In this document: in pieces, positions 1-64,000 of the stretch
Numbering within the stretch: the stretch's first letter is position 1
Layout of the letters: every line of letters starts with the position of its first letter
Assembly (NCBI GenBank): GCA_000990945.1
Contig: LBQR01000003.1
Coordinates: 11,089 to 75,088, forward strand
DNA: 64,000 nucleotides
Source: Candidatus Moranbacteria bacterium GW2011_GWF2_35_54
GTDB taxonomy: Bacteria; Patescibacteriota; Minisyncoccia; Moranbacterales; UBA9337
Direction: 5' to 3'
Made by a program: the position numbers and the translations under genes
Notes under the pieces: model-generated
What the model saw: only the letters and a program-made list of their open reading frames with translations
What the model was told of the DNA's origin: nothing
Databases searched by the model: none

Positions 1-954
1 ATCCAAGCTAAAACTATTCCTTTTATTTTGAAAGGGAAAGACGTGATTGGATTGGCTAATACTGGCACTGGAAAAACTGGAGCTTTCTTATTGCCTATGA
101 TTCATAAAATTATGGCCGACCCCAAGCAAAAACTCTTGGTCATGGTGCCTACTCGAGAATTAGCTATTCAAATTCAAGAAGAATTTGTGGCATTTACTCA
201 AGGGCTAAATATTAAATCTGTTGTCGTGGTGGGAGGCGCCAATATTCGACCCCAAATCGAAAAACTCCGCTCCCAACACAGCATCGTAATCGGAACTCCA
301 GGAAGAATTAAAGATTTGATCAATAGAAAAAATCTAAGATTGGAGCATTTCAACAATGTCGTTTTAGACGAAGCCGATAGAATGTTGGACATGGGATTTA
401 TTAATGATATGAAAACTATCCTTTCACTTCTAGCTAAACCTCGCCAGACTTTGCTTTTTTCTGCTACACTTTCCAAGGAGATTGAAGCCTTGGTAGCACA
501 ATTTCAAAGAGATCCTATTACAGTTTCGATTAAAACTAAAGAAATATCATCGCAAATTGATCAGGACATCGTGCGTGTCGGAAGAGATGAAGACAAAATC
601 GAAATTCTAAAAAAACTTTTAGCCCAAACTGCTTTCCAAAAAATTCTTATTTTCACAAGAACAAAGCGAGGGGCTGAGAAATTATCCAAAGCATTGTTCA
701 AAATAGGCTTCAAATCTGAATCCATTCATGGCGACAAATCTCATGGCCAAAGGCAGAAAGCTTTGCAATTATTCAAAAATGACCATATCGAAATTTTAGT
801 CGCCACCGATGTGGCTGCCCGAGGATTAGACATTCCCAATGTAAGTCATGTCATCAACTTTGATGTTCCCGCTAGTTATGAAGATTATATCCACCGCATT
901 GGCCGTACTGGCCGTGCTGGAAAAACCGGTATTGCCTTAACTTTTATTGAATAG
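1..954 (+). CDS. DEAD-box ATP-dependent RNA helicase (5' end cut by window edge)
   Basis: Frame is open from position 1. Motifs: I AxTGTGKT, Ia PTRELA, GTPGRI, II DEAD, III SAT, VI HRIGRTGR. Confidence 0.9.
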   Translation: MQAKTIPFILKGKDVIGLANTGTGKTGAFLLPMIHKIMADPKQKLLVMVPTRELAIQIQEEFVAFTQGLNIKSVVVVGGANIRPQIEKLRSQHSIVIGTPGRIKDLINRKNLRLEHFNNVVLDEADRMLDMGFINDMKTILSLLAKPRQTLLFSATLSKEIEALVAQFQRDPITVSIKTKEISSQIDQDIVRVGRDEDKIEILKKLLAQTAFQKILIFTRTKRGAEKLSKALFKIGFKSESIHGDKSHGQRQKALQLFKNDHIEILVATDVAARGLDIPNVSHVINFDVPASYEDYIHRIGRTGRAGKTGIALTFIE

Positions 955-968
955 GCTCTCCGAAAAAA

Positions 969-1004
969 CCGAGCTGTTGCATTTTGCAACAGCTCGGTTT
1001 TTTA
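969..1004. terminator. Intrinsic terminator between convergent helicase genes (hairpin gagctgttgca/tgcaacagctc + T-run; A-run on the other side)
   Basis: Perfect 11-bp stem seen in sequence followed by tttttt. An upstream A-run suggests bidirectional use. Confidence 0.7.
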
Positions 1005-1039
1005 ATATATTTAACTAAGGATATTACTTTTAAAATATT

Positions 1040-2782
1040 TTATTCTTTCCAAAATAACATCGCTAATTTTATTTCTTCATAAGAAATCTTTTCATTCAAA
1101 CCCTCAAATATCGGCCTTAATCTAATCTGTCCATCCTGGGAAAAATCATCCGGATTTTTTTTATTTTTAATCTCTTTGGCTTTTCCCAAAACTAAACATA
1201 AAATTTCTGCTTTGGGTTTCAAGTGCTCAATATCCAATTCTGGAAGAAGTTTTTTTATTTCTTGCAAGTGGCTCAAGATAGTGCTCTCAGCCAATCCTCT
1301 TTCTTTAGCAATTTGCGCGATGGTTTTTTTATCCCGCAACATTTTTTTGGTGATTTCAATAGTGCCACCTCGGGGTTGCTCGGATTTGAAAGATTTTTTT
1401 TCATCTTTCGCCATTTTCTTGATTCCTTTTTTATTTTCTTCGATTTCTCTTTCTTCAATTGTTCCACCACATTTAACAATAAAATTCTGATGTGTTTCAA
1501 TCAATTCTTTTTCATTTAAATTTCTAAACTCTATTGAATTTAACCGAGAAATTTCTTTCATTTCGCAGTCAATTTCCAAGACTAACTCATCAACTTTAAG
1601 AGCAATGTCATTTAACCCCATTAATCTCAAGCCTTGAATTGATTTGATTCGCGATAATGCCACGTACCCCTGTCCAATTTCAAAAGTTTTACTTAAATCA
1701 ATCTCCGCCGCGTCCAAAGTCATCCCTTGAGATTTGTGGATAGTGAGAGCCCAGGCTAATCTTAAAGGAGTTTGCCTTACTCTCGCTTTAATATCACCTT
1801 TGTCATCCTCCAGCAACCATTCGTCTTTTTCCGCTACAATCTTCCTGCCCGAGAAAATTTCCACGATTGGATGATTGCCGACTTCAGTAAAGGACACTAC
1901 TTTACCCAACGTTCCATTAATATATCCTTTTTCGTAATTATTTTTAATAAAAATAACTATCGCTTCTTTTTTGAGCTTTACTTCTTCAGCTACTAAAGAG
2001 CTCTTAAATATTTTTTCTATATTTTTTTTCGATCCTTTGGTGGTGGCAGAGAAAGTGATTGATTTGCCAGACAGATTTTCAAGTTCAATCTCGTTTATTT
2101 TATCCACGTCCGCATTATGTGTATAAAGTTTTGTTGGATTAAAATTATTGGCTAATTTTTTCTTATACCTAGAACGAAAGACATCCATCGAATCTTCACT
2201 TACTTCCCCCGAACGAATTTCTTCCAGAATATTTATCAACACTTCATCGTCTTGTCTAAATTTTTCTTCGAGATAACAAATTTTTAATCCCATGTTTTGC
2301 CAAAGATTGGTCTGCCAAACGAATTTTATTTCTTTCCTTTCTTTGGAAATAGGCGGCAATTGAAAGAAATCTCCTGACAAAATCACTTGCACGCCCCCAA
2401 ATGGTTCATTTGATTTCTTGAAAGCTCTTAAAATTCTATCCATCGAAGAAAACAATTCTGGAGAAACCATGGAAATTTCATCCACAATCAATACTTTTAA
2501 ATCCCTCAATCGTCCGCCCAAAAATCTTTGCCTTGTCAGCCAGTTGATATAGCCATCGTCAATGTATTCTTTGATTCCAATACTGAAAAAAGAATGGATT
2601 GTTTTTCCTCCAATATGCGAAGCGGCAATCCCCGTTGGCGCCACAATAGCGGGCTCAATTCTCCTTTCCTTCAAATATTTTATATATTTATTAATCACAA
2701 AAGTTTTGCCCGTTCCCGCTGAACCAGTTAAAAAAACATTTTCTCCCGAACATAAAATTTTTAGAGCGACATCTTGTTTCAT
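1040..2782 (-). CDS. Pif1/RecD-family ATP-dependent DNA helicase with C-terminal HTH
   Basis: Walker A GSAGTGKT, Walker B LIVDEISM, and the helicase C-terminal motifs ALTIHKSQG and GQGYVALSR. An HTH-like tail (KKTIAQIAKERGLAESTILSHL) follows. Confidence 0.8.
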   Translation of the reverse strand: MKQDVALKILCSGENVFLTGSAGTGKTFVINKYIKYLKERRIEPAIVAPTGIAASHIGGKTIHSFFSIGIKEYIDDGYINWLTRQRFLGGRLRDLKVLIVDEISMVSPELFSSMDRILRAFKKSNEPFGGVQVILSGDFFQLPPISKERKEIKFVWQTNLWQNMGLKICYLEEKFRQDDEVLINILEEIRSGEVSEDSMDVFRSRYKKKLANNFNPTKLYTHNADVDKINEIELENLSGKSITFSATTKGSKKNIEKIFKSSLVAEEVKLKKEAIVIFIKNNYEKGYINGTLGKVVSFTEVGNHPIVEIFSGRKIVAEKDEWLLEDDKGDIKARVRQTPLRLAWALTIHKSQGMTLDAAEIDLSKTFEIGQGYVALSRIKSIQGLRLMGLNDIALKVDELVLEIDCEMKEISRLNSIEFRNLNEKELIETHQNFIVKCGGTIEEREIEENKKGIKKMAKDEKKSFKSEQPRGGTIEITKKMLRDKKTIAQIAKERGLAESTILSHLQEIKKLLPELDIEHLKPKAEILCLVLGKAKEIKNKKNPDDFSQDGQIRLRPIFEGLNEKISYEEIKLAMLFWKE

Positions 2783-2876
2783 TTTTTTATTTACCCCCCC
2801 ATTAAATGATATAGATTACTATAATTTAACGGGGTAAACCTTTAAATTGCAGTATTCTGCACTATTTAACTGGGTT
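2783..2876 (-). promoter_or_regulatory. Conserved structured 5' leader (copy A) abutting the Pif1 start codon, preceded by a -10-like TATAAT (2880-2885, minus strand)
   Basis: ~90% identical in its conserved blocks to 41823-41915. Contains three ATTTAAC[G/T]GGGG-type units able to pair and sequester the GGGGGG Shine-Dalgarno. Confidence 0.5.
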
Positions 2877-3073
2877 AAAATTATAAACCACAACCTGAGC
2901 TCAGTATAACATGAAAAGCACTATTTTTTTATTAGTGCTAAGAATTATTTAGAATAATGAATGACTGTCTATTTTTTGTCCTAATTTTAAAAAAATCAAA
3001 AAAAATGCCCACATCAGCAAAAAATATGTTTCTAAAATTGTTCTCTTTATTCCTGTTCAGTTAATATTTGACT

Positions 3074-3613
3074 TTACTTAGAAGAATCCTCATCTCCATC
3101 CAACAAATCTTTACTTTCATCAGAAGAAGAATTATTTTCTTGAGATTTTTCTGTGGTATTTTGATTCTCAGAAGTTAAATTTTCACCGCTAACACCTTCA
3201 CTTTCCTGACTAAGTAATGGGGCCACTTCAATAATTTTTTTATTTGAAAGTCGGAATAGGATAGCTTGTCTAGCCTCAGCATAAATCAAGACCTTATCTC
3301 CATTTTCCGCTTTACGAAAAAAATCTTGATCCTTTAATTTTTCTTTATCTTGAACAGTAGCTAATGATGGAGTCCCCTCGGGCAATTCCATTAATTTTCC
3401 CAATTCAGAAATGACAAACTGAGTTTCTTCCTGAGAAACAACCTGGGGGTTATCTTTGATTTTTTTATATTGTTTAAAATAATAAGCTGATGTTCCAGCG
3501 AGACCCGCAATAATCAAAAAAATTAATATTTTAAAGATGTATTTCCTTTTATTTTTTGGTGCCGTGATATTCGTTACCACCTCAGAAGCCGTTTCTGATT
3601 TAATTCTTGCCAT
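3074..3613 (-). CDS. Hypothetical membrane-anchored protein (N-terminal TM, acidic Ser-rich C-terminus)
   Basis: ORF with a single predicted N-terminal hydrophobic helix. No recognisable domain. Confidence 0.5.
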   Translation of the reverse strand: MARIKSETASEVVTNITAPKNKRKYIFKILIFLIIAGLAGTSAYYFKQYKKIKDNPQVVSQEETQFVISELGKLMELPEGTPSLATVQDKEKLKDQDFFRKAENGDKVLIYAEARQAILFRLSNKKIIEVAPLLSQESEGVSGENLTSENQNTTEKSQENNSSSDESKDLLDGDEDSSK

Positions 3614-3659
3614 AATACTTTTATAAATTAAAAATTATTTTTAAATTTTATAGTCTAGA

Positions 3660-6600
3660 TTAACTTTCTTCCTCAACCGGCTCAGTTGCCGGCGCCTCCA
3701 ATTGTTCACTGACTGATTCTTCATCGGAAATAATAATAGGAGTTTCTTCGACGATTGTCTCCGACTCCGAGATAATTTCCGGGGTTATTGCAGGTGTTTC
3801 CAATGCAGTCTCTGAAGGAGTTTGACTGTTTTCTTCCTCTGCTAACCCGTTATCACTTTCCGTCGTTTTGACGTCTCTTACCGCCACCGCCGTCCAAGCA
3901 AATTTAATATCCTTGTCTTTCTCCGGATCAATTTCAATGACAAAACCTCTCGTCGATTCATCAGTTACGCGATACCAATCCAAATTGATACCAGTTCTAA
4001 GAGTAGTTGTGATAATCGGCGTAACAACATATTCTTTTTCAAATCTCACTTCAACTTTCGTTTCGCCTGATTTAATTATAGCATACCCGGCGCTGTCTTC
4101 ATCAAACATAACCTTTCCGGAAAATTCGACGTCTTTCTTGAATGACGCGAGACCCTGAAACTCCACGTCTCCCTTAAACAATACCGCGCCGCTCACGGAC
4201 AATTCTTTGAGTTTTGCCAAGCTCAACACTTCCAAATTTTTCACTTTGAAAGATGAAGACAGGTCAGCCATTTGCGAATCGAGATTTGCTATCTCATTTG
4301 TTAAATTAGCGATAGTTTCTCCAAATTTTACCAGTTGCGCATCAGCATCACTTAACTGCGTCGTCACGAATTCCAATCCTTCAATTCGGTTAGCTTTGAT
4401 CGAATCTGCCACTATTATGCCTTTGAAAACCGTTTTGCCGTCTTCGGAAGAAACAATATTTTTGGTGCGCAGATCCAACGTGGTGATTTGGTCCACATTA
4501 TCCAGAATTTGCGACTGTTGTTCTTGAATCGCTTTGACTAAATACGGAGCAAACTTGTCATAACTAATTCCATAACAATCATTGGCCGTTTCTGATCCAG
4601 GAATGCAGTTATCGGGATTTTTTGGAGTCACGACTACATCGCCAAGTCCTGCCGTTTCAACTTCTTGAGCAATAAAACCGATTTGTCGTTTTTTATCTTC
4701 TCCAGACTTCCAATAGAAAGACACAGGATTGAGGTTTAAAATCTTTTCTAATATTGAAGAATCCAAAGAAACAACATCTTTTTTCAATCTAGAATCTGAA
4801 GCTGATGTCCAAGACGTAGCACCTGGATCATTCAGATATACGCCTCCTGAACCGCCGTTTCTTAATAAAAAGTCTGTATTTGCTATGGCATACCACATTC
4901 TTCCATAATCGCTACCAGTGCCAAGTACAATTGGTTGATTATCATCCATTTTTAAACTACCGCCCCTTACTTGAAGAGCACTACCCGAAGCAATACTATT
5001 TGTGCCGATGCCGACGCGATCATTAACCGCATCTACATAGAGCGTATCACTGTCGAAATTCATATTACCTGTACCGGAATTGAAGACTAATCCAGTTGCG
5101 CCAGTTGTGTTACCAATAGTGATAGTTTTGGCCGTTGCATCAGTTCCAAGATTAATAGCGCCTGCTCCAGTGTTTAATGCAAAAGCTCCATTAGCGGTAG
5201 TAAAAGTTGACCCGCCAGTACCAGTATTAAAATTAAGGGCTGTTGCACCAGTGACATTTCCAATTGTTATAGTTTTTGCGGAAGATCCCGTACCTAAATT
5301 TATCGCCCCAGTTCCCGATGAGCCGATATTTATAGCACCACTGCCAGAACTAAGAGTAATGATTCCTGAACCGTTAGCAGTCAATGAAAGCGCGCCACTG
5401 GAGGCTGTGGTCATAGAAAGTGCCCCAAGAGAATCAATCGTGCTTCCCGAGGCAAAAGTCAAAGCATTAGTGGGGGCATCAGTCCCGATTCCTAATCTGT
5501 TACTCGCTGCGCTCCAGTATAGAGTGCCTAGATCTTCAGATACCACTCCGGAAGCACCCGCGAACAATAATGACCCTTGAGTCAAATCTGTCAAAGTCAA
5601 AGTCTTGCCAGTAGCGACGGTCGCATTGCCATTAAGTGAAATTGCGCCAGAGCCGGTGGAAAAAGTGCCGACCCCTGATTGGGCAAAATTTCCGGAAGTT
5701 TGGGCATATCCGGTGATTGCCGCAAGAGCTCCGGAACTTATAACTAATCCATTGACCGTGTTGGTTGAAGTTGGCGCAATGATTGCATTTCCAAAGGTCT
5801 GGGTTCCGCTCCAAGTGTTGGCGTTCGCCAAATTGAAAGCAAGTCCATTTACTCCAAGTGATAACGTGTTGCCATCTAAAAGTATGCCTAATGTTCCACC
5901 TTCAGTGCCGGTCAAAGTTAACCCTCCACTGCTTGTCGCGCCATTTATATAATTTCCTGTAGTATCTGCTCCTAATGCCACTGCGTCATCAGCTATTGTC
6001 AAGACTCCGGTGTTGCCCAAGGTTGCATCGCCGCTAACAATTGCGGCCACAGCTGTGTTTGTTCCGTCTCCGACAAAAATACTTCCCGAAGCAAGTGTCG
6101 TGGTCAACGCCGAAGACCAAGTTAATCCATCTGATGTGCCATTGACGACCAACATTTTTCCAGTGTTTCCCAGATAAGCCGGCACGTCCAAATCCGTTAT
6201 ACTATCCGATGAATCCAATTTTTCACTATCAAGTTCATTTATTGCATTCTGAACATTTGTGGCAACAATATTTCCCCCCGCTGTGTTAGTGATTTGACTT
6301 GCATTATAATCACCACTATTAGTAGTTACTGCACCCGTCCTTCCAAAAACTGACGCCACTGTTATTGAGTTGGTTAATTTTTCCCAAGAGGTACCATTAC
6401 ATATCGTCCAATCTCCAACAGCGTGACCGCTTCCAACAGTAGTAGCAACATAATAGTGACCTTTGATTCCAATTGCACAAGTGTCCGGAGTGGCACCAGA
6501 GGCATCCCATGTTCCCTGATAAATAAGCGATCCAGTAATTCCCGAGAGAAAATCGTTTCGGCTAATTTTACGTATACCTGAAGAAGAAGTATCATATAAA

Positions 6601-8039
6601 GCAAGATAATCGTCATTTGCAACAGCTGAAATCCCAGTAAGTCCATCTATATCCAAAGCTAAAGTTATATTAGCAGTTTCACTACCACTACCGGTAACCG
6701 TCAGTCCGCCACCGTTTGTAATTGTTGCAATGTAATTTCCAGCCGTGTCATTTCCCAAGGCTACCGCGTTAGCTGAAATGGCCAAGGCTCCGGTATTAGA
6801 CAGCGTAGCATCTCCAAACATTGTTATACCTGTAGCCACTCCCGAAGCATTGCCAATAAAAATTTTCCCATCAGCTAAGGCTGAATTTAATGTATTGATC
6901 CATTCAACACCATTTTCTGAACTGTTTACTGTTAAAGTTTTATTTGAGTTCCCACCGTAAGAAGGTATTCCTACATCCGTCAACACGGCACCAGTTTTAT
7001 TAAGTTTCGTCCACGCAATTGCCGCAGTTGTTGAAATATCAGCATTGGCAAGAGATCCGTCGGTAATTTCAGTTGAGCCAATAGCATTAACTTTTAATCC
7101 ACTTGCGCTCACCGCTAAAGTTGAACCATTTAGTAAAACGGAAAATTCATTTCCAGAAAGATTAAGACCATTGCCAGCGACATATACTGTTGTTCCCCCC
7201 ATATCATTTCCGCATTCCCAACTGCCAGAAGTCGTATTATATTTTGGAATTTGATTATCGATACAAGAATTCGACGCCCAATCAGAAAATGCGATTGTTC
7301 CGTCAGTAATTTCCGCCGAATCAATAGAGGATCCAAATATAGAACTAGCATCCGCTCCGTCTTCTCCATCTGTACCATCTTCTCCATCCTCTCCATCTTT
7401 GCCATCAGAACCAACTGATCCTTGCGAACCCTGGATACCTTGCGAACCGCGCTCACCTTGGGTACCTGCCTGCCCAGTCGCACCTTGTGCACCGCCAGAT
7501 CCAGTTATCCCAGCAGTACCAGCTTGTCCGTCTACTCCGTTAGCTCCTGACTGCCCAGCTAAACCTATCGAACCTATTATCCCTTGCTCGCCACCAATAC
7601 CCTGTGCGCCAGTTATTCCAGATTGTCCTTGCTGGCCCGCTAATCCATTTTGACCATCAACACCAACTGACCCAGCCCCTCCTGCCTGACCCTGCTGTCC
7701 ATCTGCGCCACCTTGCCCTTGCTGACCATTTTCTCCTAGAAAGTTTTTTTCCGCCACTACAACAATTTCTCCTTCTCCCCTAATAAACTCTAGGGCTCGT
7801 TTTTCTATTTCGCCATTCGCCTGCCCGTCAGAAGAAGTGTGTTGTCCAACTTCCTGACGAATACATTTATCACTCCACCAGGAACTGATAGAGCACCAAA
7901 AACTTCTTGAGAGAGATTGGTTTCCCTCTCCTGCTGCGCTAACGCCCGTTGAAGAAAGTACCAAAATTCCCAAACAGATAAAAAACATACCTACCCATTT
8001 ACCTGCGTATTTCTTTGCACTAAATATTTTGTTTTTCAT
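3660..8039 (-). CDS. Secreted fibre protein: signal peptide, collagen-like G-X-Y repeats, repetitive beta-rich fibre region, phage tail-fibre Peptidase_S74 intramolecular chaperone domain, coiled-coil/acidic tail
   Basis: N-terminal signal MKNKIFSAKKYAGKWVGMFFICLGILVLSSTGVSA. About 130 aa of GxQGxxG repeats (DNA ~7340-7735). S74 hallmark SDSRLKKD...LNPVSFYWK...IGFIAQEVE (DNA ~4480-4800). Confidence 0.8.
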   Translation of the reverse strand: MKNKIFSAKKYAGKWVGMFFICLGILVLSSTGVSAAGEGNQSLSRSFWCSISSWWSDKCIRQEVGQHTSSDGQANGEIEKRALEFIRGEGEIVVVAEKNFLGENGQQGQGGADGQQGQAGGAGSVGVDGQNGLAGQQGQSGITGAQGIGGEQGIIGSIGLAGQSGANGVDGQAGTAGITGSGGAQGATGQAGTQGERGSQGIQGSQGSVGSDGKDGEDGEDGTDGEDGADASSIFGSSIDSAEITDGTIAFSDWASNSCIDNQIPKYNTTSGSWECGNDMGGTTVYVAGNGLNLSGNEFSVLLNGSTLAVSASGLKVNAIGSTEITDGSLANADISTTAAIAWTKLNKTGAVLTDVGIPSYGGNSNKTLTVNSSENGVEWINTLNSALADGKIFIGNASGVATGITMFGDATLSNTGALAISANAVALGNDTAGNYIATITNGGGLTVTGSGSETANITLALDIDGLTGISAVANDDYLALYDTSSSGIRKISRNDFLSGITGSLIYQGTWDASGATPDTCAIGIKGHYYVATTVGSGHAVGDWTICNGTSWEKLTNSITVASVFGRTGAVTTNSGDYNASQITNTAGGNIVATNVQNAINELDSEKLDSSDSITDLDVPAYLGNTGKMLVVNGTSDGLTWSSALTTTLASGSIFVGDGTNTAVAAIVSGDATLGNTGVLTIADDAVALGADTTGNYINGATSSGGLTLTGTEGGTLGILLDGNTLSLGVNGLAFNLANANTWSGTQTFGNAIIAPTSTNTVNGLVISSGALAAITGYAQTSGNFAQSGVGTFSTGSGAISLNGNATVATGKTLTLTDLTQGSLLFAGASGVVSEDLGTLYWSAASNRLGIGTDAPTNALTFASGSTIDSLGALSMTTASSGALSLTANGSGIITLSSGSGAINIGSSGTGAINLGTGSSAKTITIGNVTGATALNFNTGTGGSTFTTANGAFALNTGAGAINLGTDATAKTITIGNTTGATGLVFNSGTGNMNFDSDTLYVDAVNDRVGIGTNSIASGSALQVRGGSLKMDDNQPIVLGTGSDYGRMWYAIANTDFLLRNGGSGGVYLNDPGATSWTSASDSRLKKDVVSLDSSILEKILNLNPVSFYWKSGEDKKRQIGFIAQEVETAGLGDVVVTPKNPDNCIPGSETANDCYGISYDKFAPYLVKAIQEQQSQILDNVDQITTLDLRTKNIVSSEDGKTVFKGIIVADSIKANRIEGLEFVTTQLSDADAQLVKFGETIANLTNEIANLDSQMADLSSSFKVKNLEVLSLAKLKELSVSGAVLFKGDVEFQGLASFKKDVEFSGKVMFDEDSAGYAIIKSGETKVEVRFEKEYVVTPIITTTLRTGINLDWYRVTDESTRGFVIEIDPEKDKDIKFAWTAVAVRDVKTTESDNGLAEEENSQTPSETALETPAITPEIISESETIVEETPIIISDEESVSEQLEAPATEPVEEES

Positions 8040-8063
8040 TTTTTTATTAATATTTGAAATGAT

Positions 8064-8441
8064 TTAATCTTTCTTAACGTTAATCAGCATTCCAGTTTCT
8101 GGACGATAGAGCGCTGTTAAATATTCATTTGTTTCTTGGTTTTCGAAATAATAAACCCTGTCATTTTCTTCGGCCGATACAAAAAAATCTTTATTGGCTT
8201 TTATATCGCTGACATCCTTGATATCCACGATGGCATAAGGCAAATTTTCGACATTATAATTCTTCGATTTCAAAAGTGTTACCACATTTTCCTTGTCTGT
8301 TTCAATTTGATTTTTCACAGCAGACGCCTTACTCAGATAAAAAAGATAATTAAAAAAAATAAGGCCGATCAAAAAGATCGCACCAACTAATATTTTTTTC
8401 TTGACAATACTTGCTGAAGTTTTTTCAGATTCTTCATTCAT
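8064..8441 (-). CDS. Hypothetical small membrane-anchored protein
   Basis: 125-aa ORF with an N-terminal TM helix (ILVGAIFLIGLIFFNYLFYL). Confidence 0.5.
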   Translation of the reverse strand: MNEESEKTSASIVKKKILVGAIFLIGLIFFNYLFYLSKASAVKNQIETDKENVVTLLKSKNYNVENLPYAIVDIKDVSDIKANKDFFVSAEENDRVYYFENQETNEYLTALYRPETGMLINVKKD

Positions 8442-8664
8442 ATTTTTTTTATTTTTGTATTATTTTTAGAAGTTAGTCTAAGCTGTTTAATTATATTATC
8501 ATATTTATTTTATATTTTGTCAAATATAGGGTTATGCTAGCAATAAGTTTTCGGGATTAAAAAATAAAGAATACCCCTCTGGATATTTTCGCAATTAAAT
8601 CTCTACATTTTTAACTAAATTGTTTCACATCACTTCGTCATATTTCATAGGGTAAGCTTATTTT

Positions 8665-9651
8665 TTACAAATATTTTTCAATGTTTAATTTATGCTCTTC
8701 ATAAGTTTTGGCGCAATGGATTTGTCTGTTTCCGTCATGCAAATAAAACAAACATTCGGTTTCTTCAGGATGCAAAACTGCCTGAATCGCGTCTAAACCT
8801 GGATTAGCGATGGGGTGTGGTGGTAAGCCTTTATATTTATAAGTGTTATAAGGCGAATCAATATTAATTATGTCCTCTGATTTTATCGGCGCCCACCAGC
8901 CGTTTTCGGCTTTTCCTCGGGCATACTGAATTGTAGCATCGATTTCCAAATTCATTCCTTGGTTTAGACGGTTCCACATAATTCCTGCAATCAAAGGCAT
9001 GTCCGATTTACCGCCTGCTTCTCTTTGAATAATTGAAGCTAATTTTAACCCAGTAGTCCACAGAATATTTTGATTAGCAAATTGTCCGATATAAGGAGCA
9101 AACTGCTCATCAAAACGCCGAGTCATCCTCTTGGCAATATCCAATCCACTTTCATTTACTGGGATAAGATAAGTATCAGGAAAATATGTCCCTTCCAGAT
9201 AATCCGCATTCATTTTGGTGTAAACTGTATTCCATTTTTCTAATTCTTCGTTATTCCAGCCTAAAGTTTCCGCTAAAATTTCGCCAATTTGCTCTTTCCG
9301 ATAACCCTCGGGAATAGTCACCCATTTCATGTCAGTAGCAGAGTAAATTTTTCGCGCCACTTTCCAAACATTCATATTTTTAGATATTCGATATCCGCCC
9401 GCCTCTACTTCCTTGTCTTTACTCTTAACATCTAAAATAAACTTAAAAACTTTTTTATTTCGGATAAATCCCTGACTTTTTAATTTATCCAACGTCTGCT
9501 CTTTTGTCTGTCTTTTATTCACGATAAACACATCCTCCGTCACATCTCTTTGCGGCGCACTAAAAAATAAATACCAAGCTACTCCCAAACTCGCCGCTAT
9601 AAAAATAATAAATATTCCAATAGCTATAATGATTTTATTCTTTCTGGTCAT
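8665..9651 (-). CDS. mltG: Endolytic murein transglycosylase MltG (YceG-like)
   Basis: N-terminal TM plus YceG-family C-terminal motifs (GLPPHPIANPG...AIQAVLHP...LFYLHDG). Start placed at MTRKNK because the upstream extension is encoded by repeat R1. Confidence 0.75.
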   Translation of the reverse strand: MTRKNKIIIAIGIFIIFIAASLGVAWYLFFSAPQRDVTEDVFIVNKRQTKEQTLDKLKSQGFIRNKKVFKFILDVKSKDKEVEAGGYRISKNMNVWKVARKIYSATDMKWVTIPEGYRKEQIGEILAETLGWNNEELEKWNTVYTKMNADYLEGTYFPDTYLIPVNESGLDIAKRMTRRFDEQFAPYIGQFANQNILWTTGLKLASIIQREAGGKSDMPLIAGIMWNRLNQGMNLEIDATIQYARGKAENGWWAPIKSEDIINIDSPYNTYKYKGLPPHPIANPGLDAIQAVLHPEETECLFYLHDGNRQIHCAKTYEEHKLNIEKYL

Positions 9652-9678
9652 ATCTTTTATACAAAAAATTAAGTATTT

Positions 9679-9726
9679 CCCCTCTCCCCCTCTCTGAGGG
9701 GGAGATGCCGATAGGCAGAGGGGGTG
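9679..9726. repeat. GC-rich hairpin repeat, family R copy 1 (cccctctccccctc...gagggggagatgccga.aggcagagggggtg)
   Basis: One of 7 near-identical ~50-bp elements in the window. Nested stems ccccctc/gagggggag and cccctct/agagggg. Confidence 0.85.
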
Positions 9727-9857
9727 CATAAAAACATCTTTAAAATAATTTAAAAACTACTAATCAAATATATCTCAATTCTAACACTCTACGCCCCCAA
9801 AATCCAGAAAAAAATAATGTAACTATTCAGCCTTCTCCAAAACCAATCTTTCCTGCC

Positions 9858-9956
9858 GTCTCTGCGAGTAATTTCTGTACTCGGAAATTGCGTGGCAGTC
9901 TAAGTTTTAATGTAGAAATCCTGGATTGCCACGTCGGAGTACCGACTCGCAAAGAC
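9858..9956. mobile_element. MITE-like element, family D copy 1 (TIR GTCTCTGCGAG ... CTCGCAAAGAC)
   Basis: 10/11-bp terminal inverted repeats. Internal imperfect inverted repeat gtactcggaaattgcgtggcag / ctggattgccacgtcggagtac. Second copy at 17342-17452. Confidence 0.7.
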
Positions 9957-10023
9957 AAACCCTGTTTTATCTTTAGAGAAAACTGAATAATTACAAAAAT
10001 ATGTAAAAAAATTATAAAATTTA

Positions 10024-10060
10024 CTTGACTTTTGCCGTTAAAATCTATATCCTTTTATCA
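10024..10060 (+). promoter_or_regulatory. Putative sigma-70-type promoter (TTGACT ... TATATC) for the small gene at 10109
   Basis: -35-like TTGACT and -10-like TATATC seen in sequence. Spacer slightly short. Confidence 0.3.
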
Positions 10061-10108
10061 CCTAGCTCATTTGTTTATTTACCCACTTTTACAAAGGAGG
10101 TTCATCTA

Positions 10109-10405
10109 ATGCAGCAAATCACTTGTAAAAAAACCATGTATTGGCGACAGGTTCCGCACTATTCTGGCTCTCTTACTGAAAGAAGTGAGCCTGATCCAGA
10201 ACTCGTCGAAAGAGAGCAAATTACGGAAGTATTCACGGCTGGAAAAAAATATCCCATCACTATCCAAGTAGGTGGAGGTGCTTGTGGCGACGTGGATATT
10301 GCAATCAGTGCGCAAGGCAACGACGGCAAGAATTATACGATACTAGCAGTTCATGATGCTCTTCTCTCAAATCGAAATGTCTCAAATAAATTTGTTTACA
10401 ATTAA
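10109..10405 (+). CDS. Small hypothetical protein (98 aa), own RBS and terminator
   Basis: Strong SD aaaggagg 7 nt upstream of the ATG. The longer ORF start at 10025 lacks an RBS. Confidence 0.6.
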   Translation: MQQITCKKTMYWRQVPHYSGSLTERSEPDPELVEREQITEVFTAGKKYPITIQVGGGACGDVDIAISAQGNDGKNYTILAVHDALLSNRNVSNKFVYN

Positions 10406-10433
10406 ACATCTGCTCAACGAGAAATTCCCTATG

Positions 10434-10466
10434 GCCCCGAAAAAAAATCGGGGCTTTATTATTTTA
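10434..10466 (+). terminator. Intrinsic terminator (gccccga-A8-tcggggc + T-run)
   Basis: Perfect 7-bp GC stem followed by tttattatttt. Confidence 0.7.
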
Positions 10467-10545
10467 TAAAAATTTCAATTAAATTCTCTCCCCCAAACAA
10501 CTCTTCCAACTCAGCTGTTAATTTTGTTTTATCCATAAATTTTGT

Positions 10546-11172
10546 TTATATCAAAATAACTTTTTCATCTTCAATAAAAACTGCCTGCTTATCAGTTAGA
10601 GCGATTACGGATTCCTCTTTTCTTTTTTCTTTAAACTCCTGTACATTTTTTTCTTCTTCAGCGCTATAGTGCGGAGTTATAATATACGAAATTAATCCCA
10701 ATCCTGTTAAATCAATAAGATCTACGTCGTTTATATCTGCGTTACCAATTCCTGCCGCCTCAATATCTGGTCCAGCAATAATTGAACCGGCACTTACTCC
10801 GATATAAAATTTGCCACCCTTTACTGCTGAAATTAAAACTTTATCCAAACCAGTCTTTCTCATCCTATCCAAAATATAAAAAGTATTTCCCCCGCAAACA
10901 TAATAAACATCATATTCCATCAAACTAGAAAGATCTTTTTCTTCGGAAATATTTATTTCATCATGCTTGAGTCCTATTTCCCCCAGTTCTTTACGATAAT
11001 AATCCATCCACTGCCAGTCACTCTCATCTCTAATGGTGTGAATCAAGCAGACTTTTTTATCTTTTAATGTATCAAATTGAGAAATAAAAAAATCTACAAT
11101 TTTTCTGCTAGTCATCCCATCAGAAGTAAGTAATAGTTTCATAAAATTATTTTTAAATATTAACCTTTTCAT
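10546..11172 (-). CDS. Peptidase S51 (dipeptidase E/cyanophycinase-like) family protein
   Basis: LTSDG, GGNTF and VSAGS motifs typical of the S51 family. The start may be the internal MKLLLTSDG. Confidence 0.65.
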   Translation of the reverse strand: MKRLIFKNNFMKLLLTSDGMTSRKIVDFFISQFDTLKDKKVCLIHTIRDESDWQWMDYYRKELGEIGLKHDEINISEEKDLSSLMEYDVYYVCGGNTFYILDRMRKTGLDKVLISAVKGGKFYIGVSAGSIIAGPDIEAAGIGNADINDVDLIDLTGLGLISYIITPHYSAEEEKNVQEFKEKRKEESVIALTDKQAVFIEDEKVILI

Positions 11173-11285
11173 ATCTTTATTTTATCACTCTGTGCCTCCA
11201 AAATCCAGCACAAAAAAATAAACGGCAGCTTCGCATTGTTGCGATTCTGCCGTCTCAGCCAAATAAAATTATTAGGGGATTATTC

Positions 11286-12380
11286 CTAGCATGGTAAAGG
11301 AAGATAAACTCCTGACCATTTTCTCTGGCCATGGCTCTTTTTGGTAATTTTAACCAAGGTTTCTATTTTCTCTATCTCTACTCCACTTTCTCTAGCATTT
11401 GAATGAAGAAATTTTTCCACTGTCGGAGCTTCAATGGTGGGAGTGAAACTGAATTCAACTTCTCTGACACTTCCTCCTTTTAGGATAACCTTGGCGTTAT
11501 AAACACCTTCAGCGTGCTTCGACTTCTTATCTTTTGGCTTCCAAGTTCCAATAAACTTAGAACCATCTAGGAAATCAACAGCAAACTCCGTCGTCTTACC
11601 TGCTAGTAGTTCACGAAATTTATCTATTGCCTCCTGTATCCAAAGATCTTCCTCCTGCAATAATCTTGGTTTATAACCTCCACCTTTTTCCCAATAGGTG
11701 CCGTCATGCCAATAAACAATTTTCCTCTCTTCTTTTCTTCCTCCAGAACAGCAACTTTTTTCTAAAAAAGTACGCACCCCCATACAGCGCTTCACGGTGG
11801 GAATTTTTTCAAGAAAATCCCAAACAATATATTTAGCACCAAATCTAAATTCGGGATCATCTTGGATTAAATCCAAAAAAACATAATCCCCTTGGAGCAA
11901 TTGATTGCCTTTGGCATAAAACCAAGGAGTTAAAATTCCGCATTCCACTTTTCGCAAAAAACCTTTTTGCTTAAGAATATGTTCATGATCATATGAACTT
12001 ACATAATGCCTCCACGCTTTTTTTGCATTCTCTATTGTATCAAATTCAAAAAAACAAGTTTTATCGTGAGGAACGTACTGATAAACCACTGTTCCACAAC
12101 GACCATCTGGAGGATTTTTTATTTCCAGAACTTCGATGTAACTATTGCTCCCTCCCGCATACTCATGCTGAACAATGTCATATCGAGTATGTTTTTGAAA
12201 AATATCATTTTTAACTACACCCGTTATCGGCAAACTAAGAAAGTTTACCTCTTCGATAGCTTCTGCTATGCGATCAATATCATCGGGGTGAGCAGCAAAT
12301 TGAATAATTTGGCCTGAAGCTGTTACAACTTCTCTGGAAATAAAAAGATTCAAACATTCCTTCTTGCGATTATTTTTCAT
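11286..12380 (-). CDS. Hypothetical protein (364 aa); N-terminal AHPDD motif reminiscent of LmbE/PIG-L deacetylases but otherwise unrecognised
   Basis: Long ORF with no confidently recognised domain. Confidence 0.45.
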   Translation of the reverse strand: MKNNRKKECLNLFISREVVTASGQIIQFAAHPDDIDRIAEAIEEVNFLSLPITGVVKNDIFQKHTRYDIVQHEYAGGSNSYIEVLEIKNPPDGRCGTVVYQYVPHDKTCFFEFDTIENAKKAWRHYVSSYDHEHILKQKGFLRKVECGILTPWFYAKGNQLLQGDYVFLDLIQDDPEFRFGAKYIVWDFLEKIPTVKRCMGVRTFLEKSCCSGGRKEERKIVYWHDGTYWEKGGGYKPRLLQEEDLWIQEAIDKFRELLAGKTTEFAVDFLDGSKFIGTWKPKDKKSKHAEGVYNAKVILKGGSVREVEFSFTPTIEAPTVEKFLHSNARESGVEIEKIETLVKITKKSHGQRKWSGVYLPLPC

Positions 12381-12514
12381 GATTTCTCCTTCGCTTGAAT
12401 TTTATTTAAGAATTATATTTTTTAGAGAAAAATTAAACATGACAAAGAGCTTTTTTGCGTTTTCACTAGTTTACAATTTTAACATTCAGTACCCGAAAAA
12501 GCAAGTTTATAGAG

Positions 12515-13447
12515 TTAACGAGTAAAACCTAGAATAAAAATTCCCGCTATTGCCAGCCCGGCTGACAGGAGTTTTCTGGTTGTCCCCTTGGTCTGTTTCA
12601 AAACAAAGAACTCAAATAAAATAATAAGAAATATTTGAGAATTATTAATAGCATCAATGCGCCCCACTTCTCCTCCAAAAGTATAGGCAGTGAAAGTAAA
12701 AAAATTATACAAGAAATACCCAATTGCCGAAATCATAATCGGCTTATAAGCAGAAAAATCTTTTCCCCTGATTGAATTTATAATTTTATTTCTTCCCATT
12801 ATGAAACCCCAAACAGCTATCATTAGAAATGACCAAAAAATATAAATTAGTGGGTGAATATTTGATACAATACTTTTATCTAATACATAGAGTATTCCAA
12901 AAATAATTCCAGCCACCAGTCCACAGAAATGATTTTTCTCCAAAAGAATGTTTTTATAATTTACTGCGATAATAGCCGATAAAACTAAGCCGATTCCGAT
13001 AAATTTCAAATAATTAACTGACTCGGAAAAAAATATAATCCCAAAAAAAGTAGAGACTACCGCAGACAAAGAGACGAAAATTGTTGAAATACTAATATTT
13101 TTTACCTTAAAGCTTTTTAAATAAAGAATCATCACCAAAGATCCCAAAAAACTAACCAACAAAATCTTTGGGAAAATTGCTATGTTGAAAATAGAAAAAA
13201 ATTGGTCAGATAAATCAAATATAAAAATAAAAGGTATGGTAAGAATTGATTGAAAAAGAAAAGTAAAAACAGCGCTAGCTCTAGCGCTAAAAGGGTTTTT
13301 TGAATTTAATAAATGTTGTTGTGTCAGCTCCGCTACAGCTAGCGCAAAAACTGAAAGAATACTAAAAATAAACCAAGTCATTTGTTTGTTTAACGCTAAA
13401 ATATTATACTTTAATTCTACCATCCCACACTCCCAAAATCCATACAA
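12515..13447 (-). CDS. DMT-superfamily (EamA-like) membrane transporter
   Basis: ~10 hydrophobic helices in two halves. Confidence 0.6.
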   Translation of the reverse strand: MYGFWECGMVELKYNILALNKQMTWFIFSILSVFALAVAELTQQHLLNSKNPFSARASAVFTFLFQSILTIPFIFIFDLSDQFFSIFNIAIFPKILLVSFLGSLVMILYLKSFKVKNISISTIFVSLSAVVSTFFGIIFFSESVNYLKFIGIGLVLSAIIAVNYKNILLEKNHFCGLVAGIIFGILYVLDKSIVSNIHPLIYIFWSFLMIAVWGFIMGRNKIINSIRGKDFSAYKPIMISAIGYFLYNFFTFTAYTFGGEVGRIDAINNSQIFLIILFEFFVLKQTKGTTRKLLSAGLAIAGIFILGFTR

Positions 13448-13493
13448 ACAAAAAAACCGCTAAATTAATTAGCAGTTTTTTGTTTGATAAAGC

Positions 13494-14216
13494 TTAACCA
13501 ACTAAGCTTTTATAGTTTCTGGCCCAGTATTGAATTTGTGAGGCATACCATTCATACTGGCTTGAAGTTGATCCGGAGAGATACATCTTCGAAGCATTTC
13601 TTTCCGCCCACACATCGTGTTCGACTACGCCAGGAACGTCAGCTACTTTGAGCGCCATTGCTAGCACCCCATGGCGCACGTTCCAAGGATCAGGATTATC
13701 TGTCCCGACAATCTCTGAAATTTCATCTTTGTATTCCATCCAGGTATCGGGCATGAATTGTGGAATACCCATTGCTCCACCAGTTCCTGCATAAGGAGGG
13801 TTACAAGAAACTTTTAATTTCTCATAATCATATCCCAAGTTATCCGCGATATCCTGGATAATTTCTTTTCGTTCTTGAAAAGTTTCCCAAGCCTGTTCGC
13901 TCAAAAACCCTCTTTGATGAGAATTTTGCGCACCCTCCACCACCTCTTGGAAAGTACATTGTCCGGTATTTTTTCCCAAGTTAGATTCAACCACCAGCAT
14001 CCCCATTAAAAAGTCTTTGCGTACCCCGGTTATCCGGCTGGCAAATTCCACTTGTTTCTCAACTTCTTTTGGATCAGGATTATTATTGGGAATCTTTTTC
14101 CCTTCTGCTATTATTAATCCTCGTTTTTCTACTATTTGATCAATTTTATTATCATCGGAATCCTTGGCCTGAATCGAAGCGATCGGCACAAGACCCAGCA
14201 AAATAATCACATACAT
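13494..14216 (-). CDS. Secreted lytic transglycosylase (SLT domain)
   Basis: Signal peptide. SLT-like ESNLGKNTGQC ... AGTGGAMGIPQFMPDTW. Confidence 0.7.
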   Translation of the reverse strand: MYVIILLGLVPIASIQAKDSDDNKIDQIVEKRGLIIAEGKKIPNNNPDPKEVEKQVEFASRITGVRKDFLMGMLVVESNLGKNTGQCTFQEVVEGAQNSHQRGFLSEQAWETFQERKEIIQDIADNLGYDYEKLKVSCNPPYAGTGGAMGIPQFMPDTWMEYKDEISEIVGTDNPDPWNVRHGVLAMALKVADVPGVVEHDVWAERNASKMYLSGSTSSQYEWYASQIQYWARNYKSLVG

Positions 14217-14651
14217 TAAATTAATTAAACGTCTACTTATTTTTTGTCTACAAATATGTTTACTTTTAATAATTAGCTTGCCCTCTCAATTTACCCCATC
14301 TCAAGCTGAGACAAGGCACCTAGGGCTATTAAATTTCTATTCAATTGTACTATGCCAATAAAAAAATTCCTTATGGGAATTATATCTTTATGGTGCTGTC
14401 TATTATACCCTTTTTACCAAATCTCGTCAAGTTTTTTTGCTCTACAGTTAAACTTTACATTTATTAAGATAGTTGTGAAAATTTTTAAGATCTCCAACCT
14501 AAGGACATGGTCATCAATCAAAAGCCATCCGTCATCAAAGTTAAAATGTACTTCGATGACTGATTGCGGATGACAAATGGCTTTTGACTTGATTGTTTTT
14601 ATGGTTTAATGCTAAATTGTTTTAATGTTATTTTGTTATTATGTTAACGTA

Positions 14652-15998
14652 CTAAAGTGCATTAAGTTCTTCTAATATCACTTTTCTATCATTCCAGAGA
14701 ATTTTTTTATCACCCACCACCATTGATTCCTCGGCGCCCATCCCTGTTACCGCAATGATATCATCAGCTTGCGCAATATTTAAAGCAAAACGAATTGCCT
14801 CTCGCCTATCCATAATCCTCCAACAATTAACTCCTTCTTTTTTCTTATTAGAAATTTTGTCATTTCCGACAACCCCTTTAAACACTTCATTTATAATATT
14901 CTCAGGATTTTCCCTATACGGTTCATCATTAGTCACGATAACAAAATCCGCATATCGTGCCACAATCTCACCAATGATAGGCCTCTTGCCACGATCTCGC
15001 TCTCCGCAAGCGCCAAAAACTGCAATAATTCTAGCTTCGGGTTTTTTAATTTTTGCCAGTAAAGAATACAATTTTTTCAAAGCTTCAGGCGTCAATGCAA
15101 AATCCACTAAAATATTTAGCCCTTTTTCATTGGGTACATATTCCATCCTGCCAGGGACACCTTTGATTTTTTCGATAGCCTTAGCGCAAGTCTCCAAACT
15201 AATTCCTTCCGAAATTCCCACACTGATTGCCGCTAAAGCGTTTTCGATATTAAAATCTCCTACCAGATTTAAAGTGAATTTTGAACCTTGCCTGCCGGCA
15301 GGCAGGTTTTGAATTTTGAATTTTGAATAGTTTATTCCAAGTTCAATGTCTTCGGCAATAACAGGAGTTAGTTTGCAACTTGTAGTTTGTAGTTTGTAGT
15401 TTTCATTCTTTAAACTATAACCAAAAATTTCTCTAGCCTTACAGTCTAGATATTCTTCCGGTTTCTCCATATCTAAGTTTACAATCGCCGTTTCCACTTT
15501 ATCAAAAAGCTTTCTTTTGGCTTGGCGGTATTTTTTCATGGTCTTGTGATAGTCTAAATGTTCGCGCGTTACATTGGTAATTACGGCTGTTTTATAATTA
15601 ATCCCCCATACGCGATGTTGATCTAATGAATGTGAGGAAGTTTCTAAAACTAAATATTCACAGTTAGCATCCACCGCTTGCCTAATAAATTTTTGCACTG
15701 CAAAAGCTGACAATGTGGTAAAATGTGAAAGATTGGTCCATTCTTTTTCGTTAAGTTTAAAATTAATCGTCGAAGCCATGGCTACTTTTCTCGCCCCGAG
15801 TCCAGAGTTAGGATTTTCGGGGCTGTCTGCCTCTTCTAAAATTTTAGTTATTATTTGAACTGTGGTAGTTTTTCCATCCGTGCCGGTTACTCCGATAACT
15901 TTTATTTTCCTGCTTGGAAAACCAAACCAAATATTGGCCAAGATAGCTTGAAACAAATGATAAATATTTTTTAAACTTTGAGGTATTAATTTCTTCAT
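14652..15998 (-). CDS. murE: Mur ligase, MurE-like (UDP-MurNAc-tripeptide synthetase)
   Basis: GVTGTDGKTTT P-loop, LETSSHSL, NVTREHLDYH, VDFALTPEAL, GRMEY. Confidence 0.7.
   Translation of the reverse strand: MKKLIPQSLKNIYHLFQAILANIWFGFPSRKIKVIGVTGTDGKTTTVQIITKILEEADSPENPNSGLGARKVAMASTINFKLNEKEWTNLSHFTTLSAFAVQKFIRQAVDANCEYLVLETSSHSLDQHRVWGINYKTAVITNVTREHLDYHKTMKKYRQAKRKLFDKVETAIVNLDMEKPEEYLDCKAREIFGYSLKNENYKLQTTSCKLTPVIAEDIELGINYSKFKIQNLPAGRQGSKFTLNLVGDFNIENALAAISVGISEGISLETCAKAIEKIKGVPGRMEYVPNEKGLNILVDFALTPEALKKLYSLLAKIKKPEARIIAVFGACGERDRGKRPIIGEIVARYADFVIVTNDEPYRENPENIINEVFKGVVGNDKISNKKKEGVNCWRIMDRREAIRFALNIAQADDIIAVTGMGAEESMVVGDKKILWNDRKVILEELNAL
15284..15308. repeat. GC-rich palindrome (aacc-t-tgcctgcc|ggcaggcaggtt) flanked by gaattttgaa direct repeats, lying in-frame inside murE-like CDS
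   Basis: Seen in sequence. Encodes LPAGRQG flanked by duplicated SKFKIQN/SKFTLN. Confidence 0.6.
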
Positions 15999-16006
15999 AA
16001 TATAGT

Positions 16007-16093
16007 CTTCTCCCCCTCCCTCTTGCCTGCCCCGTCAGATATTTTTCTGACTGGGGTACCCAAGGGGGAGGTGCCTGAAAGGCGGAGGGGGTT
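16007..16093. repeat. Family R copy 2 (extended variant with internal ccccgtcaga...tctgactgggg hairpin)
   Basis: Shares the ctccccctccc ... gggggag ... ggcggagggggt core. Confidence 0.75.
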
Positions 16094-16096
16094 TCT

Positions 16097-16120
16097 TTTA
16101 GCACGTTAGCATATTAATGA
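16097..16120 (-). promoter_or_regulatory. Upstream motif TAATATGCTAACGTGCTAA (gene-sense), upstream of murE-like gene
   Basis: One of 7 sites of this motif in the window. Confidence 0.5.
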
Positions 16121-16139
16121 TAAAATAAAGGACTCCCTG

Positions 16140-16226
16140 TGTCATCTCGAGCGCAACGACAGTGGAGTCGAGAGATCTAACAAATTTTATTTTTTGAGTA
16201 CAAAAATATATCCGGTCGAAATGACA
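16140..16226. mobile_element. MITE-like element, family C copy 1 (TIR TGTCATCTCGAGC ... GGTCGAAATGACA)
   Basis: 11/13-bp TIRs. A second longer copy at 52830-52944 shares the core gtcatctcgagcg.aacgacagtggagtcgagagatcta. Confidence 0.7.
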
Positions 16227-16330
16227 TGCTAAATTTTAAAAACTTCCCCTTTATTCTATCCCACTTTAAAAATATTTCCAAGGAAATTTTAAAGGGCGGG
16301 AAATGACTGCTGTCATCTCCCGCCCCGTTC

Positions 16331-16921
16331 TCAATATCGCTTTCGGCCTCCATGCTGAGAGCGATCAAACTCCTTATGATACATTTTCTCGTAATAACCA
16401 ACCAGATCTGGAAGGCTATAAGGAGGGTCAAATATCTCCCTCTTTGCATCCCGCTTGGCTTTCTCTCTAACCGAAAGTTTGCATTCCGACATAAAAACAT
16501 CGTAATACACCTGCTCCAGCTCCCGAGACAATCCAGTTGGTAAATCGTAACGAAGTTCACGAGCATCCTGCCTTGCTTTCATTTCAAGTTTCTCAGCTCG
16601 TTGAGCAAATTCTCCATACTCCGGATTCTTTGCTCGGTAATCCGTCACCCCCTGCTCGTATTCTCTGTGGCGATACTCATTAAAATCTCGCCGATTGGAA
16701 TATTTTTCGAAGCTTTCATATGCCCTCTCGTATTCCTCGTGATACTTTCCGGGAACACCTTCATATGACATACGTCCAGCTCTGGCATGCTTCTCTGCCA
16801 AATCTATGGCAAGCTGATATTCTTGATCATCCTTTAACCGGCGTGCATCTATTTTTTCATCACGCCTTCCTTTGTTATAGTCAGGCCCTCCTATTTCTTC
16901 CGTGATAACCATTTTCATCAT
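16331..16921 (-). CDS. Hypothetical highly charged (E/R/Y-rich) protein, in a locally GC-richer islet
   Basis: ORF; composition differs from its surroundings. No recognised domain. Confidence 0.45.
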   Translation of the reverse strand: MMKMVITEEIGGPDYNKGRRDEKIDARRLKDDQEYQLAIDLAEKHARAGRMSYEGVPGKYHEEYERAYESFEKYSNRRDFNEYRHREYEQGVTDYRAKNPEYGEFAQRAEKLEMKARQDARELRYDLPTGLSRELEQVYYDVFMSECKLSVREKAKRDAKREIFDPPYSLPDLVGYYEKMYHKEFDRSQHGGRKRY

Positions 16922-17156
16922 ACACTTCCGCCCCTACTCCAACACCATTGAAGGAAACAGAGCCCTTAATTCCATCATTGGGAATGTGGGTTTTTTTAAC
17001 CTGAAGACCCCCAGTACCATTTTTTTGAGAAGAATCAATCTTCTCCTGCTCGGCTTTATATTCAGTCCAAGACTTCTCCGGCAACATTCCCGCACAACCA
17101 TACAAAAATGACATGGATAGAAACAAACCAATCAGCGCTATTATGTTTTTTACCAT
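16881..17156 (-). CDS. Putative lipoprotein (lipobox LYGC)
   Basis: Signal peptide plus LYGCAG lipobox. Confidence 0.5.
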   Translation of the reverse strand: MVKNIIALIGLFLSMSFLYGCAGMLPEKSWTEYKAEQEKIDSSQKNGTGGLQVKKTHIPNDGIKGSVSFNGVGVGAEVYDENGYHGRNRRA

Positions 17157-17341
17157 ATTGAGGCCCTCCTTGAGCCTGTTTTCATTGAAAAATTTCGTAT
17201 AATCCCCAAATCTATTAAGATTTTGGAGATATTTGTCAAATTTACTATTTCATATCAGTATACCATATTTGACATTAAATGTCAAATTTTGCACGGGTAA
17301 CTCTTCACTGACCCCCCCCCTTCTCATATCTTTTTTTACCC

Positions 17342-17452
17342 GTCTCTGCGAGTAATTTTTGTACTCAAAAATTGCGTGGCAGTCTATAGAATATAATATA
17401 CAATTCAATCTGGGTCCTGGATTGCCACGACGGAGTACCGTCTCGCAAAGAC
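17342..17452. mobile_element. MITE-like element, family D copy 2, inserted within a flanking perfect inverted repeat cactgacccc/ggggtcagtg
   Basis: Same TIRs as 9858-9956. Confidence 0.7.
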
Positions 17453-17662
17453 AAACCTGTTTGTGCCGTAAAGGGGTCAGTGAGGAATTACTTTGCACGG
17501 CGTAGTCTGCTGTTTTAGCTTTATCCATAGTTTCATAATAAAAACAGGGTAGCCAAAATTTTTTGACTCCCTGTCTCACTTGCATCAAAGAAATTTCTTT
17601 ATATTATTATTTTACCCGAGGTGTAGCACCTACACCTCGGGTATTATTTGAGCAAACCCCAA

Positions 17663-17845
17663 TCAACACCTGGAAGCATTACCACTAGAATTTCTAGCAC
17701 CTCTTTCCGTTTCAAATTTCAAGCACACATATGCGCATGTATCCACTGAATTTTGAATCGTTTTAGAGCTTATATGCCCCCATTGAACCTCTGTGCCCGT
17801 ATCATCGAAAAGAACCACCCATTTTTCATCATCTTTTTTTTCCAT
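17663..17845 (-). CDS. Small hypothetical protein (60 aa), paralog of 17890-18105 (shared W.VLF...WG.I core)
   Basis: RBS aaaggag and -10 gtataat upstream of ATG(MEKKDD). Confidence 0.5.
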   Translation of the reverse strand: MEKKDDEKWVVLFDDTGTEVQWGHISSKTIQNSVDTCAYVCLKFETERGARNSSGNASRC

Positions 17846-17889
17846 AACACCATCTCCTTTTACATTATACCCTCGCATATAATTTCTTC

Positions 17890-18105
17890 TCACTCGTCAT
17901 TTTTAATCATTGCATCAAATGCTTCTTGTGCGCTAAGCGCAGATTCACACTCGAAAACCAGCCTTCTTGGATATTGCCCCCTATTCTCAAAAATAACCAT
18001 ATCATCCTTGTGACCTATTATCTCGCCCCAACAGAATGGCTGATTATTAGCGTTAAAAAGAACTCCCCACTCTCCATCACCTTTAACAATAGCGATATTA
18101 TTCAT
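17890..18105 (-). CDS. Small hypothetical protein (71 aa), paralog of 17663-17845
   Basis: Strong SD aagaggagg upstream of ATG(MNNIAIVKGDGEWGVLF). Confidence 0.5.
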   Translation of the reverse strand: MNNIAIVKGDGEWGVLFNANNQPFCWGEIIGHKDDMVIFENRGQYPRRLVFECESALSAQEAFDAMIKNDE

Positions 18106-18289
18106 TGTTTTTCCTCCTCTTATTTTAACAACAAAAAAAATCGCCCATTTTTTTAGGCGACCAGCTTCTTTGTCTATCAATTTTTATCCAAACAATTAGA
18201 AACAAGCTCGCCCTAAGCGATTATTATTGTTATTATTTGGATTTGATTGATAAATTCTCTTCATACTTTGATTATATATCTTTTGGATT

Positions 18290-18892
18290 TTATGTCAAAC
18301 AAAAATTATCATATTCTTTTTTCCACTGAATATTTCCTTTCTTGAATTCTATTTTTAACTTTCTTTTAACTATTTTCAATGTCTCCAACAATTCAGGAAA
18401 TTCTCCCACGGCTTTATCAGCATAATTAGCGATAAACTCTGGTTTATCATAAATTTTGTATCCACTTTCGGCAAGTTGAGTCAAAGTTTCAATTTTATCC
18501 AGAGCTTTCACAAATTTCGCTTCCCTGGTTTTATTTTCGTTATATTCATTTTGCAAAGCAGTGATTTCTTTTCCTACTAACGCGGGAAGAGTCTGTTGAA
18601 TTTTCTCAACTGCCCTAGCTTCTTGAATTTCTTTTTCTTCTTTAGAAATTTTTCCCTCGGCGATTAAGATCGCGTCAATATCTCCGGTCAAAGCTTCGGC
18701 CATAACATCAATTTCCAGCTTTAACTCATCAGCTAGCATGAATATCATTAAAGCTAATCGCCAAGAATGTTCAGCCGTTGATTCCTGTCGGCCCGAGGTT
18801 GTTTTATTATAGCGCAAAGTTGATTTTAATTTTTCTGCTACCTCTAAAAAATCAAAAATCTTTTCTAAATTTTCTAAATTATTTCCATTCAT
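18290..18892 (-). CDS. HD-domain 5'-deoxynucleotidase (YfbR-like)
   Basis: ESTAEHSWRLALM ... D.D motifs of the YfbR/HDDC2 family. Confidence 0.65.
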   Translation of the reverse strand: MNGNNLENLEKIFDFLEVAEKLKSTLRYNKTTSGRQESTAEHSWRLALMIFMLADELKLEIDVMAEALTGDIDAILIAEGKISKEEKEIQEARAVEKIQQTLPALVGKEITALQNEYNENKTREAKFVKALDKIETLTQLAESGYKIYDKPEFIANYADKAVGEFPELLETLKIVKRKLKIEFKKGNIQWKKEYDNFCLT

Positions 18893-19034
18893 AAAGTTTC
18901 AACTCTATCTTAATTTTTTTAATATTTTACAATTGTTTCAAGTGTATCTTAAAATTTTACGTTTATCAACAATTATATTTTTCATGTATTTTCCGATAAA
19001 ATCAGCCCCGATATCTTTAAATTAGCGACTCTTA

Positions 19035-19574
19035 CTAAATATATTCCAGCACATCGCTTGATTTTTTAATGGTATTTTTAACCATCTTTCCATACCGATC
19101 TTTTTTTAAATATTCTGATTCTATAATTAACGCATCTACGCCGACATCTTTTGCTGGTTTGTAATCCCAACGATAACTATCCCCAACCATCAGAGCCCTG
19201 CTTTTCGGTATTTTTCTTTTTTTTAATATTTTAAGAATAAATTCTCCTTTCGAAGATTGAATTTCTCGTGTCGCATGTATTTCATCAAACAATTTCACAA
19301 GTTTAAAATGTGCCACCTTATGATTGATGACAACGTCAGCTTCCTTGGGCGGATGAGGATGGGTTGAAAGTAAGATAACAGTCACTCCCAGTTTCTTTAA
19401 CTTTTTTAGAGTAACCAGTGCTGTCGGAATCATCATTAAATGCTCACAATAGTTGTCTTTACTATCCTCATGCGCATATATCCAATGTGGTTTCTCTGTG
19501 TACTTCGTTTTTTTTGGATACCACAAAGTCCCGTCACCATCCAAAAATATTATCTTTTTTTCATTTGCAATCAT
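19035..19574 (-). CDS. HAD-superfamily phosphatase
   Basis: Motif I FLDGDGTLW (DxDxT). Confidence 0.55.
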   Translation of the reverse strand: MIANEKKIIFLDGDGTLWYPKKTKYTEKPHWIYAHEDSKDNYCEHLMMIPTALVTLKKLKKLGVTVILLSTHPHPPKEADVVINHKVAHFKLVKLFDEIHATREIQSSKGEFILKILKKRKIPKSRALMVGDSYRWDYKPAKDVGVDALIIESEYLKKDRYGKMVKNTIKKSSDVLEYI

Positions 19575-20674
19575 ATTTTTTGATTCAATAAAATTTTACC
19601 ATAATATGTTTGGCTCAAATCATCGTCCGGCAGTTCATCTTCCGTTAGTCTTGTAATCATTTCCGCATTAAAATTAGCTGACCAATTTTCAGAGACCATT
19701 GATACAACCTCTTTGATAACTATTATGTTTAATTTGCGCAACAGTTGTAGATCAGCAAAAATTTCCGGGAATCTCAATTTTAAAATTGGCAGCAAGTGAT
19801 GAAAATTTTTCCCTTTAAACTTAGAAAAGTCCTTTGTCCCTTCGACATATTGTTGAGGGTTATCAATAAAACCGAGCAATGAATTGAGCGCCCTTACTTT
19901 TGGGGCTTTTAGTGAAGAATCAAAATCAATTAGCGCAGTTAGTTTTGTCCCAACATGCAAAATATTTCCCATGTGCGTATCCGTATGAACGAATACAGAT
20001 TCACCACTATCAAAAATGGAAACGTGTTTTTTAAAATAGACTTCTATTTTATCTAGATTCTCAGGTGCACATAATTTTTCCTCTCTAATTTTAGCAATAT
20101 GGTCATCAAATTCTTTGGTTATAAATTCTGCATATGTGGGATAGGATTCTATGTCGTCAAGCGTGACCCGGCCAAAATTGGAAAATTTGATTTCAAAAAG
20201 ATTATCTATAACATCCAAAGCTTGTTGAAAAATAATTTCTCTATCTTTTTCACTCATTTCTAGAATATCGTCCAAAAGCATATGGCCGTTTGCCCTCTCC
20301 ATTACCAAAGCTTCAAATGGGGTTTTTTCAAAATTGTCATAGGCCAACACATTCACTACCAGTGAATGCTCGCCAAGGCGGTCGGAGACAATTTTGTTTG
20401 CCCAATAATCAGGATGTCCTTTCTCTTGATTTAACTTTATAACTAAATCATCGGTTATATAGGTCGCATTGACATTGCCAGCGCCAGCTTCGACAATTTC
20501 ATTAATAGACGGCAATTTTGATATATTAAGCATTTTTAAAACCTCTAAGACTTGCTCTCGAGAAAATTTCGATACCCGCTTTTTATATTGTCGGGCTATC
20601 TCATTTTGATACTCCTCCGAGTCAACATATCTCTGAGTTACATTGTCTTCTTTTTTGTCTGGCATGTTTTTCAT
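19571..20674 (-). CDS. Phosphotransferase of the APH/choline-kinase (protein-kinase-like) family
   Basis: Brenner/catalytic motif HTDTHMGNIL and DFDSS. Overlaps the downstream gene by 4 nt. Confidence 0.6.
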   Translation of the reverse strand: MKNMPDKKEDNVTQRYVDSEEYQNEIARQYKKRVSKFSREQVLEVLKMLNISKLPSINEIVEAGAGNVNATYITDDLVIKLNQEKGHPDYWANKIVSDRLGEHSLVVNVLAYDNFEKTPFEALVMERANGHMLLDDILEMSEKDREIIFQQALDVIDNLFEIKFSNFGRVTLDDIESYPTYAEFITKEFDDHIAKIREEKLCAPENLDKIEVYFKKHVSIFDSGESVFVHTDTHMGNILHVGTKLTALIDFDSSLKAPKVRALNSLLGFIDNPQQYVEGTKDFSKFKGKNFHHLLPILKLRFPEIFADLQLLRKLNIIVIKEVVSMVSENWSANFNAEMITRLTEDELPDDDLSQTYYGKILLNQKI

Positions 20675-20690
20675 AATTGATTTTTAATTT

Positions 20691-21302
20691 TTATATCAGC
20701 TCCAAAATGTTTTTGTATTTACTAATCCTAAAATCATAGTTTTCTTTTTCGTTTTGTTCCAATTTTGATCCCATAGTGTCAACCATAGCCAGTAACATCG
20801 TTTCATTATAGATATTTGGCATTTTAATTTTAAAGTCATTAAGCGCTTGCTCACAATCTTCTCGACTTCCTAAAATTTTATGGGGTTGACCATGATTTTC
20901 GATTATCGAAATAATAAATTTTTTTTCATCATCACTAAGTTCAAATCTTTTTAGAATGTTTTTGGCTTTTATAGCACCTTTTTCTTCATGATTAGGAAAT
21001 GAGTTAGTTTTGTCATTAGCAATTAACATTGTTTCATTTTTGGAAATATCATGTAGCAGAATTGCTATTCTAAGCAAAGATTTTTTTGAGTTGTTATTTA
21101 TTTTCACATCTAACCAATCTATTTGATTAGTGCTAATAATTTTTTCATACTCACTTAAAACGGATATGGTATGCTCAAAAGTTGTTTCGTGATGCCATCG
21201 ATTATTTTCAAAAGTATTTTTCAACTCGTAAAGCTCGGGTATTTCATTTTGAAATTCTCCGCCTATTATTTTATCAATCGATATGTCAGCAATATTTATC
21301 AT
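20691..21302 (-). CDS. HD-domain phosphohydrolase
   Basis: H...HD pattern (HHETTFEH ... LLHDISK). Confidence 0.55.
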   Translation of the reverse strand: MINIADISIDKIIGGEFQNEIPELYELKNTFENNRWHHETTFEHTISVLSEYEKIISTNQIDWLDVKINNNSKKSLLRIAILLHDISKNETMLIANDKTNSFPNHEEKGAIKAKNILKRFELSDDEKKFIISIIENHGQPHKILGSREDCEQALNDFKIKMPNIYNETMLLAMVDTMGSKLEQNEKENYDFRISKYKNILELI

Positions 21303-21398
21303 AGTGTTTATAAAAAATAGTAATTTGTCTCTGTGACCTCGAATAGCTGAAAAACTTTTATTGATTATCTTCGAGGTATTAATGCTTGATTTTGCGAA

Positions 21399-22007
21399 TT
21401 AATATAAATCCCATTTACTTGCGTTTTTCGAGAAACCAACTATAACCTCTAAGTTTTTTGGGATAAACTCTGGCTCGAGTAAAAATGCGGTAAGACGAAG
21501 ATGCCCTTCCAAAACGACAACAGATGAATCTTTATCACTTGCTAGAAAAATTAGGCGTGGGAACTTAACCCCATTTTTAATAGCCTCAGCAACCGATAAA
21601 AATCTTTCGTTACTTTGATTGAAAATTTCTTTGCCAGCCTGAATATTTTTTACTGCATCAATTGCTAGGCGAGAGCCATCAGTTAACTCTTTCCAATAAT
21701 CATATGCGATATATTTTGCTTGTTTTAATTCTTCAGGAGTTAAGAGGGCTATGTGCCATTGAACGTCATTGGGGAAATTTTCAAATAGTTCTTGGTTTCT
21801 GCCATAACCTCTATATTCACCGAGTAAAGTTTTGCGGAATATATTGTCATCTTTATTTTTTAAATTAGGTTCGGTTATCAGTTTATGGTCAGCGCTGTAT
21901 TTATCAAGCAGACTTTTCAAACGACTATTAAAGCGTTCCGAAGAATATTCAGCTTTCAAAAACTCGGCAATCATTTCGTTCTCACTTATTTTTCCTGTTA
22001 AATTCAT
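21399..22007 (-). CDS. Hypothetical protein (202 aa)
   Basis: ORF with no recognised domain. Confidence 0.4.
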   Translation of the reverse strand: MNLTGKISENEMIAEFLKAEYSSERFNSRLKSLLDKYSADHKLITEPNLKNKDDNIFRKTLLGEYRGYGRNQELFENFPNDVQWHIALLTPEELKQAKYIAYDYWKELTDGSRLAIDAVKNIQAGKEIFNQSNERFLSVAEAIKNGVKFPRLIFLASDKDSSVVVLEGHLRLTAFLLEPEFIPKNLEVIVGFSKNASKWDLY

Positions 22008-22061
22008 AATATTTTTATCAATCCATGCTTTTTTGTATTAACACCCAATATACTCAGCAAA

Positions 22062-23288
22062 TCAGGCTTTCTTAAGTGCAAATATTTTTCTGCTAGTAAA
22101 CGCCCATATTGCAAAAACCAACAAAAAAATACTTGTTGATATATAAATTGTCTGCAGATTCCAAATCTTACTGATTATTCCAAAGATTGGGGTTAAGAAA
22201 ACACCAAAAAGATTAATCAGCAAGGCGCTTACAGAAGTTACTGTTGCCCTGCCGACTGACTTAACATTATGCTGTATTTTACTATCAATCAATACGCTAA
22301 GTGGCGAGGTAATAAAATATGCTAGTAGCAAAACGCCAATCATTGGAATGCTTGGTTTAAGCCCAACAAAGAAAAGCAAAATCACTGCAACAAGCGGAAA
22401 GACATAAAATATCCAAATGGCTTTTTTGAATTTATGAGCATAGTAAGAGCCAATAGAATTTAGCACCGACCAAAAGAAGCCAACTAGGCCAAAAGCGTAA
22501 ATCGGCAAGCCGGAAAGTTGATAATATAATTGATCAAATTCCTCAATATTTCCGAAAATTGAGATCCCGAAAGAGTAAAGCAAGAAAATTAGCAGAACTT
22601 TATTACTTTTTACTTCTCGATAAGCAAGTTTTATATAATCGAGGTAATGAACTTCCTCAGTAGATTTTGTTTTTGGCGTTTCTCTGATAAGCAGGGCAAA
22701 AAACGCAGATAATAAAAGCGGGATGACTGAAAAAATTAACGCCCAGTCTAAGTTATAGTGAGCTATAAACCCACCAGTGACCGTGGAAATAGCTAAGGCA
22801 ATATGCTTGTAGAATTTTTTCTGCCCCAGCACTTTTTCATATTCATCTTTTTTCTTAAATGCTACGAGTTCATCGTAAAGCAAAGCTTCTGTTGTGCCTG
22901 AAACGAGAGAACTGCCGATGGCCCAAAAGAGGAATCCAAGACCATACAGATAAAAGTTGCCGTCTGCTAAAAACCAAACAACAAAACAAACAGATTTTAT
23001 TGCTGGAGCAATTACGAGCATTTTTTTGCGACTCCAATAATCTGCAAGCGCCCCCGAAGGAACTTCGAGTAACATTGCCGCCAATGCCCACCAAGCAAGT
23101 AGCATTGAGATTTCAAAAACAGAAAGCCCGCGAATGTTAAAAAGTACATTATAAATAGCATACGCAAAAACAAAATCGTACAATGACGAGCTTAATAAAT
23201 AATTACGAATAAATGATTTATATTTTTGCATCTCCATGTTGATTAAATATTTTCCCGATTTAATGTTCTTGATTTGCCCAATATTCAT
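22062..23288 (-). CDS. MFS transporter
   Basis: ~12 TM helices. Start may be the internal M. Confidence 0.6.
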   Translation of the reverse strand: MNIGQIKNIKSGKYLINMEMQKYKSFIRNYLLSSSLYDFVFAYAIYNVLFNIRGLSVFEISMLLAWWALAAMLLEVPSGALADYWSRKKMLVIAPAIKSVCFVVWFLADGNFYLYGLGFLFWAIGSSLVSGTTEALLYDELVAFKKKDEYEKVLGQKKFYKHIALAISTVTGGFIAHYNLDWALIFSVIPLLLSAFFALLIRETPKTKSTEEVHYLDYIKLAYREVKSNKVLLIFLLYSFGISIFGNIEEFDQLYYQLSGLPIYAFGLVGFFWSVLNSIGSYYAHKFKKAIWIFYVFPLVAVILLFFVGLKPSIPMIGVLLLAYFITSPLSVLIDSKIQHNVKSVGRATVTSVSALLINLFGVFLTPIFGIISKIWNLQTIYISTSIFLLVFAIWAFTSRKIFALKKA

Positions 23289-23417
23289 TCTCCAACTTTA
23301 TAATTCCCTTTCCATTCATCAAACTCTTGATCTATTTTTTGCAAAAACATTATTTTTATTTTAGAAATAATAAAGTTTTGATATTTATTCTTTTAATTTG
23401 CCTTAAAAAAAATCTAT

Positions 23418-23708
23418 TTAAGTGCCCTCCTGCATATAATCACTAACAATCATTATTATTTTTTGAACATTTTTATTGCAAGATTTAAAATCGATTTTAT
23501 CTAAAATATCATTGCCATATTTTCTAATTAAATCACTAATGAGAGCATGAACAAACGATTGAGTTGCGGCATCAATGTTACTGAAATCCAACACAACCCT
23601 CTTGCCACTTTCTATGGCAGGTATGATTTCTTTGATTCTTATATCTCTAGCGATATCTTTATTTTCGGCGAAAGAGCCGACTCTTTCGAATAATTTAATA
23701 TTTTTCAT
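23418..23708 (-). CDS. STAS-like protein (DUF4325-type anti-sigma-antagonist fold)
   Basis: VVLDFSNID...QSFVHALI pattern. Overlaps upstream GHKL gene stop by 4 nt. Confidence 0.5.
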   Translation of the reverse strand: MKNIKLFERVGSFAENKDIARDIRIKEIIPAIESGKRVVLDFSNIDAATQSFVHALISDLIRKYGNDILDKIDFKSCNKNVQKIIMIVSDYMQEGT

Positions 23709-24658
23709 ACAAATTTAGGTTTTTTATATCTAGCTTTTCTTCTTTCTTTTACTGTTTTAGAATACACACCTCTAATTAAATCTAATAACTCTGAAAATTC
23801 TTTTGTTTCATCAAGAGAAATATCAACCCCCACAACTGTACCATCCCAAATCGGAAGCTTTTCTGATTTGGAATGTTTATCCCGAAATGGATCAGCAAAC
23901 AATTTATCAGAACCACTCTTTAATAATTTGTATAAAGCATCACCACTGTAAATCATAAAAAAATCATGATTCACTTTAGCTATAGTTTTAATAAAAAATA
24001 ATCCTGCTCCCGCATTATATTCCGTGCCACCTTCTTTTTTCGTCGTTCCGGTAATCCCAGGGATTAAAGCTAAACGAATAGCTTCCATATTGGTAAACGC
24101 ATTATGAGATTTATTTATAGTTTTTTTTATTCCTACTCCCGTATCCACAATTCCAATTGCGATTCTATTACTCTTTTTATAATACTGAGCAGATACAATT
24201 GCCCCATCTTTTGAACCAGAATGCTCTATAACGTTTCTAACCAATTCGCTCACCACGTATCGAATTGGATCAACTTGAGCAGGCTGAAGATGTAAAAGAG
24301 GTATAATTTCCTTAATGAAATGCGATAATTCCTCGGAATTTTTTATCTGAGTCAATGGAATAAATCGACCCGCTGATTCATGTTCTTCTACGCTTATTCC
24401 GGATTTAACACCTAAAAATTTAAATAATCCCATTCTTTGAAGATAATGAGCAGATTTTGCCGTAAGAGTTTCACAAATAATATTTTCTGGTTTTACCGGA
24501 AGACCAAGGGCAGCCACCATAGATAAAACTACTGGATGAACAGCGATCCAGCTTTCGTTTGCAGTAATTTCTAATTTTTCTTTATTGGAAAAATCAATAT
24601 TTTTTAAAAAAGGATCGATATTTCCAATAAATGCGCTATTTGGCAAATAAATATTCAT
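23705..24658 (-). CDS. GHKL-family ATPase/kinase (RsbW-like) with ~130-aa N-terminal domain of unknown function
   Basis: N-box ELVRNVIEHSG, G1 GIVDTGVGI, G2 GAGLFFIK. Confidence 0.6.
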   Translation of the reverse strand: MNIYLPNSAFIGNIDPFLKNIDFSNKEKLEITANESWIAVHPVVLSMVAALGLPVKPENIICETLTAKSAHYLQRMGLFKFLGVKSGISVEEHESAGRFIPLTQIKNSEELSHFIKEIIPLLHLQPAQVDPIRYVVSELVRNVIEHSGSKDGAIVSAQYYKKSNRIAIGIVDTGVGIKKTINKSHNAFTNMEAIRLALIPGITGTTKKEGGTEYNAGAGLFFIKTIAKVNHDFFMIYSGDALYKLLKSGSDKLFADPFRDKHSKSEKLPIWDGTVVGVDISLDETKEFSELLDLIRGVYSKTVKERRKARYKKPKFV

Positions 24659-24669
24659 ATTTTACTTAA

Positions 24670-24782
24670 TTTTACCGGGATTTGCATATTTTGTCAATTT
24701 ACCGGGATTCCCGGTAAAATAAACCACATACAAAAATTCTTAATTGTCATATATTTCACTACAAATATAAAATAGTCAGATA
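24670..24782. repeat. ~110-bp direct repeat copy 1 containing 19-bp perfect palindrome TTACCGGGATTCCCGGTAA (24699-24717)
   Basis: ~85% identical to 24952-25066. Starts 10 bp upstream of the GHKL gene start codon. Confidence 0.75.
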
Positions 24783-24951
24783 CTTTTCCATGATTCTATT
24801 TATAAATAAAATTTACTATTTTATACCTCAAATAAAGCATAATCCATAGTATGCATTGAACTATGGATAAAATGTGCAATAAAATGCCATTTTGTCCTTT
24901 ATCCATAGCTTATTTCTCTATACTTATTATACTATAGAACAATTAAACACT

Positions 24952-25066
24952 TTTACCGGGATTTGTAAAAATTGTCAAATTACCGGGAATCCCGGTAAAA
25001 TCAACAAAATGTAAAAAGTCTTGACTATTGTATATTCCACTATACAATAGTCAGAATGCACTTTTT
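24952..25066. repeat. ~110-bp direct repeat copy 2 with palindrome TTACCGGGAATCCCGGTAA (24980-24998) and perfect hairpin TGACTATTGTATA-ttccac-TATACAATAGTCA (25022-25053)
   Basis: Seen in sequence. Confidence 0.75.
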
Positions 25067-25130
25067 GTGGCTTATTTTGGGATTTTTTTTATATGACCGG
25101 AATTTTAAATTTGTCCTAAATCTAGCAAAA

Positions 25131-25823
25131 TTAACTCAAAATCACCACCAATTCCCCTTTGATTTTTTCTTTCCGGCTAAAATACTCAGTCATTTCATCG
25201 ATACTTCCGCGCACTACTTCTTCAAACATCTTAGTTAATTCTCGGCCGACGATAATATCTTTCGCGTAACCTAATTCTTTTAATAATTCTAAGTTTTTTA
25301 AAAGTCGGTGCGGGGAATCGTAATACATTACTGGATATTTAAATTCTATCGCTTCTTTAAAGAAAGTTTGGCGTCCTTTTTTGTGCGGTGGAAAACCCAA
25401 AAAAACAAATTTCTGCATATCAATTCCGGCTACACTAATTAGTGCTCCGATAGCTGAGGCTCCTGGAATCGGAACAACACTTATCTCCTCCCCGACTACC
25501 TGCTCTACCAACATATTGCCAGGATCACTTATGCCTGGAGTACCGGCATCAGTAACCAGCGCCATATTTTCACCATTTTTTAATCTTTCGATAATTTCAT
25601 CAACTTTTGCAATTTTACTATGTTGATGGTAGGACATGGCTGAAACTTTAATTTCATATCTGTCTAATAATTTTCTCGTTACCCGCGTATCCTCGCAGAG
25701 AATTAAATTCACAGTTTTAAGTGTTTCAATAGCGCGCAAAGTAATATCTCCCATGTTCCCAATGGGTGTGGCTACCACATATAAAATTCCTTTTTCTAAA
25801 TTTTCCATATTTTTAAACTGCAA
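25131..25823 (-). CDS. rsmI: 16S rRNA (cytidine1402-2'-O)-methyltransferase RsmI
   Basis: GILYVVATPIGNMGDITLRAIETLK..LILCEDTR tetrapyrrole-methylase-fold signature. Confidence 0.8.
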   Translation of the reverse strand: MQFKNMENLEKGILYVVATPIGNMGDITLRAIETLKTVNLILCEDTRVTRKLLDRYEIKVSAMSYHQHSKIAKVDEIIERLKNGENMALVTDAGTPGISDPGNMLVEQVVGEEISVVPIPGASAIGALISVAGIDMQKFVFLGFPPHKKGRQTFFKEAIEFKYPVMYYDSPHRLLKNLELLKELGYAKDIIVGRELTKMFEEVVRGSIDEMTEYFSRKEKIKGELVVILS

Positions 25824-25828
25824 AAAAA

Positions 25829-26836
25829 TTACATTTTACCTTCACTCTTCTTCATAAATTCTTTAGCCACTACTCCCACAGCCGTCGCTACCGGTACGGC
25901 CAAAATTGCCCCGGCTACACCGGCTATTTTTAAACCAATTAACATTGATAAAATAACAGCCAAGGGATTTAAGCCTACCGCTTTTTTCATTATTTGAGGA
26001 ACAATAATATTGCTCTCTATTTGATGCACTAAGACATAGAAAAATAACACAAAAATGGCCTTAACCGGAGAAACCAAAACAGCGATAAGCGTTGCCAACG
26101 AGGCTGCAATAGTCGGACCGATATAAGGAATAATTTCCAAAAATCCGCTGATTATCGCAATCACCAAGGCATAAGGTACTCCTAAAAAATAAAGGATGGT
26201 GTAATCTAATAAAAAAATAGTTAACATCAAAATCAATTGTCCGCTCATCCAGCGCCCAATTCTATTTTTTATCTTTTTAGCCAATCTGACTGTTGTAACT
26301 TTGTATTTTTCCGGGCTCACTGACTCTAAAAAATTTTCCATACCGTCTTGGTGAATCGACATATAGAAAGCCATGGAAAAAACTACCACAAAAGAAATTA
26401 ATCCGCTAAAAAATCCCACCGTGGTTGAAAAAATATTAAAAGAACCGTCTCCAAGATTATTGCTAATATTGCTAAGATTTAAGTTTAAGCCATAAAAAGA
26501 AACTCCCTTCAAAAAACTATCCGCCTGCCCAAGATAATCCGGCAAAGCCACTAAAAATGCCCTAAATTGACTAGATAGCGCCGGCACCAAAAAAGAAATA
26601 ACCGCCACTAAAATAGAAATCAAAAAAAGATAAATAATCAAAACTCCCAAAATGCGCGGGATTCTTATTTTTAATTTAAACCAACTTACCAATGGGTCGA
26701 TGGCCGCCATTACAATGATAGCCACAAAAAACAACACCAATACATCTCTAATTAAATAAAGAAATCCAAGTCCTAAAATAATTGCGACTACTTTTAAAAT
26801 CATCTCTGTCGATGCTCCGATTAATTTATTTTCCAT
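25829..26836 (-). CDS. AI-2E family (PerM/UPF0118) membrane transporter
   Basis: Topology and conserved C-terminal region typical of the family. Confidence 0.6.
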   Translation of the reverse strand: MENKLIGASTEMILKVVAIILGLGFLYLIRDVLVLFFVAIIVMAAIDPLVSWFKLKIRIPRILGVLIIYLFLISILVAVISFLVPALSSQFRAFLVALPDYLGQADSFLKGVSFYGLNLNLSNISNNLGDGSFNIFSTTVGFFSGLISFVVVFSMAFYMSIHQDGMENFLESVSPEKYKVTTVRLAKKIKNRIGRWMSGQLILMLTIFLLDYTILYFLGVPYALVIAIISGFLEIIPYIGPTIAASLATLIAVLVSPVKAIFVLFFYVLVHQIESNIIVPQIMKKAVGLNPLAVILSMLIGLKIAGVAGAILAVPVATAVGVVAKEFMKKSEGKM

Positions 26837-26846
26837 AGTGGTTAAT

Positions 26847-28078
26847 TTAAAATTTTAATATTTCTTCCAATTCCTTAGTTCTTTTGTGCGGTCCAGTTAA
26901 GGCTAAATTTAATTTTTCGTTTCTAAAAATATCTTTAGCTACGCGCAAAATATCTTCTTGGGTTACTTTATCGATCTTTTTAAAAATATCTTTGGGAGTT
27001 AATATTTTTTCTTTTCTAATTTCTTGCCCTATCAAAAATGAAGCCACGGAGTCAGATGATTCCAGGCCCATTACCGATTTACCTTTTACATAATCTTTGG
27101 CTTTTTGTAGCTCTTGCGCGGTGACTTTTCTGCTGGCAATTTTCTTATATTCTTTCAAAATTGTCTCTACAGCTTTAGCTAAATTTTTATGTTCTACTCC
27201 CGCTGAAGTCGCTAGATAACCAGCCTCCTGATAAGATTCTGTACCGGTATGCACATAATAAGCCAGTCCTTGTCGCTCTCTGACATTGATGAAGAGTCGA
27301 CTACTCATATTACCTCCTAAAATAATAGAAAGCAAGGATAAGACATACTCATCTTTGTGCCCATCGGGATAAGCGCGTACTCCTAAAATTAAATGGGTTT
27401 GATCGGTTTTCTTATTTTTAATTTTTATTTGAGGTGCATTTTGTGTTTCAATTACTTTTATAACTTCTCAATTTTCCTTATCAATTTATTCTCATCTATT
27501 TTTCCAGCTATACAAACAACTGTATCGCCAGAGATATAAAATCTCTTTATATAATTAATAAAGTCATTTCTCTTTACACTCCCGATAGTTTCTTTGGTTC
27601 CGATAATTTGCCTGCCCAATTTTTGATTACCATACAAAAGACCTTCAAAAACATCATCCACACTTCGCATCGGCATATCCTCATACATATTCAATTCCTG
27701 AATAATTGTTCCACGTTCTTTATTTATTTCTTTGGTATCAAATTTGGAGTTAAGAAACATATCTGATATTACATCCAAAGTTTTATCTAAATGTTTAGCA
27801 TCGCTTTTGGCATAATAAGCCGTACTGGTTTTACCTGTAAAAGCGTTAAATTCTCCCCCAATAGCATCCAGTTCATTGGCAATTATTTGAGTGTTAGCGC
27901 GCTTCTTCGTACCCTTAAACATCATGTGCTCAATAAAGTGAGAAAGTCCCCGCTCTTCGTCGTTTTCATACCTTGATCCTACTCCCACCATCACCATCAC
28001 CGTCGCTGTTTGCGTGTCTTTCATCGGAGCAGTAATTATTCTTAATCCATTTTTTAAGGTTGTTTTTTTATAATTCAT
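26847..28078 (-). pseudogene. M16 (pitrilysin/insulinase) family zinc peptidase split into two ORFs (27458-28078 N-domain with HFIEHMMF zinc motif; 26847-27335 C-domain) in different frames
   Basis: The two pieces together span a normal M16 length. Frames differ (28078 mod 3 = 1, 27335 mod 3 = 2) with a 122-nt gap. Confidence 0.5.
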
Positions 28079-28164
28079 AAAGTATTAATAAATTTATTGA
28101 TTTAAGCCAGCTTTTCACTAACTAAAAAGCTACTCTAATAGTAGCCTATAGTGCCCAAAAATTC

Positions 28165-28360
28165 AAATATATTGTTACAATATATTGTAACTTACGCGTT
28201 TGAACTATATAGCCTTGGTTTCTAAAAAATATTATTTTTTCGAACTGCCCGCTTCGCAGTAGCTTTAGCGAGGCGAGCCGTGCGAAGCGAAAGGCGAGAA
28301 AAAATGATATTTTTCAGAAACGCATAAAACAAAAATAATATTCAAACGCGTAAGTCCTAT
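28165..28360. repeat. Composite nested palindromic structure (outer ttacgcgtttgaa/ttcaaacgcgtaa; inner tttctaaaaaatattattttttcgaac/gagaaaaaatgatatttttcagaa; core cgcttcgcagtagctttagcgaggcgagccgtgcgaagcg = family B)
   Basis: Seen in sequence. Core shared with 30797-30827 and 57518-57670. Confidence 0.65.
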
Positions 28361-28371
28361 ATATATCAAAA

Positions 28372-28683
28372 CTATTGCAAAGAATTAAAAAAGTTATACA
28401 AAACTGAAAGAAAAACTATATTCTGGAGCATCAAAAGCGGAATCCCTAAAATAAAATGCCATTTTCTGTTTTTATGATGAAAAACAAACATCCCCAGATA
28501 AACCCCGGCGCTCCCAAAAGCCGCAGCCATAAAAAATAAAATTCCCTCTGAAATTCTTTCCGCTTTAGCCTTGCCTTTTCTTGATTTAACTTTGTCCAAC
28601 ATCATTGCCAGAAAAGCTCCTATATTTATAATCAAATATACTATTGCCACCATTAAAAAATTTATATCCATATTTTTTACCAT
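28372..28683 (-). CDS. DUF1294-family small membrane protein
   Basis: Matches the DUF1294 pattern (FLAMMLDK..SR....RISE..L.....GS.G...GM..FHHK). Confidence 0.55.
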   Translation of the reverse strand: MVKNMDINFLMVAIVYLIINIGAFLAMMLDKVKSRKGKAKAERISEGILFFMAAAFGSAGVYLGMFVFHHKNRKWHFILGIPLLMLQNIVFLSVLYNFFNSLQ

Positions 28684-28808
28684 TTAATTGCTTAACTTTA
28701 CTAATCTACTCCAAATTTAAATAAAATCAAGCTATGTATTTAAAAAAAGAAATTCCACATCAAGATGGGATTTCTTTTTATTATAAGGCAGATACCTTTA
28801 CCTAAGTA

Positions 28809-29621
28809 CTACTGATAATTTTGGAATTGCCTGCTGGGCAAATATTTCTTTATAAAGTTATCCGAGTCAAAAACATTAGCCTCTGCCTTGATATCCACAT
28901 TGGCTACATTTTCGCTGAATTTATAAGGCCAAATCAACTTAAAGTCTCTTTCCTCTTGGGATTTAATCGTTCTCATTTCACTCTTGCCCAAAGCGACCGG
29001 CTTTCCGTTTGCATCTCTCAAAATCATCACCAACTCGATAAAATTAAAATCAAAATTGCTCTCATTTCTCAAGAGTCCGGTTACTATGTTTTTTTCAAAC
29101 TCTTCGTAATAATTTTTTTGATATATGCTTAACTTCGGCTCTGCATATTCCAAAAATTCCTCCCATTGGACATCTTGTATTTCAAAATTCAATCGGTATG
29201 GATTAATGGAAGAATGCAAATTGAGCTCCACAATATATTTGCTTTCATCCGGTAAAACAAAACTGGTTCCTGCTCTCTTTTCTAAGACATTGCCCGCCTG
29301 ATCCAGCAATTGGAACTCATAATTAAATTTAACGGCTCCATATTTGTTGTTAACATTAGTAATGGCCGCCATTACGTCAAACTGATTTTTGTTGCCATAC
29401 ACAAAATACTTTTCATCTATCCTTATGTCTTGAGCCCGAATCTCTTCTTTGCAAGGCGCACAAACCCCACCGCAATCAATCCCGTTTTCTGATTGATTTT
29501 TTTTGCCATCCGTACAAGTTGCCGCTGGCTCAAAAATATAATAAATCAAAGCTCCCAAAACTCCAAAAAATACTATATACGCACAAATCACAATTAATCT
29601 TTTTGTCTTCCTATTCGTCAT
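28809..29621 (-). CDS. Hypothetical membrane-anchored protein with Cys-rich stretch (CTDGKK..CGGVCAPC)
   Basis: ORF with an N-terminal TM helix. Confidence 0.45.
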   Translation of the reverse strand: MTNRKTKRLIVICAYIVFFGVLGALIYYIFEPAATCTDGKKNQSENGIDCGGVCAPCKEEIRAQDIRIDEKYFVYGNKNQFDVMAAITNVNNKYGAVKFNYEFQLLDQAGNVLEKRAGTSFVLPDESKYIVELNLHSSINPYRLNFEIQDVQWEEFLEYAEPKLSIYQKNYYEEFEKNIVTGLLRNESNFDFNFIELVMILRDANGKPVALGKSEMRTIKSQEERDFKLIWPYKFSENVANVDIKAEANVFDSDNFIKKYLPSRQFQNYQ

Positions 29622-29696
29622 TTTAATTTAATGCTTTAAAACTTATTTTCACAAATTTATTATACCGCTAAAAACAATAACTGCCAATGCGGGACA

Positions 29697-29736
29697 TTTT
29701 AGCACGTTAGCAAAATCATGTTAGCATATTAACATT
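29697..29736 (-). promoter_or_regulatory. Upstream motif (gene-sense aatgttaatatgctaacatgattttgctaacgtgctaaaa)
   Basis: Site of the recurrent TAATATGCTAAC[A/G]TG motif. Points toward 28809-29621. Confidence 0.5.
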
Positions 29737-29880
29737 AAAACATAAGAACAATGTAATAATTAAGTTAAAAGTCACCAAAGTAAAGATTTATGATTTATGA
29801 AAAAATATTTATTATTCTCAAATTCTCAAATTCCTAAACTCGTCAATGGGTCAATATTTTAACAAATAAAAAAATATTAT

Positions 29881-29916
29881 TGTGCTAATATGTTGATATG
29901 CTAATATGCTAAAATG
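29881..29916 (+). promoter_or_regulatory. Upstream motif (gtgctaatatgttgatatgctaatatgctaaaatg) pointing toward rsmA
   Basis: Inverted orientation relative to 29697-29736, as expected for divergent genes. Confidence 0.5.
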
Positions 29917-29983
29917 ATTTAATTTGCTTTATCTCTTCTATTAATCTAAGCTAGAAGTAAATAATATTTAAGCTGAAAAATTT

Positions 29984-30757
29984 ATGCCTCGTTATCTAGG
30001 ACAACACTTTTTAAACAACCCGGCTATCGTAACTCAGATAGTTGATTCTTCTCAAATAAAAAAAGATGAAACCATTTTGGAGATTGGTCCCGGAGAAGGA
30101 ATCTTGACTGAAAGACTTTGCCAAGAAGCCCGGCGAGTTATCGCTGTTGAACTTGATACTAAATTAAAAACTATTTTAGAAAACAAATTTAGCCAACAGA
30201 AAAATATAGATTTAATATTTGAAGATATCTTAAAAATAAATTTACCCCAATTGTTAAATGAAAGAAAAATTGACAAGTATAAAATAATAGCCAATATTCC
30301 TTATTACATAACTTCCAAAATCATTCGATTATTTCTAGAGACTGCCCGTCAACCTGATGAATTAATTTTGATGGTTCAAAAAGAAGTCGCCCAGAGGATC
30401 GTGGCCCCCAAAGGGAAAATGAGTATCCTTTCAACTTCCGTCCAATATTACGCTCAAGCTGAAATTTTGTTTGATGTCACCAAGGATAATTTTAACCCTC
30501 CTCCTAAAGTAGATAGTAGCGTCATAAAAATATCCAATATTAAAAAAAGCGACGCCCTGGCAGATAAGCAATTTTTTAAAGTAGTGCGCGCAGGATTTTG
30601 CGCCCGCAGAAAAACTTTAATCAATAACCTATCTAACAGTTTTCATCTTGATAAAAAAGAAATAGAAAAGATTATTCTTCAAATTAATTTAACTCCCAAT
30701 ACTAGAGCGCAGGAGCTTTCTATCGATGATTGGAAAAAACTAGCCACCTTGTTTTAG
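29984..30757 (+). CDS. rsmA: 16S rRNA (adenine1518/1519-N6)-dimethyltransferase RsmA/KsgA
   Basis: LGQHFL...EIGPGEGILT SAM motif and overall KsgA architecture. Confidence 0.85.
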   Translation: MPRYLGQHFLNNPAIVTQIVDSSQIKKDETILEIGPGEGILTERLCQEARRVIAVELDTKLKTILENKFSQQKNIDLIFEDILKINLPQLLNERKIDKYKIIANIPYYITSKIIRLFLETARQPDELILMVQKEVAQRIVAPKGKMSILSTSVQYYAQAEILFDVTKDNFNPPPKVDSSVIKISNIKKSDALADKQFFKVVRAGFCARRKTLINNLSNSFHLDKKEIEKIILQINLTPNTRAQELSIDDWKKLATLF

Positions 30758-30760
30758 GTT

Positions 30761-30840
30761 TCCCCTCTCCCCCTCCTTGAGGGGGAGATGCCGACCCGCT
30801 TCGCAGTAACTTTAGCGAGGCGAGTAGGCAGAGGGGGTGG
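30761..30840. repeat. Family R copy 3 with a family-B element (cccgcttcgcagtaactttagcgaggcgag) nested inside
   Basis: R arms tttcccctctccccctccttgagggggagatgccga ... ggcagagggggtgg interrupted by a B core. Lies between convergent genes. Confidence 0.75.
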
Positions 30841-30958
30841 AGAATGAAATATTGAAAGTTTGTAAAATATGTGAAGCAAGTTACCTCCGAAAAACATACT
30901 CCTTAGGGCAGACAGGCTCTCCCAAGGGGCGAGGGGATAAGAAAAAATCCAATTTACT

Positions 30959-32572
30959 TTAAAAAACAACCAACTTTATCAAAACAGCCAGATAAATAAT
31001 GACCAGACCCATGACCCACCAGATTAAGTTGCGGTTACTTATCTTTTTATTTTCTCCGCTAGAAGTCACCACCCAAAAAGACAACCCTCCGACAATAATC
31101 GCCCACAATAATAATCGAGACTCGTTTAGCAGAATCACACTTAAAAAATAAGATAAAAATATTCCGCTACCAATGATAATTTTTCCCCAATATTCGCCAA
31201 AGACTACCGGGATAGTTGCCACTCCGTCCAATTTATCCCCTTTAATATCCTTTAGATCCTTGATGGGCAAGGCTAACGTTAAAGAAAATAACATTAACCA
31301 AAAAATTCTTTTGGGAAATTCTATTATATCTTGAGAAAAAGTAACCAGAATAAAGCCCGCAAAAATTACCAAAAGCGAGGCCAACGCGCTGATAAAAGTT
31401 GATAGGAAAGTAAATCTTTTCAATCTAAGCGGCCAAGCAGAATAAAGCCAAGCTAGCATTTGATAAGCCAGAAGCAGTAAGGCTATCTTGGGGTTTATCA
31501 AAGCTGCATATAAAATAGAAAAAGCAAAAAGCACTACTCCGATTGTTATGTATTCATCCTGCCTAAAATCCCCCACTATCAAAGGACGCTTATCATTAGT
31601 AACTTTGTCTATTTTTTTATCAAAAATATCATTGAAAACCACCGAAGCCAGCCACGCCAGAGAGATTGCGATAACTATATTCAAAAAACTGATAAAATTA
31701 AAAAAACTAAAATCCCAATTAATTTCAGTTAAAGAAATTCCCAACCCCATTCCCACAAATAACAATCCTGCATGATAAATTAATTGGACGGGACGAGAGT
31801 TTTTCAAAAAAGATATGAACTTATCTTTATAATAAAAAAATAATCCCAAAATAATCAATCCTGCCAACAAAACTGCATAAACGAGAGAGATTTTAATGCT
31901 CAGTGCGTTAGTATAATTTCCTGTTTCTCGAGAGAACAATCTGGCAGAAGTAAAAAATAATTGCACAATGTCCATATCTTTCACCTGCATAAAGCCCTTA
32001 GAAAAACCTTTCACCGCTATAGTTGCCCACGAAGGAGATGTCCCCAGCACAAATAAAATTATATAAGTTTGCAATGCTAAAAATAAACCCCTTATTTTAC
32101 TTTTTGTTTTCAAATATCCGTAAATGCCCAAAGCTATCACTGCCATTGCGATTTCAAATCTGACTCCGTAAGTTACTCCAAAGTCAGGGCTATCTCCAAA
32201 AAAAGTAAAAAATCTTCGAGGCATCTCTGCTAAACTGTAAACGCCATAAAAACTTAAATACAATTTATCTTTAAATAAGATAAAATCAATCAAAGGAGGA
32301 AATATAATAATCAAATATCCCCAAATTAATACATTGGAAGCTATTTTTATCTTAATTTTCAAATTTTTAATAAGCAGACCCAAAAGTATCAGATAGGTCA
32401 AAAGAAAAAAGAAAAAAGTATAAGCAACATGGTGAAAAAAATAATTTCCTGTTCTACTTACCATTCCATCAATCCGAGCCGTAATAATACCCAAAAAAGT
32501 ACAGAGCCAAATATAAAAAGAAGTAGGAGAATTTTCTATTTTTTTAATTAAATCTTTTAGAGATAAAACCAT
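30959..32572 (-). CDS. Polytopic membrane protein with C-terminal UbiA-family prenyltransferase domain
   Basis: NDIFDKKIDKVTNDKRPL (NDxxDxxxD) motif plus ~14 TM helices. Confidence 0.55.
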   Translation of the reverse strand: MVLSLKDLIKKIENSPTSFYIWLCTFLGIITARIDGMVSRTGNYFFHHVAYTFFFFLLTYLILLGLLIKNLKIKIKIASNVLIWGYLIIIFPPLIDFILFKDKLYLSFYGVYSLAEMPRRFFTFFGDSPDFGVTYGVRFEIAMAVIALGIYGYLKTKSKIRGLFLALQTYIILFVLGTSPSWATIAVKGFSKGFMQVKDMDIVQLFFTSARLFSRETGNYTNALSIKISLVYAVLLAGLIILGLFFYYKDKFISFLKNSRPVQLIYHAGLLFVGMGLGISLTEINWDFSFFNFISFLNIVIAISLAWLASVVFNDIFDKKIDKVTNDKRPLIVGDFRQDEYITIGVVLFAFSILYAALINPKIALLLLAYQMLAWLYSAWPLRLKRFTFLSTFISALASLLVIFAGFILVTFSQDIIEFPKRIFWLMLFSLTLALPIKDLKDIKGDKLDGVATIPVVFGEYWGKIIIGSGIFLSYFLSVILLNESRLLLWAIIVGGLSFWVVTSSGENKKISNRNLIWWVMGLVIIYLAVLIKLVVF

Positions 32573-32580
32573 AAACGTAA

Positions 32581-32620
32581 GGCATGCAACATATTAACAT
32601 TTTAACATGTTAACAAGCAA
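32581..32620 (-). promoter_or_regulatory. Upstream motif variant (gene-sense aaaatgttaatatgttgcatg) abutting the UbiA-like gene start
   Basis: Variant of the recurrent motif. Confidence 0.4.
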
Positions 32621-32726
32621 ATAACTTAACACTGAAACAAATTATTATTCGTCAACAGTCATTGAATCATCGAGTCATGAAACATGAAAACAATATAACA
32701 ATTTAGCAATATACCAATTTGATATT

Positions 32727-32838
32727 ATTCGTATATCCGTATTTAATTAGTAATTAGTAAAGATTTCGTAATTTCGTAAAATTCGCCCGCCACGTGATAA
32801 AAAATTTATTTTTTATTTTACGTGGTATTTCGTAGGGG
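32727..32838. promoter_or_regulatory. Array of TTCGTA direct repeats (ttattcgtatatccgta...tttcgtaatttcgtaaaattcg...atttcgtagggg) in divergent promoter region
   Basis: Same hexamer arrays at 49019-49052 and 55631-55648. Confidence 0.45.
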
Positions 32839-32949
32839 CATAAAAAGGATACCATTAAAAGCATTGCCAAATCAAGTATTTTTATGCTATAATTTTTTTA
32901 GAAGATTTTATGCCGTTACAGAATTTAAAATAAAAAAATAAACAGAATT

Positions 32950-33957
32950 ATGTATTTAGTAGAAGTAAAAAAAATAAAAGCAACTTTATTGATTTTTTTC
33001 TTGCTCTTGTTTTTTGGATATTCTCTCTCTATTATTGCCCAAGAAAATTCTAATGGTAATAATGTTTTTTCTGATGCTGATCAAGATGGACTTAGCGACA
33101 CAGACGAATCAAGGTATGGCACAGATCCAAAAAATTCTGATTCTGATAGTGACGGATACCAAGACGGTGCAGAGATCAAGAGCGGATATGATCCGCTTAA
33201 ACCGGCCCCTGGAGATAAAATTAATGCCCCCAAGGCTAAAACCAATTACAATAACATAAATATAGACACCAAATCTCCTGAATCTGGGAACTTAACTGAT
33301 GAATTTTCCGCCAGAATTGCTGAGATGGTCGAAAGCGGCGGAGAAGGCGGAGTGGATATGGGTAGTATAAATAGCTTGATAGAAGAAAAGCTTGCAGGGG
33401 ACATCTCTTTTGAAGATTTGCCCGAAATAGATGAATCCAAGATAAAAATGAAAAAACAAAACTATTCCGGTTATGGCAAAGAAAAGCAAGCTCGCAAGAA
33501 CAAAGAAGATGATGAAGAATACCTATCTTCTATTTTCTATATAATGACCAATAATTTACCTCATTCCATCGATTCCAAAGAATCCATAGAAGGATTTTCC
33601 GATGAAATAATGAAGATGATTCCTTCGGTTGTCTCTCCTACTGGCAACATTGGGGTCGATTATTTCACAGACTTAGCCGACAAAGGTGCTGTAATATTGG
33701 AAAAATTAAATGATTTAGAGGTTCCGGCCGATATGCTAGATATTCACAAAAAAGGTTTACGATTGGCCACCTATGCCATATCCCTTAAGGAAAAAGTGAA
33801 AGTCGACGTCGGTGATCCTATCGCATCTTTAGTTAGCTTTTCTGAAGTTGAAAAAATCATGGTTCTTGCTAATGATTATATAAGCGAAACGGAAGCGAAA
33901 CTAAAAGAATTAGATTTAACTAATTTTGTTATGGAAAAGGCTGGGCCAATATTATGA
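32950..33957 (+). CDS. Secreted protein with thrombospondin type-3-like Ca-binding repeats
   Basis: Signal peptide. DADQDGLSDTDE...DSDSDGYQDG repeats. Confidence 0.55.
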   Translation: MYLVEVKKIKATLLIFFLLLFFGYSLSIIAQENSNGNNVFSDADQDGLSDTDESRYGTDPKNSDSDSDGYQDGAEIKSGYDPLKPAPGDKINAPKAKTNYNNINIDTKSPESGNLTDEFSARIAEMVESGGEGGVDMGSINSLIEEKLAGDISFEDLPEIDESKIKMKKQNYSGYGKEKQARKNKEDDEEYLSSIFYIMTNNLPHSIDSKESIEGFSDEIMKMIPSVVSPTGNIGVDYFTDLADKGAVILEKLNDLEVPADMLDIHKKGLRLATYAISLKEKVKVDVGDPIASLVSFSEVEKIMVLANDYISETEAKLKELDLTNFVMEKAGPIL

Positions 33958-34814
33958 GTAAAAAAATTATATTTAGCGCAATTATCTTAATATTTATAAC
34001 TTCTGCCACACCTACACATAGGGCCAGTGCCGTTGTGGCATGGCCAGATCTCGGCAATGCCTTTTTTAGGACTATGCTGGATGGAATGTGGGAGCAAATC
34101 AAAGCTGCTATCATTGGCGCTCTCAAAAAAGCTGCCATTGAAACAATCAGTGATACTGTCAACAATTTAATTTCCGGAACTTCACAAGCGGCTTCACTTT
34201 TCATTACTGACTGGGAAGACTATCTATTCAATAGCCCCACTGGATCTACAAACAGTTACATAAATGACTTTTTTACAGTTACTACTAGAGGGAAATCATC
34301 CGGATCATACAGCTCAGGAGCTTGCAAAGGATCTTACAGCGAATGGCGCTCAGCTAGAGCCAAGGATTATGTCGTTACTATCGACTATACTTCTTTGCAA
34401 GATACCTTTGAAGAATGGGCCTGCGGACCGGTTGAAATGTTTAACGATGGAACCTGGGCGGCCTACAACGCTTTTATGGAGCCCAAAAATAATCCCCTCG
34501 CCTATGCGCTCATAACGGAAAGTGTGTATGAGAAAAAGCTAGCTCAAGAAAAAGAAAAAGCCGCTCTTCAAGCTCAGTCTTACGCAGGATTTACCGCCCA
34601 AAAAACCAAAGAAGGGGTTGTGATTACTCCGGGCTCAGTTCTTGAAGGCATCACCGTAGCCGCCAACACCATGGATAATGATGCTATTGCTAATGCCAGA
34701 AATGCCGGAGAAATTGCCGGCATAGTGGTAGGAAAAATCGCTACTGGTATTATAAAAAATGGTATCGGAAAAGCTCGCCAAAATGTTCAAAACAAAATTA
34801 ACGATAGGCTTTAA
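33954..34814 (+). CDS. Secreted hypothetical protein (co-transcribed, 4-nt overlap)
   Basis: Signal peptide. No recognised domain. Confidence 0.5.
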   Translation: MSKKIIFSAIILIFITSATPTHRASAVVAWPDLGNAFFRTMLDGMWEQIKAAIIGALKKAAIETISDTVNNLISGTSQAASLFITDWEDYLFNSPTGSTNSYINDFFTVTTRGKSSGSYSSGACKGSYSEWRSARAKDYVVTIDYTSLQDTFEEWACGPVEMFNDGTWAAYNAFMEPKNNPLAYALITESVYEKKLAQEKEKAALQAQSYAGFTAQKTKEGVVITPGSVLEGITVAANTMDNDAIANARNAGEIAGIVVGKIATGIIKNGIGKARQNVQNKINDRL

Positions 34815-34997
34815 AGGGTCTTACTCCCAGCGGACATCTTTTGCAAGGAGGAGGATCAAATCTCGGCACTATGGGCCGCTCCAGCGCCAGCCAATGTAAC
34901 TTAAAATAAATTTTACGCTTAATCCTCAACCAAAAAACCATCCTCTGTTTGAAAGGATGGTTTTTTGATTTCTGCAAAATATATATTTGCATCATTA

Positions 34998-35996
34998 TTA
35001 ATGAGTGATTGATTCAGGCGCTCTATCGTTGGGCAAAACTACTACCAATTCCTCTTCTAAGTTTTTAACATCCCTGCTTTCCCTTCCTATCTCATGAAAG
35101 AATAATATCCAAACAGCTTCAAAAAAAACATTCAAAATTGCCCTGGCTAAAGTTACTAAGGCGACAAATATTATGACAGCGGATATGCCCAGGACAATTA
35201 AAGCAAATTCCCCTGCTATCTTATAAGCGATAATGCCTATTATCCATCCTGGGATAGCTACTCCTATTAAGATGAAAATGATGATGATGCCGATAACCAA
35301 ATTAACAGCTCCCGAAACTATTCCCATTATAAGACTTTCTTTTATATTTTTTTCAAATAATCCATAAGCTAATTTTATTGAATTCTTGATACCCAAATCA
35401 CTACCGACTAAATACATCTGCGCATATGTTCTAAAATAAGAGAATAGAATGGCAATTGAAACCAAAAGTAAAAAAGCAACCAAACCCAGCAAAATAGCGG
35501 CCCCATAACTCTTCAAAATAGCCAGTCTCACTACCGGGAAAGCTAGGATAAAAAGCAAGATGAGAAAAGATATTGAAAAAAATAACTTTATCAAAAATAA
35601 CCTGCCCAAAAAATATATTCCTTTTTTAAATCCTGAAGAAAAAGAAAAATTCTCTTTTTTAATCACCTTAAAAATAGAGTCAATCAGCGCTCCTCGCCCA
35701 ATCAATCCCACTACATAGAGAATGATTGCGATAAGAATGACTATCGCTATCGCTAGGATTATCCACCCGCTGTACAGCTCCCAATAATAGAAGATTCTCC
35801 TCATCATATTCATATATTCCATTTCATCAAATTTAATATCGGAAGAATTATTTGGAAAAGTATAATTAAAAGAGAAACATGATCCGCTAAAAATAGTCAG
35901 CAGTCCAAACCACCATAAAATTTTATTATGTATGGTTATGTTTGTAGCTTCTTTGATAATGGTAAAGTAATTAATTTTTTTATTAGTTTTCTTCAT
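34998..35996 (-). CDS. Hypothetical polytopic membrane protein
   Basis: Multiple TM helices. Confidence 0.5.
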   Translation of the reverse strand: MKKTNKKINYFTIIKEATNITIHNKILWWFGLLTIFSGSCFSFNYTFPNNSSDIKFDEMEYMNMMRRIFYYWELYSGWIILAIAIVILIAIILYVVGLIGRGALIDSIFKVIKKENFSFSSGFKKGIYFLGRLFLIKLFFSISFLILLFILAFPVVRLAILKSYGAAILLGLVAFLLLVSIAILFSYFRTYAQMYLVGSDLGIKNSIKLAYGLFEKNIKESLIMGIVSGAVNLVIGIIIIFILIGVAIPGWIIGIIAYKIAGEFALIVLGISAVIIFVALVTLARAILNVFFEAVWILFFHEIGRESRDVKNLEEELVVVLPNDRAPESITH

Positions 35997-36085
35997 TTGT
36001 TATTATATTTAATTAATGAATTTATTTATGCAATTAGATTAATATTTGGGTCATTAGAGTGCTTATTTGTAAATTCGAGTCGCTA

Positions 36086-36745
36086 TTAAAACTTATTATA
36101 ATAATATTTAACATCCGCAATCCATTTATCTACGCTTTCCGGATTGTGAGCATCACAGCTATAGCCGCATTTCCAGACCACCATTTCTTCAGGAGTATTA
36201 ATTCCGTTATCAATTAATTCTTTTATCCTGTCGGCCACAGATTTTACCGCATCTCTTTGATTGTCAAAACAAGTATGGCCCCCGCTTCCCATTCTTTCTC
36301 TTTTCTGGCGGAATCCCCAAAAATTATTACATTCTTCTCCGTTTCGCTTAGGAGTTCTTTTACCCCAATTACTTTCTTTCTTGGCAATTGCTACTATAAA
36401 AGCCGCTGTTTGCTCATCCTCTTGCGCAATGTACCGCGTCATGTTTTCAATTGGAAATCCAGCTGTGGCTTTTCTGATTCTATTTTCTAATTCAATATTT
36501 CTTTTTACTAAATTAACCTGCATTGTTTTCGCAGGCTGATATTTAATGTTATCTATTGATTCGAGAGAAAAATAAGTAAAAACAGATAAAAAAGACACTA
36601 AAATGACCAATAAAAAGTTTTTTAAATAACTTCCGTCAATATTAGATATATCTCCTAGCTTTTTATTACAAAAAACCAACCAATTTTCTGGTCCATTAAT
36701 CATTTCTCTCTTTATTTTATTGTATTTTTGTCTTATTTTGTCCAT
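36086..36745 (-). CDS. Membrane-anchored putative peptidoglycan hydrolase (glucosaminidase/FlgJ-like motif AIAKKESNWGK)
   Basis: Weak motif-level similarity only. Confidence 0.4.
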   Translation of the reverse strand: MDKIRQKYNKIKREMINGPENWLVFCNKKLGDISNIDGSYLKNFLLVILVSFLSVFTYFSLESIDNIKYQPAKTMQVNLVKRNIELENRIRKATAGFPIENMTRYIAQEDEQTAAFIVAIAKKESNWGKRTPKRNGEECNNFWGFRQKRERMGSGGHTCFDNQRDAVKSVADRIKELIDNGINTPEEMVVWKCGYSCDAHNPESVDKWIADVKYYYNKF

Positions 36746-36930
36746 AATTGGGCTTAAAATATAAAAAACGGGAATCTACACCCGTTTATTTACCTATAAT
36801 CATTATACACTATTTCAAGCCAAAAAGCAAGCTACCGTTTTTTCTGTCTTTTTTCTGTCTTTTCTTTATTTCTTTAACATTGGACCTGCTCGCAGTACAG
36901 AGAGACTCATATTTCCCGAATTCTCCCAAC

Positions 36931-36981
36931 CATGCTACAATGCTAATATGCTGAAATGTTAATATGTTAACGTGAATAACT
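36931..36981 (+). promoter_or_regulatory. Upstream motif (gctaatatgctgaaatgttaatatgttaacgtgaataact) ending at dnaX ATG
   Basis: Variant of the recurrent motif, adjacent to the start codon. Confidence 0.5.
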
Positions 36982-38676
36982 ATGTCTTCCAATACTCTTT
37001 ATCGCAAATATCGACCCTCTCAATTCAATGACGTTGTCGGTCAACAGCATATCGTCCGCACACTTTCTAATGCCATTGAGAACAATCGTGCTGGACAAGC
37101 TTACCTTTTTACCGGTCCCAGAGGAACCGGAAAAACTACATTTGCTAGAGTCTTTGCCAAAACAGTTAATTGCACTGCCCCAATAAAAAAATCCAAAGAT
37201 CACTTTTTAGCTCCTTGCCTCAAATGTGAAAATTGCCAACAATTTGAAAACAATACTTCCGCCGACATCATAGAAATCGATGCTGCCTCTAATACTGGCG
37301 TGGACAATATCCGCGAACTGCGAGAAACTGCCAAGCTTTCTCCTTTTAAAGGAAAATATAAAATTTACATTATCGATGAAGTCCATATGCTTTCTTCAGG
37401 AGCTTTCAATGCTCTTCTAAAAATTTTAGAAGAGCCACCTGCTCATATTATTTTTATCCTCGCCACGACCGAAATCCACAAAGTTCCCGAAACTATAATT
37501 TCTCGTTGTCAAAGATTTGATTTTTCCAAATTTGACATTGAGGAAATTATCGGTAAACTTTCTGCCATCGTCAAAAAAGAAAAAATAACTATCGAAGAAC
37601 CTGCTCTTGAATTAATTGCTATCAGCGCTGAAGGCGGGATGCGCGACGCTGAGTCTCTGCTAGAGCAAATTATAACTCTGGAAAAAAATAAAATTACCAG
37701 CGAGAAAGTTGCCGATATCCTAGGAATCAGTAGTAACCAATCTGTAGAAGAATTGACTGCGCTTGTTTTTGATAAAAAAACTGCTCAAGCGCTTTTACTT
37801 ATCAATAAAATTTATAAAGATGGTTACAATCTGGAGTTTCTCGCCAAAAGCTGGCTAGAATATCTGCGCAAAATAATGCTTTTAAATATTGATGCTAGTC
37901 TGGATAAAAAAATATTTTCCAAAATGACAAAAGAGCAAAAAGAAAGTATTAAACTTATCTCTCAAAAAACTTCTCTTAATTTTATCATTCTTTGCGTCGA
38001 TAAGATTGCAGAAAATATTCCTAAAATTAAAGAATCTTTCATTCCTCAACTTCCACTTGAATCAATGATTGTGGAATTAACCAAATCTGATTTTGCTGAC
38101 GCTCCTTTGATAAAGACTTCCACTCCGCCTCCAACTCCGCCCAAAGAAGTTGTCGAAAATAAAGTTATCCCTGCCGAAAAGAACGATGCGCTTGCTGATC
38201 CAGCCAAAAAAACTCCTATCCAGCCACCCGTTGCCGAAGTTATTGTTGATCAAATCCCTCTTAAGAATGCTCCAATTGAAACCCCCCTATCCACTGGAGA
38301 AAAAATAAATGTTTATGAAATTGAAAAAAAGTGGAAAGAAATAGTAGATGAACTTCGTGATAAAAATTGTTCGCTAGCTATGATGCTTTCTAACTCTGTA
38401 CCAATCGAAAGTTCTAAATCTGATACGATTCACATTGTTATTCGCCACTCCTTCCAAAAAGATTTAATTAACAAAGCAGAAAATAGGTTGACAATTGGTG
38501 AAATTTCTAATAAAATCACAGGGTTGGTGTTTAAAGTAGTGGCGGTTAGCGAAGAAGAGTCGCCCGACATAAATCCGGACATGGTGGACGGAGCATGCGG
38601 GACAAACGGCAACTCGCAAGAATCATTACTCTCTGACGCTATGAGTCTAATGGGCGCCACGGTAATAACCGAATAA
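36982..38676 (+). CDS. dnaX: DNA polymerase III subunit gamma/tau
   Basis: YRKYRPSQFNDVVGQQH...GPRGTGKTT, DEVHML, SRCQRF motifs. Confidence 0.9.
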   Translation: MSSNTLYRKYRPSQFNDVVGQQHIVRTLSNAIENNRAGQAYLFTGPRGTGKTTFARVFAKTVNCTAPIKKSKDHFLAPCLKCENCQQFENNTSADIIEIDAASNTGVDNIRELRETAKLSPFKGKYKIYIIDEVHMLSSGAFNALLKILEEPPAHIIFILATTEIHKVPETIISRCQRFDFSKFDIEEIIGKLSAIVKKEKITIEEPALELIAISAEGGMRDAESLLEQIITLEKNKITSEKVADILGISSNQSVEELTALVFDKKTAQALLLINKIYKDGYNLEFLAKSWLEYLRKIMLLNIDASLDKKIFSKMTKEQKESIKLISQKTSLNFIILCVDKIAENIPKIKESFIPQLPLESMIVELTKSDFADAPLIKTSTPPPTPPKEVVENKVIPAEKNDALADPAKKTPIQPPVAEVIVDQIPLKNAPIETPLSTGEKINVYEIEKKWKEIVDELRDKNCSLAMMLSNSVPIESSKSDTIHIVIRHSFQKDLINKAENRLTIGEISNKITGLVFKVVAVSEEESPDINPDMVDGACGTNGNSQESLLSDAMSLMGATVITE

Positions 38677-38750
38677 ATAATCATGGAGCAATAATCATAG
38701 AACATAAAACATTTCTGTTATGTGTTATATGCTATGTGATTTGTGAAAAT

Positions 38751-38822
38751 TGGGGATTAGCCAAGCGGTAAGGCAACGGGTTTTGATCCCGTCATGCGGG
38801 GGTTCGAATCCCTCATCCCCAA
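38751..38822 (+). tRNA. tRNA-Gln (anticodon TTG)
   Basis: Cloverleaf by eye: acceptor tggggat/atcccca, D-arm gccaagcggtaaggc, anticodon loop ttTTGat. Closely resembles E. coli tRNA-Gln (UGGGGUAUCGCCAAGCGGUAAGGC...). CCA not encoded. Confidence 0.8.
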
Positions 38823-38833
38823 CAAATTAAATT

Positions 38834-38858
38834 TAAAAGCACCCCTGGTGCTTTTTAA
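38834..38858 (+). terminator. Hairpin aaagcacc-cctg-gtgcttt + T-run downstream of tRNA
   Basis: Seen in sequence. Confidence 0.55.
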
Positions 38859-38974
38859 ATTCTTGAACTCAAATAAATTTGACTTCTTATCTTATTTATA
38901 TTACATTTATATGTTCTTTGGAAAATCAATGGAAGCCATTCAATTAAGATAAACCTCTAAAAAAAGGTGCCAAA

Positions 38975-39325
38975 ATGAAAAAGATTTTATTCGTAGTTGG
39001 TTTTATTTGTTTTACAGCGATTTCTTCAATCAATGTTGGCGCTGGAGATGTCATGCAACCACCCGAAGATCTAAAAAGTCTTGTTGGAAAAGTCGTCAAA
39101 TTTCAAGACATCTTCAACAACTACACTTTCATCTGCCGCATAACTGGAATATCTGATTATTCTGCGTCCATGGGCAGACAAGTTACGTTGTCTGTTTCCG
39201 ATCTGGATTATTACGGAGCAGAGATCAAGAAGATATCATATATAATATCGACCTCCGAAGAAGAGCGTTGGCAACTAACGATTGAGGGCAAACCGCATAA
39301 AATCAACATCGTATCCATTGAATGA
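38975..39325 (+). CDS. Small secreted hypothetical protein
   Basis: Signal peptide MKKILFVVGFICFTAISSINVGA. Confidence 0.5.
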   Translation: MKKILFVVGFICFTAISSINVGAGDVMQPPEDLKSLVGKVVKFQDIFNNYTFICRITGISDYSASMGRQVTLSVSDLDYYGAEIKKISYIISTSEEERWQLTIEGKPHKINIVSIE

Positions 39326-39535
39326 AAGTGAGCAACCTCGCTCAACCGCCACCCTGCCAAAATTTGGCATGGGTGGTGTTTTTAAATTTAATTGTTACGT
39401 TAATTATTCCGTTGACATCCTAAAACGGTTGCGCTATCATTACCGACAAGTCATATTTGGATAGTTTTTTTCTAACAAGTGTACTATATCTGGCATGAAC
39501 AGGTTTCTCATCATTTCAAAAAGGAGGAAAGAGCA

Positions 39536-40105
39536 ATGAAAAACATTTTGCAAGGACCAACAAAGATGGAAGAGGCTGTTGGGAAATTAGTTATTCTCAA
39601 CGGAAAATTTATTGTCATCGATACCGATACAACGCAAGATGAAAAAGGTACAGCTGAAATAGTAACCATCTGTCCTTCGAATGAAGAGATTGAGGAAAAA
39701 CAAATTGATTTTATGGTCAAATCATTTGCTTCAGGAGGTGGCGGACATTTCAAAGCCGGCAATACCGACTTTACGGTTTCCGACATCTGGCGTTGCAATC
39801 CCAGCAATGACCATATGCTCAAAAATCATCAAGACCAGACCAAAATAGTAGTTGTGAAAAATGAGGAAACCGGGGAATTCTTTCTAATAATGAGCGAGGA
39901 CGTCTCCATTCGAGCGGCAAAAGATTTTTTGCAAAGCATAAATGATGAAATGTCACGCAATGATGATTCGCCGCTGATCGCAATTACCGGAGGGAGGTAT
40001 TTATCTTTTCCATATGAAATTACCAAACCAATGGGAGCGGCTGGCAACATAAGATTCGAAGTCGTGACCAACAACGGATTGGCTACAATTAAACTCAGGC
40101 TTTAA
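39536..40105 (+). CDS. Hypothetical cytoplasmic protein (189 aa)
   Basis: Strong SD aaaggagg upstream of ATG(MKNILQGP), position taken from ORF-track arithmetic. The track ORF start at 39479 lacks an RBS. Confidence 0.5.
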   Translation: MKNILQGPTKMEEAVGKLVILNGKFIVIDTDTTQDEKGTAEIVTICPSNEEIEEKQIDFMVKSFASGGGGHFKAGNTDFTVSDIWRCNPSNDHMLKNHQDQTKIVVVKNEETGEFFLIMSEDVSIRAAKDFLQSINDEMSRNDDSPLIAITGGRYLSFPYEITKPMGAAGNIRFEVVTNNGLATIKLRL

Positions 40106-40366
40106 CCAAACAGCCGATACACCATTTCAACAAGCCGTTTTAAAAAGCACAACTGCTATTTGAAACGGTTTTTTTATACAAAAAAATCTTAAAGAACATT
40201 TGGTGCTACCCTGGGCAAAGAATGAAATCACGACGGCGAATGAGTGATGCGGAAATCCCTCATCTTCAACACAAAACTTATACTTTTTTTACAAAATAAA
40301 AAGCAGGAGAAAATAGATTACATTTCTCCTGCCTCTGCGAATTTTTTGATAGCGAAACAGGTTATA

Positions 40367-40744
40367 TCATTTTTTTCCGAAGAAAGGATTTTCTTCTGAG
40401 GATTTTAGAATTTCTTCCTGAGTTAGAGATTGAGTTTCCCAACCACCGTTGATATATTCCAAGTCGCACACAGGACAGCGCACGATGGAAAAGCTATAAG
40501 GGTTGCCACTGCCACGCATCGTGCATCCGAATCCAAACCACATTCCTTGGCTATGGTCATATCCACAGCTTACGCAAGCGACTTGTCCAGATTCTAACTG
40601 ACCGGCAGTGCTTCTGAAAGACAGAGTTGTCTCCTTATCTTGTTCTCCGTAATGTCCCATAGTTCTCCTAACAACAATCTTTTCATCTCCGAAAGCTGGA
40701 GCTACGAAGTTTTCTATGCTTAGTTTTTCAGTGTCTTTTGCCAT
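40367..40744 (-). CDS. Hypothetical Cys-rich protein (CxxC...CxxC zinc-ribbon-like)
   Basis: ORF with CVSCGYDH ... CPVC pairs. Confidence 0.45.
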   Translation of the reverse strand: MAKDTEKLSIENFVAPAFGDEKIVVRRTMGHYGEQDKETTLSFRSTAGQLESGQVACVSCGYDHSQGMWFGFGCTMRGSGNPYSFSIVRCPVCDLEYINGGWETQSLTQEEILKSSEENPFFGKK

Positions 40745-40940
40745 AGCTTTCTCCTGTTACTCATATATTTTCTTAAAATTAGTCCTTATCTAATTTTACT
40801 ATATGAGTGTTGCAATTAATTCTTGAACTCAAGGTGCCAAACATTGACATCCATATTATAAGATGTTAAGGTTTAGGGTAATTTATAAAAATATAAATTT
40901 TACGAAGTTCTTAAGATTAATCGAAAATGGGGGTGAAATC

Positions 40941-41420
40941 ATGTTTACAAACAAAAATAATGTTGGATTAAAAATCAGCTTCATTATTATGTTGATAGCT
41001 ACAATTGTAGGCTTTGAAAAGTTTATATATCCATCACTCTTCAATGATAAATCTCCAAAGACGCACGCCATTGAAATTGGTTGGACGATTAATAATTCTT
41101 CTAATATCTCTGGCTACGAGCTTTATCTTAACGGCAAAAAAGTATGCGCTTGGCGTGATTGGGAGAAAGCCACTCTCGAAAATACGGCTTCCACAAAAAG
41201 TACTAGGGAATTTTACATAGCCCTTCCTCGCACTGGCGTTTCTTTTATTACTTTAGTTTCTATTGAAATGGATGGAACAAAATCCATGCATTCACACCCA
41301 GCTTATATTGCCACTTATAATGGGAAAGTTATATCCAAAGGCATTGTTCCAGATACGTCGCAACCAAAAACCGAAGAAGAAATTCCAACCTCCAAAAAAG
41401 ATAGGGTCTTCTCTATCTAA
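40941..41420 (+). CDS. Hypothetical membrane-anchored protein
   Basis: ATG preceded by ggggtgaaatc. N-terminal TM helix. Confidence 0.45.
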   Translation: MFTNKNNVGLKISFIIMLIATIVGFEKFIYPSLFNDKSPKTHAIEIGWTINNSSNISGYELYLNGKKVCAWRDWEKATLENTASTKSTREFYIALPRTGVSFITLVSIEMDGTKSMHSHPAYIATYNGKVISKGIVPDTSQPKTEEEIPTSKKDRVFSI

Positions 41421-41534
41421 AAGAATCACCTCATGTGCCTCGAGTCATCAGACTTGAGGCACATATTTTTTTGTCAATAATTTCATAAAAAAACAGCCCT
41501 AAGAGCTGTTTTTAATGTTAAAAATATTGCGACT

Positions 41535-41822
41535 TTAATTGGCGGGATTTTTAGGAGCGCGAGTCTGGCTGATGAGACAAATGTTTCGAAAAGTAACCGT
41601 TTTGCCGTCTTCTCCGCTTTTGGTATTTTCTGTTATTCCGAAAGAATAAGTATTACCAATAGCTACGCCTAATTTCTCAAAATCTGTTTGCGCTCGACTG
41701 ACCTGACCGTCTCGTTTAGTTTGAAAAAAAGAATAAAAGTTGCCTCCAGCTTTGATAGCTACTCGACCATTTTCCACTTTGATATCCTCTACTGTCAAAT
41801 CCATAAATTTTATATCACTCAT
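41535..41822 (-). CDS. Small hypothetical protein (95 aa) sharing the structured leader with the Pif1 gene
   Basis: ORF begins immediately after conserved leader copy B. Confidence 0.5.
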   Translation of the reverse strand: MSDIKFMDLTVEDIKVENGRVAIKAGGNFYSFFQTKRDGQVSRAQTDFEKLGVAIGNTYSFGITENTKSGEDGKTVTFRNICLISQTRAPKNPAN

Positions 41823-41915
41823 TTTTTATTTACCCCCCATTAAATAACAAAGCTTACTTCGATTTAACGGGGTAAACCGTCAAATTGTAATAATTCACAT
41901 TATTTAACTGGGGTG
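41823..41915 (-). promoter_or_regulatory. Conserved structured 5' leader (copy B)
   Basis: Aligns with 2783-2876: cattttttatttacccccc-attaaat ... atttaacggggtaaacc..caaattg ... atttaactgggg. Confidence 0.5.
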
Positions 41916-41981
41916 CTTGTTAAATTTATATTATTTATTTTAGCACAAGAAAGAAAATAATAGAAATTTCCTATTTCAACA

Positions 41982-44900
41982 TTAATCTATCGGGTGAATT
42001 AATTTCTTCATTCCAATTTTTCTTTTTCTCAGATACCAAGCCAATGCAAATCCACCAACACCGACTAGTCCGACATAGGGCCAGGTTCTTTTTTGGGATT
42101 GATTTAGGTTTTCTTGAGATGCTGATGCTCCCTTTACTCTTGCGTCATTATTTTCTTCATCTTGTTTTACTTCATTATTCTGAGTTACATTATTAGCTTG
42201 ATCTTCTTGGACGTTTTGATTTGCTGGAGTCTCTGATGACACTTCTGCAGTCTGCGGAGTGTCTTCAGCGCCCTCATCAGTTACAACCGCTTCTCCGTCT
42301 TCGGAAATTTTAACAGAAATAACTCTTGCGTCCCCCTTATTGCCAGCTTCGTCTAATGTAACCAGTTTATAATAATATTTTTCTCCTATCTTGACATCTC
42401 TGTCGGTTATTTCTTCATCATTTTCGGCATTTTCAGAAATACGCGATCCGGAATTAATATGAAAATCTCTGTGTTTTCCGCGATAAATATATACTTTATA
42501 AATATCAGCATCCGGGGTTCGCCAATCTAATTTTACGATATTCCTATCCTCTTCATAATTTGCATCCAAATCTTCAACTACACCGGGATTAAGCGTATCT
42601 ACTTTTACATTTTTGATACCCACATTGCTATAATTTCCAGCTTTATCTAATGAACGATAATAGAAAATATGCTTACCATCATTAATTTTTACTGTCTCTG
42701 TGTAAGTTATCCAAGTACCTGTTTGCGAATCAATTTGATATTCTATTTTATCCAGAGCCACGCTGTCGACTGCATTTAAATTTATTTCTGGAATAGAATT
42801 GTACCAATCATTGTCTCCATTGGGATTTTTCGGATTAATTGACAAACCAACTGTAGGGATGGTTTTATCCAAAACTATAGTTAAAGTATAAGTATCTTCT
42901 GTATTTCCAGCATTATCTACGGCATGTGATTTGATGGTGTATGAATCTTGCGCAGGTGAAGATAAATTATAATTCCAAGAGGTGGTCCCTGTAGCATTAA
43001 TTAAAATCTCACCATCAACCCAAGTTGATAAGCCATTCCAATATTTTCCTGCACTATTTTTGATAGAAAGCTTCACTCCAGCCACTCCGCTTAAACTATC
43101 GGAAGCTGTGCCGGCTATAATCCCATTCCAATCATTACTATAAACTGTTTCATTATCTTCTCCACCATTTATAACACTAGCTGGTTTTGTATAATCAATG
43201 TTAGCTCCGTTTGAAGTCACCGTAACAATATTACAATTGCCGGCTAAATCGCAAACATTTGGCGTAATCGAACAAGTTTGATTTTCACCTTCGGAAGTTA
43301 TGTCGCAAATCGGCGCGACATAATCATCAGCCATGTTGGCATCGCCATAGTTGAAAATCGAAGTCTGCATGGAATTATACCAAGTGGTTCCGAAATCAGT
43401 TTTTTCTGAAAGAGCTGGTGCGGTATTGTCCACAATCAATTCAAACACAAAGTCTGTGCTACGATTATCCGCTACGTCTCTTTCCGCAAACTTAATTTGA
43501 TATTCACCATCTTCCACATTTTCTGTATTCCAAGAATAAAGTAATTTATCACTAAATTCGTCCGTATGATTTACTACTTTAGAATACATTTGTTTTCCAT
43601 CACTCTTTCTAAATATTGCTAACCAATAATGATGAGGATTTTCCTCTGTGACTGAACCTTTGATATCCAAAACCCCGGCAACAAAACTTGGCACAGAAGC
43701 CAGGCTTACTATTGGTAAAGTTTTATCAATATAATCTACTTCAGCTAAAGCAGTGCCAGTATTTCCGGCAGCATCTTTAAATTCAAAGGTAAAGGTTCCA
43801 TTTTCTGTAAAAGTATAGGTTGCATTATCGGAGTTATTGGTCACAGTAACTTCCTCGCTTGGATTGAGAGTGGCCACTACGTTCTCGTTTGTCAGACTAT
43901 CTTTATTATAAGAAATAGTCGCAGTTGGTGCGGTATTATCAACCGTAACTTTCCAAAGTGGACTCCATGCACTCTCGTTACCGGCAGCATCCACGGCTTT
44001 TACTCTCCACCAAAAGGTTGCATCAGAAACATTACTCGCACTCTTAGAATTTGTGTTAAATTCTTCATGCCATCTTAAGTTTGTAGCACTCTCGTTATGA
44101 TAACTTTCATAAATATATTTAACCGCGTCAGGCACAACATTCCAAGAAGTGACTAAAGATGGAAATCCTTTTTTGAAAGAATTATTTTCAGGAGAAACAA
44201 GTGTAGGCGCAGCTGGCACAATCGAATCATAAGTTATACTACAAATATTTGACCAACTAGAAACATTGCCTGCTGCATCTTTGGCTCTCACTTCAATATT
44301 GTGAATACCTTCATTTAATGAACCACTATACTGAGAAGCTGTGAAGCTAGTATTCCAATCTCCACGATTTGAAGAATTAACAAGCGGATAATTGATATGA
44401 TAATCATAACCAACAACTCCAAAATTATCACTAGAATCCGACCAATCCACAGTTATGTTTTTAATATTTGTAATTGCGCCACAAGATAAATTTGGATTTT
44501 TAAATCCATTTATAGTTGGAACAGTCGGTTTCGTCCAATCTGCTGTATATTTACAGCTATTATCTCTTCCCTGCACTCCGCCAAACCAAGCTGATTTATT
44601 TCCTGCTTTATCAACTGCCCTTATCTGAACGCCATACGTTCCTTCTGCTGGAACTGTCCACCATGAAGCATTGAAATATGGAACAGTAAAATTTCTCATT
44701 GGACCGGTACTTCCATCTGCATTAAAAGAAACGTATTCATAATGATCAAAGTCTGCTTCGACGTTAGCATTCCAATACACATCAAAATTTCTAGCTGATG
44801 TCATTTCCCCACAAGCTACATTTTTATTATTCACAGTATCTTTGAAATATATTCCCGTTGGAGCCGCTGGAGAGGTTGCATCATAAAAATAATGCACTGA

Positions 44901-47900
44901 GTTACTCCACTCTCCTTCATTTCCTGCATTATCAATCGCCTGCACTCGAATTGTCACACCCCCTTGCTCATCGATATTTGGCACATGGTTTCTCCAATTA
45001 TTGGTTGTAGTTCTATAAGGACCATCGGAGAAAGCATGGTGATCATCATAAACATATTCTATTCGGTATTCTTTTATTCCAGAACTATCAGTTGCACTAG
45101 TCCATTCATTCTTTATTGGAGTAGTTGTAAAATATTGTTCAGCGCCAGGGAGATTAATTGTTAATTTATCTGGTGCATGCGTATCAATTGTCATATTCCA
45201 AATTTCACTCCAAGCACTTTCATTGCCAGCCTCATCAATCGCTCGAACTTGCCAATACCATTTACCATCTGGAGCACCTGATGAGTGAATCATATTGCTT
45301 GGCAACACTTCGGACTTCCAGAGGCCGGATGTTAAAATTCCCTCAGATTGCGCAGAATTTAAAGATGATTGAAACTTATATTTTACAGTTGATTCGTCAG
45401 TTGAAGCATCCCAAGTGAAGTCAAAATTATTCGAATTTCTGTAAACATTGTGAGGCTGTCCGTTCATCGGCACACTTGGTGGCGTTGTGTCAGAAATTTC
45501 ATTCCAGTAGTCTACACTCCCGCCCACCTCATAATCATTTCCATTGCAAGTTCCGTGAGAGAATTCCGAACCATAACAATTATGTACTATTACTTCTTCA
45601 ACTTGGTCGATATTGCTTTGATCAGCTACTGACCACGAAACTGTTGATTTTGCATCAAGGTTATTGAATTCATCCTCGAAATTGATATCAATTTCGTTCG
45701 AAGAAAAACTATTGTTCGCAAAACTTATTGGAGAAGAACTGGAGAGGCTTGGATCAGCAAAGGACACAAAAACGCCAGCACTTGCTCCAGAAATAGAATT
45801 ATTTTTTATTTCAGAAGGCGCATCAAAATAATAAAATCCAATGCCTTTTCCAGATGATAAATCTAGATCATTATCATTGACCTTTACAGATTCTAGATCC
45901 GAATCATCCGGTTGTGCCCAAACAAGAATCCGCCCAGATTCCGCATTGATAACGTTGCCTGAAATATCAATATTTTTCCAGCGATACGCTTCAAAAGAAT
46001 TAACAAAGTTGGATCCGTTAACTGTATTATCCGAAATCACTAAATGATTTCCAAAATCATCACCCTGTGCTTCAAGAAAAACCATAGAATATCCACCCGC
46101 AGAATTGCCATAATTTTTAAAATCATTATTGATTAGCGAAAATTTATTGAATCCTCTGTTCACAAAAATCGCATAACGTCCGCTTGAATTTTCTCCATCA
46201 AAGATTGAATTTTTGATAACTAGACCGGCATACGAACCATCAGTATCAATATTAAAAGAGTTATTTCCATACCCAGAAGAATCACCCTTGAAAGTAAATC
46301 CATCAATAATTAAATCATTAAAAGTAGCTCCAGAAAGTCGCATTCCCTGTATAAAGGTTACATCTGGACCATCTGTCGCGACCAAATTCAAATGATTTCC
46401 AAGAACATTCGAGATGTCAACATCGGCATATGAACCTGCTCTAACATTAATTTCTCCATTATTAGAAGCGGCTAACATCGCTGGTTTTATATTCATTCCA
46501 GCGCCCACTATAAAATTATTTTCCAACGTCGCATGATTCCCGACAGTTTGAATATATGAATCGGAATTTACTTGAAACGGAGCTGCTTGCATCACCAAAG
46601 CTACAGAAATAGCATTAGCTTCAGAATTTTGAAAAACTGTGAATTCCTCACTTCTATCTGCTCTTTCGTTATCACGAAAGGTTGTATTGCGAATTGCATA
46701 ATCATAACCAGAGGGCAAATCGATATTGCTTACTGCGTGGCCGTGCTCTTCATCAATATAAATTGGCCATGATTCTCCGAAACTATTTGAGCCACTGAAA
46801 GTTACATTATTAGTGCCTCCATTGATATAATCATACAAACCAACGCCACCCCAAGCATTTCCGATAGTAGAAATATTTTCTAAGGTTATATTAGTGGCAT
46901 TAGACAATGCAATTCCGACGCCAGCTGTTCCATTTCCATATGTCTCAATATTTTTCAAGGTGGCACTATTGACTGTGTTCAAGTCAATTTCTGAACGCCC
47001 TGAATCACTCACCCTAACATTCTCTATTATTAGATTATTAGTATGTGTCATTTTAAGACCATACTTTCCGCTAGTGTTAGCAGTAGGACCCTGCAAAGTA
47101 AAGTTTTTAAGAGTGATATTATTAACTTCAGAATTATTAGTAATACCATAGCCATTCACACTGTTTGCATTAATCACTACCCCAGTCTTACTTTCTCCAA
47201 TAATAGAAACTTGTTTATCTATATTAAGAGTCGAGACAAGCGCGTAATTCCCTTCTTTTACTCTGATTTCAAATCCATTAGATGCCGCATCAATTCCTTC
47301 CTGAATAGTATTGAAAGGATGCGCTTCGGTTCCGTCCTCAACTCCCGCATTGCTATCGTCTACGTAGATAATGGTCGACACCTCCGGTACATCACAAACA
47401 TCGCCAACCCCATTACTATTGGAATCGGATTGATTGGAATTTGAAACACTTGCACAGTTATCGCAGACATTACCAATTCCGTCCCCGTCCGCATCGACCT
47501 GATCTGGGTTAGCCACTGAAGGACAGTTGTCATTACCACCGGAAAGTCCGTCTCCATCAAAATCAATAGCTACTAAATTATTTGAAGAATTATTTGTCGG
47601 GGTATTTGCAATTGCCCAAGTACTTCCCCCATCTTCCGTCCTGGCAATTGATTGAGCACTATCTGGCTCATTTCCACCTAGGTCTTGCGCATTCACAATT
47701 GTAACATTCTTTATTCTAAATGATACCTCATCGATCAAATCATTCGAACTGTTCCTTAATATAATAGTATCTCCTGGATCATCGTTTAGATCATTGGATA
47801 GCTCATGTATTACAAAACCATGCCCAGATATCGAATTTGCGGAAATATTATGACAATTCTCCGATCCATTTCCTCCGCTCAGTTCACAAAGTTTCCAACC

Positions 47901-48803
47901 ACTTAAACTAACTAAGCTATTGGTTTTATTATAAAGCTCCACCCACTCATCTCCAGAATACACAAACTCATTAATCAGAATATTGGCAGTGCTCTCATTA
48001 AAGACCACGGCTGTGTTTTCAGATGATATCGTTCCCACCACCACAAACACAGTCATGTGATCCAATTCCGCATTTACTTTTGCACTTTTTACTTCGATAT
48101 TTTCATCTGAAACAACTTCTGCTTTTTTCAATCCATCCACGTCTTCGGCAAATTTAATCTGCACATTGTTTTCATTTTCTGGCTTTGGCAAAGTTAAATC
48201 ATATTTAAAAGTTCCATTTTCCATATCAGATGTGATGTCATAAGCTTTGTCAGAAAGCGCTCCGAGTTCAACAATTTGTTCATCTGTTAAAGTAATTTCT
48301 TCAATAGTGAGACTGCCGGGATTTTTTGGTAATTTGGAAAAAGTAACGGTAACTTTATCATTTTGAGGTGCTTTATATGTCTCATCTACTTTAACCGGGC
48401 TAATTGTCGCCTCTTTTCCATTCACATCCCAGACTGCTTCTTTAACAGATAAAGATTTTTCCACGTCTTCTGTTTTTTCTACTTTTTCTGCTTCTTTCGT
48501 CTCTTCTATATCTTCTGTTTTCAAATCTTCTTCTGTCTTTTCTTTCTCTTCAACTACTACATCTTTTTCAATCGGCTCAACATCATCTTTAACCTCTGTT
48601 GCTTCAGGCGTGCTCTTTTTATCTTCTGAAACATCTACTGGCTCTTCAATCACAATCGTCTCATCCCCTTCTGTAGCGTGAGCCACATTTAGGAAAAGAA
48701 AATTGAGAGAGGACATTTGCATAACAAACATTGGCAACATTATACTTGCTAAAATCTTTCGCATTAGTTTTTGATTGCTTTTTTTGAACATTTTTTCAAT
48801 CAT
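41982..48803 (-). CDS. Giant (2273 aa) cell-surface protein: signal peptide, acidic spacer, lamin-tail domain, TSP3 Ca-binding repeats, right-handed beta-helix repeats, multiple FN3/Ig-like domains, C-terminal TM anchor + KRK tail
   Basis: LTD signature LINEFVYSGDEWVELYN. DxDxDGxxDxxDNC repeats. NxxIxxN beta-helix rungs. C-terminal WPYVGLVGVGGFALAWYLRKRK. Confidence 0.75.
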   Translation of the reverse strand: MIEKMFKKSNQKLMRKILASIMLPMFVMQMSSLNFLFLNVAHATEGDETIVIEEPVDVSEDKKSTPEATEVKDDVEPIEKDVVVEEKEKTEEDLKTEDIEETKEAEKVEKTEDVEKSLSVKEAVWDVNGKEATISPVKVDETYKAPQNDKVTVTFSKLPKNPGSLTIEEITLTDEQIVELGALSDKAYDITSDMENGTFKYDLTLPKPENENNVQIKFAEDVDGLKKAEVVSDENIEVKSAKVNAELDHMTVFVVVGTISSENTAVVFNESTANILINEFVYSGDEWVELYNKTNSLVSLSGWKLCELSGGNGSENCHNISANSISGHGFVIHELSNDLNDDPGDTIILRNSSNDLIDEVSFRIKNVTIVNAQDLGGNEPDSAQSIARTEDGGSTWAIANTPTNNSSNNLVAIDFDGDGLSGGNDNCPSVANPDQVDADGDGIGNVCDNCASVSNSNQSDSNSNGVGDVCDVPEVSTIIYVDDSNAGVEDGTEAHPFNTIQEGIDAASNGFEIRVKEGNYALVSTLNIDKQVSIIGESKTGVVINANSVNGYGITNNSEVNNITLKNFTLQGPTANTSGKYGLKMTHTNNLIIENVRVSDSGRSEIDLNTVNSATLKNIETYGNGTAGVGIALSNATNITLENISTIGNAWGGVGLYDYINGGTNNVTFSGSNSFGESWPIYIDEEHGHAVSNIDLPSGYDYAIRNTTFRDNERADRSEEFTVFQNSEANAISVALVMQAAPFQVNSDSYIQTVGNHATLENNFIVGAGMNIKPAMLAASNNGEINVRAGSYADVDISNVLGNHLNLVATDGPDVTFIQGMRLSGATFNDLIIDGFTFKGDSSGYGNNSFNIDTDGSYAGLVIKNSIFDGENSSGRYAIFVNRGFNKFSLINNDFKNYGNSAGGYSMVFLEAQGDDFGNHLVISDNTVNGSNFVNSFEAYRWKNIDISGNVINAESGRILVWAQPDDSDLESVKVNDNDLDLSSGKGIGFYYFDAPSEIKNNSISGASAGVFVSFADPSLSSSSPISFANNSFSSNEIDINFEDEFNNLDAKSTVSWSVADQSNIDQVEEVIVHNCYGSEFSHGTCNGNDYEVGGSVDYWNEISDTTPPSVPMNGQPHNVYRNSNNFDFTWDASTDESTVKYKFQSSLNSAQSEGILTSGLWKSEVLPSNMIHSSGAPDGKWYWQVRAIDEAGNESAWSEIWNMTIDTHAPDKLTINLPGAEQYFTTTPIKNEWTSATDSSGIKEYRIEYVYDDHHAFSDGPYRTTTNNWRNHVPNIDEQGGVTIRVQAIDNAGNEGEWSNSVHYFYDATSPAAPTGIYFKDTVNNKNVACGEMTSARNFDVYWNANVEADFDHYEYVSFNADGSTGPMRNFTVPYFNASWWTVPAEGTYGVQIRAVDKAGNKSAWFGGVQGRDNSCKYTADWTKPTVPTINGFKNPNLSCGAITNIKNITVDWSDSSDNFGVVGYDYHINYPLVNSSNRGDWNTSFTASQYSGSLNEGIHNIEVRAKDAAGNVSSWSNICSITYDSIVPAAPTLVSPENNSFKKGFPSLVTSWNVVPDAVKYIYESYHNESATNLRWHEEFNTNSKSASNVSDATFWWRVKAVDAAGNESAWSPLWKVTVDNTAPTATISYNKDSLTNENVVATLNPSEEVTVTNNSDNATYTFTENGTFTFEFKDAAGNTGTALAEVDYIDKTLPIVSLASVPSFVAGVLDIKGSVTEENPHHYWLAIFRKSDGKQMYSKVVNHTDEFSDKLLYSWNTENVEDGEYQIKFAERDVADNRSTDFVFELIVDNTAPALSEKTDFGTTWYNSMQTSIFNYGDANMADDYVAPICDITSEGENQTCSITPNVCDLAGNCNIVTVTSNGANIDYTKPASVINGGEDNETVYSNDWNGIIAGTASDSLSGVAGVKLSIKNSAGKYWNGLSTWVDGEILINATGTTSWNYNLSSPAQDSYTIKSHAVDNAGNTEDTYTLTIVLDKTIPTVGLSINPKNPNGDNDWYNSIPEINLNAVDSVALDKIEYQIDSQTGTWITYTETVKINDGKHIFYYRSLDKAGNYSNVGIKNVKVDTLNPGVVEDLDANYEEDRNIVKLDWRTPDADIYKVYIYRGKHRDFHINSGSRISENAENDEEITDRDVKIGEKYYYKLVTLDEAGNKGDARVISVKISEDGEAVVTDEGAEDTPQTAEVSSETPANQNVQEDQANNVTQNNEVKQDEENNDARVKGASASQENLNQSQKRTWPYVGLVGVGGFALAWYLRKRKIGMKKLIHPID

Positions 48804-49018
48804 ATTTATTTTTTAAAATTTATTTATTTATTAAAAATTTGCAAAAAAAAGCCGACCATTTTTTACTATGATACCTCCATAGCAAAAACCAGTTGACTTT
48901 CTAAAGCAAAATTATTTCTTTTTATCCAAAAGAATGTTTTCATCACCCGTATTTTAGAACAAAATTCCTTTATCTTGTTCTATTTTATATTTAATTTATT
49001 TTTTTCTATTAAATTTTC

Positions 49019-49052
49019 ATTCGTATATTCGTATGAATTCGTAATTCGTAGA
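49019..49052. promoter_or_regulatory. TTCGTA x4 direct-repeat array (attcgtatattcgtatgaattcgtaattcgtag), ~220 bp upstream of giant surface protein gene
   Basis: Hexamer spacing 8-9 bp. Confidence 0.45.
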
Positions 49053-49379
49053 GAGTAACAAAAAAAACCGACTCAAACAACAAATCCTTATACTTGGATT
49101 TATTATTTAAGCCGGTTTCGCCATTGGACTCCTCGTGTAATTCATTAGCGACCAATCTTTTCAGGATACCTCGGTCTTTCTTTGCACGAATCAATGCCTC
49201 TTAAAAATATTCAATTTTATTTTCCTCACTACAATATTAACATACTCGCGCTAGAATACAAGCAACCTTTTTAATCCACGGAACTTTTCATTTGACTTTT
49301 ATCGCTAAATAGTGCTAGCCTTTAGACAACGGAATGTTTCTTATAATTTAAGAGGTTAAATTATATTACGGAGGAGAAA

Positions 49380-49589
49380 ATGGCAGAACGAAATAAACCC
49401 AATGAAAACGCTAGCGAAAATGAGCACCCCTGCGATATTGAAATTCGCGCCCTGCAAGAATCCGCCCGGAGCATAATCAATATTGAGGAGGTTTTTTGGA
49501 GAAGAAGCGCCCTTGCCAATGAAGAATTTTGGGATTATGTCCAAAGAATTCGTGCGCTTCAAAAAAAGCGGAGGCAAGAAGATGAATAA
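49380..49589 (+). CDS. Small hypothetical acidic protein (69 aa)
   Basis: SD ggaggag upstream. Followed by two strong terminator hairpins. Confidence 0.5.
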   Translation: MAERNKPNENASENEHPCDIEIRALQESARSIINIEEVFWRRSALANEEFWDYVQRIRALQKKRRQEDE

Positions 49590-49597
49590 GGTTTTAA

Positions 49598-49635
49598 CCC
49601 CGCAGGCTGCGTGCCAGTCTGCGGGTGTTTTTATT
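49598..49635 (+). terminator. Intrinsic terminator (cccgcag...ctgcggg + tgtttttattt)
   Basis: Seen in sequence. Confidence 0.65.
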
Positions 49636-49690
49636 TAAAAATAGCGGTCCAACCGCTAAAGCTTTAGCGGTTGGACCGCTATTTTTTAAG
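49636..49690. terminator. Perfect 24-bp-arm palindrome aaaatagcggtccaaccgctaaag|ctttagcggttggaccgctatttt flanked by A/T runs (bidirectional terminator-like)
   Basis: Seen in sequence. Confidence 0.6.
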
Positions 49691-49740
49691 GTTGTTTTAT
49701 TTCTTTTTATGTTTATTTGCTTTAATGCTATTTTGTTTTT

Positions 49741-51084
49741 ATGTTTTATGTTAAACTTATTTTTGTAAGAGTTTATTTTTCACCTTTTATTATGCACGTT
49801 CTAAACATTCTCACAACTTCATCTGATACTTTTTCCTTGATCGCTTATTTCATCATTTTTTTGGTAGCTCTTTTTGAGTCCATTCCGATGTTTGGATTTT
49901 TTATCCCCGGCCAAATTGTGGCTGTAACGGCCGGACTAATAGCTAAAGTTGGTTCCTTAGATATTGTCATTGTGATAATTGTCTTATTTCTGGGCGCAGT
50001 CGCGGGAGATTTAATCGGATATCTTTTAGGGAAAAAATATGGAGAAAATTTTATTATTAAATACGGCAAATATTTTTTTCTCAAAAAAGAAAACTTTGAA
50101 AAAACTCGCAACTTAGTTAATGAACACACTGGCAAAACTATTATCATCGGGCGATTTAACTCTGTTACCCGCGCTTTTGCTCCTTTTACCGCCGGCTCCG
50201 TAGGCATTCCTTTCTCTAAATTCATTCTTTATGACATTTTGGGCGGTATCTTTTGGGCCCTATCTTTTGCGATGCTCGGCTATATTTTCGGCAATAATTA
50301 TAAAGCTATCAGTAATTATTTTGGAGAATTTATCCTTATCGCCATCCTTATCGGTGCGCTAATTATTTATCTATACAAAAAAATAAATAAAAAAAGGCGA
50401 ATTTTTGATCGCCGCCATCTTTATATTTTACTAATCAATCTTTTTTCTCTCTATGTATTTTTTAGAATGCTGGATAATTTTGTCGAACAAGAGCTTCTCG
50501 TCAGCTGGGATAAATGGATAAACTCTCATATTCAAATACTTTGGAGCCCTTTCTTAAATAAACTAATGATATTTACTACCAATTTGGGTGGCGCCACCTT
50601 TCTAATCATTGCTTCCATAATTCTTTTGGCCTTTTTCATCTCAAAAAAGAAATGGCGCTACTCTACTCTTTTAATCTTATCCTTGGCAGGAGGACAACTA
50701 CTCCAAGTTTTAACCAAACACCTAATTGGCCGAGAACGCCCACTTGACGCGCTCATCCAAGCTTCCGGCTTTAGTTTGCCCAGTGGTCACGCTACCAGAA
50801 TTGCGATATTTTTTGCTCTTTTAATTTATTATTTTAAAAATCATCTCAAAAATTCCTACTTAAAGTATTTCCTCATTACGCTTTGTTTTTTTATTATTTT
50901 AAGTGTAGGTTTTAGTCGTATTTATCTCAGTGTCCATTGGTTTACTGATGTTATTGCTGGGTTTGCACTGGGAATTTTTTGGCTTACTTTCCTCATCCTA
51001 ACACTTGAAGTAGTTTCAACAGTCTTTAAAGAAAAAATAACTAAATTAAAAAATTACCTTAATAAAAACTCTAGAAGTTTATAA
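49741..51084 (+). CDS. DedA-family membrane protein fused to PAP2 (undecaprenyl-diphosphatase-like) phosphatase
   Basis: DedA core GFFIPGQIVAVTAGL ... GRFNSVTRAFAPFTAG. PAP2 motifs KHLIGRERP, PSGH, SRIYLSVHWFTDV. Alternative start at 49789. Confidence 0.7.
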   Translation: MFYVKLIFVRVYFSPFIMHVLNILTTSSDTFSLIAYFIIFLVALFESIPMFGFFIPGQIVAVTAGLIAKVGSLDIVIVIIVLFLGAVAGDLIGYLLGKKYGENFIIKYGKYFFLKKENFEKTRNLVNEHTGKTIIIGRFNSVTRAFAPFTAGSVGIPFSKFILYDILGGIFWALSFAMLGYIFGNNYKAISNYFGEFILIAILIGALIIYLYKKINKKRRIFDRRHLYILLINLFSLYVFFRMLDNFVEQELLVSWDKWINSHIQILWSPFLNKLMIFTTNLGGATFLIIASIILLAFFISKKKWRYSTLLILSLAGGQLLQVLTKHLIGRERPLDALIQASGFSLPSGHATRIAIFFALLIYYFKNHLKNSYLKYFLITLCFFIILSVGFSRIYLSVHWFTDVIAGFALGIFWLTFLILTLEVVSTVFKEKITKLKNYLNKNSRSL

Positions 51085-51112
51085 AGTTGCAAGTTTTTAA
51101 AGTTTATAAAGT

Positions 51113-51463
51113 ATGGTAAAAATAGAAAAATTTGAAGATATTATTGTTTGGCAAAAATCAAAATTACTCATTGTTGATGTGTATAAAGATTTTAGAGACT
51201 GTAGAGATTATGCTTTCCGTGATCAAATTCAAAGAGCTTCCGTTTCAATAATGAATAATATTGCAGAAGGCTACGAAAGAATGGATAACAAAGAATTCGC
51301 AAAATTTTTGTATATTGCTAAAGGTTCGTGTGGGGAGGTTCGTTCAATGCTTCACTTAGCATTAGATTTGGGATACATTAGCGAAAAAACCTTTAATTTA
51401 AACTTAGAGAGAACACTAGAAATCTCTAGAATGCTATCGGGCTTTATCAAAAAGCTAAAATAA
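51113..51463 (+). CDS. Four-helix-bundle protein (23S rRNA intervening-sequence-protein-like family)
   Basis: IAEGYER....EF..FLYIAKGSCGE pattern. Confidence 0.65.
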   Translation: MVKIEKFEDIIVWQKSKLLIVDVYKDFRDCRDYAFRDQIQRASVSIMNNIAEGYERMDNKEFAKFLYIAKGSCGEVRSMLHLALDLGYISEKTFNLNLERTLEISRMLSGFIKKLK

Positions 51464-51546
51464 GCCACTAAAAAATCATTCGCTTCATAAATTCTTTTTA
51501 TTTTGGAAACTTTCTCTCACTTTACAAACTTTATAAACTTTATGAA

Positions 51547-51575
51547 CTGCGTTATTAATTTTATTCATAACGCAG
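51547..51575. terminator. Hairpin ctgcgttat-N11-ataacgcag overlapping stop of permease gene
   Basis: Seen in sequence. Confidence 0.45.
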
Positions 51576-52775
51576 GGCTTCTATTGGGCTTAAATTAGCC
51601 GCTCTTCGTGCTGGATAGAAACCAAAAATTATTCCTACCGCAGCTGAAACTCCGAAAGAAAGTAAGACTGAAGAAAGAGAAATACTTGAAGATAAGCTAA
51701 AGAAAACCGTTAGCAGATAAGAAGCCACAAATCCCAAAATTACTCCAGTCACTCCCCCAATAAAAGTTAATGTTATAGCTTCAGCTAAAAATTGCATATT
51801 GATGTAAAACTTTCTGACTCCCACTGCTTTACGTAAGCCGATTTCTCTAGTTCTTTCAGTTACAGTAGTAAGCATCATATTCATAATGCCGATTCCTCCT
51901 ACTAAAAGAGAGATGCCCGCAATTGAAGAAAGCAAAATAGTAATAGTCCCAGTAATACTGGAAGCGGTAGAAATAATTTCATTTTGATTCATGATTCTAA
52001 AATCAGCGTCATCAGTACTGGCAATTTTATGAGTTTCTAAGAGGACAGCCTGAATATCTTCTTGAGCCTGCGTCATAGCATCTTGGGTTTCTACGGTAAT
52101 ATTTATATTGCTAATATAGTCATTTCCGGCTAAATAATTTTGAGAGGTTTTCATTGGAACATAAACTACATCATCTTGATTATTAAAACCGCTTCCTCCT
52201 TTAGCTGTGGTTACTCCGATTACTTGAAAAATGACATTATTGATTCTAATCGTTTGCCCGACTGGATTAGCCTCTGTGCCAAAAAGAGATTCACTGGTAT
52301 CCGGTCCGATTACGGCCACCTTGGCAGAGCTTCTTACTTGATTTTCACTAAAAAACAAACCACTATCCAAAGTTACATTTTTTACCATCGCATAATCATC
52401 CGTCGTTCCGATAACTTGAGTTCGAGTATTATTATTCTTGGCTGTAATTTGATAATTACCCGTTACCGATGGAGCGATAGCTTTAATATTATCCACTTTA
52501 TCTTTAATAGCTGACACATCCTCCTCAGTTAAGGTTTGCGCGCTACCTGAGCTTTGCCTGACGCCACCGACACTCTGTGAACCAGGCATAATCATAATTA
52601 AATTAGAGCCGATCGACTCTATTTGAGTTTCGATAGATTTCTTTGATCCCTGACCAATTCCCACCATTGTAATTACTGAGGCAATTCCAATTACAATTCC
52701 CAAAATCGTAAGTCCGGAGCGAACCTTATTGCCCATCAGCGACCATATTACTTCTTGTATTAAATCTTTAAACAT
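51561..52775 (-). CDS. ABC transporter permease, FtsX/MacB-type (YknZ-like)
   Basis: N-terminal TM, large extracytoplasmic domain, 3 C-terminal TM helices with FtsX signature. Confidence 0.75.
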   Translation of the reverse strand: MFKDLIQEVIWSLMGNKVRSGLTILGIVIGIASVITMVGIGQGSKKSIETQIESIGSNLIMIMPGSQSVGGVRQSSGSAQTLTEEDVSAIKDKVDNIKAIAPSVTGNYQITAKNNNTRTQVIGTTDDYAMVKNVTLDSGLFFSENQVRSSAKVAVIGPDTSESLFGTEANPVGQTIRINNVIFQVIGVTTAKGGSGFNNQDDVVYVPMKTSQNYLAGNDYISNINITVETQDAMTQAQEDIQAVLLETHKIASTDDADFRIMNQNEIISTASSITGTITILLSSIAGISLLVGGIGIMNMMLTTVTERTREIGLRKAVGVRKFYINMQFLAEAITLTFIGGVTGVILGFVASYLLTVFFSLSSSISLSSVLLSFGVSAAVGIIFGFYPARRAANLSPIEALRYE

Positions 52776-52811
52776 ATTAGCACGTTAGCATATTAGCATA
52801 TTAACAATGGA
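52776..52811 (-). promoter_or_regulatory. Upstream motif (gene-sense gttaatatgctaatatgctaacgtgctaat) abutting permease ATG
   Basis: Recurrent motif. Confidence 0.5.
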
Positions 52812-52829
52812 ACAAAAAAATTATTCGTG

Positions 52830-52944
52830 TGTCATCTCGAGCGAAACGACAGTGGAGTCGAGAGATCTAATAAATTTTATATACAATTAAGATTTCTCCA
52901 CGCATAAATTTATGAGTACATAAATTTATTTGGTCGAAATGACA
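52830..52944. mobile_element. MITE-like element, family C copy 2
   Basis: Same TIRs and core as 16140-16226, with extra internal segment. Confidence 0.7.
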
Positions 52945-52989
52945 TACACCTAGAACATTCACAATTTTTAATTATTCATTTTTAATTTT

Positions 52990-53667
52990 TTAATTAATTT
53001 TGTCTGATTCAATCTCTCCATCTCTGATCGTGATAATTCGATTAGCATATTGCGCCACTTCCATTTCATGCGTAATTAACACAACTGTATGTCCTTTATC
53101 ATTTAATTCTTTAAGCGCATTCATCACCAAATGGCTAGTCTTCGTATCCAAATTTCCCGTCGGTTCATCCGCTAAAATTATAGCGGGATCATTGATAAGC
53201 GCTCTAGCAATAGCTACTCTCTGCATCTGACCACCTGAAAGCTGATTGGAAAGATTATAAAATTTATCCTCATCCATTCCTGCATATCTCAAACATTCCC
53301 TGGCCTTCTCTTCTCTTTTTGTTCTATCTATTCCTGAGTAAATAAGAGGCATCATTACATTTCTCATCACGCTCGTTCTGGGCAAAAGGTTAAAGGATTG
53401 AAAAACAAAACCTATTTTATTTCTTCGTAAATCAGAAAGCTCATCATCATCTAACTTGGAAACTTCCGCCCCATCCAAAAAATATGTCCCGTCTGTTGGC
53501 GAATCCAAAGCTCCCAAAATATGCATCAAAGTTGATTTTCCGCTTCCACTTGGGCCAATAATAGATACGAATTCTCCCTTATCAATTTTAAAAGAAATTC
53601 CTTTAAGCGCTTTAGTTTCCACGTCCCCATTAACATATATTTTTTGGATATTTTTGCATTCAATCAT
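52990..53667 (-). CDS. ABC transporter ATP-binding protein (MacB/LolD/YknY-like)
   Basis: Walker A GPSGSGKST, signature LSGGQMQRVAIARAL, Walker B ILADEPTGNLD. Confidence 0.85.
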   Translation of the reverse strand: MIECKNIQKIYVNGDVETKALKGISFKIDKGEFVSIIGPSGSGKSTLMHILGALDSPTDGTYFLDGAEVSKLDDDELSDLRRNKIGFVFQSFNLLPRTSVMRNVMMPLIYSGIDRTKREEKARECLRYAGMDEDKFYNLSNQLSGGQMQRVAIARALINDPAIILADEPTGNLDTKTSHLVMNALKELNDKGHTVVLITHEMEVAQYANRIITIRDGEIESDKIN

Positions 53668-53768
53668 AATTATATTTTTTAAGACTTATGCGCTTAAGCT
53701 ATGCAATTCCAGTTTCTAAAAAATAATATTTAAAAACGCAAGTCCTGTCTTTATTTAATATTCATTAA

Positions 53769-54992
53769 TTAATCCCGCGGACCACCGCCACCGCTTATAC
53801 CAGGAATTCTTATCGAGGAACTGTTGCTTTTATTGTTAGTGCTCGAAATACTGCTAGTAGCTGTTTGTCCACCTGTGGTAGTTATTGTTTTGGTAACAAC
53901 TTCTTGCCCCTCGGTAATTCCGCTTACTATTTCAGTGTTAACATCGTTAGTGTTTCCTGCTGTTACATTAATTTTTTTGGGCACGCCTCGTTCTAACACT
54001 TCTACATAATCTCCTTTTTGACCATTTTTAATGGCACCACTGGGAATCATTATTACATTTTCTTTTTTATCAACTGAAATAACAGACGAGACGCTCATTG
54101 TGGGCTTAATGCGATCATCCAATTGATCGAATTTCACAGTTACTCCATAACTCACTACGCCTGATGTAGCTGTACCAATTGAATCTATTTTTTCCACTTC
54201 TCCGGTAAAATTTGTATCCGCCAGAGCATCCAGCGTGATAGAAACTTTTTGCCCGACTGCTACTTTGGCGATATCTACTTCATTAACAGGGATTTCGGCT
54301 TTTAAAGTTTTTAAATCACCCACAATAAGCGCTGACTCACTTGCATTATTGGAAGAAGAACCTAACTCATCTCCATTTTTTATTGAAACTTCTATAATTG
54401 TTCCAGCAATCGGAGAAGTAACTTTTCTCTTGCCAGCGTCTGAAACTATATTTCTATAAGAAGATGCAGAAGCGCTCAGACTTTTTTGGGCCTGAATTAT
54501 GGAACCTTCGGCTAAATCTATTTTATTTTTTAAAACATCCAATTGCCTACCGGTATAAGCATCATCGTCATCATCATCTTTATTTTTTGCTACTCTGTAT
54601 TCTGCTTCGGCTGAAAGTTTTGAATTTTTAGCTGAGTCTAAATTATTTAAAGCTTGCTGATAAGAAGCATTAGATTGAGCTACATTTGCATCTAGGTCAT
54701 CATTTACAACACTAAAAAGAAAATCTCCCTTTTTAACTGTATCTCCAACCTTTACCGCCAAATCAGCAATTGTTCCGCTGATAGTTGGGTCAACAGTTTC
54801 TTGGGAATCCACCACAATGCTTCCACTGGCGATAATTGTCGATTCTAGAGTTCCCTTTTCAGCGGCTTGGGTTACGTAGCGAACGCTAGCCGTACTGGAT
54901 TTGCTTTTTTTATACCAATAAAATCCTCCTCCCAAAACAATTAATCCTATTAGCAAACCGATATATAGTTTTTTCTTCTTCATCTTTATCAA
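53769..54992 (-). CDS. Efflux membrane-fusion (HlyD/MacA/YknX-like) periplasmic adaptor protein
   Basis: N-terminal TM, coiled-coil, beta-barrel regions. Gly/Ser-rich C-terminal tail. Confidence 0.7.
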   Translation of the reverse strand: MIKMKKKKLYIGLLIGLIVLGGGFYWYKKSKSSTASVRYVTQAAEKGTLESTIIASGSIVVDSQETVDPTISGTIADLAVKVGDTVKKGDFLFSVVNDDLDANVAQSNASYQQALNNLDSAKNSKLSAEAEYRVAKNKDDDDDDAYTGRQLDVLKNKIDLAEGSIIQAQKSLSASASSYRNIVSDAGKRKVTSPIAGTIIEVSIKNGDELGSSSNNASESALIVGDLKTLKAEIPVNEVDIAKVAVGQKVSITLDALADTNFTGEVEKIDSIGTATSGVVSYGVTVKFDQLDDRIKPTMSVSSVISVDKKENVIMIPSGAIKNGQKGDYVEVLERGVPKKINVTAGNTNDVNTEIVSGITEGQEVVTKTITTTGGQTATSSISSTNNKSNSSSIRIPGISGGGGPRD

Positions 54993-55106
54993 ATTAAAAT
55001 ATTATAATTAAAACATTTTTTATGCATATTAATAATACGATTTCTATCCAAAAAGTTTGCAAAAACCGCTTGCCTGCTGGCAAGCGGAAAATTAAATTAA
55101 TTATTT

Positions 55107-55526
55107 TTATTCAACTGCATTTGCGCCAGTTTGTGCTTGAGATCCGCCTTTTCCCGGCCCTCCTTTTGGCATATCAGCAGATTTACATGCGACTATTTCA
55201 CTGTTTTGCATCTGTGTGCATACTCCTGATATTTTTTTAACCTCGTTTTCTTCATTGTTTCTAGCAGGCATAGCTACTTCACAACTGTCTCCAATAGCTT
55301 TTCCGTTACAAACAGTTTCGGCTTCTGCAGAAAACTTTCCTGCACCTCTATCGCTTCTTTCACCATTAACTCCTTGCACAGCTTGGTTTTGCACCTGATT
55401 TTGCTCCATGTTTTTATTTTCTTCTCCGGTTTTTTGAGTCTCTTTTCCCCCGCAGCCTGCCAATGAAAAAGATATTCCTATTAAAAATAAAAAAACAATA
55501 CTCAGTTTAATATTTCTTCTTAACAT
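55107..55526 (-). CDS. Cys-rich putative lipoprotein (lipobox LAGC)
   Basis: Signal peptide + LAGCGG. Six Cys in the mature part. Confidence 0.5.
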   Translation of the reverse strand: MLRRNIKLSIVFLFLIGISFSLAGCGGKETQKTGEENKNMEQNQVQNQAVQGVNGERSDRGAGKFSAEAETVCNGKAIGDSCEVAMPARNNEENEVKKISGVCTQMQNSEIVACKSADMPKGGPGKGGSQAQTGANAVE

Positions 55527-55630
55527 TTTTATTATTTATTATTTATATTAAAATATGGTGATTCAATCTAGATTTTAAATCACACATTGGCCATATAAAT
55601 ATTACGCACAAAAAAAATAAAGTTTGCAGT

Positions 55631-55648
55631 TACTACGAATTACGAATC
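55631..55648. promoter_or_regulatory. TTCGTA x2 (tacgaattacgaat on + strand) upstream of the lipoprotein gene
   Basis: Same hexamer as arrays at 32727 and 49019. Confidence 0.35.
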
Positions 55649-55806
55649 TATATAAATATATGAATTTAAGAATTTGGAAATTTATGATTTTAAGAACAAA
55701 ATAAACAAGATTTATTTGAATATTATAATTTTCAATGACTGGTTACAGATGACTGATGACTTTGTGATTTAATTTTATTTGACATTTGGATTTTGAAATT
55801 TTAAAC

Positions 55807-56523
55807 TTAACGCCTGTCTGGTTTTCTATCAAAGGGTGGTGGCAAAACCAATGAAGCCTTGAAAATATGCTCGCCTATTTTTTCTCCGATAATAGCCACC
55901 ATAATATTTTCTTCCATTTTTCTAATTTTAAATTCTGTTTCATTCGAATAGCGAACCTCCCAAACTTCATTATCAAATCCCCTTAAATTAAAAAACTCTT
56001 CATCTATTTTAATTATTTTTCCACCCAATAATCCCTCTTGCGGATCTTGCCATCTTTTTTCTACAGGAAAAGCAATTCCTCTGGACATCGGCCTGTTAAA
56101 CATTTTGCCTTCTCCCATATGCCTATTAATCTTAGCTAAATGTAAAAACGCTCCCAGCATAGAAATAATTAAAACTCCGATACTGGTAATAAAAAGAATG
56201 CTATATCGATATCCTCTTTTGGTTTTTTTAATCGCTAAAAATCCACTCACTCCGGCCAAAATGGCTAACACTATCCACAGATAAGGAGCGGTTCTAGCTA
56301 AAATAAAAAATATTCTTCCCAAACCTAATTGGCGAATAACACTTGGATGAATATCTAATAAGTTTAAAATAATAAAAGAAAAAAATATCGCCCCCAAAAA
56401 CAAAGTGGTCATCCAAATAAACCAAAAAAGATAATTTTTCCAGTTCAAAAAAATTTTTGACTCTGGGACAATTTTTTCTTGTTTTATTTTTTCAATAATT
56501 TTCTGGGCGGGATTTTTTTCCAT
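55807..56523 (-). CDS. Membrane protein, putative anti-sigma factor partner of adjacent ECF sigma
   Basis: Position immediately downstream of ECF sigma. Several TM helices. No conserved domain recognised. Confidence 0.4.
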   Translation of the reverse strand: MEKNPAQKIIEKIKQEKIVPESKIFLNWKNYLFWFIWMTTLFLGAIFFSFIILNLLDIHPSVIRQLGLGRIFFILARTAPYLWIVLAILAGVSGFLAIKKTKRGYRYSILFITSIGVLIISMLGAFLHLAKINRHMGEGKMFNRPMSRGIAFPVEKRWQDPQEGLLGGKIIKIDEEFFNLRGFDNEVWEVRYSNETEFKIRKMEENIMVAIIGEKIGEHIFKASLVLPPPFDRKPDRR

Positions 56524-56545
56524 ACATTTATAAATTTACACTTTT

Positions 56546-56589
56546 CACCCTCTCCCCCTCCCTGAGGGGGAGAATTAAAGAGGGGGTGA
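56546..56589. repeat. Family R copy 4 (tcaccctctccccctccctgagggggagaattaaagagggggtgaa)
   Basis: Seen in sequence. Confidence 0.8.
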
Positions 56590-56643
56590 AAAAGTCAATC
56601 TCTTATTTTAAATAATAGTATTTTTAACACGTAGGTCTTATGC

Positions 56644-57174
56644 TTATATAATTTTTTTATTCTTAGCTTCTGTTAGAATAATCTTTCTTCCTCTATTTAC
56701 CAATGAAGCGATAGTGCCCTTGGGGAGTTGCACAATATCCATAATTTCTTCATAACTTTTTTCTTCGATAAACCTTAGCATCAAAACTTCTTTATATTTG
56801 TCCGGTAAATTTACGATGATATCTTTTATTTTTTCCAGCGAATCGGCATTAACATATTCTTTTTCCATATTAAGACTGGACTTAAGTACTTTTACCAAAT
56901 CTTCATCTTCTAGCCAAATAGTAGAAGGCCGTGCTTTTCTCTTTCGTATTTCATCAATCGTGGCATTTCTGGTGATCTGATAAACCCAGGTAGAAAAAGT
57001 CATTTCTGTATCATAATCATTCAAATACCGATAAATTTTAATAAAAACTTCTTGCAAAATATCTTCGATATCCTCTTGGGAAAAATAGGACATTCGGCGG
57101 ATATAACAAAACAACCGGCTCCAATACCGAGTTACAATTGCTTGAAATTCATCTGGATTTTTTATAGCTGCCAA
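56644..57174 (-). CDS. ECF-type RNA polymerase sigma-70 family factor
   Basis: Region 2 LQEVFIKIYRYLNDY. Region 4 HTH VLMLRFIEEKSYEEIMDIVQLPKGTIASLVNRGRK. Confidence 0.8.
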   Translation of the reverse strand: MAAIKNPDEFQAIVTRYWSRLFCYIRRMSYFSQEDIEDILQEVFIKIYRYLNDYDTEMTFSTWVYQITRNATIDEIRKRKARPSTIWLEDEDLVKVLKSSLNMEKEYVNADSLEKIKDIIVNLPDKYKEVLMLRFIEEKSYEEIMDIVQLPKGTIASLVNRGRKIILTEAKNKKII

Positions 57175-57230
57175 TACTAAATCTTTACATGAATGTACTT
57201 ATATTATACGCCTAAGAACGAAATTGTTTG

Positions 57231-57290
57231 CATTAAATCATGTTAGCATATTAACATTTTAGCATGAAAACAAATAAACATGTTCCCTCT
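57231..57290 (-). promoter_or_regulatory. Upstream motif (gene-sense tgctaaaatgttaatatgctaacatgattt) 60-110 bp upstream of ECF sigma gene
   Basis: 24-mer aatgttaatatgctaacatgattt identical to the site at 29697-29736. Confidence 0.5.
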
Positions 57291-57333
57291 CCACCTCTTT
57301 GAGGGGGAGATGTCCGACAGGACAGAGGGGGTG
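57284..57333. repeat. Family R copy 5
   Basis: ttccctctccacctctttgagggggagatgtccgacaggacagagggggtg. Confidence 0.8.
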
Positions 57334-57517
57334 TTATTTTTAAATTTATAATTTTTAATTTTAAATGAATTTCCAATGATTCAATTTTAAAATCTTTATA
57401 TTTATTTGTCATCCCAAAAATTACATCAGATACAGTCCCACACTTTATGACTAAAATAAAATAAATCAACTCGAAAAGAGCGTTAAGAAACTTTGTCATG
57501 GAGCGAACGCGGAACCA

Positions 57518-57670
57518 AAAGTTTTAGCGAGTGAGAGTTAGATTTATTTATTTTAGGAGTACGTGTGGCAGTTTTTTTGTAACCTTTTTTTGCTGTCAAA
57601 AAAAGTTAGTGAGAAAAATATAATAGCAAAGTCTTATGATTTAAACTTATCCACTCGCCTCGCTAAAACT
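57518..57670. repeat. Hairpin element with family-B arms (agttttagcgagtgagag ... ccactcgcctcgctaaaact) enclosing ~110 bp
   Basis: Arms are reverse complements (tttagcgag[g/t][c/g]gag core). Confidence 0.6.
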
Positions 57671-57702
57671 CTGACTAAGCGGACGGACGGGTAATTAATA
57701 GG

Positions 57703-57735
57703 AAAAATAAAAAAATCCGCGTTAGGCGGATTTTT
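57703..57735 (-). terminator. rplL intrinsic terminator (atccgc-ctaa-gcggat + T-run, minus strand)
   Basis: Seen in sequence immediately after rplL stop. Confidence 0.7.
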
Positions 57736-57753
57736 TGTATATTGAAAGTAAAA

Positions 57754-58158
57754 TTATTTTAATTCAACTTTTGCGCCAGCTTCTTCCAATTTCTTTTTCA
57801 TTTCTTCAGCTTCAGCTTTGGCAACTTTTTCTTTAATCATTTTTGGAGCAGCGTCAACGATATCTTTTGACTCTTTTAATCCAAGTCCGGTAATTTCACG
57901 AACTACTTTAATAACATTGATTTTTTTGTCTCCAGCAGATGTAAGCTCTACATCAAATTGACTCTTTTCCTCAACTGCAGCGGCTTCAGCTGCAGGAGCA
58001 GCTCCCATCATCATTGGAGCAGCAGCGCTAACACCAAATTTGTCCTCTAGAACTTTCACTAATTCTGAAAGATCCAAAACACTCATTTTTTCGATCTCTG
58101 CTACTAGTTTTTCAAATTTTGCAGGAACAACGACTTCTTCTTTTTTTTCTTCTGTCAT
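57754..58158 (-). CDS. rplL: 50S ribosomal protein L7/L12
   Basis: C-terminal domain [30 protein letters not shown]...[18 protein letters not shown]. Confidence 0.9.
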
Positions 58159-58273
58159 ATGTTTAGTTCACGGTTCTTAGTTTGTAGTTCACAGTTCTAC
58201 CCACCAAAAACGTTTATTTGATTATTTAAATTAATTTTTTAACAATTTAACCTTTTAGCAATTTAACAATTTA

Positions 58274-58792
58274 TTAAGCTTTACTGTCAGCGATGGCTTT
58301 AACTACATTTACCAACCCTCTCATATTGCCCGCCAATACGTTAACGAATCCTGAGATTGGAGCATTCAAAGTTCCTACCAATTTAGCCAACATCTCTTCT
58401 TTGCTTGGAAGTTTGGCTAATGCATCTACTTCTTGAGCACTCATACCTTTAACTCCCAAAACTCCTCCCAAAATTTTCAAATTTTCATTCTCTTTGGCAA
58501 ATTTGCTTAAAATTCTTGCTGGTGCCACTTCATCATTATCTGAAATAGTAATGGCTAGTTGTCCGGCTAAGCTTTTTACATCTACCTCAATCTCAGCATT
58601 TTTCAAAGAAATCTCTATTAGATTTTTTTTAATAACATTAAGATTGGTACCCTCTTTCTTCAATCGACTTTTCAATTCATTGATATCGTTAGTTTTAACT
58701 CCACGATAATCCGCGAAAACGATAGCTTTGGAAGACTTGATTTTCTCGGTCAAATTTTTGACAATGTCTTCTTTTTGTAATCTTGTTAACAT
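58274..58792 (-). CDS. rplJ: 50S ribosomal protein L10
   Basis: Overall L10 pattern and position upstream of rplL. Confidence 0.8.
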   Translation of the reverse strand: MLTRLQKEDIVKNLTEKIKSSKAIVFADYRGVKTNDINELKSRLKKEGTNLNVIKKNLIEISLKNAEIEVDVKSLAGQLAITISDNDEVAPARILSKFAKENENLKILGGVLGVKGMSAQEVDALAKLPSKEEMLAKLVGTLNAPISGFVNVLAGNMRGLVNVVKAIADSKA

Positions 58793-58798
58793 ATTTTT

Positions 58799-58826
58799 TT
58801 CCTCCGTCAGCTGACGGATGGAGGAC
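58799..58826 (-). promoter_or_regulatory. Hairpin (palindrome tccgtcag|ctgacgga) overlapping the GGAGG Shine-Dalgarno of rplJ; candidate L10-leader-type autoregulatory structure
   Basis: Seen in sequence. Functional assignment by analogy only. Confidence 0.3.
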
Positions 58827-59027
58827 TATTAATTATTTTATAACTTATGCAATTAAATTTAGCTTCATCTAATAAAAAATTCTGCTTTTAATTGCAGAAC
58901 TTGATAAAAACAACTTAAAAAAAATTGTTTCTTATCCTCGGCAGGTCTTATTTTGGATGCCTACTGTCTGCGGATTATTTAATTTACTTAACTAATATAG
59001 CGCTTATTTCCCTGCTTGTCAATAAAA

Positions 59028-59375
59028 TTACTCAGCTTTAGCTTCCTCAGTAACTGGAGATTCTAAAGTAGTAGCAACCGCTGGAGCTTCTTCTGTCTTG
59101 ACTTCTTCTACTTTTTTCATCTTAACAATTCTCTTTTTGGCTTCGATAACTTTTTGGGCTACCAACAAATTGTGCACGGAGTCTGAAGCTTGAGCGCCTG
59201 TTCCTAGCCAATATTGAATTCTTTCATTTTTAAAAACACCTTTTTTCTGGGCTGGATCCCAACTTCCCAAGATTTCGATGTGTTTTCCGGTTGGAGTAGC
59301 TGAATTCTCTTGAACTACAATTCTAAATTGAGGTTTATTTTTTCTTCCTACTCTTGAAAATCTAATAACTATCAT
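59028..59375 (-). CDS. rpsP: 30S ribosomal protein S16 with C-terminal extension
   Basis: MIVIRFSRVGRKNKPQFRIVV...GSWDP. Confidence 0.85.
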   Translation of the reverse strand: MIVIRFSRVGRKNKPQFRIVVQENSATPTGKHIEILGSWDPAQKKGVFKNERIQYWLGTGAQASDSVHNLLVAQKVIEAKKRIVKMKKVEEVKTEEAPAVATTLESPVTEEAKAE

Positions 59376-59591
59376 AAAAACAAAAATATAGCTTACCTAC
59401 TGTTTTTCGAGTATTTAAGCACCATTTATAAATTATTTTATTGTCTATACCTGAGCTTACAGTATTTATTTAAATATGTCAAGAATTAAAATATCACTGT
59501 CAATCTTAGTATCCACCCCTCTCATCTATTTACTATTTTCCCTTATAGCTATATCTTTAAAATAAAGTAAAACGGCAAAAATAATCAACTA

Positions 59592-60995
59592 ATGTCCATG
59601 CTAGAAATTCTCACTAAATTACTTTTCTTATATTTACCTTTCCAAATCGCTCTTAATCCAGCTGAAGGTTTTGATTTGGCGTCGGTGAGAATTATTATTC
59701 CCTTATTATTTATTGCTTGGCTGATTGACGGACTAAAAAATAAAAAAATAATCATTCCTAATAATTTAACTTTTTTCTTACTAATTTCTTTTTTATTTTT
59801 AACTTCTTTTTCTTTATTTTTTGCTGAGAATTTTGTTTGGGGGTTACGGAAGTTAATCTTTCTATTTTCGATTTTTCCGCTCTTTTTTGTTGTCCATGCT
59901 ATCTTCTCATCTAATCAAGCTAAAAAACTCTCTTTGCTTAAATTCACAGCTCTGGGGGGCGTTTTTACAGCACTTCTCGGAATAATTCAATTTTTATTAC
60001 AACTTATCATTCCTTTAAATAAACTGTACTCTGCTTGGGCGATTATCATTGTTCCTTTTTTGGGAAATTCTTTTTCGCAGGCGGTACTTACTAATCCCAG
60101 TTGGCTGGTAAACGTCGGCGGACACACCCTGCTTCGAGCCACTGCTTTTTTCCCTGATCCGCACATGCTCGCTTTTTATCTTAACATCACTGGTTTGATT
60201 TCTTTGGGCATTTATTTTTCCCAACAAGAATATGACCTACGCACCTCCCCTCTCCCCCTCCTTGAGGGGGAGATGCCGACAGGCAGAGGGGGTGGAAAAT
60301 TAACCATTTATTTTTCTAAACATTTAAGTCCTAAAGAAATAAAAAATAAGAAGAATTATTATTTGTTTTTTTCAATCATAATATTTCTCGCTAGCTTTCT
60401 AACTTTTTCCCGCGGCGGTTATCTAGGCTTAATTGCCGGATTATTGTTTTTTGGATTTTTTACCTTCAAATCCAAATTAAAATATTTTTTTAACAACGCT
60501 AAAAGAGTAATTTCATTGATTTTTATTTTGATAACATTTAGTTTGATTCTTGCCATCCCTAATCCTATCACTAACCGCCTCACTTCAAGTTTCGATTTAT
60601 CCGAAGGTTCAAATACTGGCCGAATCGAAACTTGGAAGCAATCTTTAGAAATAATCAAAGCAAACCCCACCTTAGGAGTGGGCTTGGGAAATTATTCTCT
60701 AAGCATCAAACCCTCAGCCAATTATCGCGAACCTATTTATTCCCATAACACTTTTCTGGATATCGCTGCTGAAACTGGGATTTTAAATGCTCTTGTCTGG
60801 CTACTTTTATTTTTATTTAGTATTATTAATTTTACTCGGGGATTTATTATAAATAATGATTTTATCGATCTAGCCCTAGTCTCCGCTCTAGTTTCATTAT
60901 CTATCCACTCTCTTTTTGAAACTGCTATATTTTCAGTGCATATCCTGCCACTTATTATTTTAATTCTCAGCCTTAATAACTCAAAACAAAATTAG
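59592..60995 (+). CDS. O-antigen ligase (WaaL/Wzy_C) family membrane protein carrying an in-frame family-R repeat insertion
   Basis: Wzy_C motifs FSRGGYLGLIAGLLFF and SHNTFLDIAAETGILNAL. Repeat R6 translated as RTSPLPLLEGEMPTGRGGGK. Confidence 0.65.
   Translation: MSMLEILTKLLFLYLPFQIALNPAEGFDLASVRIIIPLLFIAWLIDGLKNKKIIIPNNLTFFLLISFLFLTSFSLFFAENFVWGLRKLIFLFSIFPLFFVVHAIFSSNQAKKLSLLKFTALGGVFTALLGIIQFLLQLIIPLNKLYSAWAIIIVPFLGNSFSQAVLTNPSWLVNVGGHTLLRATAFFPDPHMLAFYLNITGLISLGIYFSQQEYDLRTSPLPLLEGEMPTGRGGGKLTIYFSKHLSPKEIKNKKNYYLFFSIIIFLASFLTFSRGGYLGLIAGLLFFGFFTFKSKLKYFFNNAKRVISLIFILITFSLILAIPNPITNRLTSSFDLSEGSNTGRIETWKQSLEIIKANPTLGVGLGNYSLSIKPSANYREPIYSHNTFLDIAAETGILNALVWLLLFLFSIINFTRGFIINNDFIDLALVSALVSLSIHSLFETAIFSVHILPLIILILSLNNSKQN
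60244..60295. repeat. Family R copy 6, located inside CDS 59592-60995 without breaking the frame
   Basis: cctcccctctccccctccttgagggggagatgccgacaggcagagggggtgg. Confidence 0.85.
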
Positions 60996-60996
60996 C

Positions 60997-61048
60997 ACCC
61001 TCTCCACCTTGTACTCAAGGGGGAGATGTCCAGTAGGACAGAGGGGGT
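60997..61048. repeat. Family R copy 7 (intergenic between the two WaaL-like genes)
   Basis: caccctctccaccttgtactcaagggggagatgtccagtaggacagagggggtg. Confidence 0.8.
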
Positions 61049-61060
61049 GTAAAATTACCC

Positions 61061-62281
61061 ATGGCTACAATATACAACCCAATCTCCGCCAAAAATTTAA
61101 TCTACTTCACGCTATTTTTTTCTCCTGCTTATTTGATTAGATTTTCAATTTTCAATATTCCTCTTAATTTGCTGGATATTTTAATTCTGCTCACAATAGG
61201 TGTCTGGATTTATGAAAATAGCTCACATCTGTTGGAAAAAATAAAAATATCTCTTAGAAAAATTATTTTTATCCTGCCACCTGTAGCACTTATCCTGCTG
61301 GGACTTTTTATTTCAGCTTTACTGAATAATAATTTATTTAGAGAATTAGGTATCATAAAAAGCTGGTTTATTTTACCGATTATTTTCGGCTTTATCACTT
61401 TTGTTGAAATTAAAAAAAATCCAGAATTCGATAAAATTCTAAATACTATTTTCTTTTCATCTTTTTTTATTTCTATTGTAAGCCTTCTTTACCTTGCTTT
61501 GGGTCAAATAACTTATGATGGACGCCTCAATGCTTTTTATCTTTCCCCTAATCATTTAGCTATGATAATTGCGCCTGGCTTTTTAATTGGATGCTGGAAA
61601 CTTGTTACAAAGAAAAATATAAATTATTATTTAATAATTTATCTTGTGCTTATGGCTCTTTCCCTGTTTTATACCCATTCTTATGCCACTTGGATTAGTA
61701 TATTTTTTTCTATTTTCGTGATTTTAATTTCTGCCCGGAAAAAATATCTTTTAATTTTAATCATAGCAATTTTATTTTTCTTTTCCCTGGAATACAATTC
61801 TGACAAATTCAAAAATATTTTCAATTATTCAGCCAGTTCTTCTTTGAAATCAAGGTTGGTTATCTGGCAAGTTTCTGAGAAAATTATCTTTGATAATTGG
61901 CTTTGGGGAATTGGAGCGGGAAATTTTCAAGAAAAATATTTATCCTACCAAAAATATTTTACTCCTTATCCGCAGTGGGCTGTACCCCAGCCCCACAATA
62001 TTTTCTTAGCTTTTTGGCTTCAGACAGGACTCATTGGACTGATTGGTTTTTTATATCTAATAATTGCTTGGGGTCTAGAAACAATAAAAATCCTTGTTTT
62101 ATCTAAGGATTCTACTGAGAAAAATTTGTCTTTAATTTTACTTGCAATTATTTTTTCTATGTTAATTGCCGGATTGTTTGACACCCCTTACTGGAAAAAT
62201 GATTTATCTCTGATATTTTGGACCATAATTTCTACAGGCGCTAAGTCGCGCTACTTTTTACTAAAGAAGAATTCTAAATAA
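61061..62281 (+). CDS. O-antigen ligase (WaaL/Wzy_C) family membrane protein, paralog 2
   Basis: THSYATWISIFFSIFVIL and PHNIFLAFWLQTGLIGLIGF motifs. Confidence 0.65.
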   Translation: MATIYNPISAKNLIYFTLFFSPAYLIRFSIFNIPLNLLDILILLTIGVWIYENSSHLLEKIKISLRKIIFILPPVALILLGLFISALLNNNLFRELGIIKSWFILPIIFGFITFVEIKKNPEFDKILNTIFFSSFFISIVSLLYLALGQITYDGRLNAFYLSPNHLAMIIAPGFLIGCWKLVTKKNINYYLIIYLVLMALSLFYTHSYATWISIFFSIFVILISARKKYLLILIIAILFFFSLEYNSDKFKNIFNYSASSSLKSRLVIWQVSEKIIFDNWLWGIGAGNFQEKYLSYQKYFTPYPQWAVPQPHNIFLAFWLQTGLIGLIGFLYLIIAWGLETIKILVLSKDSTEKNLSLILLAIIFSMLIAGLFDTPYWKNDLSLIFWTIISTGAKSRYFLLKKNSK

Positions 62282-62376
62282 CCCCTCGCTTTTTCTATCT
62301 ATAAAAAACAAGAAGTCTTCATTGGGAGATAACAATAAATTAGTTGCATCTATATCCTGCTTAATGTATTTCTCCT

Positions 62377-62964
62377 CTATAATTTTTTCTTTCTTGGCGC
62401 TTTATAAATTTTATTATTCAAATAATCGTTGGGCATAACTAAATTGTTTTCGATATTTACCGGCATCGCACAATACACACTTTTATTGTTATTTGTCCAA
62501 ACACATTTATTGGACATGGTGGGAAAATTTAGATTTAAACAATCATTAGTTTTTATATCGCAAACTTCTAAAATTAAATTGCTTCCTCCTTTTTGAGAAA
62601 CGCTGCTTCTCAGGAATTTACCCCCATCTTTGGACCACAAATAATCAGCTCCAAATTTCGATTCTCCCCTTTTTTCCAACTCTCCTTCTCCAAAGGGTAT
62701 TATTGTTAAATTTGACTCTTTGAAAGCGTCTGGCTGCAACCAGAAAGAAGCCTTGGCTGATCTTGGTATATCGCTTATATAAATTTTATCATCTTCAATT
62801 TTGGCTATTTCCTTCCAATTACTTCCGTCTGGGTCAGAAATATTTAAAGTTTTCTTTCCACTGGCTTGATCTTCGTAAGTATAGACAATTTTCTGATAAA
62901 AATTTATCCAGTTCAGTGCTTTTGAATTTTTTATAAGTTTTTCTTTATTTCCAAAAGAATACAA
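62377..62964 (-). CDS. Hypothetical protein
   Basis: ORF only. Confidence 0.4.
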   Translation of the reverse strand: MYSFGNKEKLIKNSKALNWINFYQKIVYTYEDQASGKKTLNISDPDGSNWKEIAKIEDDKIYISDIPRSAKASFWLQPDAFKESNLTIIPFGEGELEKRGESKFGADYLWSKDGGKFLRSSVSQKGGSNLILEVCDIKTNDCLNLNFPTMSNKCVWTNNNKSVYCAMPVNIENNLVMPNDYLNNKIYKAPRKKKL

Positions 62965-62984
62965 ATAGAAAGAATCTTTAATTT

Positions 62985-63317
62985 TCAGTATGGCTTCCTT
63001 CTTATTTTTATTCCAACATCATTGGATAATTTATTCTTAATAGATTTTCCGTCAAATGAAGCTGTCCAAAAACTTCTGTCTTCACTGCTATAATACTGGA
63101 TTTTCTCGCCATCTTCGCTTAGCGACAAACCTCGTGTGCCTTTTTCAACTAGCTGAACCAACTTATCCAGATTGTTAAGGCTGCTTTTTTTGTCATTTTT
63201 TATCAGCTTATCTGCAGGGACGCTTTGCTCGTCTTGCGCCAAAAATAAATTGTACGCAATATAAAAACTCCCCACTAAAAAAAGCAACACAGATGAAATT
63301 ATAAAAACTTTCTTCAT
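62985..63317 (-). CDS. Hypothetical membrane-anchored/secreted protein
   Basis: N-terminal hydrophobic segment. Confidence 0.4.
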   Translation of the reverse strand: MKKVFIISSVLLFLVGSFYIAYNLFLAQDEQSVPADKLIKNDKKSSLNNLDKLVQLVEKGTRGLSLSEDGEKIQYYSSEDRSFWTASFDGKSIKNKLSNDVGIKIRRKPY

Positions 63318-63324
63318 TTTTAGA

Positions 63325-64000
63325 TTATCTAAAAAAATTATCTAAGATTTCTTTTGCCCCAAAGTCATAATGACTCCCGATGCGAAAATAATAGTCACTC
63401 ATTTGTTCCGGAATATTGTAAGCCAACCCTGCTATTATCTTTAAGGCTTTCTTCCCCATAGTCGGACTACTGGATTCGGATACCTTCACCGTTATTGAAT
63501 CTGCTATTTTTTTGCCCCCCGTTTCGCCTTCTGCCAATCCCCAGCTTTTTAAATTTGCCCTCTGGGCATCTGACTGCCAATATTCAGCTTCAAAAGAAAT
63601 ATTCACCATTGATCCTACTGAATATGCGCTTAAATCTATAGTGCAAGAAGCGCTCGTGCATCCTTCAATGGGAGTTCCATTAACTGAATACTTGACATTT
63701 TTTAAGCTAGTTGGATCAGTGCCAATCCAAGCTGGATAATATGTTGGCGTAATAGTAACCGAACCGCTTCCATTAAATACATTTTCTTTGCAATCAGGCA
63801 TTGCTTCTGGAAGCGTCTTAGGGTCCGCCGGATCAACTTTTGTCGGATCGACTACAGTAACATACGTGCCCATTACAGCTGTATCGTCAACTTTGCCATT
63901 TAAATCCTTGCAAATATTCTCTCCTGTAGTATTATCAACTACTTCTCCTCTATTTATTCTATTATTAGGACCAATACCTACCATTAGCTTAGTAACTACA
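63325..64000 (-). CDS. Hypothetical protein, probably 5'-truncated by window edge
   Basis: Frame remains open to the end of the window. Confidence 0.4.
   Translation of the reverse strand, partial: VVTKLMVGIGPNNRINRGEVVDNTTGENICKDLNGKVDDTAVMGTYVTVVDPTKVDPADPKTLPEAMPDCKENVFNGSGSVTITPTYYPAWIGTDPTSLKNVKYSVNGTPIEGCTSASCTIDLSAYSVGSMVNISFEAEYWQSDAQRANLKSWGLAEGETGGKKIADSITVKVSESSSPTMGKKALKIIAGLAYNIPEQMSDYYFRIGSHYDFGAKEILDNFFR

Follow-up and report, generated by a model that had tools for sequence, protein, structure and literature searches.

A dispersed, hairpin-carrying DNA repeat with mirror-image purine blocks in a Moranbacteria genome, akin to the BoxC/PIT/TM repeats

The seven copies of a ~50-nt element in a 64,000-nt stretch of DNA from Candidatus Moranbacteria bacterium GW2011_GWF2_35_54 (referred to as the window) are probably, at a likelihood of roughly 0.6, a dispersed, non-coding, G/C-rich, structure-forming selfish DNA repeat and not an RNA motif. 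Judged by its sequence, the element is a hairpin-carrying variant of the class II purine-motif intrastrand-triplex repeats (BoxC/PIT/TM). Although these repeats were recognised as early as the 1990s (Bachellier et al. 1990s; Hoyne et al. 2000), we know of no established function for them, no established mechanism of spread and no established evidence that the triplex forms in vivo. Members of the class form triplexes in vitro as seen by CD and NMR, and no triplex was detected in vivo in E. coli (Holder et al. 2015, PMC4666352). In the same study the repeats had neither promoter nor terminator activity and no link to mobile elements, were associated with local genome instability and followed no pattern of position or function in E. 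coli (PMC4666352).

Results

Copies in the window

Pattern and profile searches placed all seven copies on the + strand of the window. The pattern searches matched at 9680, 30763, 56548, 57285, 60248 and 60998, every time on the + strand and with 0.00 matches expected by chance in shuffled sequence; a profile built from five copies also recovered the divergent copy c2 at 16005-16095 and no further full-length copy in the window. An initial annotation had reported seven near-identical copies of the form CCCTCTCCCCCTCC-ttga-GGGGGAGATGCCGAcaGGCAGAGGGGGTG. All seven were found where it had placed them, the form holds for c1, c3 and c6 and fails for c2, c4, c5 and c7, and "near-identical" is a generous term for gapless identities to c1 of 61-91%. 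The sequences of c4, c5, c6 and c7 are the same in three independent assemblies (JGI, NCBI and ENA) and are therefore not assembly artefacts.

Copy c1 (9679-9726) lies upstream of mltG, with the ATG of that ORF (9729) within the element, and c2 (16007-16093) has a TTAGCAT array on one side and the ATG of a Mur-ligase gene (15998) on the other. Copy c3 (30761-30839) directly follows the ksgA stop codon between convergent genes, the short form c4 (56546-56588) is situated between an ECF sigma gene and the next gene, and c5 (57284-57333) lies just upstream of the sigma promoter, ~375 nt beyond the canonical intrinsic terminator of rplL (57710-57736, - strand). A WaaL-like gene (Wzy_C, PF04932; 59592-60995, + strand) harbours c6 proper (60244-60294), and c7 (60997-61049) begins directly behind the stop codon of the first Wzy_C gene, with 11 nt between its end and the ATG (61061) of the second.

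Block architecture and mirror symmetry

The element runs from a pyrimidine block through a loop, a complementary purine block and a mini-hairpin to a mirror-image purine block, which on one strand reads TCTCCCCCTC - 3-nt loop - GAGGGGGAGA - mini-hairpin TGYC..GRCA - AGAGGGGGTG. All seven copies hold the homopyrimidine block, the complementary homopurine block and the second purine-rich block in this 5' to 3' order, with blocks of 10-11 nt, and in all seven the third block could bind the second in antiparallel fashion (G·G, A·A or T·A) and thus forms a mirror repeat with it. Threading yielded 10-11 triads per copy, 8-10 of them canonical (C-G·G, T-A·A or T-A·T). All ten triads are canonical in c1 (pyrimidine block 9683-9692, TCTCCCCCTC; purine block 9696-9705, GAGGGGGAGA; loop-2 hairpin TGCCGATAGGC; mirror block 9717-9726, AGAGGGGGTG) and in c6 (60251-60260, 60264-60273 and 60285-60294; hairpin TGCCGACAGGC). 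The figure is 9/10 for c2 (16015-16024, CCTCCCTCTT; 16062-16071, AAGGGGGAGG; 16084-16093, GGAGGGGGTT), which has an extra hairpin in loop 1 (16030-16056) and whose three blocks covary at both ends according to the triad rules. The pyrimidine block of c5 carries a C>A change. The mirror-image purine blocks, by which the element falls into the BoxC/PIT/TM class (PMC4666352), had gone unnoticed in the initial annotation.

Mirror symmetry was also prevalent in a sample of 188 pyrimidine/purine hairpins from fetched loci, none of which matches the search pattern: the downstream purine block was a mirror repeat in 79 cases and a direct repeat in 32 (p = 9e-6), and near-perfect mirrors numbered 52 vs 18 near-perfect direct repeats.

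Loop 1 measures 3-6 nt in six of the seven copies. Loop 2 measures 11-41 nt in six of the seven, with c4 (TTA) as the sole short one, and thereby exceeds the limits defining the class (1-6 nt in ITxF, 0-10 nt in Hoyne et al.); the long loop 2 is itself a closed hairpin, so that the triplex geometry may be equivalent. Loop-2 hairpins occurred in 43 distinct sequences, all of the type TG(T/C)C..G(A/G)CA, with stems of 4-9 bp (mean 6.0 vs 2.6 after shuffling) and, in 40 of the 43, pairing that leaves a loop of <=6 nt. Copies c5 and c7 have GTCC..GGAC as the second hairpin, and ATTAA takes its place in c4, whose stem runs on into the flanking TTTTCACCC/GGGTGAAAA. In c3 the hairpin is lengthened by a nested 29-nt repeat (30796-30824), which differs by one mismatch from a stand-alone copy (CCGCTTCGCAGTAGCTTTAGCGAGGCGAG) at 28249-28277 on the + strand.

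With the BoxC/PIT/TM repeats the element shares the order of a C-rich pyrimidine block, its purine complement and a further purine block in mirror register with that; both are multi-copy, over-represented, G/C-rich and mostly intergenic, and both form inverted pairs at times, lack a link to a transposase and show local sequence instability. The strict TM(ECO) consensus CCCTCNCCC N3-6 GGGNGAGGG N3 GGGNGAGGG had 0 matches in the window, and its strict copies co-occur with the Moranbacteria-type element in 7 fetched loci, including a CPR-like contig (L130). TM(ECO) has the blocks CCCTCNCCC/GGGNGAGGG instead of TCTCCCCCTC/GAGGGGGAGA and a loop 2 of 3 nt, whereas here loop 2 is a covarying hairpin of 11-20 nt, with c4 (TTA) as the one short exception. 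The E. coli copies are "always intergenic" and no strand bias is reported for them, whereas for the present element, here in an AT-rich CPR host, the bias is strong and some copies lie in frame inside genes.

Predicted folds and relation to transcription

Folding with ViennaRNA, which covers Watson-Crick and G-U pairs only, predicted a stable three-way junction for each of the seven copies, the lowest z-score being -5.3. The conserved 5' CCC is partnerless in the triplex model and paired in the junction model, and because the junction is also stable everywhere, the triplex may not be the relevant conformer. The low complexity of the purine and pyrimidine blocks makes alternative pairings hard to tell apart.

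A junction shared by all copies, a covarying hairpin and insertions situated in terminal loops, as in many RNAs, could reflect a structured RNA, i.e. a cis-regulator, mRNA stabiliser, terminator or small RNA; c2 moreover lies in a 5' UTR, where its complement puts GGGAGGGGGAG ~8 nt before the ATG. The initial annotation had proposed a structured RNA motif as an alternative to a REP/MITE-like element. Relative to transcription, however, three copies are sense and three antisense, and c5 lies past the rplL terminator, in the spacer that leads to the sigma promoter. No Rfam family reached the gathering threshold (the best, anti-hemB, scored 20 bits vs 49.5), and none of c4-c7 was called in a terminator test that did call the rplL terminator; the + strand flanks are A-rich and no U-tract follows the element. 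No RNA fold calls for purine blocks that mirror one another. According to PMC4666352, PIT elements act neither as promoters nor as terminators, and RNA is reported not to adopt purine-motif triplexes. An RNA function is hence extremely improbable, and the mixed orientations, the position of c5 and the lack of a terminator or Rfam match suggest that the element acts, if at all, at the DNA level.

Transposase and target-site searches

The other half of the initial proposal, a dispersed REP/MITE-like family, was borne out. REP and REPIN sequences are imperfect palindromes of 20-40 nt with a GTAG-type head, and the associated RAYT (Y1 HUH) gene is typically flanked by the repeats. Like them, the element is short, GC-rich, hairpin-forming and dispersed between genes, with inverted doublets in some genomes (e.g. 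L038, L046 and L054). A miniature element derived from REP/REPIN or IS200/IS605 and moved by a trans-acting single-strand (HUH, RAYT-like) transposase, which would recognise the conserved hairpin and insert it into the lagging-strand template, would yield the strong strand bias directly. An invariant hairpin base, ATG(T/C)C..G(A/G)CAG, with free stem sequence is expected of a protein-recognised hairpin, and presence or absence that varies between close relatives and a GC content far above that of the host genome also fit this origin. Yet Pfam searches of the window ORFs with a match (several short ORFs remained unmatched) revealed no transposase, RAYT or integrase, and no transposase or RAYT was found among the 25 listed of 109 Pfam families matched by the 69 ORFs flanking hairpin-type copies; none of these 25 was matched by more than 2 members. 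The copies have no GTAG-type conserved tetranucleotide head and no recognisable target motif or target-site duplication. REP sequences are normally lineage-specific and have no counterpart of the third, mirror block, whereas the element spans many phyla, and the mirror symmetry has no role in the proposed transposition. Only 3 of 2.9 million viral contigs contain the pattern. We therefore regard an origin from such a transposon as unlikely.

Insertion into coding sequence

The WaaL-like gene is intact (467 aa) despite holding c6, which is read in frame as ...RTSPLPLLEGEMPTGRGGGK... without a stop, as initially annotated. Comparison with orthologues, which lack the insert, defined an in-frame insertion of 108 nt (36 codons; 60225-60332, + strand) relative to the sister species. 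It consists of c6 and AT-rich flanks that partly duplicate the target (CATTTATTTTTC.. is present twice). Further in-frame copies were found in glyS of Sphingomonas and in dinB, RNase HII and a HypF-like gene of CPR-like contigs. Rickettsia palindromic elements, reportedly Rickettsia-specific, 100-150 bp long and described by Ogata and colleagues in 2000, likewise reside in frame in intact protein genes and add a peptide segment in a tolerated loop. The present element is shorter, occurs in another host, is unrelated in sequence by description and has a triplex-type purine mirror that the Rickettsia elements lack; the shared in-frame insertion is a likeness of behaviour, not membership.

As for the 5' extension of mltG, initially described as built from the element, the long ORF (8665-9729, - strand) has its ATG inside c1, and since the YceG domain starts only at residue 70, the extension is probably phantom.

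Distribution and comparison with relatives

Beyond the window, the pattern was matched at >114 genome loci, and the element is spread over many phyla, with examples in Alphaproteobacteria, Cupriavidus, Chloroflexota, Deinococcus, Verrucomicrobiota and several CPR lineages; the block identity across phyla is partly forced by the search pattern. Copies c4, c6 and c7 are absent in relatives. At the c4 site the relatives have a spacer of 5-28 nt vs 120 nt here, and at the c7 site the sister species has an unrelated 130-nt spacer; a Moraniibacteriota locus (L044) contains the 41-nt core of c4 except for one base 5' of the CCCTCT block. Two other loci (L124 and L122) hold the element at the identical nucleotide position as c5, with a different hairpin stem in which the changes are compensatory.

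The second repeat noted initially inside c3 is indeed nested there. The composite recurs as a unit in other genomes (L133 and L123), following in L133 a putative ksgA ORF (3538-4197, an assignment inferred from one RrnaAD match); it is therefore a propagating or inherited variant and not proof of recent local nesting.

Orientation relative to GC skew

In all seven copies the purine-rich strand is the strand with negative GC skew, the skew being monotonic across the window. The same holds for 17 of 18 further copies in AT-rich metagenomic CPR contigs, where, as in the window, GC skew stands only as a proxy for the direction of replication and copies that share a contig are not independent of one another. 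Over 109 genome loci the orientations split 70 to 39 (p = 0.01), with a weak bias in GC-rich genomes. This single, replication-related orientation of the copies had also escaped the initial annotation.

Uniform orientation relative to GC skew, the persistence of c5 in three species at a single position, where its changes preserve the structure, and block sequences conserved across phyla (an identity partly forced by the search pattern) would fit a DNA site that serves the host with polarity relative to replication, in fork pausing, in orienting segregation or in binding a conserved protein, and that spreads by selection. Close relatives, however, differ sharply in the density and positions of the element, copies land within genes, the bias is weak in GC-rich genomes, the E. 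coli class has no position or function pattern (PMC4666352) and no candidate protein is known. Such a host function is very unlikely.

Discussion

On the preferred reading, the selfish DNA repeat, the strand carrying the element would adopt a very stable fold when single-stranded, and the added loop-2 hairpin would allow it to fold also as a three-way junction. The element would behave as selfish or neutral DNA that appears at new sites, coding sequence included, where only frame-preserving copies would survive; local indels and duplications would accompany it, and some copies would be long-lived. Its uniform orientation would place the purine-rich strand on the leading-strand template, most simply through selection, as replication would stall at a purine triplex or hairpin formed on the lagging-strand template; alternatively, the insertion step may itself be orientation-specific. 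A bolder proposal, which we consider unlikely, is that of a pan-bacterial, horizontally spreading element held in its orientation by the block to replication that a purine triplex causes on the lagging-strand template. Were this true, the orientation bias would amount to the first footprint of intrastrand triplex formation seen in vivo on a genome scale, and essential proteins (WaaL-like, GlyS, DinB and RNase HII) would repeatedly gain new peptide loops from the element.

The copies described here add to the BoxC/PIT/TM class a structured-loop variant common to CPR bacteria, Alphaproteobacteria, Chloroflexota, Deinococcus and others, and repeated in-frame survival within essential genes. They further add, for AT-rich CPR genomes, an orientation that is strongly biased with respect to GC skew, as would be expected if the single-strand fold matters during replication. 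The elements are also an annotation hazard, yielding phantom ORFs and false N-terminal extensions such as that of mltG, and odd peptide inserts (…PLPLLEGEMPTGRGG…) in CPR annotations arise from them.

Occurrence and setting of the element

Seven copies of the GC-rich repeat (c1 to c7) were recovered at their reported sites (9679, 16007, 30761, 56546, 57284, 60244 and 60997), where the core GGGGGAGATGCCGACAGGCAGAGGGGG and the 5' arm CCCTCTCCMCCTY...GGGGGAG occur; dinucleotide shuffles predict 0.00 occurrences, and the family is genuine and not a product of chance. A profile HMM trained on five copies detected no further full-length copy in the window and matched the divergent c2 (16005-16095) weakly and in part (E = 0.24). 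The elements have a G+C content of about 65% in a window of about 35%. All seven lie on the plus strand, and the genes of the window mostly on the minus strand. The GC skew of the plus strand was negative in each 2-kb bin and the cumulative skew dropped monotonically, indicating that the whole window lies on one replichore.

Copy c1 is located upstream of mltG, where the ATG of the long ORF (9729) lies inside the element and the YceG domain begins only at residue 70. c2 has a TTAGCAT-type array on one side and the ATG of a Mur-ligase gene on the other, c3 sits directly 3' of the ksgA stop codon, c4 separates an ECF sigma gene from the next gene, and c5 lies between rplL and the sigma gene. c6 is inside the first of two Wzy_C genes and c7 occupies the spacer between them. 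A protein of Candidatus Moranbacteria bacterium GW2011_GWE1_35_17 (CPR/Parcubacteria) matched the WaaL-like protein at 100% identity, and the locus with identical c4-c7 was found in three independent assemblies.

Predicted structure

RNA and DNA folding yielded the same three-way junction for all copies and on either strand, consisting of an outer stem (CCCTCT/AGAGGG), hairpin 1 (CCCCCTC/GAGGGGG) and hairpin 2 (GCC/GGC or GTCC/GGAC), with folding z-scores mostly between -2.4 and -5.3. The terminal loops of the two hairpins hold the additional sequence of c2 and c3. What Watson-Crick folding does not capture is that the two purine blocks are mirror images of each other (GAGGGGGAGA and AGAGGGGGTG). 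The pyrimidine block (Y), its complementary purine block (R) and the mirror purine block (RH) of each copy were threaded under the purine-motif rules (C-G*G, T-A*A and T-A*T); of the 10-11 triads in each of the seven copies, 8-10 were canonical. In c2, the three blocks co-vary at both ends (T-A*A to C-G*G and C-G*G to T-A*T). The conserved 'TG' at the 3' end of the element, which has no other explanation, is likewise predicted by the mirror rule, opposite the 'GA' that opens R. The comparison relied on anchored regular expressions and on counts of pairs and triads, since alignment with MAFFT broke up the C-run of the 5' arm, which would have made a hand-written consensus structure unreliable.

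Distribution, types and the mirror block

A pattern scan of 185,579 species genomes matched at least 114 loci in many phyla, so that the family is not specific to the window. The matches lay in Alphaproteobacteria (Pannonibacter, Stappia, Breoghania, Mesorhizobium, Sphingomonas, Sandaracinobacter and others), in Cupriavidus, Anaeromyxobacter, Verrucomicrobiota, Chloroflexota/Dehalococcoidia, Deinococcus, Abditibacteriota, Ignavibacteria and several candidate phyla, and among CPR in Saccharibacteria, Paceibacterota, Moraniibacteriota and Magasanikbacteria. Typing was based on the portion left free by the search pattern and distinguished loop 2 (between R and RH) as the window-like hairpin ATG(T/C)C..G(A/G)CAG, as GGGTTGGGG-like short loops which lengthen both purine blocks, as GTTG, or as the c4-like AATTAAA. 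The 41-nt core of a Moraniibacteriota locus (L044) differs from that of c4 in a single base, which lies 5' of the CCCTCT block.

The loop-2 hairpin was present in 43 distinct sequences with stems of 4-9 bp (mean 6.0 bp, versus 2.6 bp after interior shuffling) and with a base that was always TG(T/C)C..G(A/G)CA; 40 of the 43 were paired down to a loop of ≤6 nt. The hairpin was present in the long-block type too; it is therefore a modular, covarying insert in loop 2.

An unbiased sample of third blocks was provided by 188 pyrimidine/purine hairpins in the fetched loci that do not match the search pattern. Their downstream purine block was a mirror in 79 cases versus a direct repeat in 32 (p = 9e-6), and near-perfect mirrors numbered 52 versus 18 near-perfect direct repeats (e.g. 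GGAGGAGAGGG/GGGAGAGGAGG in locus L022). Templated processes yield direct or inverted repeats and are not known to yield mirror repeats; the mirror excess therefore argues for selection on a structure which reads the purine strand in both directions.

Two arrangements of copies were also observed. In Breoghania (L038, 754-896) two hairpin-type copies with differing stems form a tail-to-tail inverted doublet, 33 nt apart, similar to the inverted TM pairs described in E. coli. Hairpin-type copies also lie just upstream of pheS in Abditibacterium (L004, 131-188) and in a CPR-like contig (L130, 3576-3630), which may be coincidence or a preferred site.

Gain, retention and in-frame copies

Four relatives (L122-L125) were compared around the sigma gene. 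The distance from the sigma stop codon to the next ATG was 5-28 nt in all four versus 120 nt in the window, and c4 with its A/T-extended stem is therefore an insertion. At the c5 site, the window, L124 (a Moraniibacteriota genome of 1.27 Mb; hairpin GTC-TCAC-GAC) and L122 (hairpin GCC-GACA-GGC, partly masked) all carry an element at the identical nucleotide position, directly next to AAACAAATAAACAT. L123 retains a remnant there, whose hairpin holds the same nested repeat as c3, and L125 has no element at this site. The nested 29-nt repeat, CCGCTTCGCAGTARCTTTAGCGAGGCGAG, stands alone at 28249-28277 and within c3 at 30796-30824, and lies inside loop-2 hairpins of L123 (~9690-9730) and of the metagenome contig L133 (4778-4808), where an intact c3 composite of element and nested repeat follows right after a putative ksgA ORF. 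As the nested repeat sits in the loop-2 hairpin in two other genomes, the composite propagates or is inherited as a unit. The initial annotation was correct about a second repeat within c3, but the composite does not prove that the nesting was recent and local. Retention of the c5 site and of the c3 composite across relatives, together with the insertion of c4, indicates that some copies are old, with compensatory change, and others recent.

The in-frame insertion proposed for the WaaL-like gene was borne out: the segment YDLRTSPLPLLEGEMPTGRGGGKLTIYFSKHLSPKE was missing from all 14 orthologues (58-83% identity), in which the site is a length-variable linker between two conserved blocks. DNA alignment with a sister species (L115) showed a clean 108-nt gap at 60225-60332. 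The insert comprises c6 and AT-rich flanks which partly duplicate the target (CATTTATTTTTC.. on both sides). The syntenic 12 kb of the sister species are free of copies and hold an unrelated 130-nt spacer at the c7 site. The loop hosting c6 (alignment columns 215-280) is an insert hotspot, in which other orthologues carry unrelated inserts of their own (...GNPRIREDDNNEITQ..., ...LTPNRGLGRH..., ...SAPAWRSGRH...) that look like translated GC-rich repeats of other families.

Elsewhere, two insertions within glyS of Sphingomonas (L030) add ...PSPPSGGEGWGEGG... to a protein that matches PF02092 with E = 2.5e-182, and CPR-like contigs carry copies within dinB (IMS domain in two stretches), RNase HII (split) and a HypF-like gene. 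Copies within genes were found in both orientations relative to the host gene. The ORFs of L130 (pheS) and L129 (HAD) were rejected as in-frame hosts, as their copies lie in extensions upstream of the true start codons. The in-frame behavior of the element resembles that of the Rickettsia palindromic elements.

DNA or RNA level, and mobility

The initial annotation had offered a structured RNA as an alternative, and the junction is indeed predicted by RNA folding. Copies c3, c6 and c7 read in the direction of local transcription and c1, c2 and c4 against it, and c5 is located ~375 nt past the canonical rplL terminator, immediately upstream of the sigma promoter region. None of the four copies c4-c7 was called terminator-like in a test that did call the rplL terminator. 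Rfam returned no family at gathering or E-value thresholds; a match to anti-hemB was superficial, involved the first hairpin alone and was rejected. Purine-motif triplexes have been reported not to form in RNA (PMC4666352). Based on these observations the structured-RNA alternative is unsupported, and a reading at the DNA level fits best.

No transposase, RAYT or integrase was found by Pfam among the ORFs of the window, several short ones of which have no family match. Hairpin-type copies are flanked by 69 ORFs with matches to 109 Pfam families; among the 25 of these that were listed, each matched by at most two members, there was no transposase or RAYT, and no gene family was enriched beside the elements. 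Phage carriage was rejected, as the pattern is essentially absent from viral contigs (3 of 2.9 million). The flanks of the seven copies and the empty sites of c4 and c6 revealed no target-site duplication rule or conserved insertion motif; all they show is an imperfect duplication of 17 nt about c6 and outer stems extended by varying A/T sequence. GACCTACG, found near c4 and c6, was rejected as a shared site, since an 8-mer is expected by chance in 64 kb. The messy c6 duplication and the replaced c7 spacer fit the 'local instability' of the BoxC/PIT/TM class, around whose copies raised sequence variability was reported, along with inverted pairs (PMC4666352).

Other repeats and genes in the window

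Many genes are immediately preceded by arrays of 8-nt period (TTAGCAT / ATTAACAT) beside -35/-10-like boxes (14609-14650, 16096-16127, 29697-29760, 32590-32624, 36932-36973, 49709-49750, 52769-52823 and 57235-57281); the arrays may represent a shared operator or UP-like promoter module of the genome. A second GC-rich hairpin repeat, GTGTCATCTCGAGCGMAACGACAGTGGAGTCGAGAGATCT, occurs at 16116-16227 and 52806-52945 with conserved flanks (84-86% identity). Another GC-rich structured family is the ~105-nt repeat at 9856-9961 and 17340-17457 (94-95% identity), which contains ..GATTGCCACG.CGGAGTACCG.CTCGCAAAGAC... Two 92-nt copies of 80% identity with the perfect palindrome TTTACCGGGAWTCCCGGTAAA (24670-24761 and 24951-25042) lie upstream of a histidine-kinase-like ATPase gene. 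A 91-nt repeat (2784-2874 and 41822-41912, 78% identity), directly upstream of the gene at 1040-2782 and of that for a 2273-aa Ig-like surface protein, may be a shared 5' leader or promoter. The minus-strand genes at 3660-8039 and 1040-2782 include that of a 1459-aa protein with collagen repeats and a Peptidase_S74 (endosialidase chaperone) domain, adjoined by a PIF1-like helicase; the 1459-aa protein gene lies in the only G+C-elevated stretch of the window (43-45%) and is reminiscent of a phage tail-fibre gene. A Peptidase_M16 gene is seemingly in two minus-strand ORFs (26847-27335 and 27458-28078), with ~60 M16_C profile positions missing across a 122-nt gap with short repeats; this could reflect a disrupted gene or a further insertion.

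Strand bias

Scanning metagenomes for a CPR-type pattern gave 12 AT-rich loci, in which a profile search found 18 copies, including those on redundant contigs (L129/L134/L136 and L133/L135). The Y-R-RH strand was the negative-GC-skew strand in 17 of these 18 (skew -0.08 to -0.24) and in 10 of 10 contig groups; with the window included, 24 of 25 copies are in the biased orientation, redundant contigs counted. The sole wrong-way copy is the ksgA-linked c3 orthologue in L133, which we read as an inherited copy within an opposite-skew region. The possibility that this copy (L133, 4744) is truncated and has no third block was rejected, as its sequence is a full c3-type composite beside the putative ksgA ORF. 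The same trend was seen in 109 single-hit genome loci, mostly GC-rich and with weak skew, but it was modest (70 versus 39, Wilcoxon p = 0.01).

The bias tracks skew and not local gene direction, since c3, c6 and c7 adjoin plus-strand genes. As the orientation follows negative GC skew, the leading-strand template is the strand that is purine-rich and triplex-capable. The template of the lagging strand carries the complementary pyrimidine-motif version, which would need protonated cytosines. The bias probably reflects selection against so stable a fold on the strand that becomes single-stranded while the DNA is replicated, but it would look no different if insertion itself were orientation-specific.

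Discussion

A literature search found no relevant match to the literal DNA or peptide strings of the element, and none of the papers searched links CPR bacteria to repeats of the triplex, REP or MITE kind. Searching with the E. coli-like string GGGAGAGGGTTAGGG leads to Holder et al. 2015 (PMC4666352), which describes a class named BoxC, then PIT elements (Hoyne et al. 2000) and then TM motifs. Its members are class II purine-motif intrastrand triplexes with the consensus CCCTCNCCC N3-6 GGGNGAGGG N3 GGGNGAGGG, counted at 3,610 copies in 262 proteobacterial genomes, with many G/C-rich motifs in cyanobacteria and with a finder restricted to loops of 1-6 nt (PMC4666352). The triplex is stable in vitro by CD and NMR and was not detected in vivo; the copies act neither as promoters nor as terminators and are not linked to mobile elements, and in E. 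coli they are always intergenic and without strand bias (PMC4666352).

The strict E. coli-type consensus, TM(ECO), was absent from the window (0 matches) and present in seven fetched loci, among them L130, so that strict and hairpin-type forms coexist. The motif of L130, a CPR-like contig of 35% G+C, is a textbook TM(ECO)/BoxC-type one (CCCTCGCCCTTTGGGAGAGGGTTGGGGTGAGGG, 1633-1665), oriented like the hairpin-type copy at a distance of 2 kb. The element itself departs from the short loops of the class and from the strict consensus and is therefore not BoxC in the strict sense. The REP/MITE-like reading of the initial annotation was broadly right; judged from sequence, the element is better filed as a variant of the BoxC/PIT/TM class II intrastrand-triplex repeats, with a putative triplex. 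It differs from them by the covarying loop-2 hairpin, the CPR host, the in-frame genic copies, which contradict 'always intergenic' as a class property, and the replication-strand bias. The class has long been known, and the strand bias and the in-frame copies make the old question of its function testable.

Follow-up and report, generated by a model that had tools for sequence, protein, structure and literature searches.

What reads a short motif that recurs, always pointing downstream, in front of unrelated genes of Candidatus Moranbacteria bacterium GW2011_GWF2_35_54? For the window analyzed here, a 64,000-nucleotide stretch of contig LBQR01000003.1, a preliminary description had listed seven such sites and suggested the organism's consensus promoter, an operator for a dimeric regulator or another repeat family. 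All seven are present where it placed them, each directed at the named downstream gene, and the identical 24-mer reported for two of them (AAATCATGTTAGCATATTAACATT) is found at 29713 and 57235. Matches to TAATATGCTAAC with at most one mismatch number seven in the window against 0.52 expected, and no shuffled sequence contained seven. The motif is a head-to-tail tandem direct repeat with a period of 8 bp and the unit [A/G/T]TG[C/T]TAAN, present in about two to five and up to seven copies per array. The imperfect inverted repeat proposed for a dimeric regulator (CATGTTA-N6-TAACATG) occurs at only two of nine sites, where it reads TAACATT, and is an incidental product of ATGTTAAT standing beside ATGCTAAC.

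Defined as at least two TG[CT]TAA cores spaced exactly 8 bp apart, arrays number nine in the window. Dinucleotide shuffling gives an expectation of 0.10 (200 shuffles, none with more than one array), or 0.05 with shuffling restricted to intergenic DNA. All nine are intergenic, although intergenic DNA makes up 15% of the window, and all point toward a gene start downstream. Hence, the recurrent and gene-oriented character described earlier is borne out, and two sites can be added: a second sub-array 5′ of the gene at 28809-29621 and an array at 58238-58269 5′ of rplL. In the 150 nt 5′ of genes, TGCTAA is the top enriched hexamer (18 sense, 0 antisense, 2.5 expected). The distances from array to start codon (0, 10, 20, 67, 70, 76, 95, 98, and 98 nt) roughly match those given before. 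Two classes of array can be distinguished, proximal arrays that abut start codons and distal arrays located just 5′ of the −35 of a canonical promoter.

Among the proximal arrays, that of the MacB-type permease gene (52776-52807, minus strand; four units, TTGTTAAT ATGCTAAT ATGCTAAC GTGCTAAT) abuts the ATG at 52775. Its last TGCTAACGT (52782-52790) is separated from the A of the ATG by 6 nt, which places the first T of the hexamer at −12. The dnaX array (36932-36973, plus strand; ATG 36982) comprises five to six units (ATGCTACA ATGCTAAT ATGCTGAA ATGTTAAT ATGTTAAC GT), the last TGTTAACGT ending 8 nt 5′ of the ATG. Three units in front of the UbiA-like gene (TTGTTAAC ATGTTAAA ATGTTAAT; 32591-32616, minus strand), holding three overlapping TGTTAAnnT elements, lie 20 nt upstream of the start at 32572. 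A T-rich period-8 array at 49692-49752 on the plus strand (TTGTTTTA ... ATGCTATT TTGTTTTT ATGTTTT) continues into the DedA/PAP2 gene start and is a degenerate, decayed member of the TG[C/T]TAA unit family. In 5 of 11 independent proximal arrays, against ~1.4 expected, a gap of exactly 6 nt separates the last hexamer from the A of the ATG (the window permease, L009, L010, dnaX of L013, and gatA of L094); in several others the spacer is 8-18 nt long. No Shine-Dalgarno sequence is found at the array-bearing genes of the window, and only 37 of 166 clade genes (22%) carry a Shine-Dalgarno-like sequence. As RNA, the arrays are unstructured (z-scores −1.3 to +1.6).

The distal arrays end 10-20 nt 5′ of the −35 hexamer, itself conserved, in each of five independent promoters. 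The rsmA array (29882-29913, plus strand; four units, GTGCTAAT ATGTTGAT ATGCTAAT ATGCTAAA) ends 10 nt 5′ of the −35 of a core promoter at 29924-29952 (TTGCTT-17-TAAGCT, plus strand) that is conserved in L140 and L136. In front of the FxLYD-domain gene (28809-29621), two distal sub-arrays (ATGTTAAT ATGCTAAC and TTGCTAAC GTGCTAAA; 29698-29735, minus strand) likewise end 10 nt 5′ of the −35; the promoter downstream (TTGGCA-17-TATAAT, 29659-29687, minus strand) is conserved in L140, L136, and L139. The arrays themselves are poorly conserved among the orthologues of both genes, and in L136 the rsmA array is swapped for (GGAAATTG)n upstream of the promoter. The ECF sigma gene carries three units (57242-57265, minus strand; ATGCTAAA ATGTTAAT ATGCTAAC, followed in register by ATGATTTA ATGCAAAC) directly 5′ of a core promoter (TGCAAAC-N17-TATAAT, 57203-57232, minus strand) that is conserved in L189, L190, and L191, where the ATG follows 9-12 nt past the TATAAT. 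L190 and L191 also have an array at this conserved site, and no unit in the three genomes lacks TG or TAA. At the tRNA-Ser locus of L008, a conserved canonical promoter also stands downstream of an array. Judging from these promoters, the array is at most a secondary promoter of rsmA, the FxLYD-domain gene, the ECF sigma gene or the L008 tRNA-Ser. Many genes are served by canonical TTGNCA-17-TATAAT promoters conserved in orthologues; the motif is neither the consensus promoter of the organism nor its sole promoter type. A site at 32864-32893 (TTGCCA-18-TGcTATAAT), also conserved in orthologues, includes a TG; such sites indicate that the lineage uses sigma-70-type promoters, part of them with TG.

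Two further arrays lie far from their genes. The murE array (16097-16112, minus strand; two units, ATGCTAAC GTGCTAAA) is located 98 nt upstream of the start at 15998, with a GC-rich hairpin repeat between it and the ATG. Between rplJ and rplL, an array at 58238-58269 (minus strand; TTGTTAAA TTGCTAAA AGGTTAAA TTGTTAAA), found in L191 too, ends 79 nt upstream of the rplL start. A MITE-like repeat lies directly upstream of the murE array (16116-16227, minus strand), and a second copy, 84-86% identical, directly upstream of the permease array (52806-52945, minus strand).

Conservation was followed through 237 kb of Moranbacteria loci, retrieved by protein homology and not via the motif. All 16 arrays in these loci point toward a gene start (chance expectation 0.57 per array), none lies in coding DNA, and none was found at gene 3′ ends. 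Orientation is tied to the TG: arrays that contain it are oriented 21:1, whereas period-8 TAA arrays that lack it have only a slight preference (21:13). The TG[C/T]TAA unit recurs through Moranbacteria down to ~47% DnaX identity (L007, L010), implying a conserved reader. The dnaX array is retained in L011, L013, and L186 with differing unit numbers, the UbiA-like array persists in L140 and L136, with a degenerate form in L186, and the distant dnaX orthologue L014 (66%) has one single GTGCTAAAAT. At 72-80% identity, dnaX and UbiA orthologues still hold the array beside the ATG, with no further promoter-like site between array and start codon. Units are gained and lost between close relatives, as for dnaX with six units in the window and eight in UBA9337 (DnaX identity 96%), and some orthologous sites carry different 8-bp repeats. 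Two start-abutting arrays of relatives lack the TG and also the final T, namely (AAGCTAAN)n at L189 rplL and (ATACTAAN)n at the L191 permease; TAA is the sole feature that they have in common with TG[C/T]TAA arrays.

We tentatively favor, at slightly under an even chance, the reading that each array stacks overlapping extended −10 elements for recognition by the housekeeping sigma-70 RNA polymerase. This proposal centers on the similarity between TGcTAAAAT and an extended −10 box, which the preliminary description had already pointed out; TGYTAAAAT is present in 15 of 29 arrays and matches TATAAT at five of six positions. In the unit N1T2G3Y4T5A6A7N8, T2G3 would be the TG and Y4 the following n, while a −10 hexamer TAAnnT would be formed by T5A6A7N8 together with N1′ and T2′ of the next unit. 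The last T of the hexamer would thus double as the T of the next TG, giving a full TGnTAnnnT every 8 bp. The variable unit positions behave like those of an extended −10: position 4 (the n) allows C and T, position 8 (the fourth of the hexamer) allows A, C, and T, and position 1, A or G in 89 of 100 units and C in none, fits the TRTG motif, whose purine is a feature of low-GC bacteria. Placement and orientation in the window and in the Moranbacteria loci, the dependence of the bias on TG, the start-adjacent arrays of dnaX and UbiA orthologues, the depth of conservation, and the presence of sigma-70-type promoters in the lineage are all consistent with this reading, as are unstructured arrays in front of genes without a Shine-Dalgarno sequence. 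The five in-phase proximal arrays show the leaderless signature, in which the first T of TANNNT lies at −12, with a strong TG in low-GC genomes (PMC3160421). Several observations fit less well. Where a conserved canonical promoter stands downstream, the array can be no more than a secondary promoter, and the constancy of the ECF sigma array suits an upstream activator site at least equally. The invariant A at hexamer position 3 is not needed for sigma-70 recognition, and the arrays of L189 rplL and the L191 permease are not −10-like. TAnnnT 6 nt from start codons shows no excess outside arrays among clade genes; leaderless expression is therefore no widespread trait of this clade. Furthermore, an in-phase ATG could reflect growth by duplication up to the start codon, and an upstream promoter, such as the candidate TTGACT-18-TATAAA that precedes the L136 UbiA array, may put some proximal arrays in the 5′UTR.

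Known systems resemble the arrays in part. Extended −10 (TGn/TRTGn) sigma-70 promoters of low-GC bacteria share the TG one base before TAnnnT, the purine before TG and the lack of an evident −35 inside the arrays, in a host lineage that is otherwise sigma-70-type. Unlike these, the arrays iterate the element in two to seven copies sharing a T, have a TAAnnT hexamer with invariant A3, and in some cases stand 5′ of a complete promoter; their activity is putative. Leaderless-mRNA promoters, whose −10 box abuts the ORF, occur in Actinobacteria, Deinococcus-Thermus and some Firmicutes (PMC3160421, PMC12340547). The spacing of 12 nt from first T to ATG, the TG and the missing Shine-Dalgarno sequence are shared, but here the arrangement is confined to array-bearing genes and several proximal spacers differ (8-18 nt). 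The arrays are dispersed, short and intergenic like STRR heptamers of cyanobacteria and REP/MITE-type repeats, and two lie beside a MITE-like element; however, they have no hairpin potential, are strictly start-oriented and, in Moranbacteria, do not occur at gene 3′ ends. Contingency loci are exemplified by the 7-bp repeats upstream of the Haemophilus influenzae hmw genes. There, too, tandem 7-8-bp units lie between or beside promoter elements with copy numbers that vary among close relatives, whereas the array genes are housekeeping rather than surface or variable genes and one unit serves many loci and species.

Alternatively, the arrays might be operators for a Moranbacteria-wide DNA-binding regulator that reads an 8-bp register with one unit per subunit or dimer, activating from just 5′ of the −35 at distal arrays and repressing, or replacing the promoter, at proximal ones. 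MetJ binds tandem 8-bp met boxes, and runs of two to five units fit this geometry; like met boxes and the heptads of omega repressor (ribbon-helix-helix proteins), the arrays consist of 7-8-bp units in 2-5 or more tandem copies at the promoters of unrelated genes. The distal positions at five promoters, the invariant TG and TAA of the ECF sigma array, and the unit's persistence over deep divergence argue for an operator, and housekeeping targets (dnaX, murE, rsmA, pth, smpB, gatA, tRNA) would suit a growth-rate regulator. Over its 8 bp, one fairly common variant of the unit, TGTTAACA, is fully palindromic. However, met boxes are palindromic and most units here are not, since C4 would require G7, which is never observed; the array unit is also strictly oriented and mimics a promoter element. 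An orientation as strict as 21:1 is unnecessary for a repressor, and unrelated 8-bp repeats occupy some orthologous positions. No candidate regulator emerged from the analysis, and none of the ribbon-helix-helix family is linked to the arrays. Successive sites 8 bp apart fall on different helix faces, an arrangement that to our knowledge only MetJ-type proteins use. An arbitrary 8-mer would match TRTGnTAnnnT, including the purine at position 1, with an estimated chance of a few percent. On balance, we consider an operator unlikely.

Essentially non-adaptive repeats, in which slippage stutters amplify promoter-like seeds (TTGCTA or TGCTAAAAT), are rather unlikely as well. They might be spread by small mobile elements, with the bias stemming from the seed or from selection against antisense transcription. 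Intergenic DNA of the window shows a period-7 and period-8 excess even with the motif masked, and Tandem Repeats Finder returns 17 period-8 hits for ~10 kb of intergenic DNA but only 6 for 54 kb of coding sequence. The differing dnaX unit numbers, the other 8-bp repeats at orthologous sites and the adjoining MITE-like family point the same way. In Bacteroidota-like contigs, arrays of the TG[C/T]TAA unit have no orientation bias, and in viral contigs arbitrary control octamers form arrays at 10, 9, and 6 loci versus 20 for the real unit, being just 2-3 times rarer. Yet neutral repeats would not hold TG and TAA constant to ~47% DnaX identity, and the unit is kept at orthologous ECF sigma, dnaX, and UbiA sites. 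The excess of arrays in the window, their absence from coding DNA and 3′ ends in Moranbacteria, and the phase relation to start codons also argue against this origin.

Transcribed leader elements that pass ribosomes down the array by termination-reinitiation to an in-phase start codon are improbable: each unit offers ATG, GTG or TTG plus TAA, with C never at position 1, the 8-nt period puts stops in all three frames, an ATG in the array is closed after four codons (MLIC*) by a TAA 12 nt later and 1 nt before the next-but-one AUG, 5 of 11 proximal start codons are in phase, the permease and rplL arrays lie within operons, TAA alone is common to the TG-less start-abutting arrays, and Shine-Dalgarno-like sequences are rare and leaders unstructured, but distal arrays 5′ of conserved promoters, one for tRNA-Ser, are probably outside mRNA leaders, four arrays occupy divergent regions without a same-strand upstream gene, TG-less TAA arrays have no clear orientation bias, and distances of 67-98 nt are unsuited to such coupling.

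Thus, as far as their sequence allows us to judge, the arrays most probably represent an uncommon, iterated type of promoter module and not a palindromic regulator site. As stacked extended −10 elements, they would lengthen and shorten through slippage. Distal arrays would provide extra co-directional entry sites for polymerase, i.e., tandem promoters, just 5′ of a −35/−10 promoter. Across bacteria, among them one species of the candidate phyla radiation (CPR), to which Moranbacteria belong, transcription start sites are centered 7 bp downstream of −10 elements. In proximal arrays, the start predicted 7 nt past the last full element would therefore coincide with the ATG or fall only a few bases away from it. 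We infer that polymerase may initiate at the arrays and that genes without a Shine-Dalgarno sequence, e.g., the permease gene and dnaX, would be expressed from leaderless or very short-leader mRNAs.

All seven motif sites named in the preliminary description were located in the window, each aimed at its gene, and the downstream genes were identified as murE, rsmA, dnaX and genes for an FxLYD-domain protein, a UbiA-family prenyltransferase, a MacB-type ABC permease and an ECF sigma factor. TAATATGCTAAC at ≤1 mismatch has 7 matches in the window (0.52 expected), and the 24-mer said to be identical between two sites is found at 29713 and 57235. Aligned in register, the motif resolves into tandem direct copies of an 8-bp unit, [A/G/T]TG[C/T]TAAN. 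When an array is defined as at least two TG[CT]TAA cores at exactly 8-bp spacing, the window contains 9 arrays versus 0.10 in shuffled sequence (200 dinucleotide-preserving shuffles). All nine are intergenic, with intergenic DNA making up 15% of the window, and all nine are aimed at a gene start. TGCTAA is the top-enriched hexamer within 150 nt upstream of genes (18 sense and 0 antisense occurrences, 2.5 expected). The noted motif is hence confirmed and refined, and its first interpretation is supported in part: the resemblance to an extended -10 element stands, while the inverted repeat of the kind bound by dimeric regulators and the idea of a consensus promoter do not. The inverted repeat is found at only 2 of the 9 sites, is imperfect, and arises because ATGTTAAT is placed next to ATGCTAAC. 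No account of such arrays was found in the literature searched on the repeat itself, on promoters of CPR bacteria, on leaderless transcripts in Patescibacteria and on repeats at IVP genes.

The unit can be numbered N1 T2 G3 Y4 T5 A6 A7 N8. Together with the first two bases of the next unit it reads TG-n-TAAnnT, i.e., an extended -10 element consisting of TGn and a hexamer with T1, A2 and T6 (supplied by T5, A6 and T2' of the next unit). Because the last T of the hexamer is also the T of the next TG, each 8-bp stutter regenerates the full 9-bp element. The TG lies one base before the hexamer wherever another unit follows, which is partly inherent in the array definition; in degenerate flanking units, TG is the best-retained part. 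TGYTAAAAT, whose hexamer matches TATAAT at five of six positions, occurs in 15 of 29 arrays. Unit position 4 (the "n") takes C or T, and unit position 8, the fourth of the hexamer, takes A, C or T. At unit position 1, 71 of 100 units have A, 18 have G, 11 have T and none has C, so that a purine precedes TG in 89 of them, as in the TRTG form typical of low-GC bacteria. The variable positions are those at which an extended -10 element tolerates change. Furthermore, period-8 arrays with TG point toward a gene start in 21 cases and toward an end in one, compared with 21:13 for period-8 TAA arrays without TG; the orientation bias thus belongs to the TG-containing arrays. The best-supported reading, to which we give a little less than an even chance, takes the arrays as stacked extended -10 elements at which sigma-70 RNA polymerase would enter, with slippage creating them and changing their length. 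Units in phase cannot pair as -35 and -10 elements, since any offset of 8k+4 leaves a spacer of either 14 or 22 nt, as the sequence itself shows.

An 8-bp period is also the geometry of MetJ-like operators, and an operator lattice of a clade-wide regulator would account for two to five tandem 8-bp boxes in the promoter regions of several genes, as are found here. Such boxes should be palindromic, and TGTTAACA is the only variant of the unit that is; the dominant units, with C at position 4 and T or A at position 8, are non-palindromic. A palindromic operator is rejected on these grounds, and the operator lattice in general is unlikely.

Proximal arrays, which abut the start codon, end 0-20 nt from it and are found in the window at the permease gene, dnaX and the UbiA-like gene, with no further promoter-like site between array and start codon. 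Exactly 6 nt lie between the last complete hexamer and the A of the ATG in five of the 11 independent proximal arrays (those of the window permease, L009, L010, L013 dnaX and L094 gatA, the L numbers denoting loci from other genomes or metagenome contigs), where ~1.4 would be expected, and several others have spacers of 8-9 nt. The permease start codon is reliable, as its N-terminus is conserved in four genomes. A 6-nt spacer places the first T of TANNNT at -12; leaderless genes are recognised by a TANNNT whose first T lies ~12 nt before the start codon, a signature that in low-GC genomes also has a strong TG (PMC3160421). An analysis across bacteria, a CPR species among them, puts the centre of transcription start sites 7 bp past the -10 element (bioRxiv 10.1101/2025.01.23.634641). 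The in-phase starts are all ATG and lack a GGAG-like sequence upstream; in the clade loci, a Shine-Dalgarno sequence precedes just 37 of 166 genes (about a fifth). As stacked entry sites, arrays that abut an ATG would drive leaderless or short-leader mRNAs. General leaderless usage across the clade is rejected, as TAnnnT outside arrays has no peak at the 6-nt spacer in the clade loci. Two points weaken the promoter-stack reading at these sites: the in-phase ATG may merely follow from the way arrays grow, and relatives have a few arrays next to start codons with neither TG nor the final T.

Distal arrays end 10-20 nt before the -35 element of a canonical promoter that is conserved in orthologues. 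The downstream promoter is TTGGCA-17-TATAAT at the FxLYD-domain gene (28809-29621), TTGCTT-17-TAAGCT at rsmA, TGCAAAC-17-TATAAT at the ECF sigma gene and TTGCTC-17-TATTAT at a tRNA-Ser locus of UBA9337; the loci L006 and L007 have comparable arrangements. The motif is thus neither the sole promoter type of this organism nor its main one, contrary to the consensus-promoter proposal. As stacked entry sites, arrays before a core promoter would serve as co-directional auxiliary promoters, although at the ECF sigma gene such redundant elements are conserved ahead of a promoter that is already good, which counts against promoter stacks. A fixed phase between distal array and core promoter holds in three window cases and fails in L006, L007 and L008. 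A reading of the arrays as ECF sigma promoters (AAC-N16/17-CGT) is likewise rejected: no window array has that spacing, the AAC-to-CGT gap is 15 nt in arrays with a 16-bp super-period, and the conserved TATAAT promoter of the ECF sigma gene itself argues against it. At this locus (57167-57232), three ECF sigma orthologues start at an ATG 9-12 nt past the conserved TATAAT and are nearly leaderless. In the window, the ATG at 57190 is directly followed by TAA and the conserved N-terminus lies in another frame; the ECF sigma factor is therefore N-terminally truncated or frameshifted there.

The window's DnaX and permease match proteins of Candidatus Moranbacteria bacterium GW2011_GWE1_35_17 (Parcubacteria/CPR) at 100% identity. 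A scan for a 19-mer of the motif in one genome per species found seven loci in four Moranbacteria-type assemblies, among them GWA2_39_41 and BMS3Abin15, whose DnaX is ~47-48% identical to that of the window. The unit thus recurs in related genomes at this depth. In a set of loci fetched by protein homology rather than by motif (237 kb including the window), 16 of 16 arrays are intergenic and gene-start-directed, with a chance expectation of 0.57 per array. Array density differs among lineages, from 9 per 64 kb in the window to none in ~21 kb of each of two relatives. Orthologues of dnaX and the UbiA-like gene at 72-80% identity retain the array beside the ATG, and a more distant dnaX orthologue (66%) has one single GTGCTAAAAT. 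Three genomes retain the ECF sigma array; every unit there has kept its TG and TAA, with changes confined to positions 1, 4 and 8. UBA9337 (DnaX 96% identical) has 8 units at dnaX where the window has 6, and the middle units of its array have decayed to TTGTTTTA. In place of the rsmA and permease arrays, relatives have 8-bp repeats unrelated to the unit, namely (GGAAATTG)n, (ATTCAAAA)n and (ATACTAAN)n. Judged from these sequences, array turnover is fast despite the conserved sites. The start codons of rplL and the permease in relatives are abutted at 2-3 nt by (AAGCTAAN)n and (ATACTAAN)n (L189 3878-3917; L191 9959-9998), arrays that have only CTAA in common with the motif and are not -10-like. 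The change of copy number between close strains at dnaX resembles phase-variable contingency loci; those, however, concern surface or variable genes, whereas the arrays lie at dnaX, murE, rsmA and rplL, and at pth, smpB and gatA in relatives.

Fast turnover raises the question of whether the arrays are largely non-adaptive products of slippage or mobile repeats. Unrelated period-7 and period-8 tandem repeats of many units are also in excess in the intergenic DNA of the window, even with the motif masked (e.g., 29785-29833, 32657-32779, 49019-49050 and 55662-55696), which favours such an origin; Tandem Repeats Finder reports 17 period-8 hits in ~10 kb of intergenic DNA versus 6 in 54 kb of coding DNA. 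The unit is kept across deep divergence, and for this reason the non-adaptive origin is disfavoured and seems rather unlikely. A MITE-like repeat of ~130 nt (16116-16227 and 52806-52945, 84-86% identity, terminal inverted repeats TGTCATCTCGAGC ... GGTCGAAATGACA) lies directly upstream of a motif array in both copies, and co-mobility is rejected as only 2 of 9 arrays adjoin it.

Other repeats were observed in the window. A period-7 relative of the unit (TGTTATG TGTTATA TGCTATG, 38716-38738) lies 13 nt upstream of tRNA-Gln. A GC-rich palindromic family (TCCCCTCTCCCCCTC..GAGGGGGAGATGCCG..CAGAGGGGGTG) in this 36% GC genome occurs at 9678, 16063, 30761, 56546, 57283, 60246 and 61018, with several copies at gene 3' ends in a terminator-like position. 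The 2.2 kb upstream of murE (16100-18290) hold short ORFs only, without a Pfam match, and share two ~45-nt segments of 94-95% identity, spanning ~100 nt, with the intergenic region at 9.8-10.0 kb (17340-17457 and 9856-9961). A ~90-nt leader of 78% identity (2784-2874 and 41822-41912) precedes both a PIF1-like helicase gene (1040-2782) and a 95-aa ORF (41535-41822); with a G-rich stretch beside the start codon, a complementary ACCCCG segment and no match to an Rfam family, it is a possible cis-regulatory RNA. Upstream of a HATPase-domain gene (23705-24658), a 92-nt block is duplicated at 80% identity (24670-24761 and 24951-25042), and each copy resembles a classic operator, containing TTGACA-17-TAAAAT together with the palindrome TTACCGGGAATCCCGGTAA.

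Positions 51113-51463 encode a four-helix-bundle protein of the 23S_rRNA_IVP family (Pfam E=1e-35), and inverted 9-mer arrays flank this gene exactly, with (AAGTTTATA)n at 51075-51112 and (ACTTTATAA)n at 51519-51548. Among the orthologous loci of relatives, L189 has the gene in the same place and L190 and L191 lack it, a distribution that suggests an inserted cassette. Outside the clade, a run of three consecutive units occurs at at least 120 metagenome loci, mostly as (GTGCTAAT)n on contigs of 25-60% GC; among the matches listed, nearly all are intergenic and orientation is mixed. Some of the contigs belong to Bacteroidota, as seen from a PorK/GldK equivalog in L068 and from the named Sphingobacteriales/Bacteroidales contigs L001, L003 and L004. 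On Bacteroidota-like metagenome and genome contigs, IVP genes lie between inverted arrays of the motif octamer itself, (GTGCTAAT)n (L016 2352-2909, L025 1999-2566, L122 5330-5793, L004 1460-1500), and inverted pairs that enclose no gene form hairpins where genes end (L001, L003, L022, L028). In viral contigs, the motif array occurs at 20 loci versus 10, 9 and 6 for three composition-matched control octamer arrays. As the controls are just 2-3 times rarer, octamer microsatellites of any sequence are common, and we draw no functional link beyond the clade; a meaningful recurrence of the unit there is not claimed.

At the RNA level, the arrays might act as a translational leader. Every unit carries a start codon and TAA, which yields stops in all three frames, and 4-codon mini-ORFs close one base before the next-but-one AUG. 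Distal arrays speak against this role, as does the array upstream of a tRNA promoter, and we consider it improbable. A bolder proposal, just as improbable, is a self-propagating expression module specific to this CPR clade, in which one stutter would combine an extended -10 element, a purine start (the A of AUG) and a UAA; a clade-wide global regulator with an 8-bp operator lattice would be similarly novel. In such a module, polymerase could enter at any unit and produce a leaderless transcript, the UAA would shut each 4-codon mini-ORF one base before the next-but-one AUG, and ribosomes would be passed down the array to the in-phase gene start, so that, where regulators are few and Shine-Dalgarno sequences seldom used, copy number might tune the expression of housekeeping genes. 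The arrays fold no better than shuffled controls (z-scores -1.3 to +1.6), none matches Rfam (in the window, models pass the gathering score only for a tRNA and the L10 leader) and, among the Moranbacteria loci fetched by homology, none is placed where a gene ends; structured RNAs or riboswitches and hairpin repeats (REP, MITE or terminator-like) are rejected on this basis, and parS, the DnaA box and the Bacteroidetes -7 motif TAnnTTTG do not match on inspection.

Parcubacteria and Moranbacteria are uncultured, with genomes of ~1 Mb and few regulators, and we know of no experimental work on how they initiate transcription and translation. Gene-oriented, start-codon-phased arrays that read as iterated extended -10 elements across the clade provide a concrete, testable model of initiation, and they bear on promoter birth and tuning through slippage of an 8-bp unit. 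If the arrays bind a regulator, they would delimit its regulon. For annotation, they flag true start codons and transcription units in Moranbacteria genomes.

Follow-up and report, generated by a model that had tools for sequence, protein, structure and literature searches.

The long intergenic region ahead of a GHKL-ATPase gene of Candidatus Moranbacteria bacterium GW2011_GWF2_35_54 carries two direct repeats with a perfect palindrome in each, which raises the question of what these palindromes control and which protein recognizes them. The original prediction, made from the letters of the window (the whole 64-kb stretch of DNA analysed here), had regarded them as operators for a dimeric DNA-binding protein encoded elsewhere, and had named a small-RNA locus and a remnant attachment or replication-related site as alternatives. 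The region and the genes that frame it are the following:

24659-25130: intergenic region between the stop codon of the TP_methylase (RsmI-like) gene and the ATG of the GHKL-ATPase gene (K) at 24658
25131-25823, minus strand: TP_methylase (RsmI-like) gene, the upstream neighbour of K
23705-24658, minus strand: K, a 317-aa GHKL Ser-kinase-like protein of SpoIIAB/RsbW type, with HATPase_c and HATPase_c_2 matches
23418-23708, minus strand: S, a 96-aa bare STAS-fold protein of the DUF4325 family (Pfam E = 5e-15), whose start overlaps the K stop (ATGA)

Two palindromic modules upstream of K

Alignment of the two direct repeats, for which an identity of about 85% had been proposed, gave 80% identity over 92 nt without gaps (24670-24761 against 24951-25042) and 84% column identity with gaps (24660-24790 against 24941-25075), the repeats extending to about 115-130 nt. 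In each of them, one perfect TTACCGGGAWTCCCGGTAA palindrome is accompanied by an A/T hairpin and by a third half-site at a distance of 27 bp. The two exact 19-mers, TTACCGGGATTCCCGGTAA at 24699-24717 and TTACCGGGAATCCCGGTAA at 24980-24998, are the only matches across the 64-kb window, even at up to three mismatches, and as shuffled sequences lead one to expect 0.00 such matches, the dyad symmetry noted for each repeat is far above chance. The proposed one and a half half-site copies per repeat were also found, since an extra TTTACCGGGA is located 27 bp to the left of each palindrome (24671-24680 and 24952-24961); half-sites with at most one mismatch occur 9 times in the window versus 3.1 expected. 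From the K gene outwards, the region is built as follows:

24669-24680, minus strand: proximal half-site TCCCGGTAAA fused to the -10 hexamer TAAAAT of module 1, part of the predicted promoter
24692-24697, minus strand: -35 hexamer TTGACA of the K promoter, from the promoter scan
24699-24717, no strand assigned: putative distal operator palindrome of module 1 (TTACCGGGATTCCCGGTAA), directly upstream of the -35 of the K promoter and in the same place as in 65 sigma-70-type K loci
24744-24782, minus strand: degenerate hairpin copy at the 5' edge of module 1, with a 6-nt indel and a broken right arm in the alignment of the copies
24783-24949, no strand assigned: A/T-rich spacer of about 167 bp, non-coding and lineage-specific, with three ATCCATAG-type arms at 24843-24851, 24861-24870 and 24899-24908
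24950-24978, minus strand: core of module 2, from the sequence and the alignment of the copies, with a -35 TTGACA (24973-24978), a half-site TCCCGGTAAA (24952-24961) and a weak -10 TAAAAG (24950-24955)
24980-24998, no strand assigned: palindrome of the orphan module 2 (TTACCGGGAATCCCGGTAA), of which only the central W differs in the sister haplotype
25022-25034 and 25041-25053, minus strand: hairpin TGACTATTGTATA-N6-TATACAATAGTCA, a perfect 13-bp inverted repeat in copy 2 that is followed by a T-run

The A/T hairpin described as perfect in copy 2 was confirmed at 25022-25053, its counterpart in copy 1 being degenerate. Together with the T-run it resembles a terminator on the minus strand in a terminator scan. 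In the sister haplotype (K 98% identical, intergenic region 92% identical, both modules and the spacer kept) the stem carries one substitution, and pairing is preserved only as G-U on the minus-strand RNA. Judged by these features, the hairpin is probably the intrinsic terminator of the upstream TP_methylase gene, which would have been duplicated along with the module.

A cassette shared by Bacteria and Archaea

To follow the palindrome beyond the window, the exact 19-mer TTACCGGGANTCCCGGTAA was scanned in one genome per species (185,579 species, 596 Gb), which returned 84 loci, compared with our own chance expectation of roughly 9. Bacterial hosts belong to CPR/Patescibacteria, Elusimicrobia, Omnitrophota, Planctomycetes, Actinobacteria and Bacteroidota, and archaeal hosts to Woese-, Nano-, Micr- and Aenigmarchaeota (DPANN), Methanosarcinales and Thermoplasmatales. 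In most of the loci ATGAAAATxCATxTxCCAAATAGTGC appears no more than tens of bases after the site, and tblastn placed a K homologue (50-87% identity) in about 55 of the 84, its ATG at a distance of 2-70 bp from the palindrome and a homologue of S behind it. Of the other loci, about 18 are lone palindromes that lack a canonical second site, several of them within long ORFs, and fit chance matches; the others show a second site at the canonical distance, some truncated by contig ends and nine as orphan modules away from K-S. The palindrome, which the original prediction had proposed to look for elsewhere, thus recurs beside K in numerous bacterial and archaeal genomes and is no peculiarity of this locus.

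The reverse, motif-blind test started from 80 metagenome loci fetched by K protein similarity alone, 79 of which had enough upstream sequence: a site with at most three mismatches was present within 160 nt upstream of the K ATG in 73 of these 79 loci, including 16 exact 19-mers and 24 sites with one mismatch. At least three half-sites, each with at most one mismatch, were counted within 130 nt upstream in 106 of 123 K-S loci (about 86%). In 82 of 124 loci the two genes overlap, the stop of K running into the start of S. Clustering of the flanking proteins (175 from 48 loci) and of small ORFs (1055 from 124 loci) yielded no family common beyond near-identical strains, and as no third conserved gene emerged from these two sets, the mobile unit consists of the operator/promoter, K and S. 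Of the 8-gene array that had been proposed in the window, the run of co-directional genes stands, but only its first two genes, K and S, travel with the palindrome; the genes further downstream, a transporter of the MFS type next to S and also HD, APH, HAD and HD_3 genes (Pfam), are outside the cassette. The cassette has clearly spread by horizontal transfer.

A viral origin was considered and rejected, as the six IMG/VR contigs with the 19-mer contained neither K nor S and were treated as chance matches; plasmid and phage collections held only K relatives at ~23-29% identity. Two distant K-S pairs (~26-34% identity) have no clear equivalent operator and a small HTH gene upstream of both. In the Alicyclobacillus pAACI02 pair AACCGATCGGTT abuts TTGACA and a sigma-like HTH gene lies upstream, and no clear palindrome was seen at the Frackibacter pair. 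Variants of the operator include CGAGGA in locus L136 and wide pairs in L163 and L141; when such variants were compared with protein residues, only K75A of S was common to L163 and L141, in too few cases. In the literature the motif was absent except in unrelated primers, and DUF4325 was mentioned only incidentally, in three papers.

Register of the sites with bacterial and archaeal core promoters

Throughout, promoters, transcription starts and the absence of mRNA leaders are predicted from consensus sequences. In module 1, the K promoter was predicted as TTGACA-17-TAAAAT on the minus strand from 24697 to 24669 (11/12 matches), and the centre-to-centre distance from half-site to palindrome is 27 bp, where the mode of the family is 27-29 bp. 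The ATG of K in the window begins 10 nt past the -10 (family mode 6 nt), so that, by consensus, its mRNA is predicted to have no or almost no leader.

Across the family, loci were classed by promoter into 65 sigma-70-like and 37 TATA-like ones, and the promoter type agreed with the bacterial or archaeal genome label in every genome-derived locus inspected, which argues against a binning artefact. Two layouts were recognized in Bacteria: type A, to which the window and its closest relatives belong, reads palindrome-(a/c)TTGACA-N12-aTCCCGGTAaaAT-ATG, and type B reads palindrome-TTGACA-ttt-palindrome ending ...GGTAAAAT-N6-ATG. The archaeal layout is palindrome-N10-TTTATAAATA-N10-TTCCCGGTAa-N2-4-ATG. 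The full palindrome stands just upstream of the -35 in Bacteria, with TTGAC right after it in most bacterial loci, or of the TATA box in Archaea, and a second full or half site overlaps the predicted -10 or transcription start, respectively. Within the sigma-70-like class, the -10 fused to the proximal GGTA is TAAAAT in 24 and TATAAT in 17 loci (41/65), and the ATG is most often 10 nt away from the GGTA end (29/65), which puts 6 nt between -10 and ATG, for which reason the mRNA should be leaderless. A proximal half-site was found in 20 of the 37 TATA-like loci, ending 2-7 nt, mostly 2-4 nt, before the ATG. The K start codon is thereby at, or a few nt from, the predicted transcription start across the family.

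The spacing of the sites is similarly constrained: 78 of 90 bacterial intervals measure 27-29 bp from centre to centre, and archaeal intervals either 27-29 bp or 38-39 bp, a difference of ~10 bp that leaves the sites on the same helical phase. We read this fixed phasing as evidence for a protein assembly that would bridge the sites.

The K and S proteins

The Bergerat fold of K retains the invariant residues of its N-box (Asn), G1 box (DxGxG) and G2 box. With matches of its GHKL domain to kinases of the anti-sigma type, K is a predicted anti-sigma-type Ser kinase. In the AF2 model (pLDDT 78) a confident N-terminal alpha/beta domain (residues 1-105) precedes the Bergerat fold, and the C-terminal helix (286-309) bears a basic tail that is conserved. 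Profile comparison detected no similarity between the N-terminal domain and the STAS profile of S, and the isolated termini of K gave no Pfam match.

The model of S (pLDDT 95) is a bare STAS fold, with RsbS and SLC26 STAS domains as top matches; no extra C-terminal region is seen in the AF2 model beyond the last STAS helix, which reaches residue 95. Residues T49-Q50-S51 are invariant and mark the N-terminus of helix 50-64, which is where SpoIIAA-type proteins have their phospho-acceptor serine. The sole near-significant solved relative was Escherichia VapS (PDB 9z7o), a weak match (E = 0.11) that spans the phospho-acceptor region. Candidatus Moranbacteria GW2011_GWE1_35_17 encodes a protein with 100% identity to S. 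Neither K nor S contains an HTH, wHTH or RHH according to Pfam, NCBIfam and the AF2 models, and in PADLOC both match only the N-terminal part of one long DrmA profile.

The second module and the spacer

Copy 2 is a second control module located 281 bp upstream of module 1. The K-S locus also occurs in several Rifle-type groundwater assemblies, and only one module is present in relatives whose identity is 87% or lower. Comparison of the two haplotypes shows every half-site of either module intact, the central W being the one letter of the sites to change, whereas 5 of about 13 positions between the sites of copy 2 have diverged; this conservation of copy 2 is drawn from two haplotypes only, and at ~8% divergence 29 unchanged site positions have a chance of ~0.09. 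As both copies share a hairpin region that elsewhere lies outside the cassette, the duplication took place in situ. Orphan two-site modules away from K-S are present in nine other genomes, where they precede a PD-(D/E)XK nuclease, MNT-like nucleotidyltransferases, a Y1 transposase-like gene and a D-Ala-D-Ala dipeptidase. Copy 2 most likely serves as an auxiliary operator or as a weak tandem promoter.

The spacer has matches only in near-identical strains; neither the rest of the window nor any of about 190 fetched loci contains a further copy, and a repeat or MITE was rejected on that ground. A remnant attachment site is not supported either, since the spacer is unique and a flanking pair of sites is absent. 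The predicted hairpin atccatagt-N9-actatggat is present at 24843-24851 / 24861-24869; the spacer as a whole is without demonstrable function.

Proposed mechanism and alternative explanations

For the non-coding region itself, two readings had to be considered. A replication origin or DnaA-regulated site had been suggested by two or three DnaA-box-like sequences, and two 8/9 matches do lie within 46 bp of A/T-rich DNA (24862-24870 on the minus strand and 24899-24907 on the plus strand), although the third is absent. However, these two boxes are the two arms of one inverted repeat, one of them is lost in the sister haplotype, and boxes at one mismatch are common in the window (33, with 0 perfect ones). 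The combination of several consensus DnaA boxes, a GC-skew switch and dnaA/dnaN nearby that marks a bacterial oriC is lacking here. As each of the sixteen 4-kb bins has a negative GC skew, without a sign change in the window, we consider an origin or DnaA-regulated site virtually impossible. Alternatively, copy 2 and the spacer might form a small-RNA or small-protein locus under a duplicated promoter: copy 2 still has a -35 and a hexamer resembling a -10, the fold of the spacer scores better than that of shuffled sequences (z = -3.35), and a hydrophobic ORF of 36 aa is present on the minus strand. Against this, the opposite strand folds equally well (z = -3.62), which speaks for inverted repeats at the DNA level and not for an RNA specific to one strand, and both spacer hairpins have uncompensated mismatches in the sister haplotype. 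The same haplotype has lost the ATG of the ORF, in agreement with the earlier view that no ORF is credible here, and shows TTGAAA as the -35 of copy 2, the -10 of which is TAAAAG. At gathering thresholds Rfam reported only tRNA-Gln and the L10 leader in the whole window, and for the region only noise at E <= 1. With no Rfam match and hairpins that are not maintained by compensatory changes, the small-RNA idea lost its footing, and an RNA or protein product of the spacer is very unlikely.

Concerning the palindromes, an operator for a host-encoded HTH transcription factor, with K-S as one member of its regulon, would explain why K and S have no recognizable DNA-binding domain and why orphan modules precede unrelated genes. 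Yet the same 19-mer accompanies the cassette in CPR, Planctomycetes, Elusimicrobia, Actinobacteria, DPANN, Methanosarcinales and Thermoplasmatales, it stays the same where a core promoter of sigma-70 type gives way to one of TATA type, and no neighbouring gene is conserved. We know of no sequence-specific regulator common to these bacterial and archaeal hosts, and because the site is tied to the adjacent cassette across both prokaryotic domains, such a host factor is very unlikely. A further possibility is that the palindromes are DNA-level mobility signals, such as a recombination site or a HUH/Y1 hairpin end, with copy 2 as an insertion scar. The cassette is indeed horizontally mobile and present with two copies of the site in the window, perfect palindromes can form ssDNA hairpins, and among the orphan modules that of L081 lies 91 nt upstream of an IS200-like Y1 transposase gene. 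But the sites occur only 5' of K, with no half-site downstream of S in the window, their register with -35/-10 or TATA box and ATG is fixed and helically phased, and no transposase or recombinase is conserved beside the cassette. Moreover, the two copies in the window also share the methylase terminator, a stretch from outside the cassette, which indicates a local duplication. Signals for mobility are therefore an unlikely explanation.

By comparative sequence evidence, it is close to certain that the palindrome is a promoter/operator linked to the cassette. The operator function in the original prediction is strongly supported, as the sites are conserved, positioned on promoters and phased in about 130 related loci, whereas a regulator encoded elsewhere is very unlikely and the unit is the two-gene cassette instead of eight genes. 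Overall, we regard it as likely that the window contains a mobile K-S cassette with its own promoter/operator that is repressed by a cassette protein, and that copy 2 is an orphan duplicate formed in situ. A symmetric oligomeric cassette protein, with S, K or a K-S complex as candidates, would occupy the phased sites and repress transcription of K-S, and, in analogy to CapK/CapS, the repression would be lifted once K phosphorylates S at the invariant T49/S51. The terminator hairpin of the upstream gene would have been duplicated in place together with the whole module, giving rise to the orphan copy 2, in which the binding sites appear intact and the -10 weakened. That a cassette protein binds the operator is the central inferred step, and neither K nor S has a recognizable DNA-binding domain.

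A bolder and tentative extension, which we think possible but would not favour, is that the K-S pair itself, despite having no classical DNA-binding domain, reads the 19-bp operator, e.g. as a K2S2 partner-switching repressor that makes contact via the basic C-terminal helix of K or the STAS surface. Such a host-independent device might operate leaderless behind both sigma-70 and TATA/TFB promoters and move freely between Bacteria and Archaea, especially among CPR/DPANN symbionts, as a DNA-damage-sensing or addiction module, with the orphan modules as targets controlled in trans or as decoys. In any case, an anonymous intergenic repeat becomes a testable regulatory element with an unusually clean comparative signature, in which the same operator is found in fixed helical phase with bacterial and archaeal core promoters. 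A sharp question is raised as well, namely which protein recognizes TTACCGGGAWTCCCGGTAA, given that K and S are devoid of a known DNA-binding fold. If the cassette proteins bind the palindrome, this would represent a new mode of sequence-specific DNA recognition and a portable repression module functional in Bacteria and Archaea alike.

Comparison with known kinase-STAS systems

The closest known systems are CapK/CapS and VapK/VapS/VapC. Once activated by ssDNA, CapK, an HTH-STAS-GHKL protein, transfers phosphate to a conserved serine of CapS (STAS-wHTH), which frees the CapS dimer from TTAA palindromes in its own and the downstream promoter; CapS represses via palindromes with half-site spacings of 1 bp and 10 bp (Chambers et al., EMBO J 2026, PMC13373217). 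VapK (STAS-GHKL, no HTH) and VapS (STAS plus a C-terminal helix) control the VapC toxin likewise (PMC13373217), and a PIN.4 group has been described as "transcriptionally coupled to DUF4325" (PMC5499597).

CapK/CapS and K-S have in common a gene for an anti-sigma-type GHKL kinase that is followed at once by the gene of its STAS-domain substrate (predicted for K-S), and a conserved Ser/Thr at the start of STAS helix 2 (T49 and S51 in S). CapK/CapS is autoregulated through promoter palindromes, including a "narrow" one with 1-bp spacing, and has a second site over the -10, which we liken to the sites of K-S. In contrast to CapK with its N-terminal HTH, the K of this cassette has none, and where CapS binds TTAA half-sites through a C-terminal wHTH, S has no wHTH and the half-site is TTACCGGGA; the K-S operator is different from, and much longer than, that of CapS. 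CapK/CapS is encountered upstream of CBASS, Bub or Thoeris operons, whereas the genes downstream of K-S vary by lineage, and it has been described only in Bacteria, whereas K-S is also found in Archaea, with TATA promoters.

K resembles VapK in having no HTH, and S belongs to the same Pfam family as VapS, DUF4325. However, a VapC/PIN gene, as in VapKSC, is present in none of the 124 K-S loci, the model of S shows the STAS fold only and not the C-terminal antitoxin helix of VapS, and an operator has not been described for VapKSC, as opposed to the conserved operator of K-S.

SpoIIAB-SpoIIAA and RsbW-RsbV act with a sigma-factor partner, of which K-S has none; to our knowledge, such a partner would be impossible in Archaea. 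K further differs from SpoIIAB/RsbW by an extra N-terminal domain of 105 aa and a basic C-terminal tail, and the K-S cassette, unlike these pairs, carries its own conserved operator. With type II toxin-antitoxin operons K-S shares the small two-gene unit with overlapping genes, the promiscuous horizontal spread and the palindromes over the promoter, although K and S do not have the canonical DNA-binding fold of antitoxins. As judged from gene content and operator, the K-S cassette is a third, minimal form beside CapK/CapS and VapK/VapS, which extends this kinase-STAS family by a two-gene version to Archaea and to the poorly understood CPR/DPANN lineages.

Operator variants and modules apart from the cassette

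Upstream of K, the SpoIIAB/RsbW-like GHKL kinase-like gene, the palindromic operator varies among the retrieved loci. In the metagenome locus L136, a CGAGGA/TCCTCG core replaces CCGGGA/TCCCGG in all four half-sites 5' of K, which is a concerted operator change inside one locus. At L163 and L141 there is only the wide pair CACCAGGA-N27-TCCTGGTA, and both loci share a K75A substitution in S, the bare STAS-fold DUF4325 protein, at a position where lysine is otherwise invariant. Nearly all K-linked sites have A or T as their central base. The GAWTC centre of both palindromes in the window (24706-24710 and 24987-24991) is a subset of GANTC, the methylation motif of the CcrM/HinfI type.

Complete two-site operator modules, comprising a palindrome and a second full or half site at canonical distance, were also found without an adjoining K-S gene at nine genome-contig loci (L006, L012, L049, L055, L065, L073, L077, L079 and L081). 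The genes 3' of these orphan modules are unrelated ones and encode a PD-(D/E)XK nuclease, an IS200-like Y1 transposase, a D-Ala-D-Ala dipeptidase and an MNT-like nucleotidyltransferase that carries a wHTH at its N-terminus. Such modules could represent trans-regulated targets or captured promoters. In the viral IMG/VR contig L091, a tRNA-like sequence ends in CCA one base before an exact 19-mer (3016-3034), with neither K nor S nearby; this occurrence may reflect chance or an attachment-site context.

Other features of the window

Sequences matching TTATCCACA with one mismatch occur 33 times in the whole window, compared with 19 expected in shuffles; 28 of them lie on the plus strand, a strong strand bias. 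The GC skew is negative from end to end, which suggests that the window lies inside a single replichore. GC content is 0.44 at positions 4001-8000 compared with about 0.35 in the remaining window, and no Rfam family was reported for this segment. Further annotated features are:

21399-22007, minus: 202-aa protein, weak match to PADLOC PD-Lambda-5_A (E = 0.0035)
38751-38823, plus: tRNA-Gln(TTG)
58864-58991, minus: ribosomal protein L10 leader (Rfam RF00557, 50.5 bits)

The 202-aa protein has no match in Pfam or NCBIfam, and its gene is surrounded by HD, APH-type phosphotransferase, HAD and HD_3 (YfbR-like) genes, a neighbourhood that resembles a cluster for nucleotide metabolism or salvage.

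Distant pairs, fusions and resemblance to DISARM

A small HTH gene lies upstream of distant K-S pairs from cultured bacteria or prophages, as in:

Alicyclobacillus plasmid pAACI02, 79-1748: K-S pair L185, small sigma-like HTH gene upstream
Frackibacter, 942-2749: K-S pair L187, small HTH_17 gene upstream

In pAACI02, the palindrome AACCGATCGGTT abuts TTGACA. The Francisella prophage genes Fhv_0046/0047 constitute another distant pair (PMC7924643). K-like and DUF4325 modules are moreover fused within the single proteins P0243 (409 aa) and P0245 (456 aa), and both modules match the N-terminus of the DISARM DrmA profile PDLC02567 (PADLOC; 1750 positions). Together, the fusions and the DrmA match suggest that the K-S pair has been reused as a sensor module within larger defence proteins.
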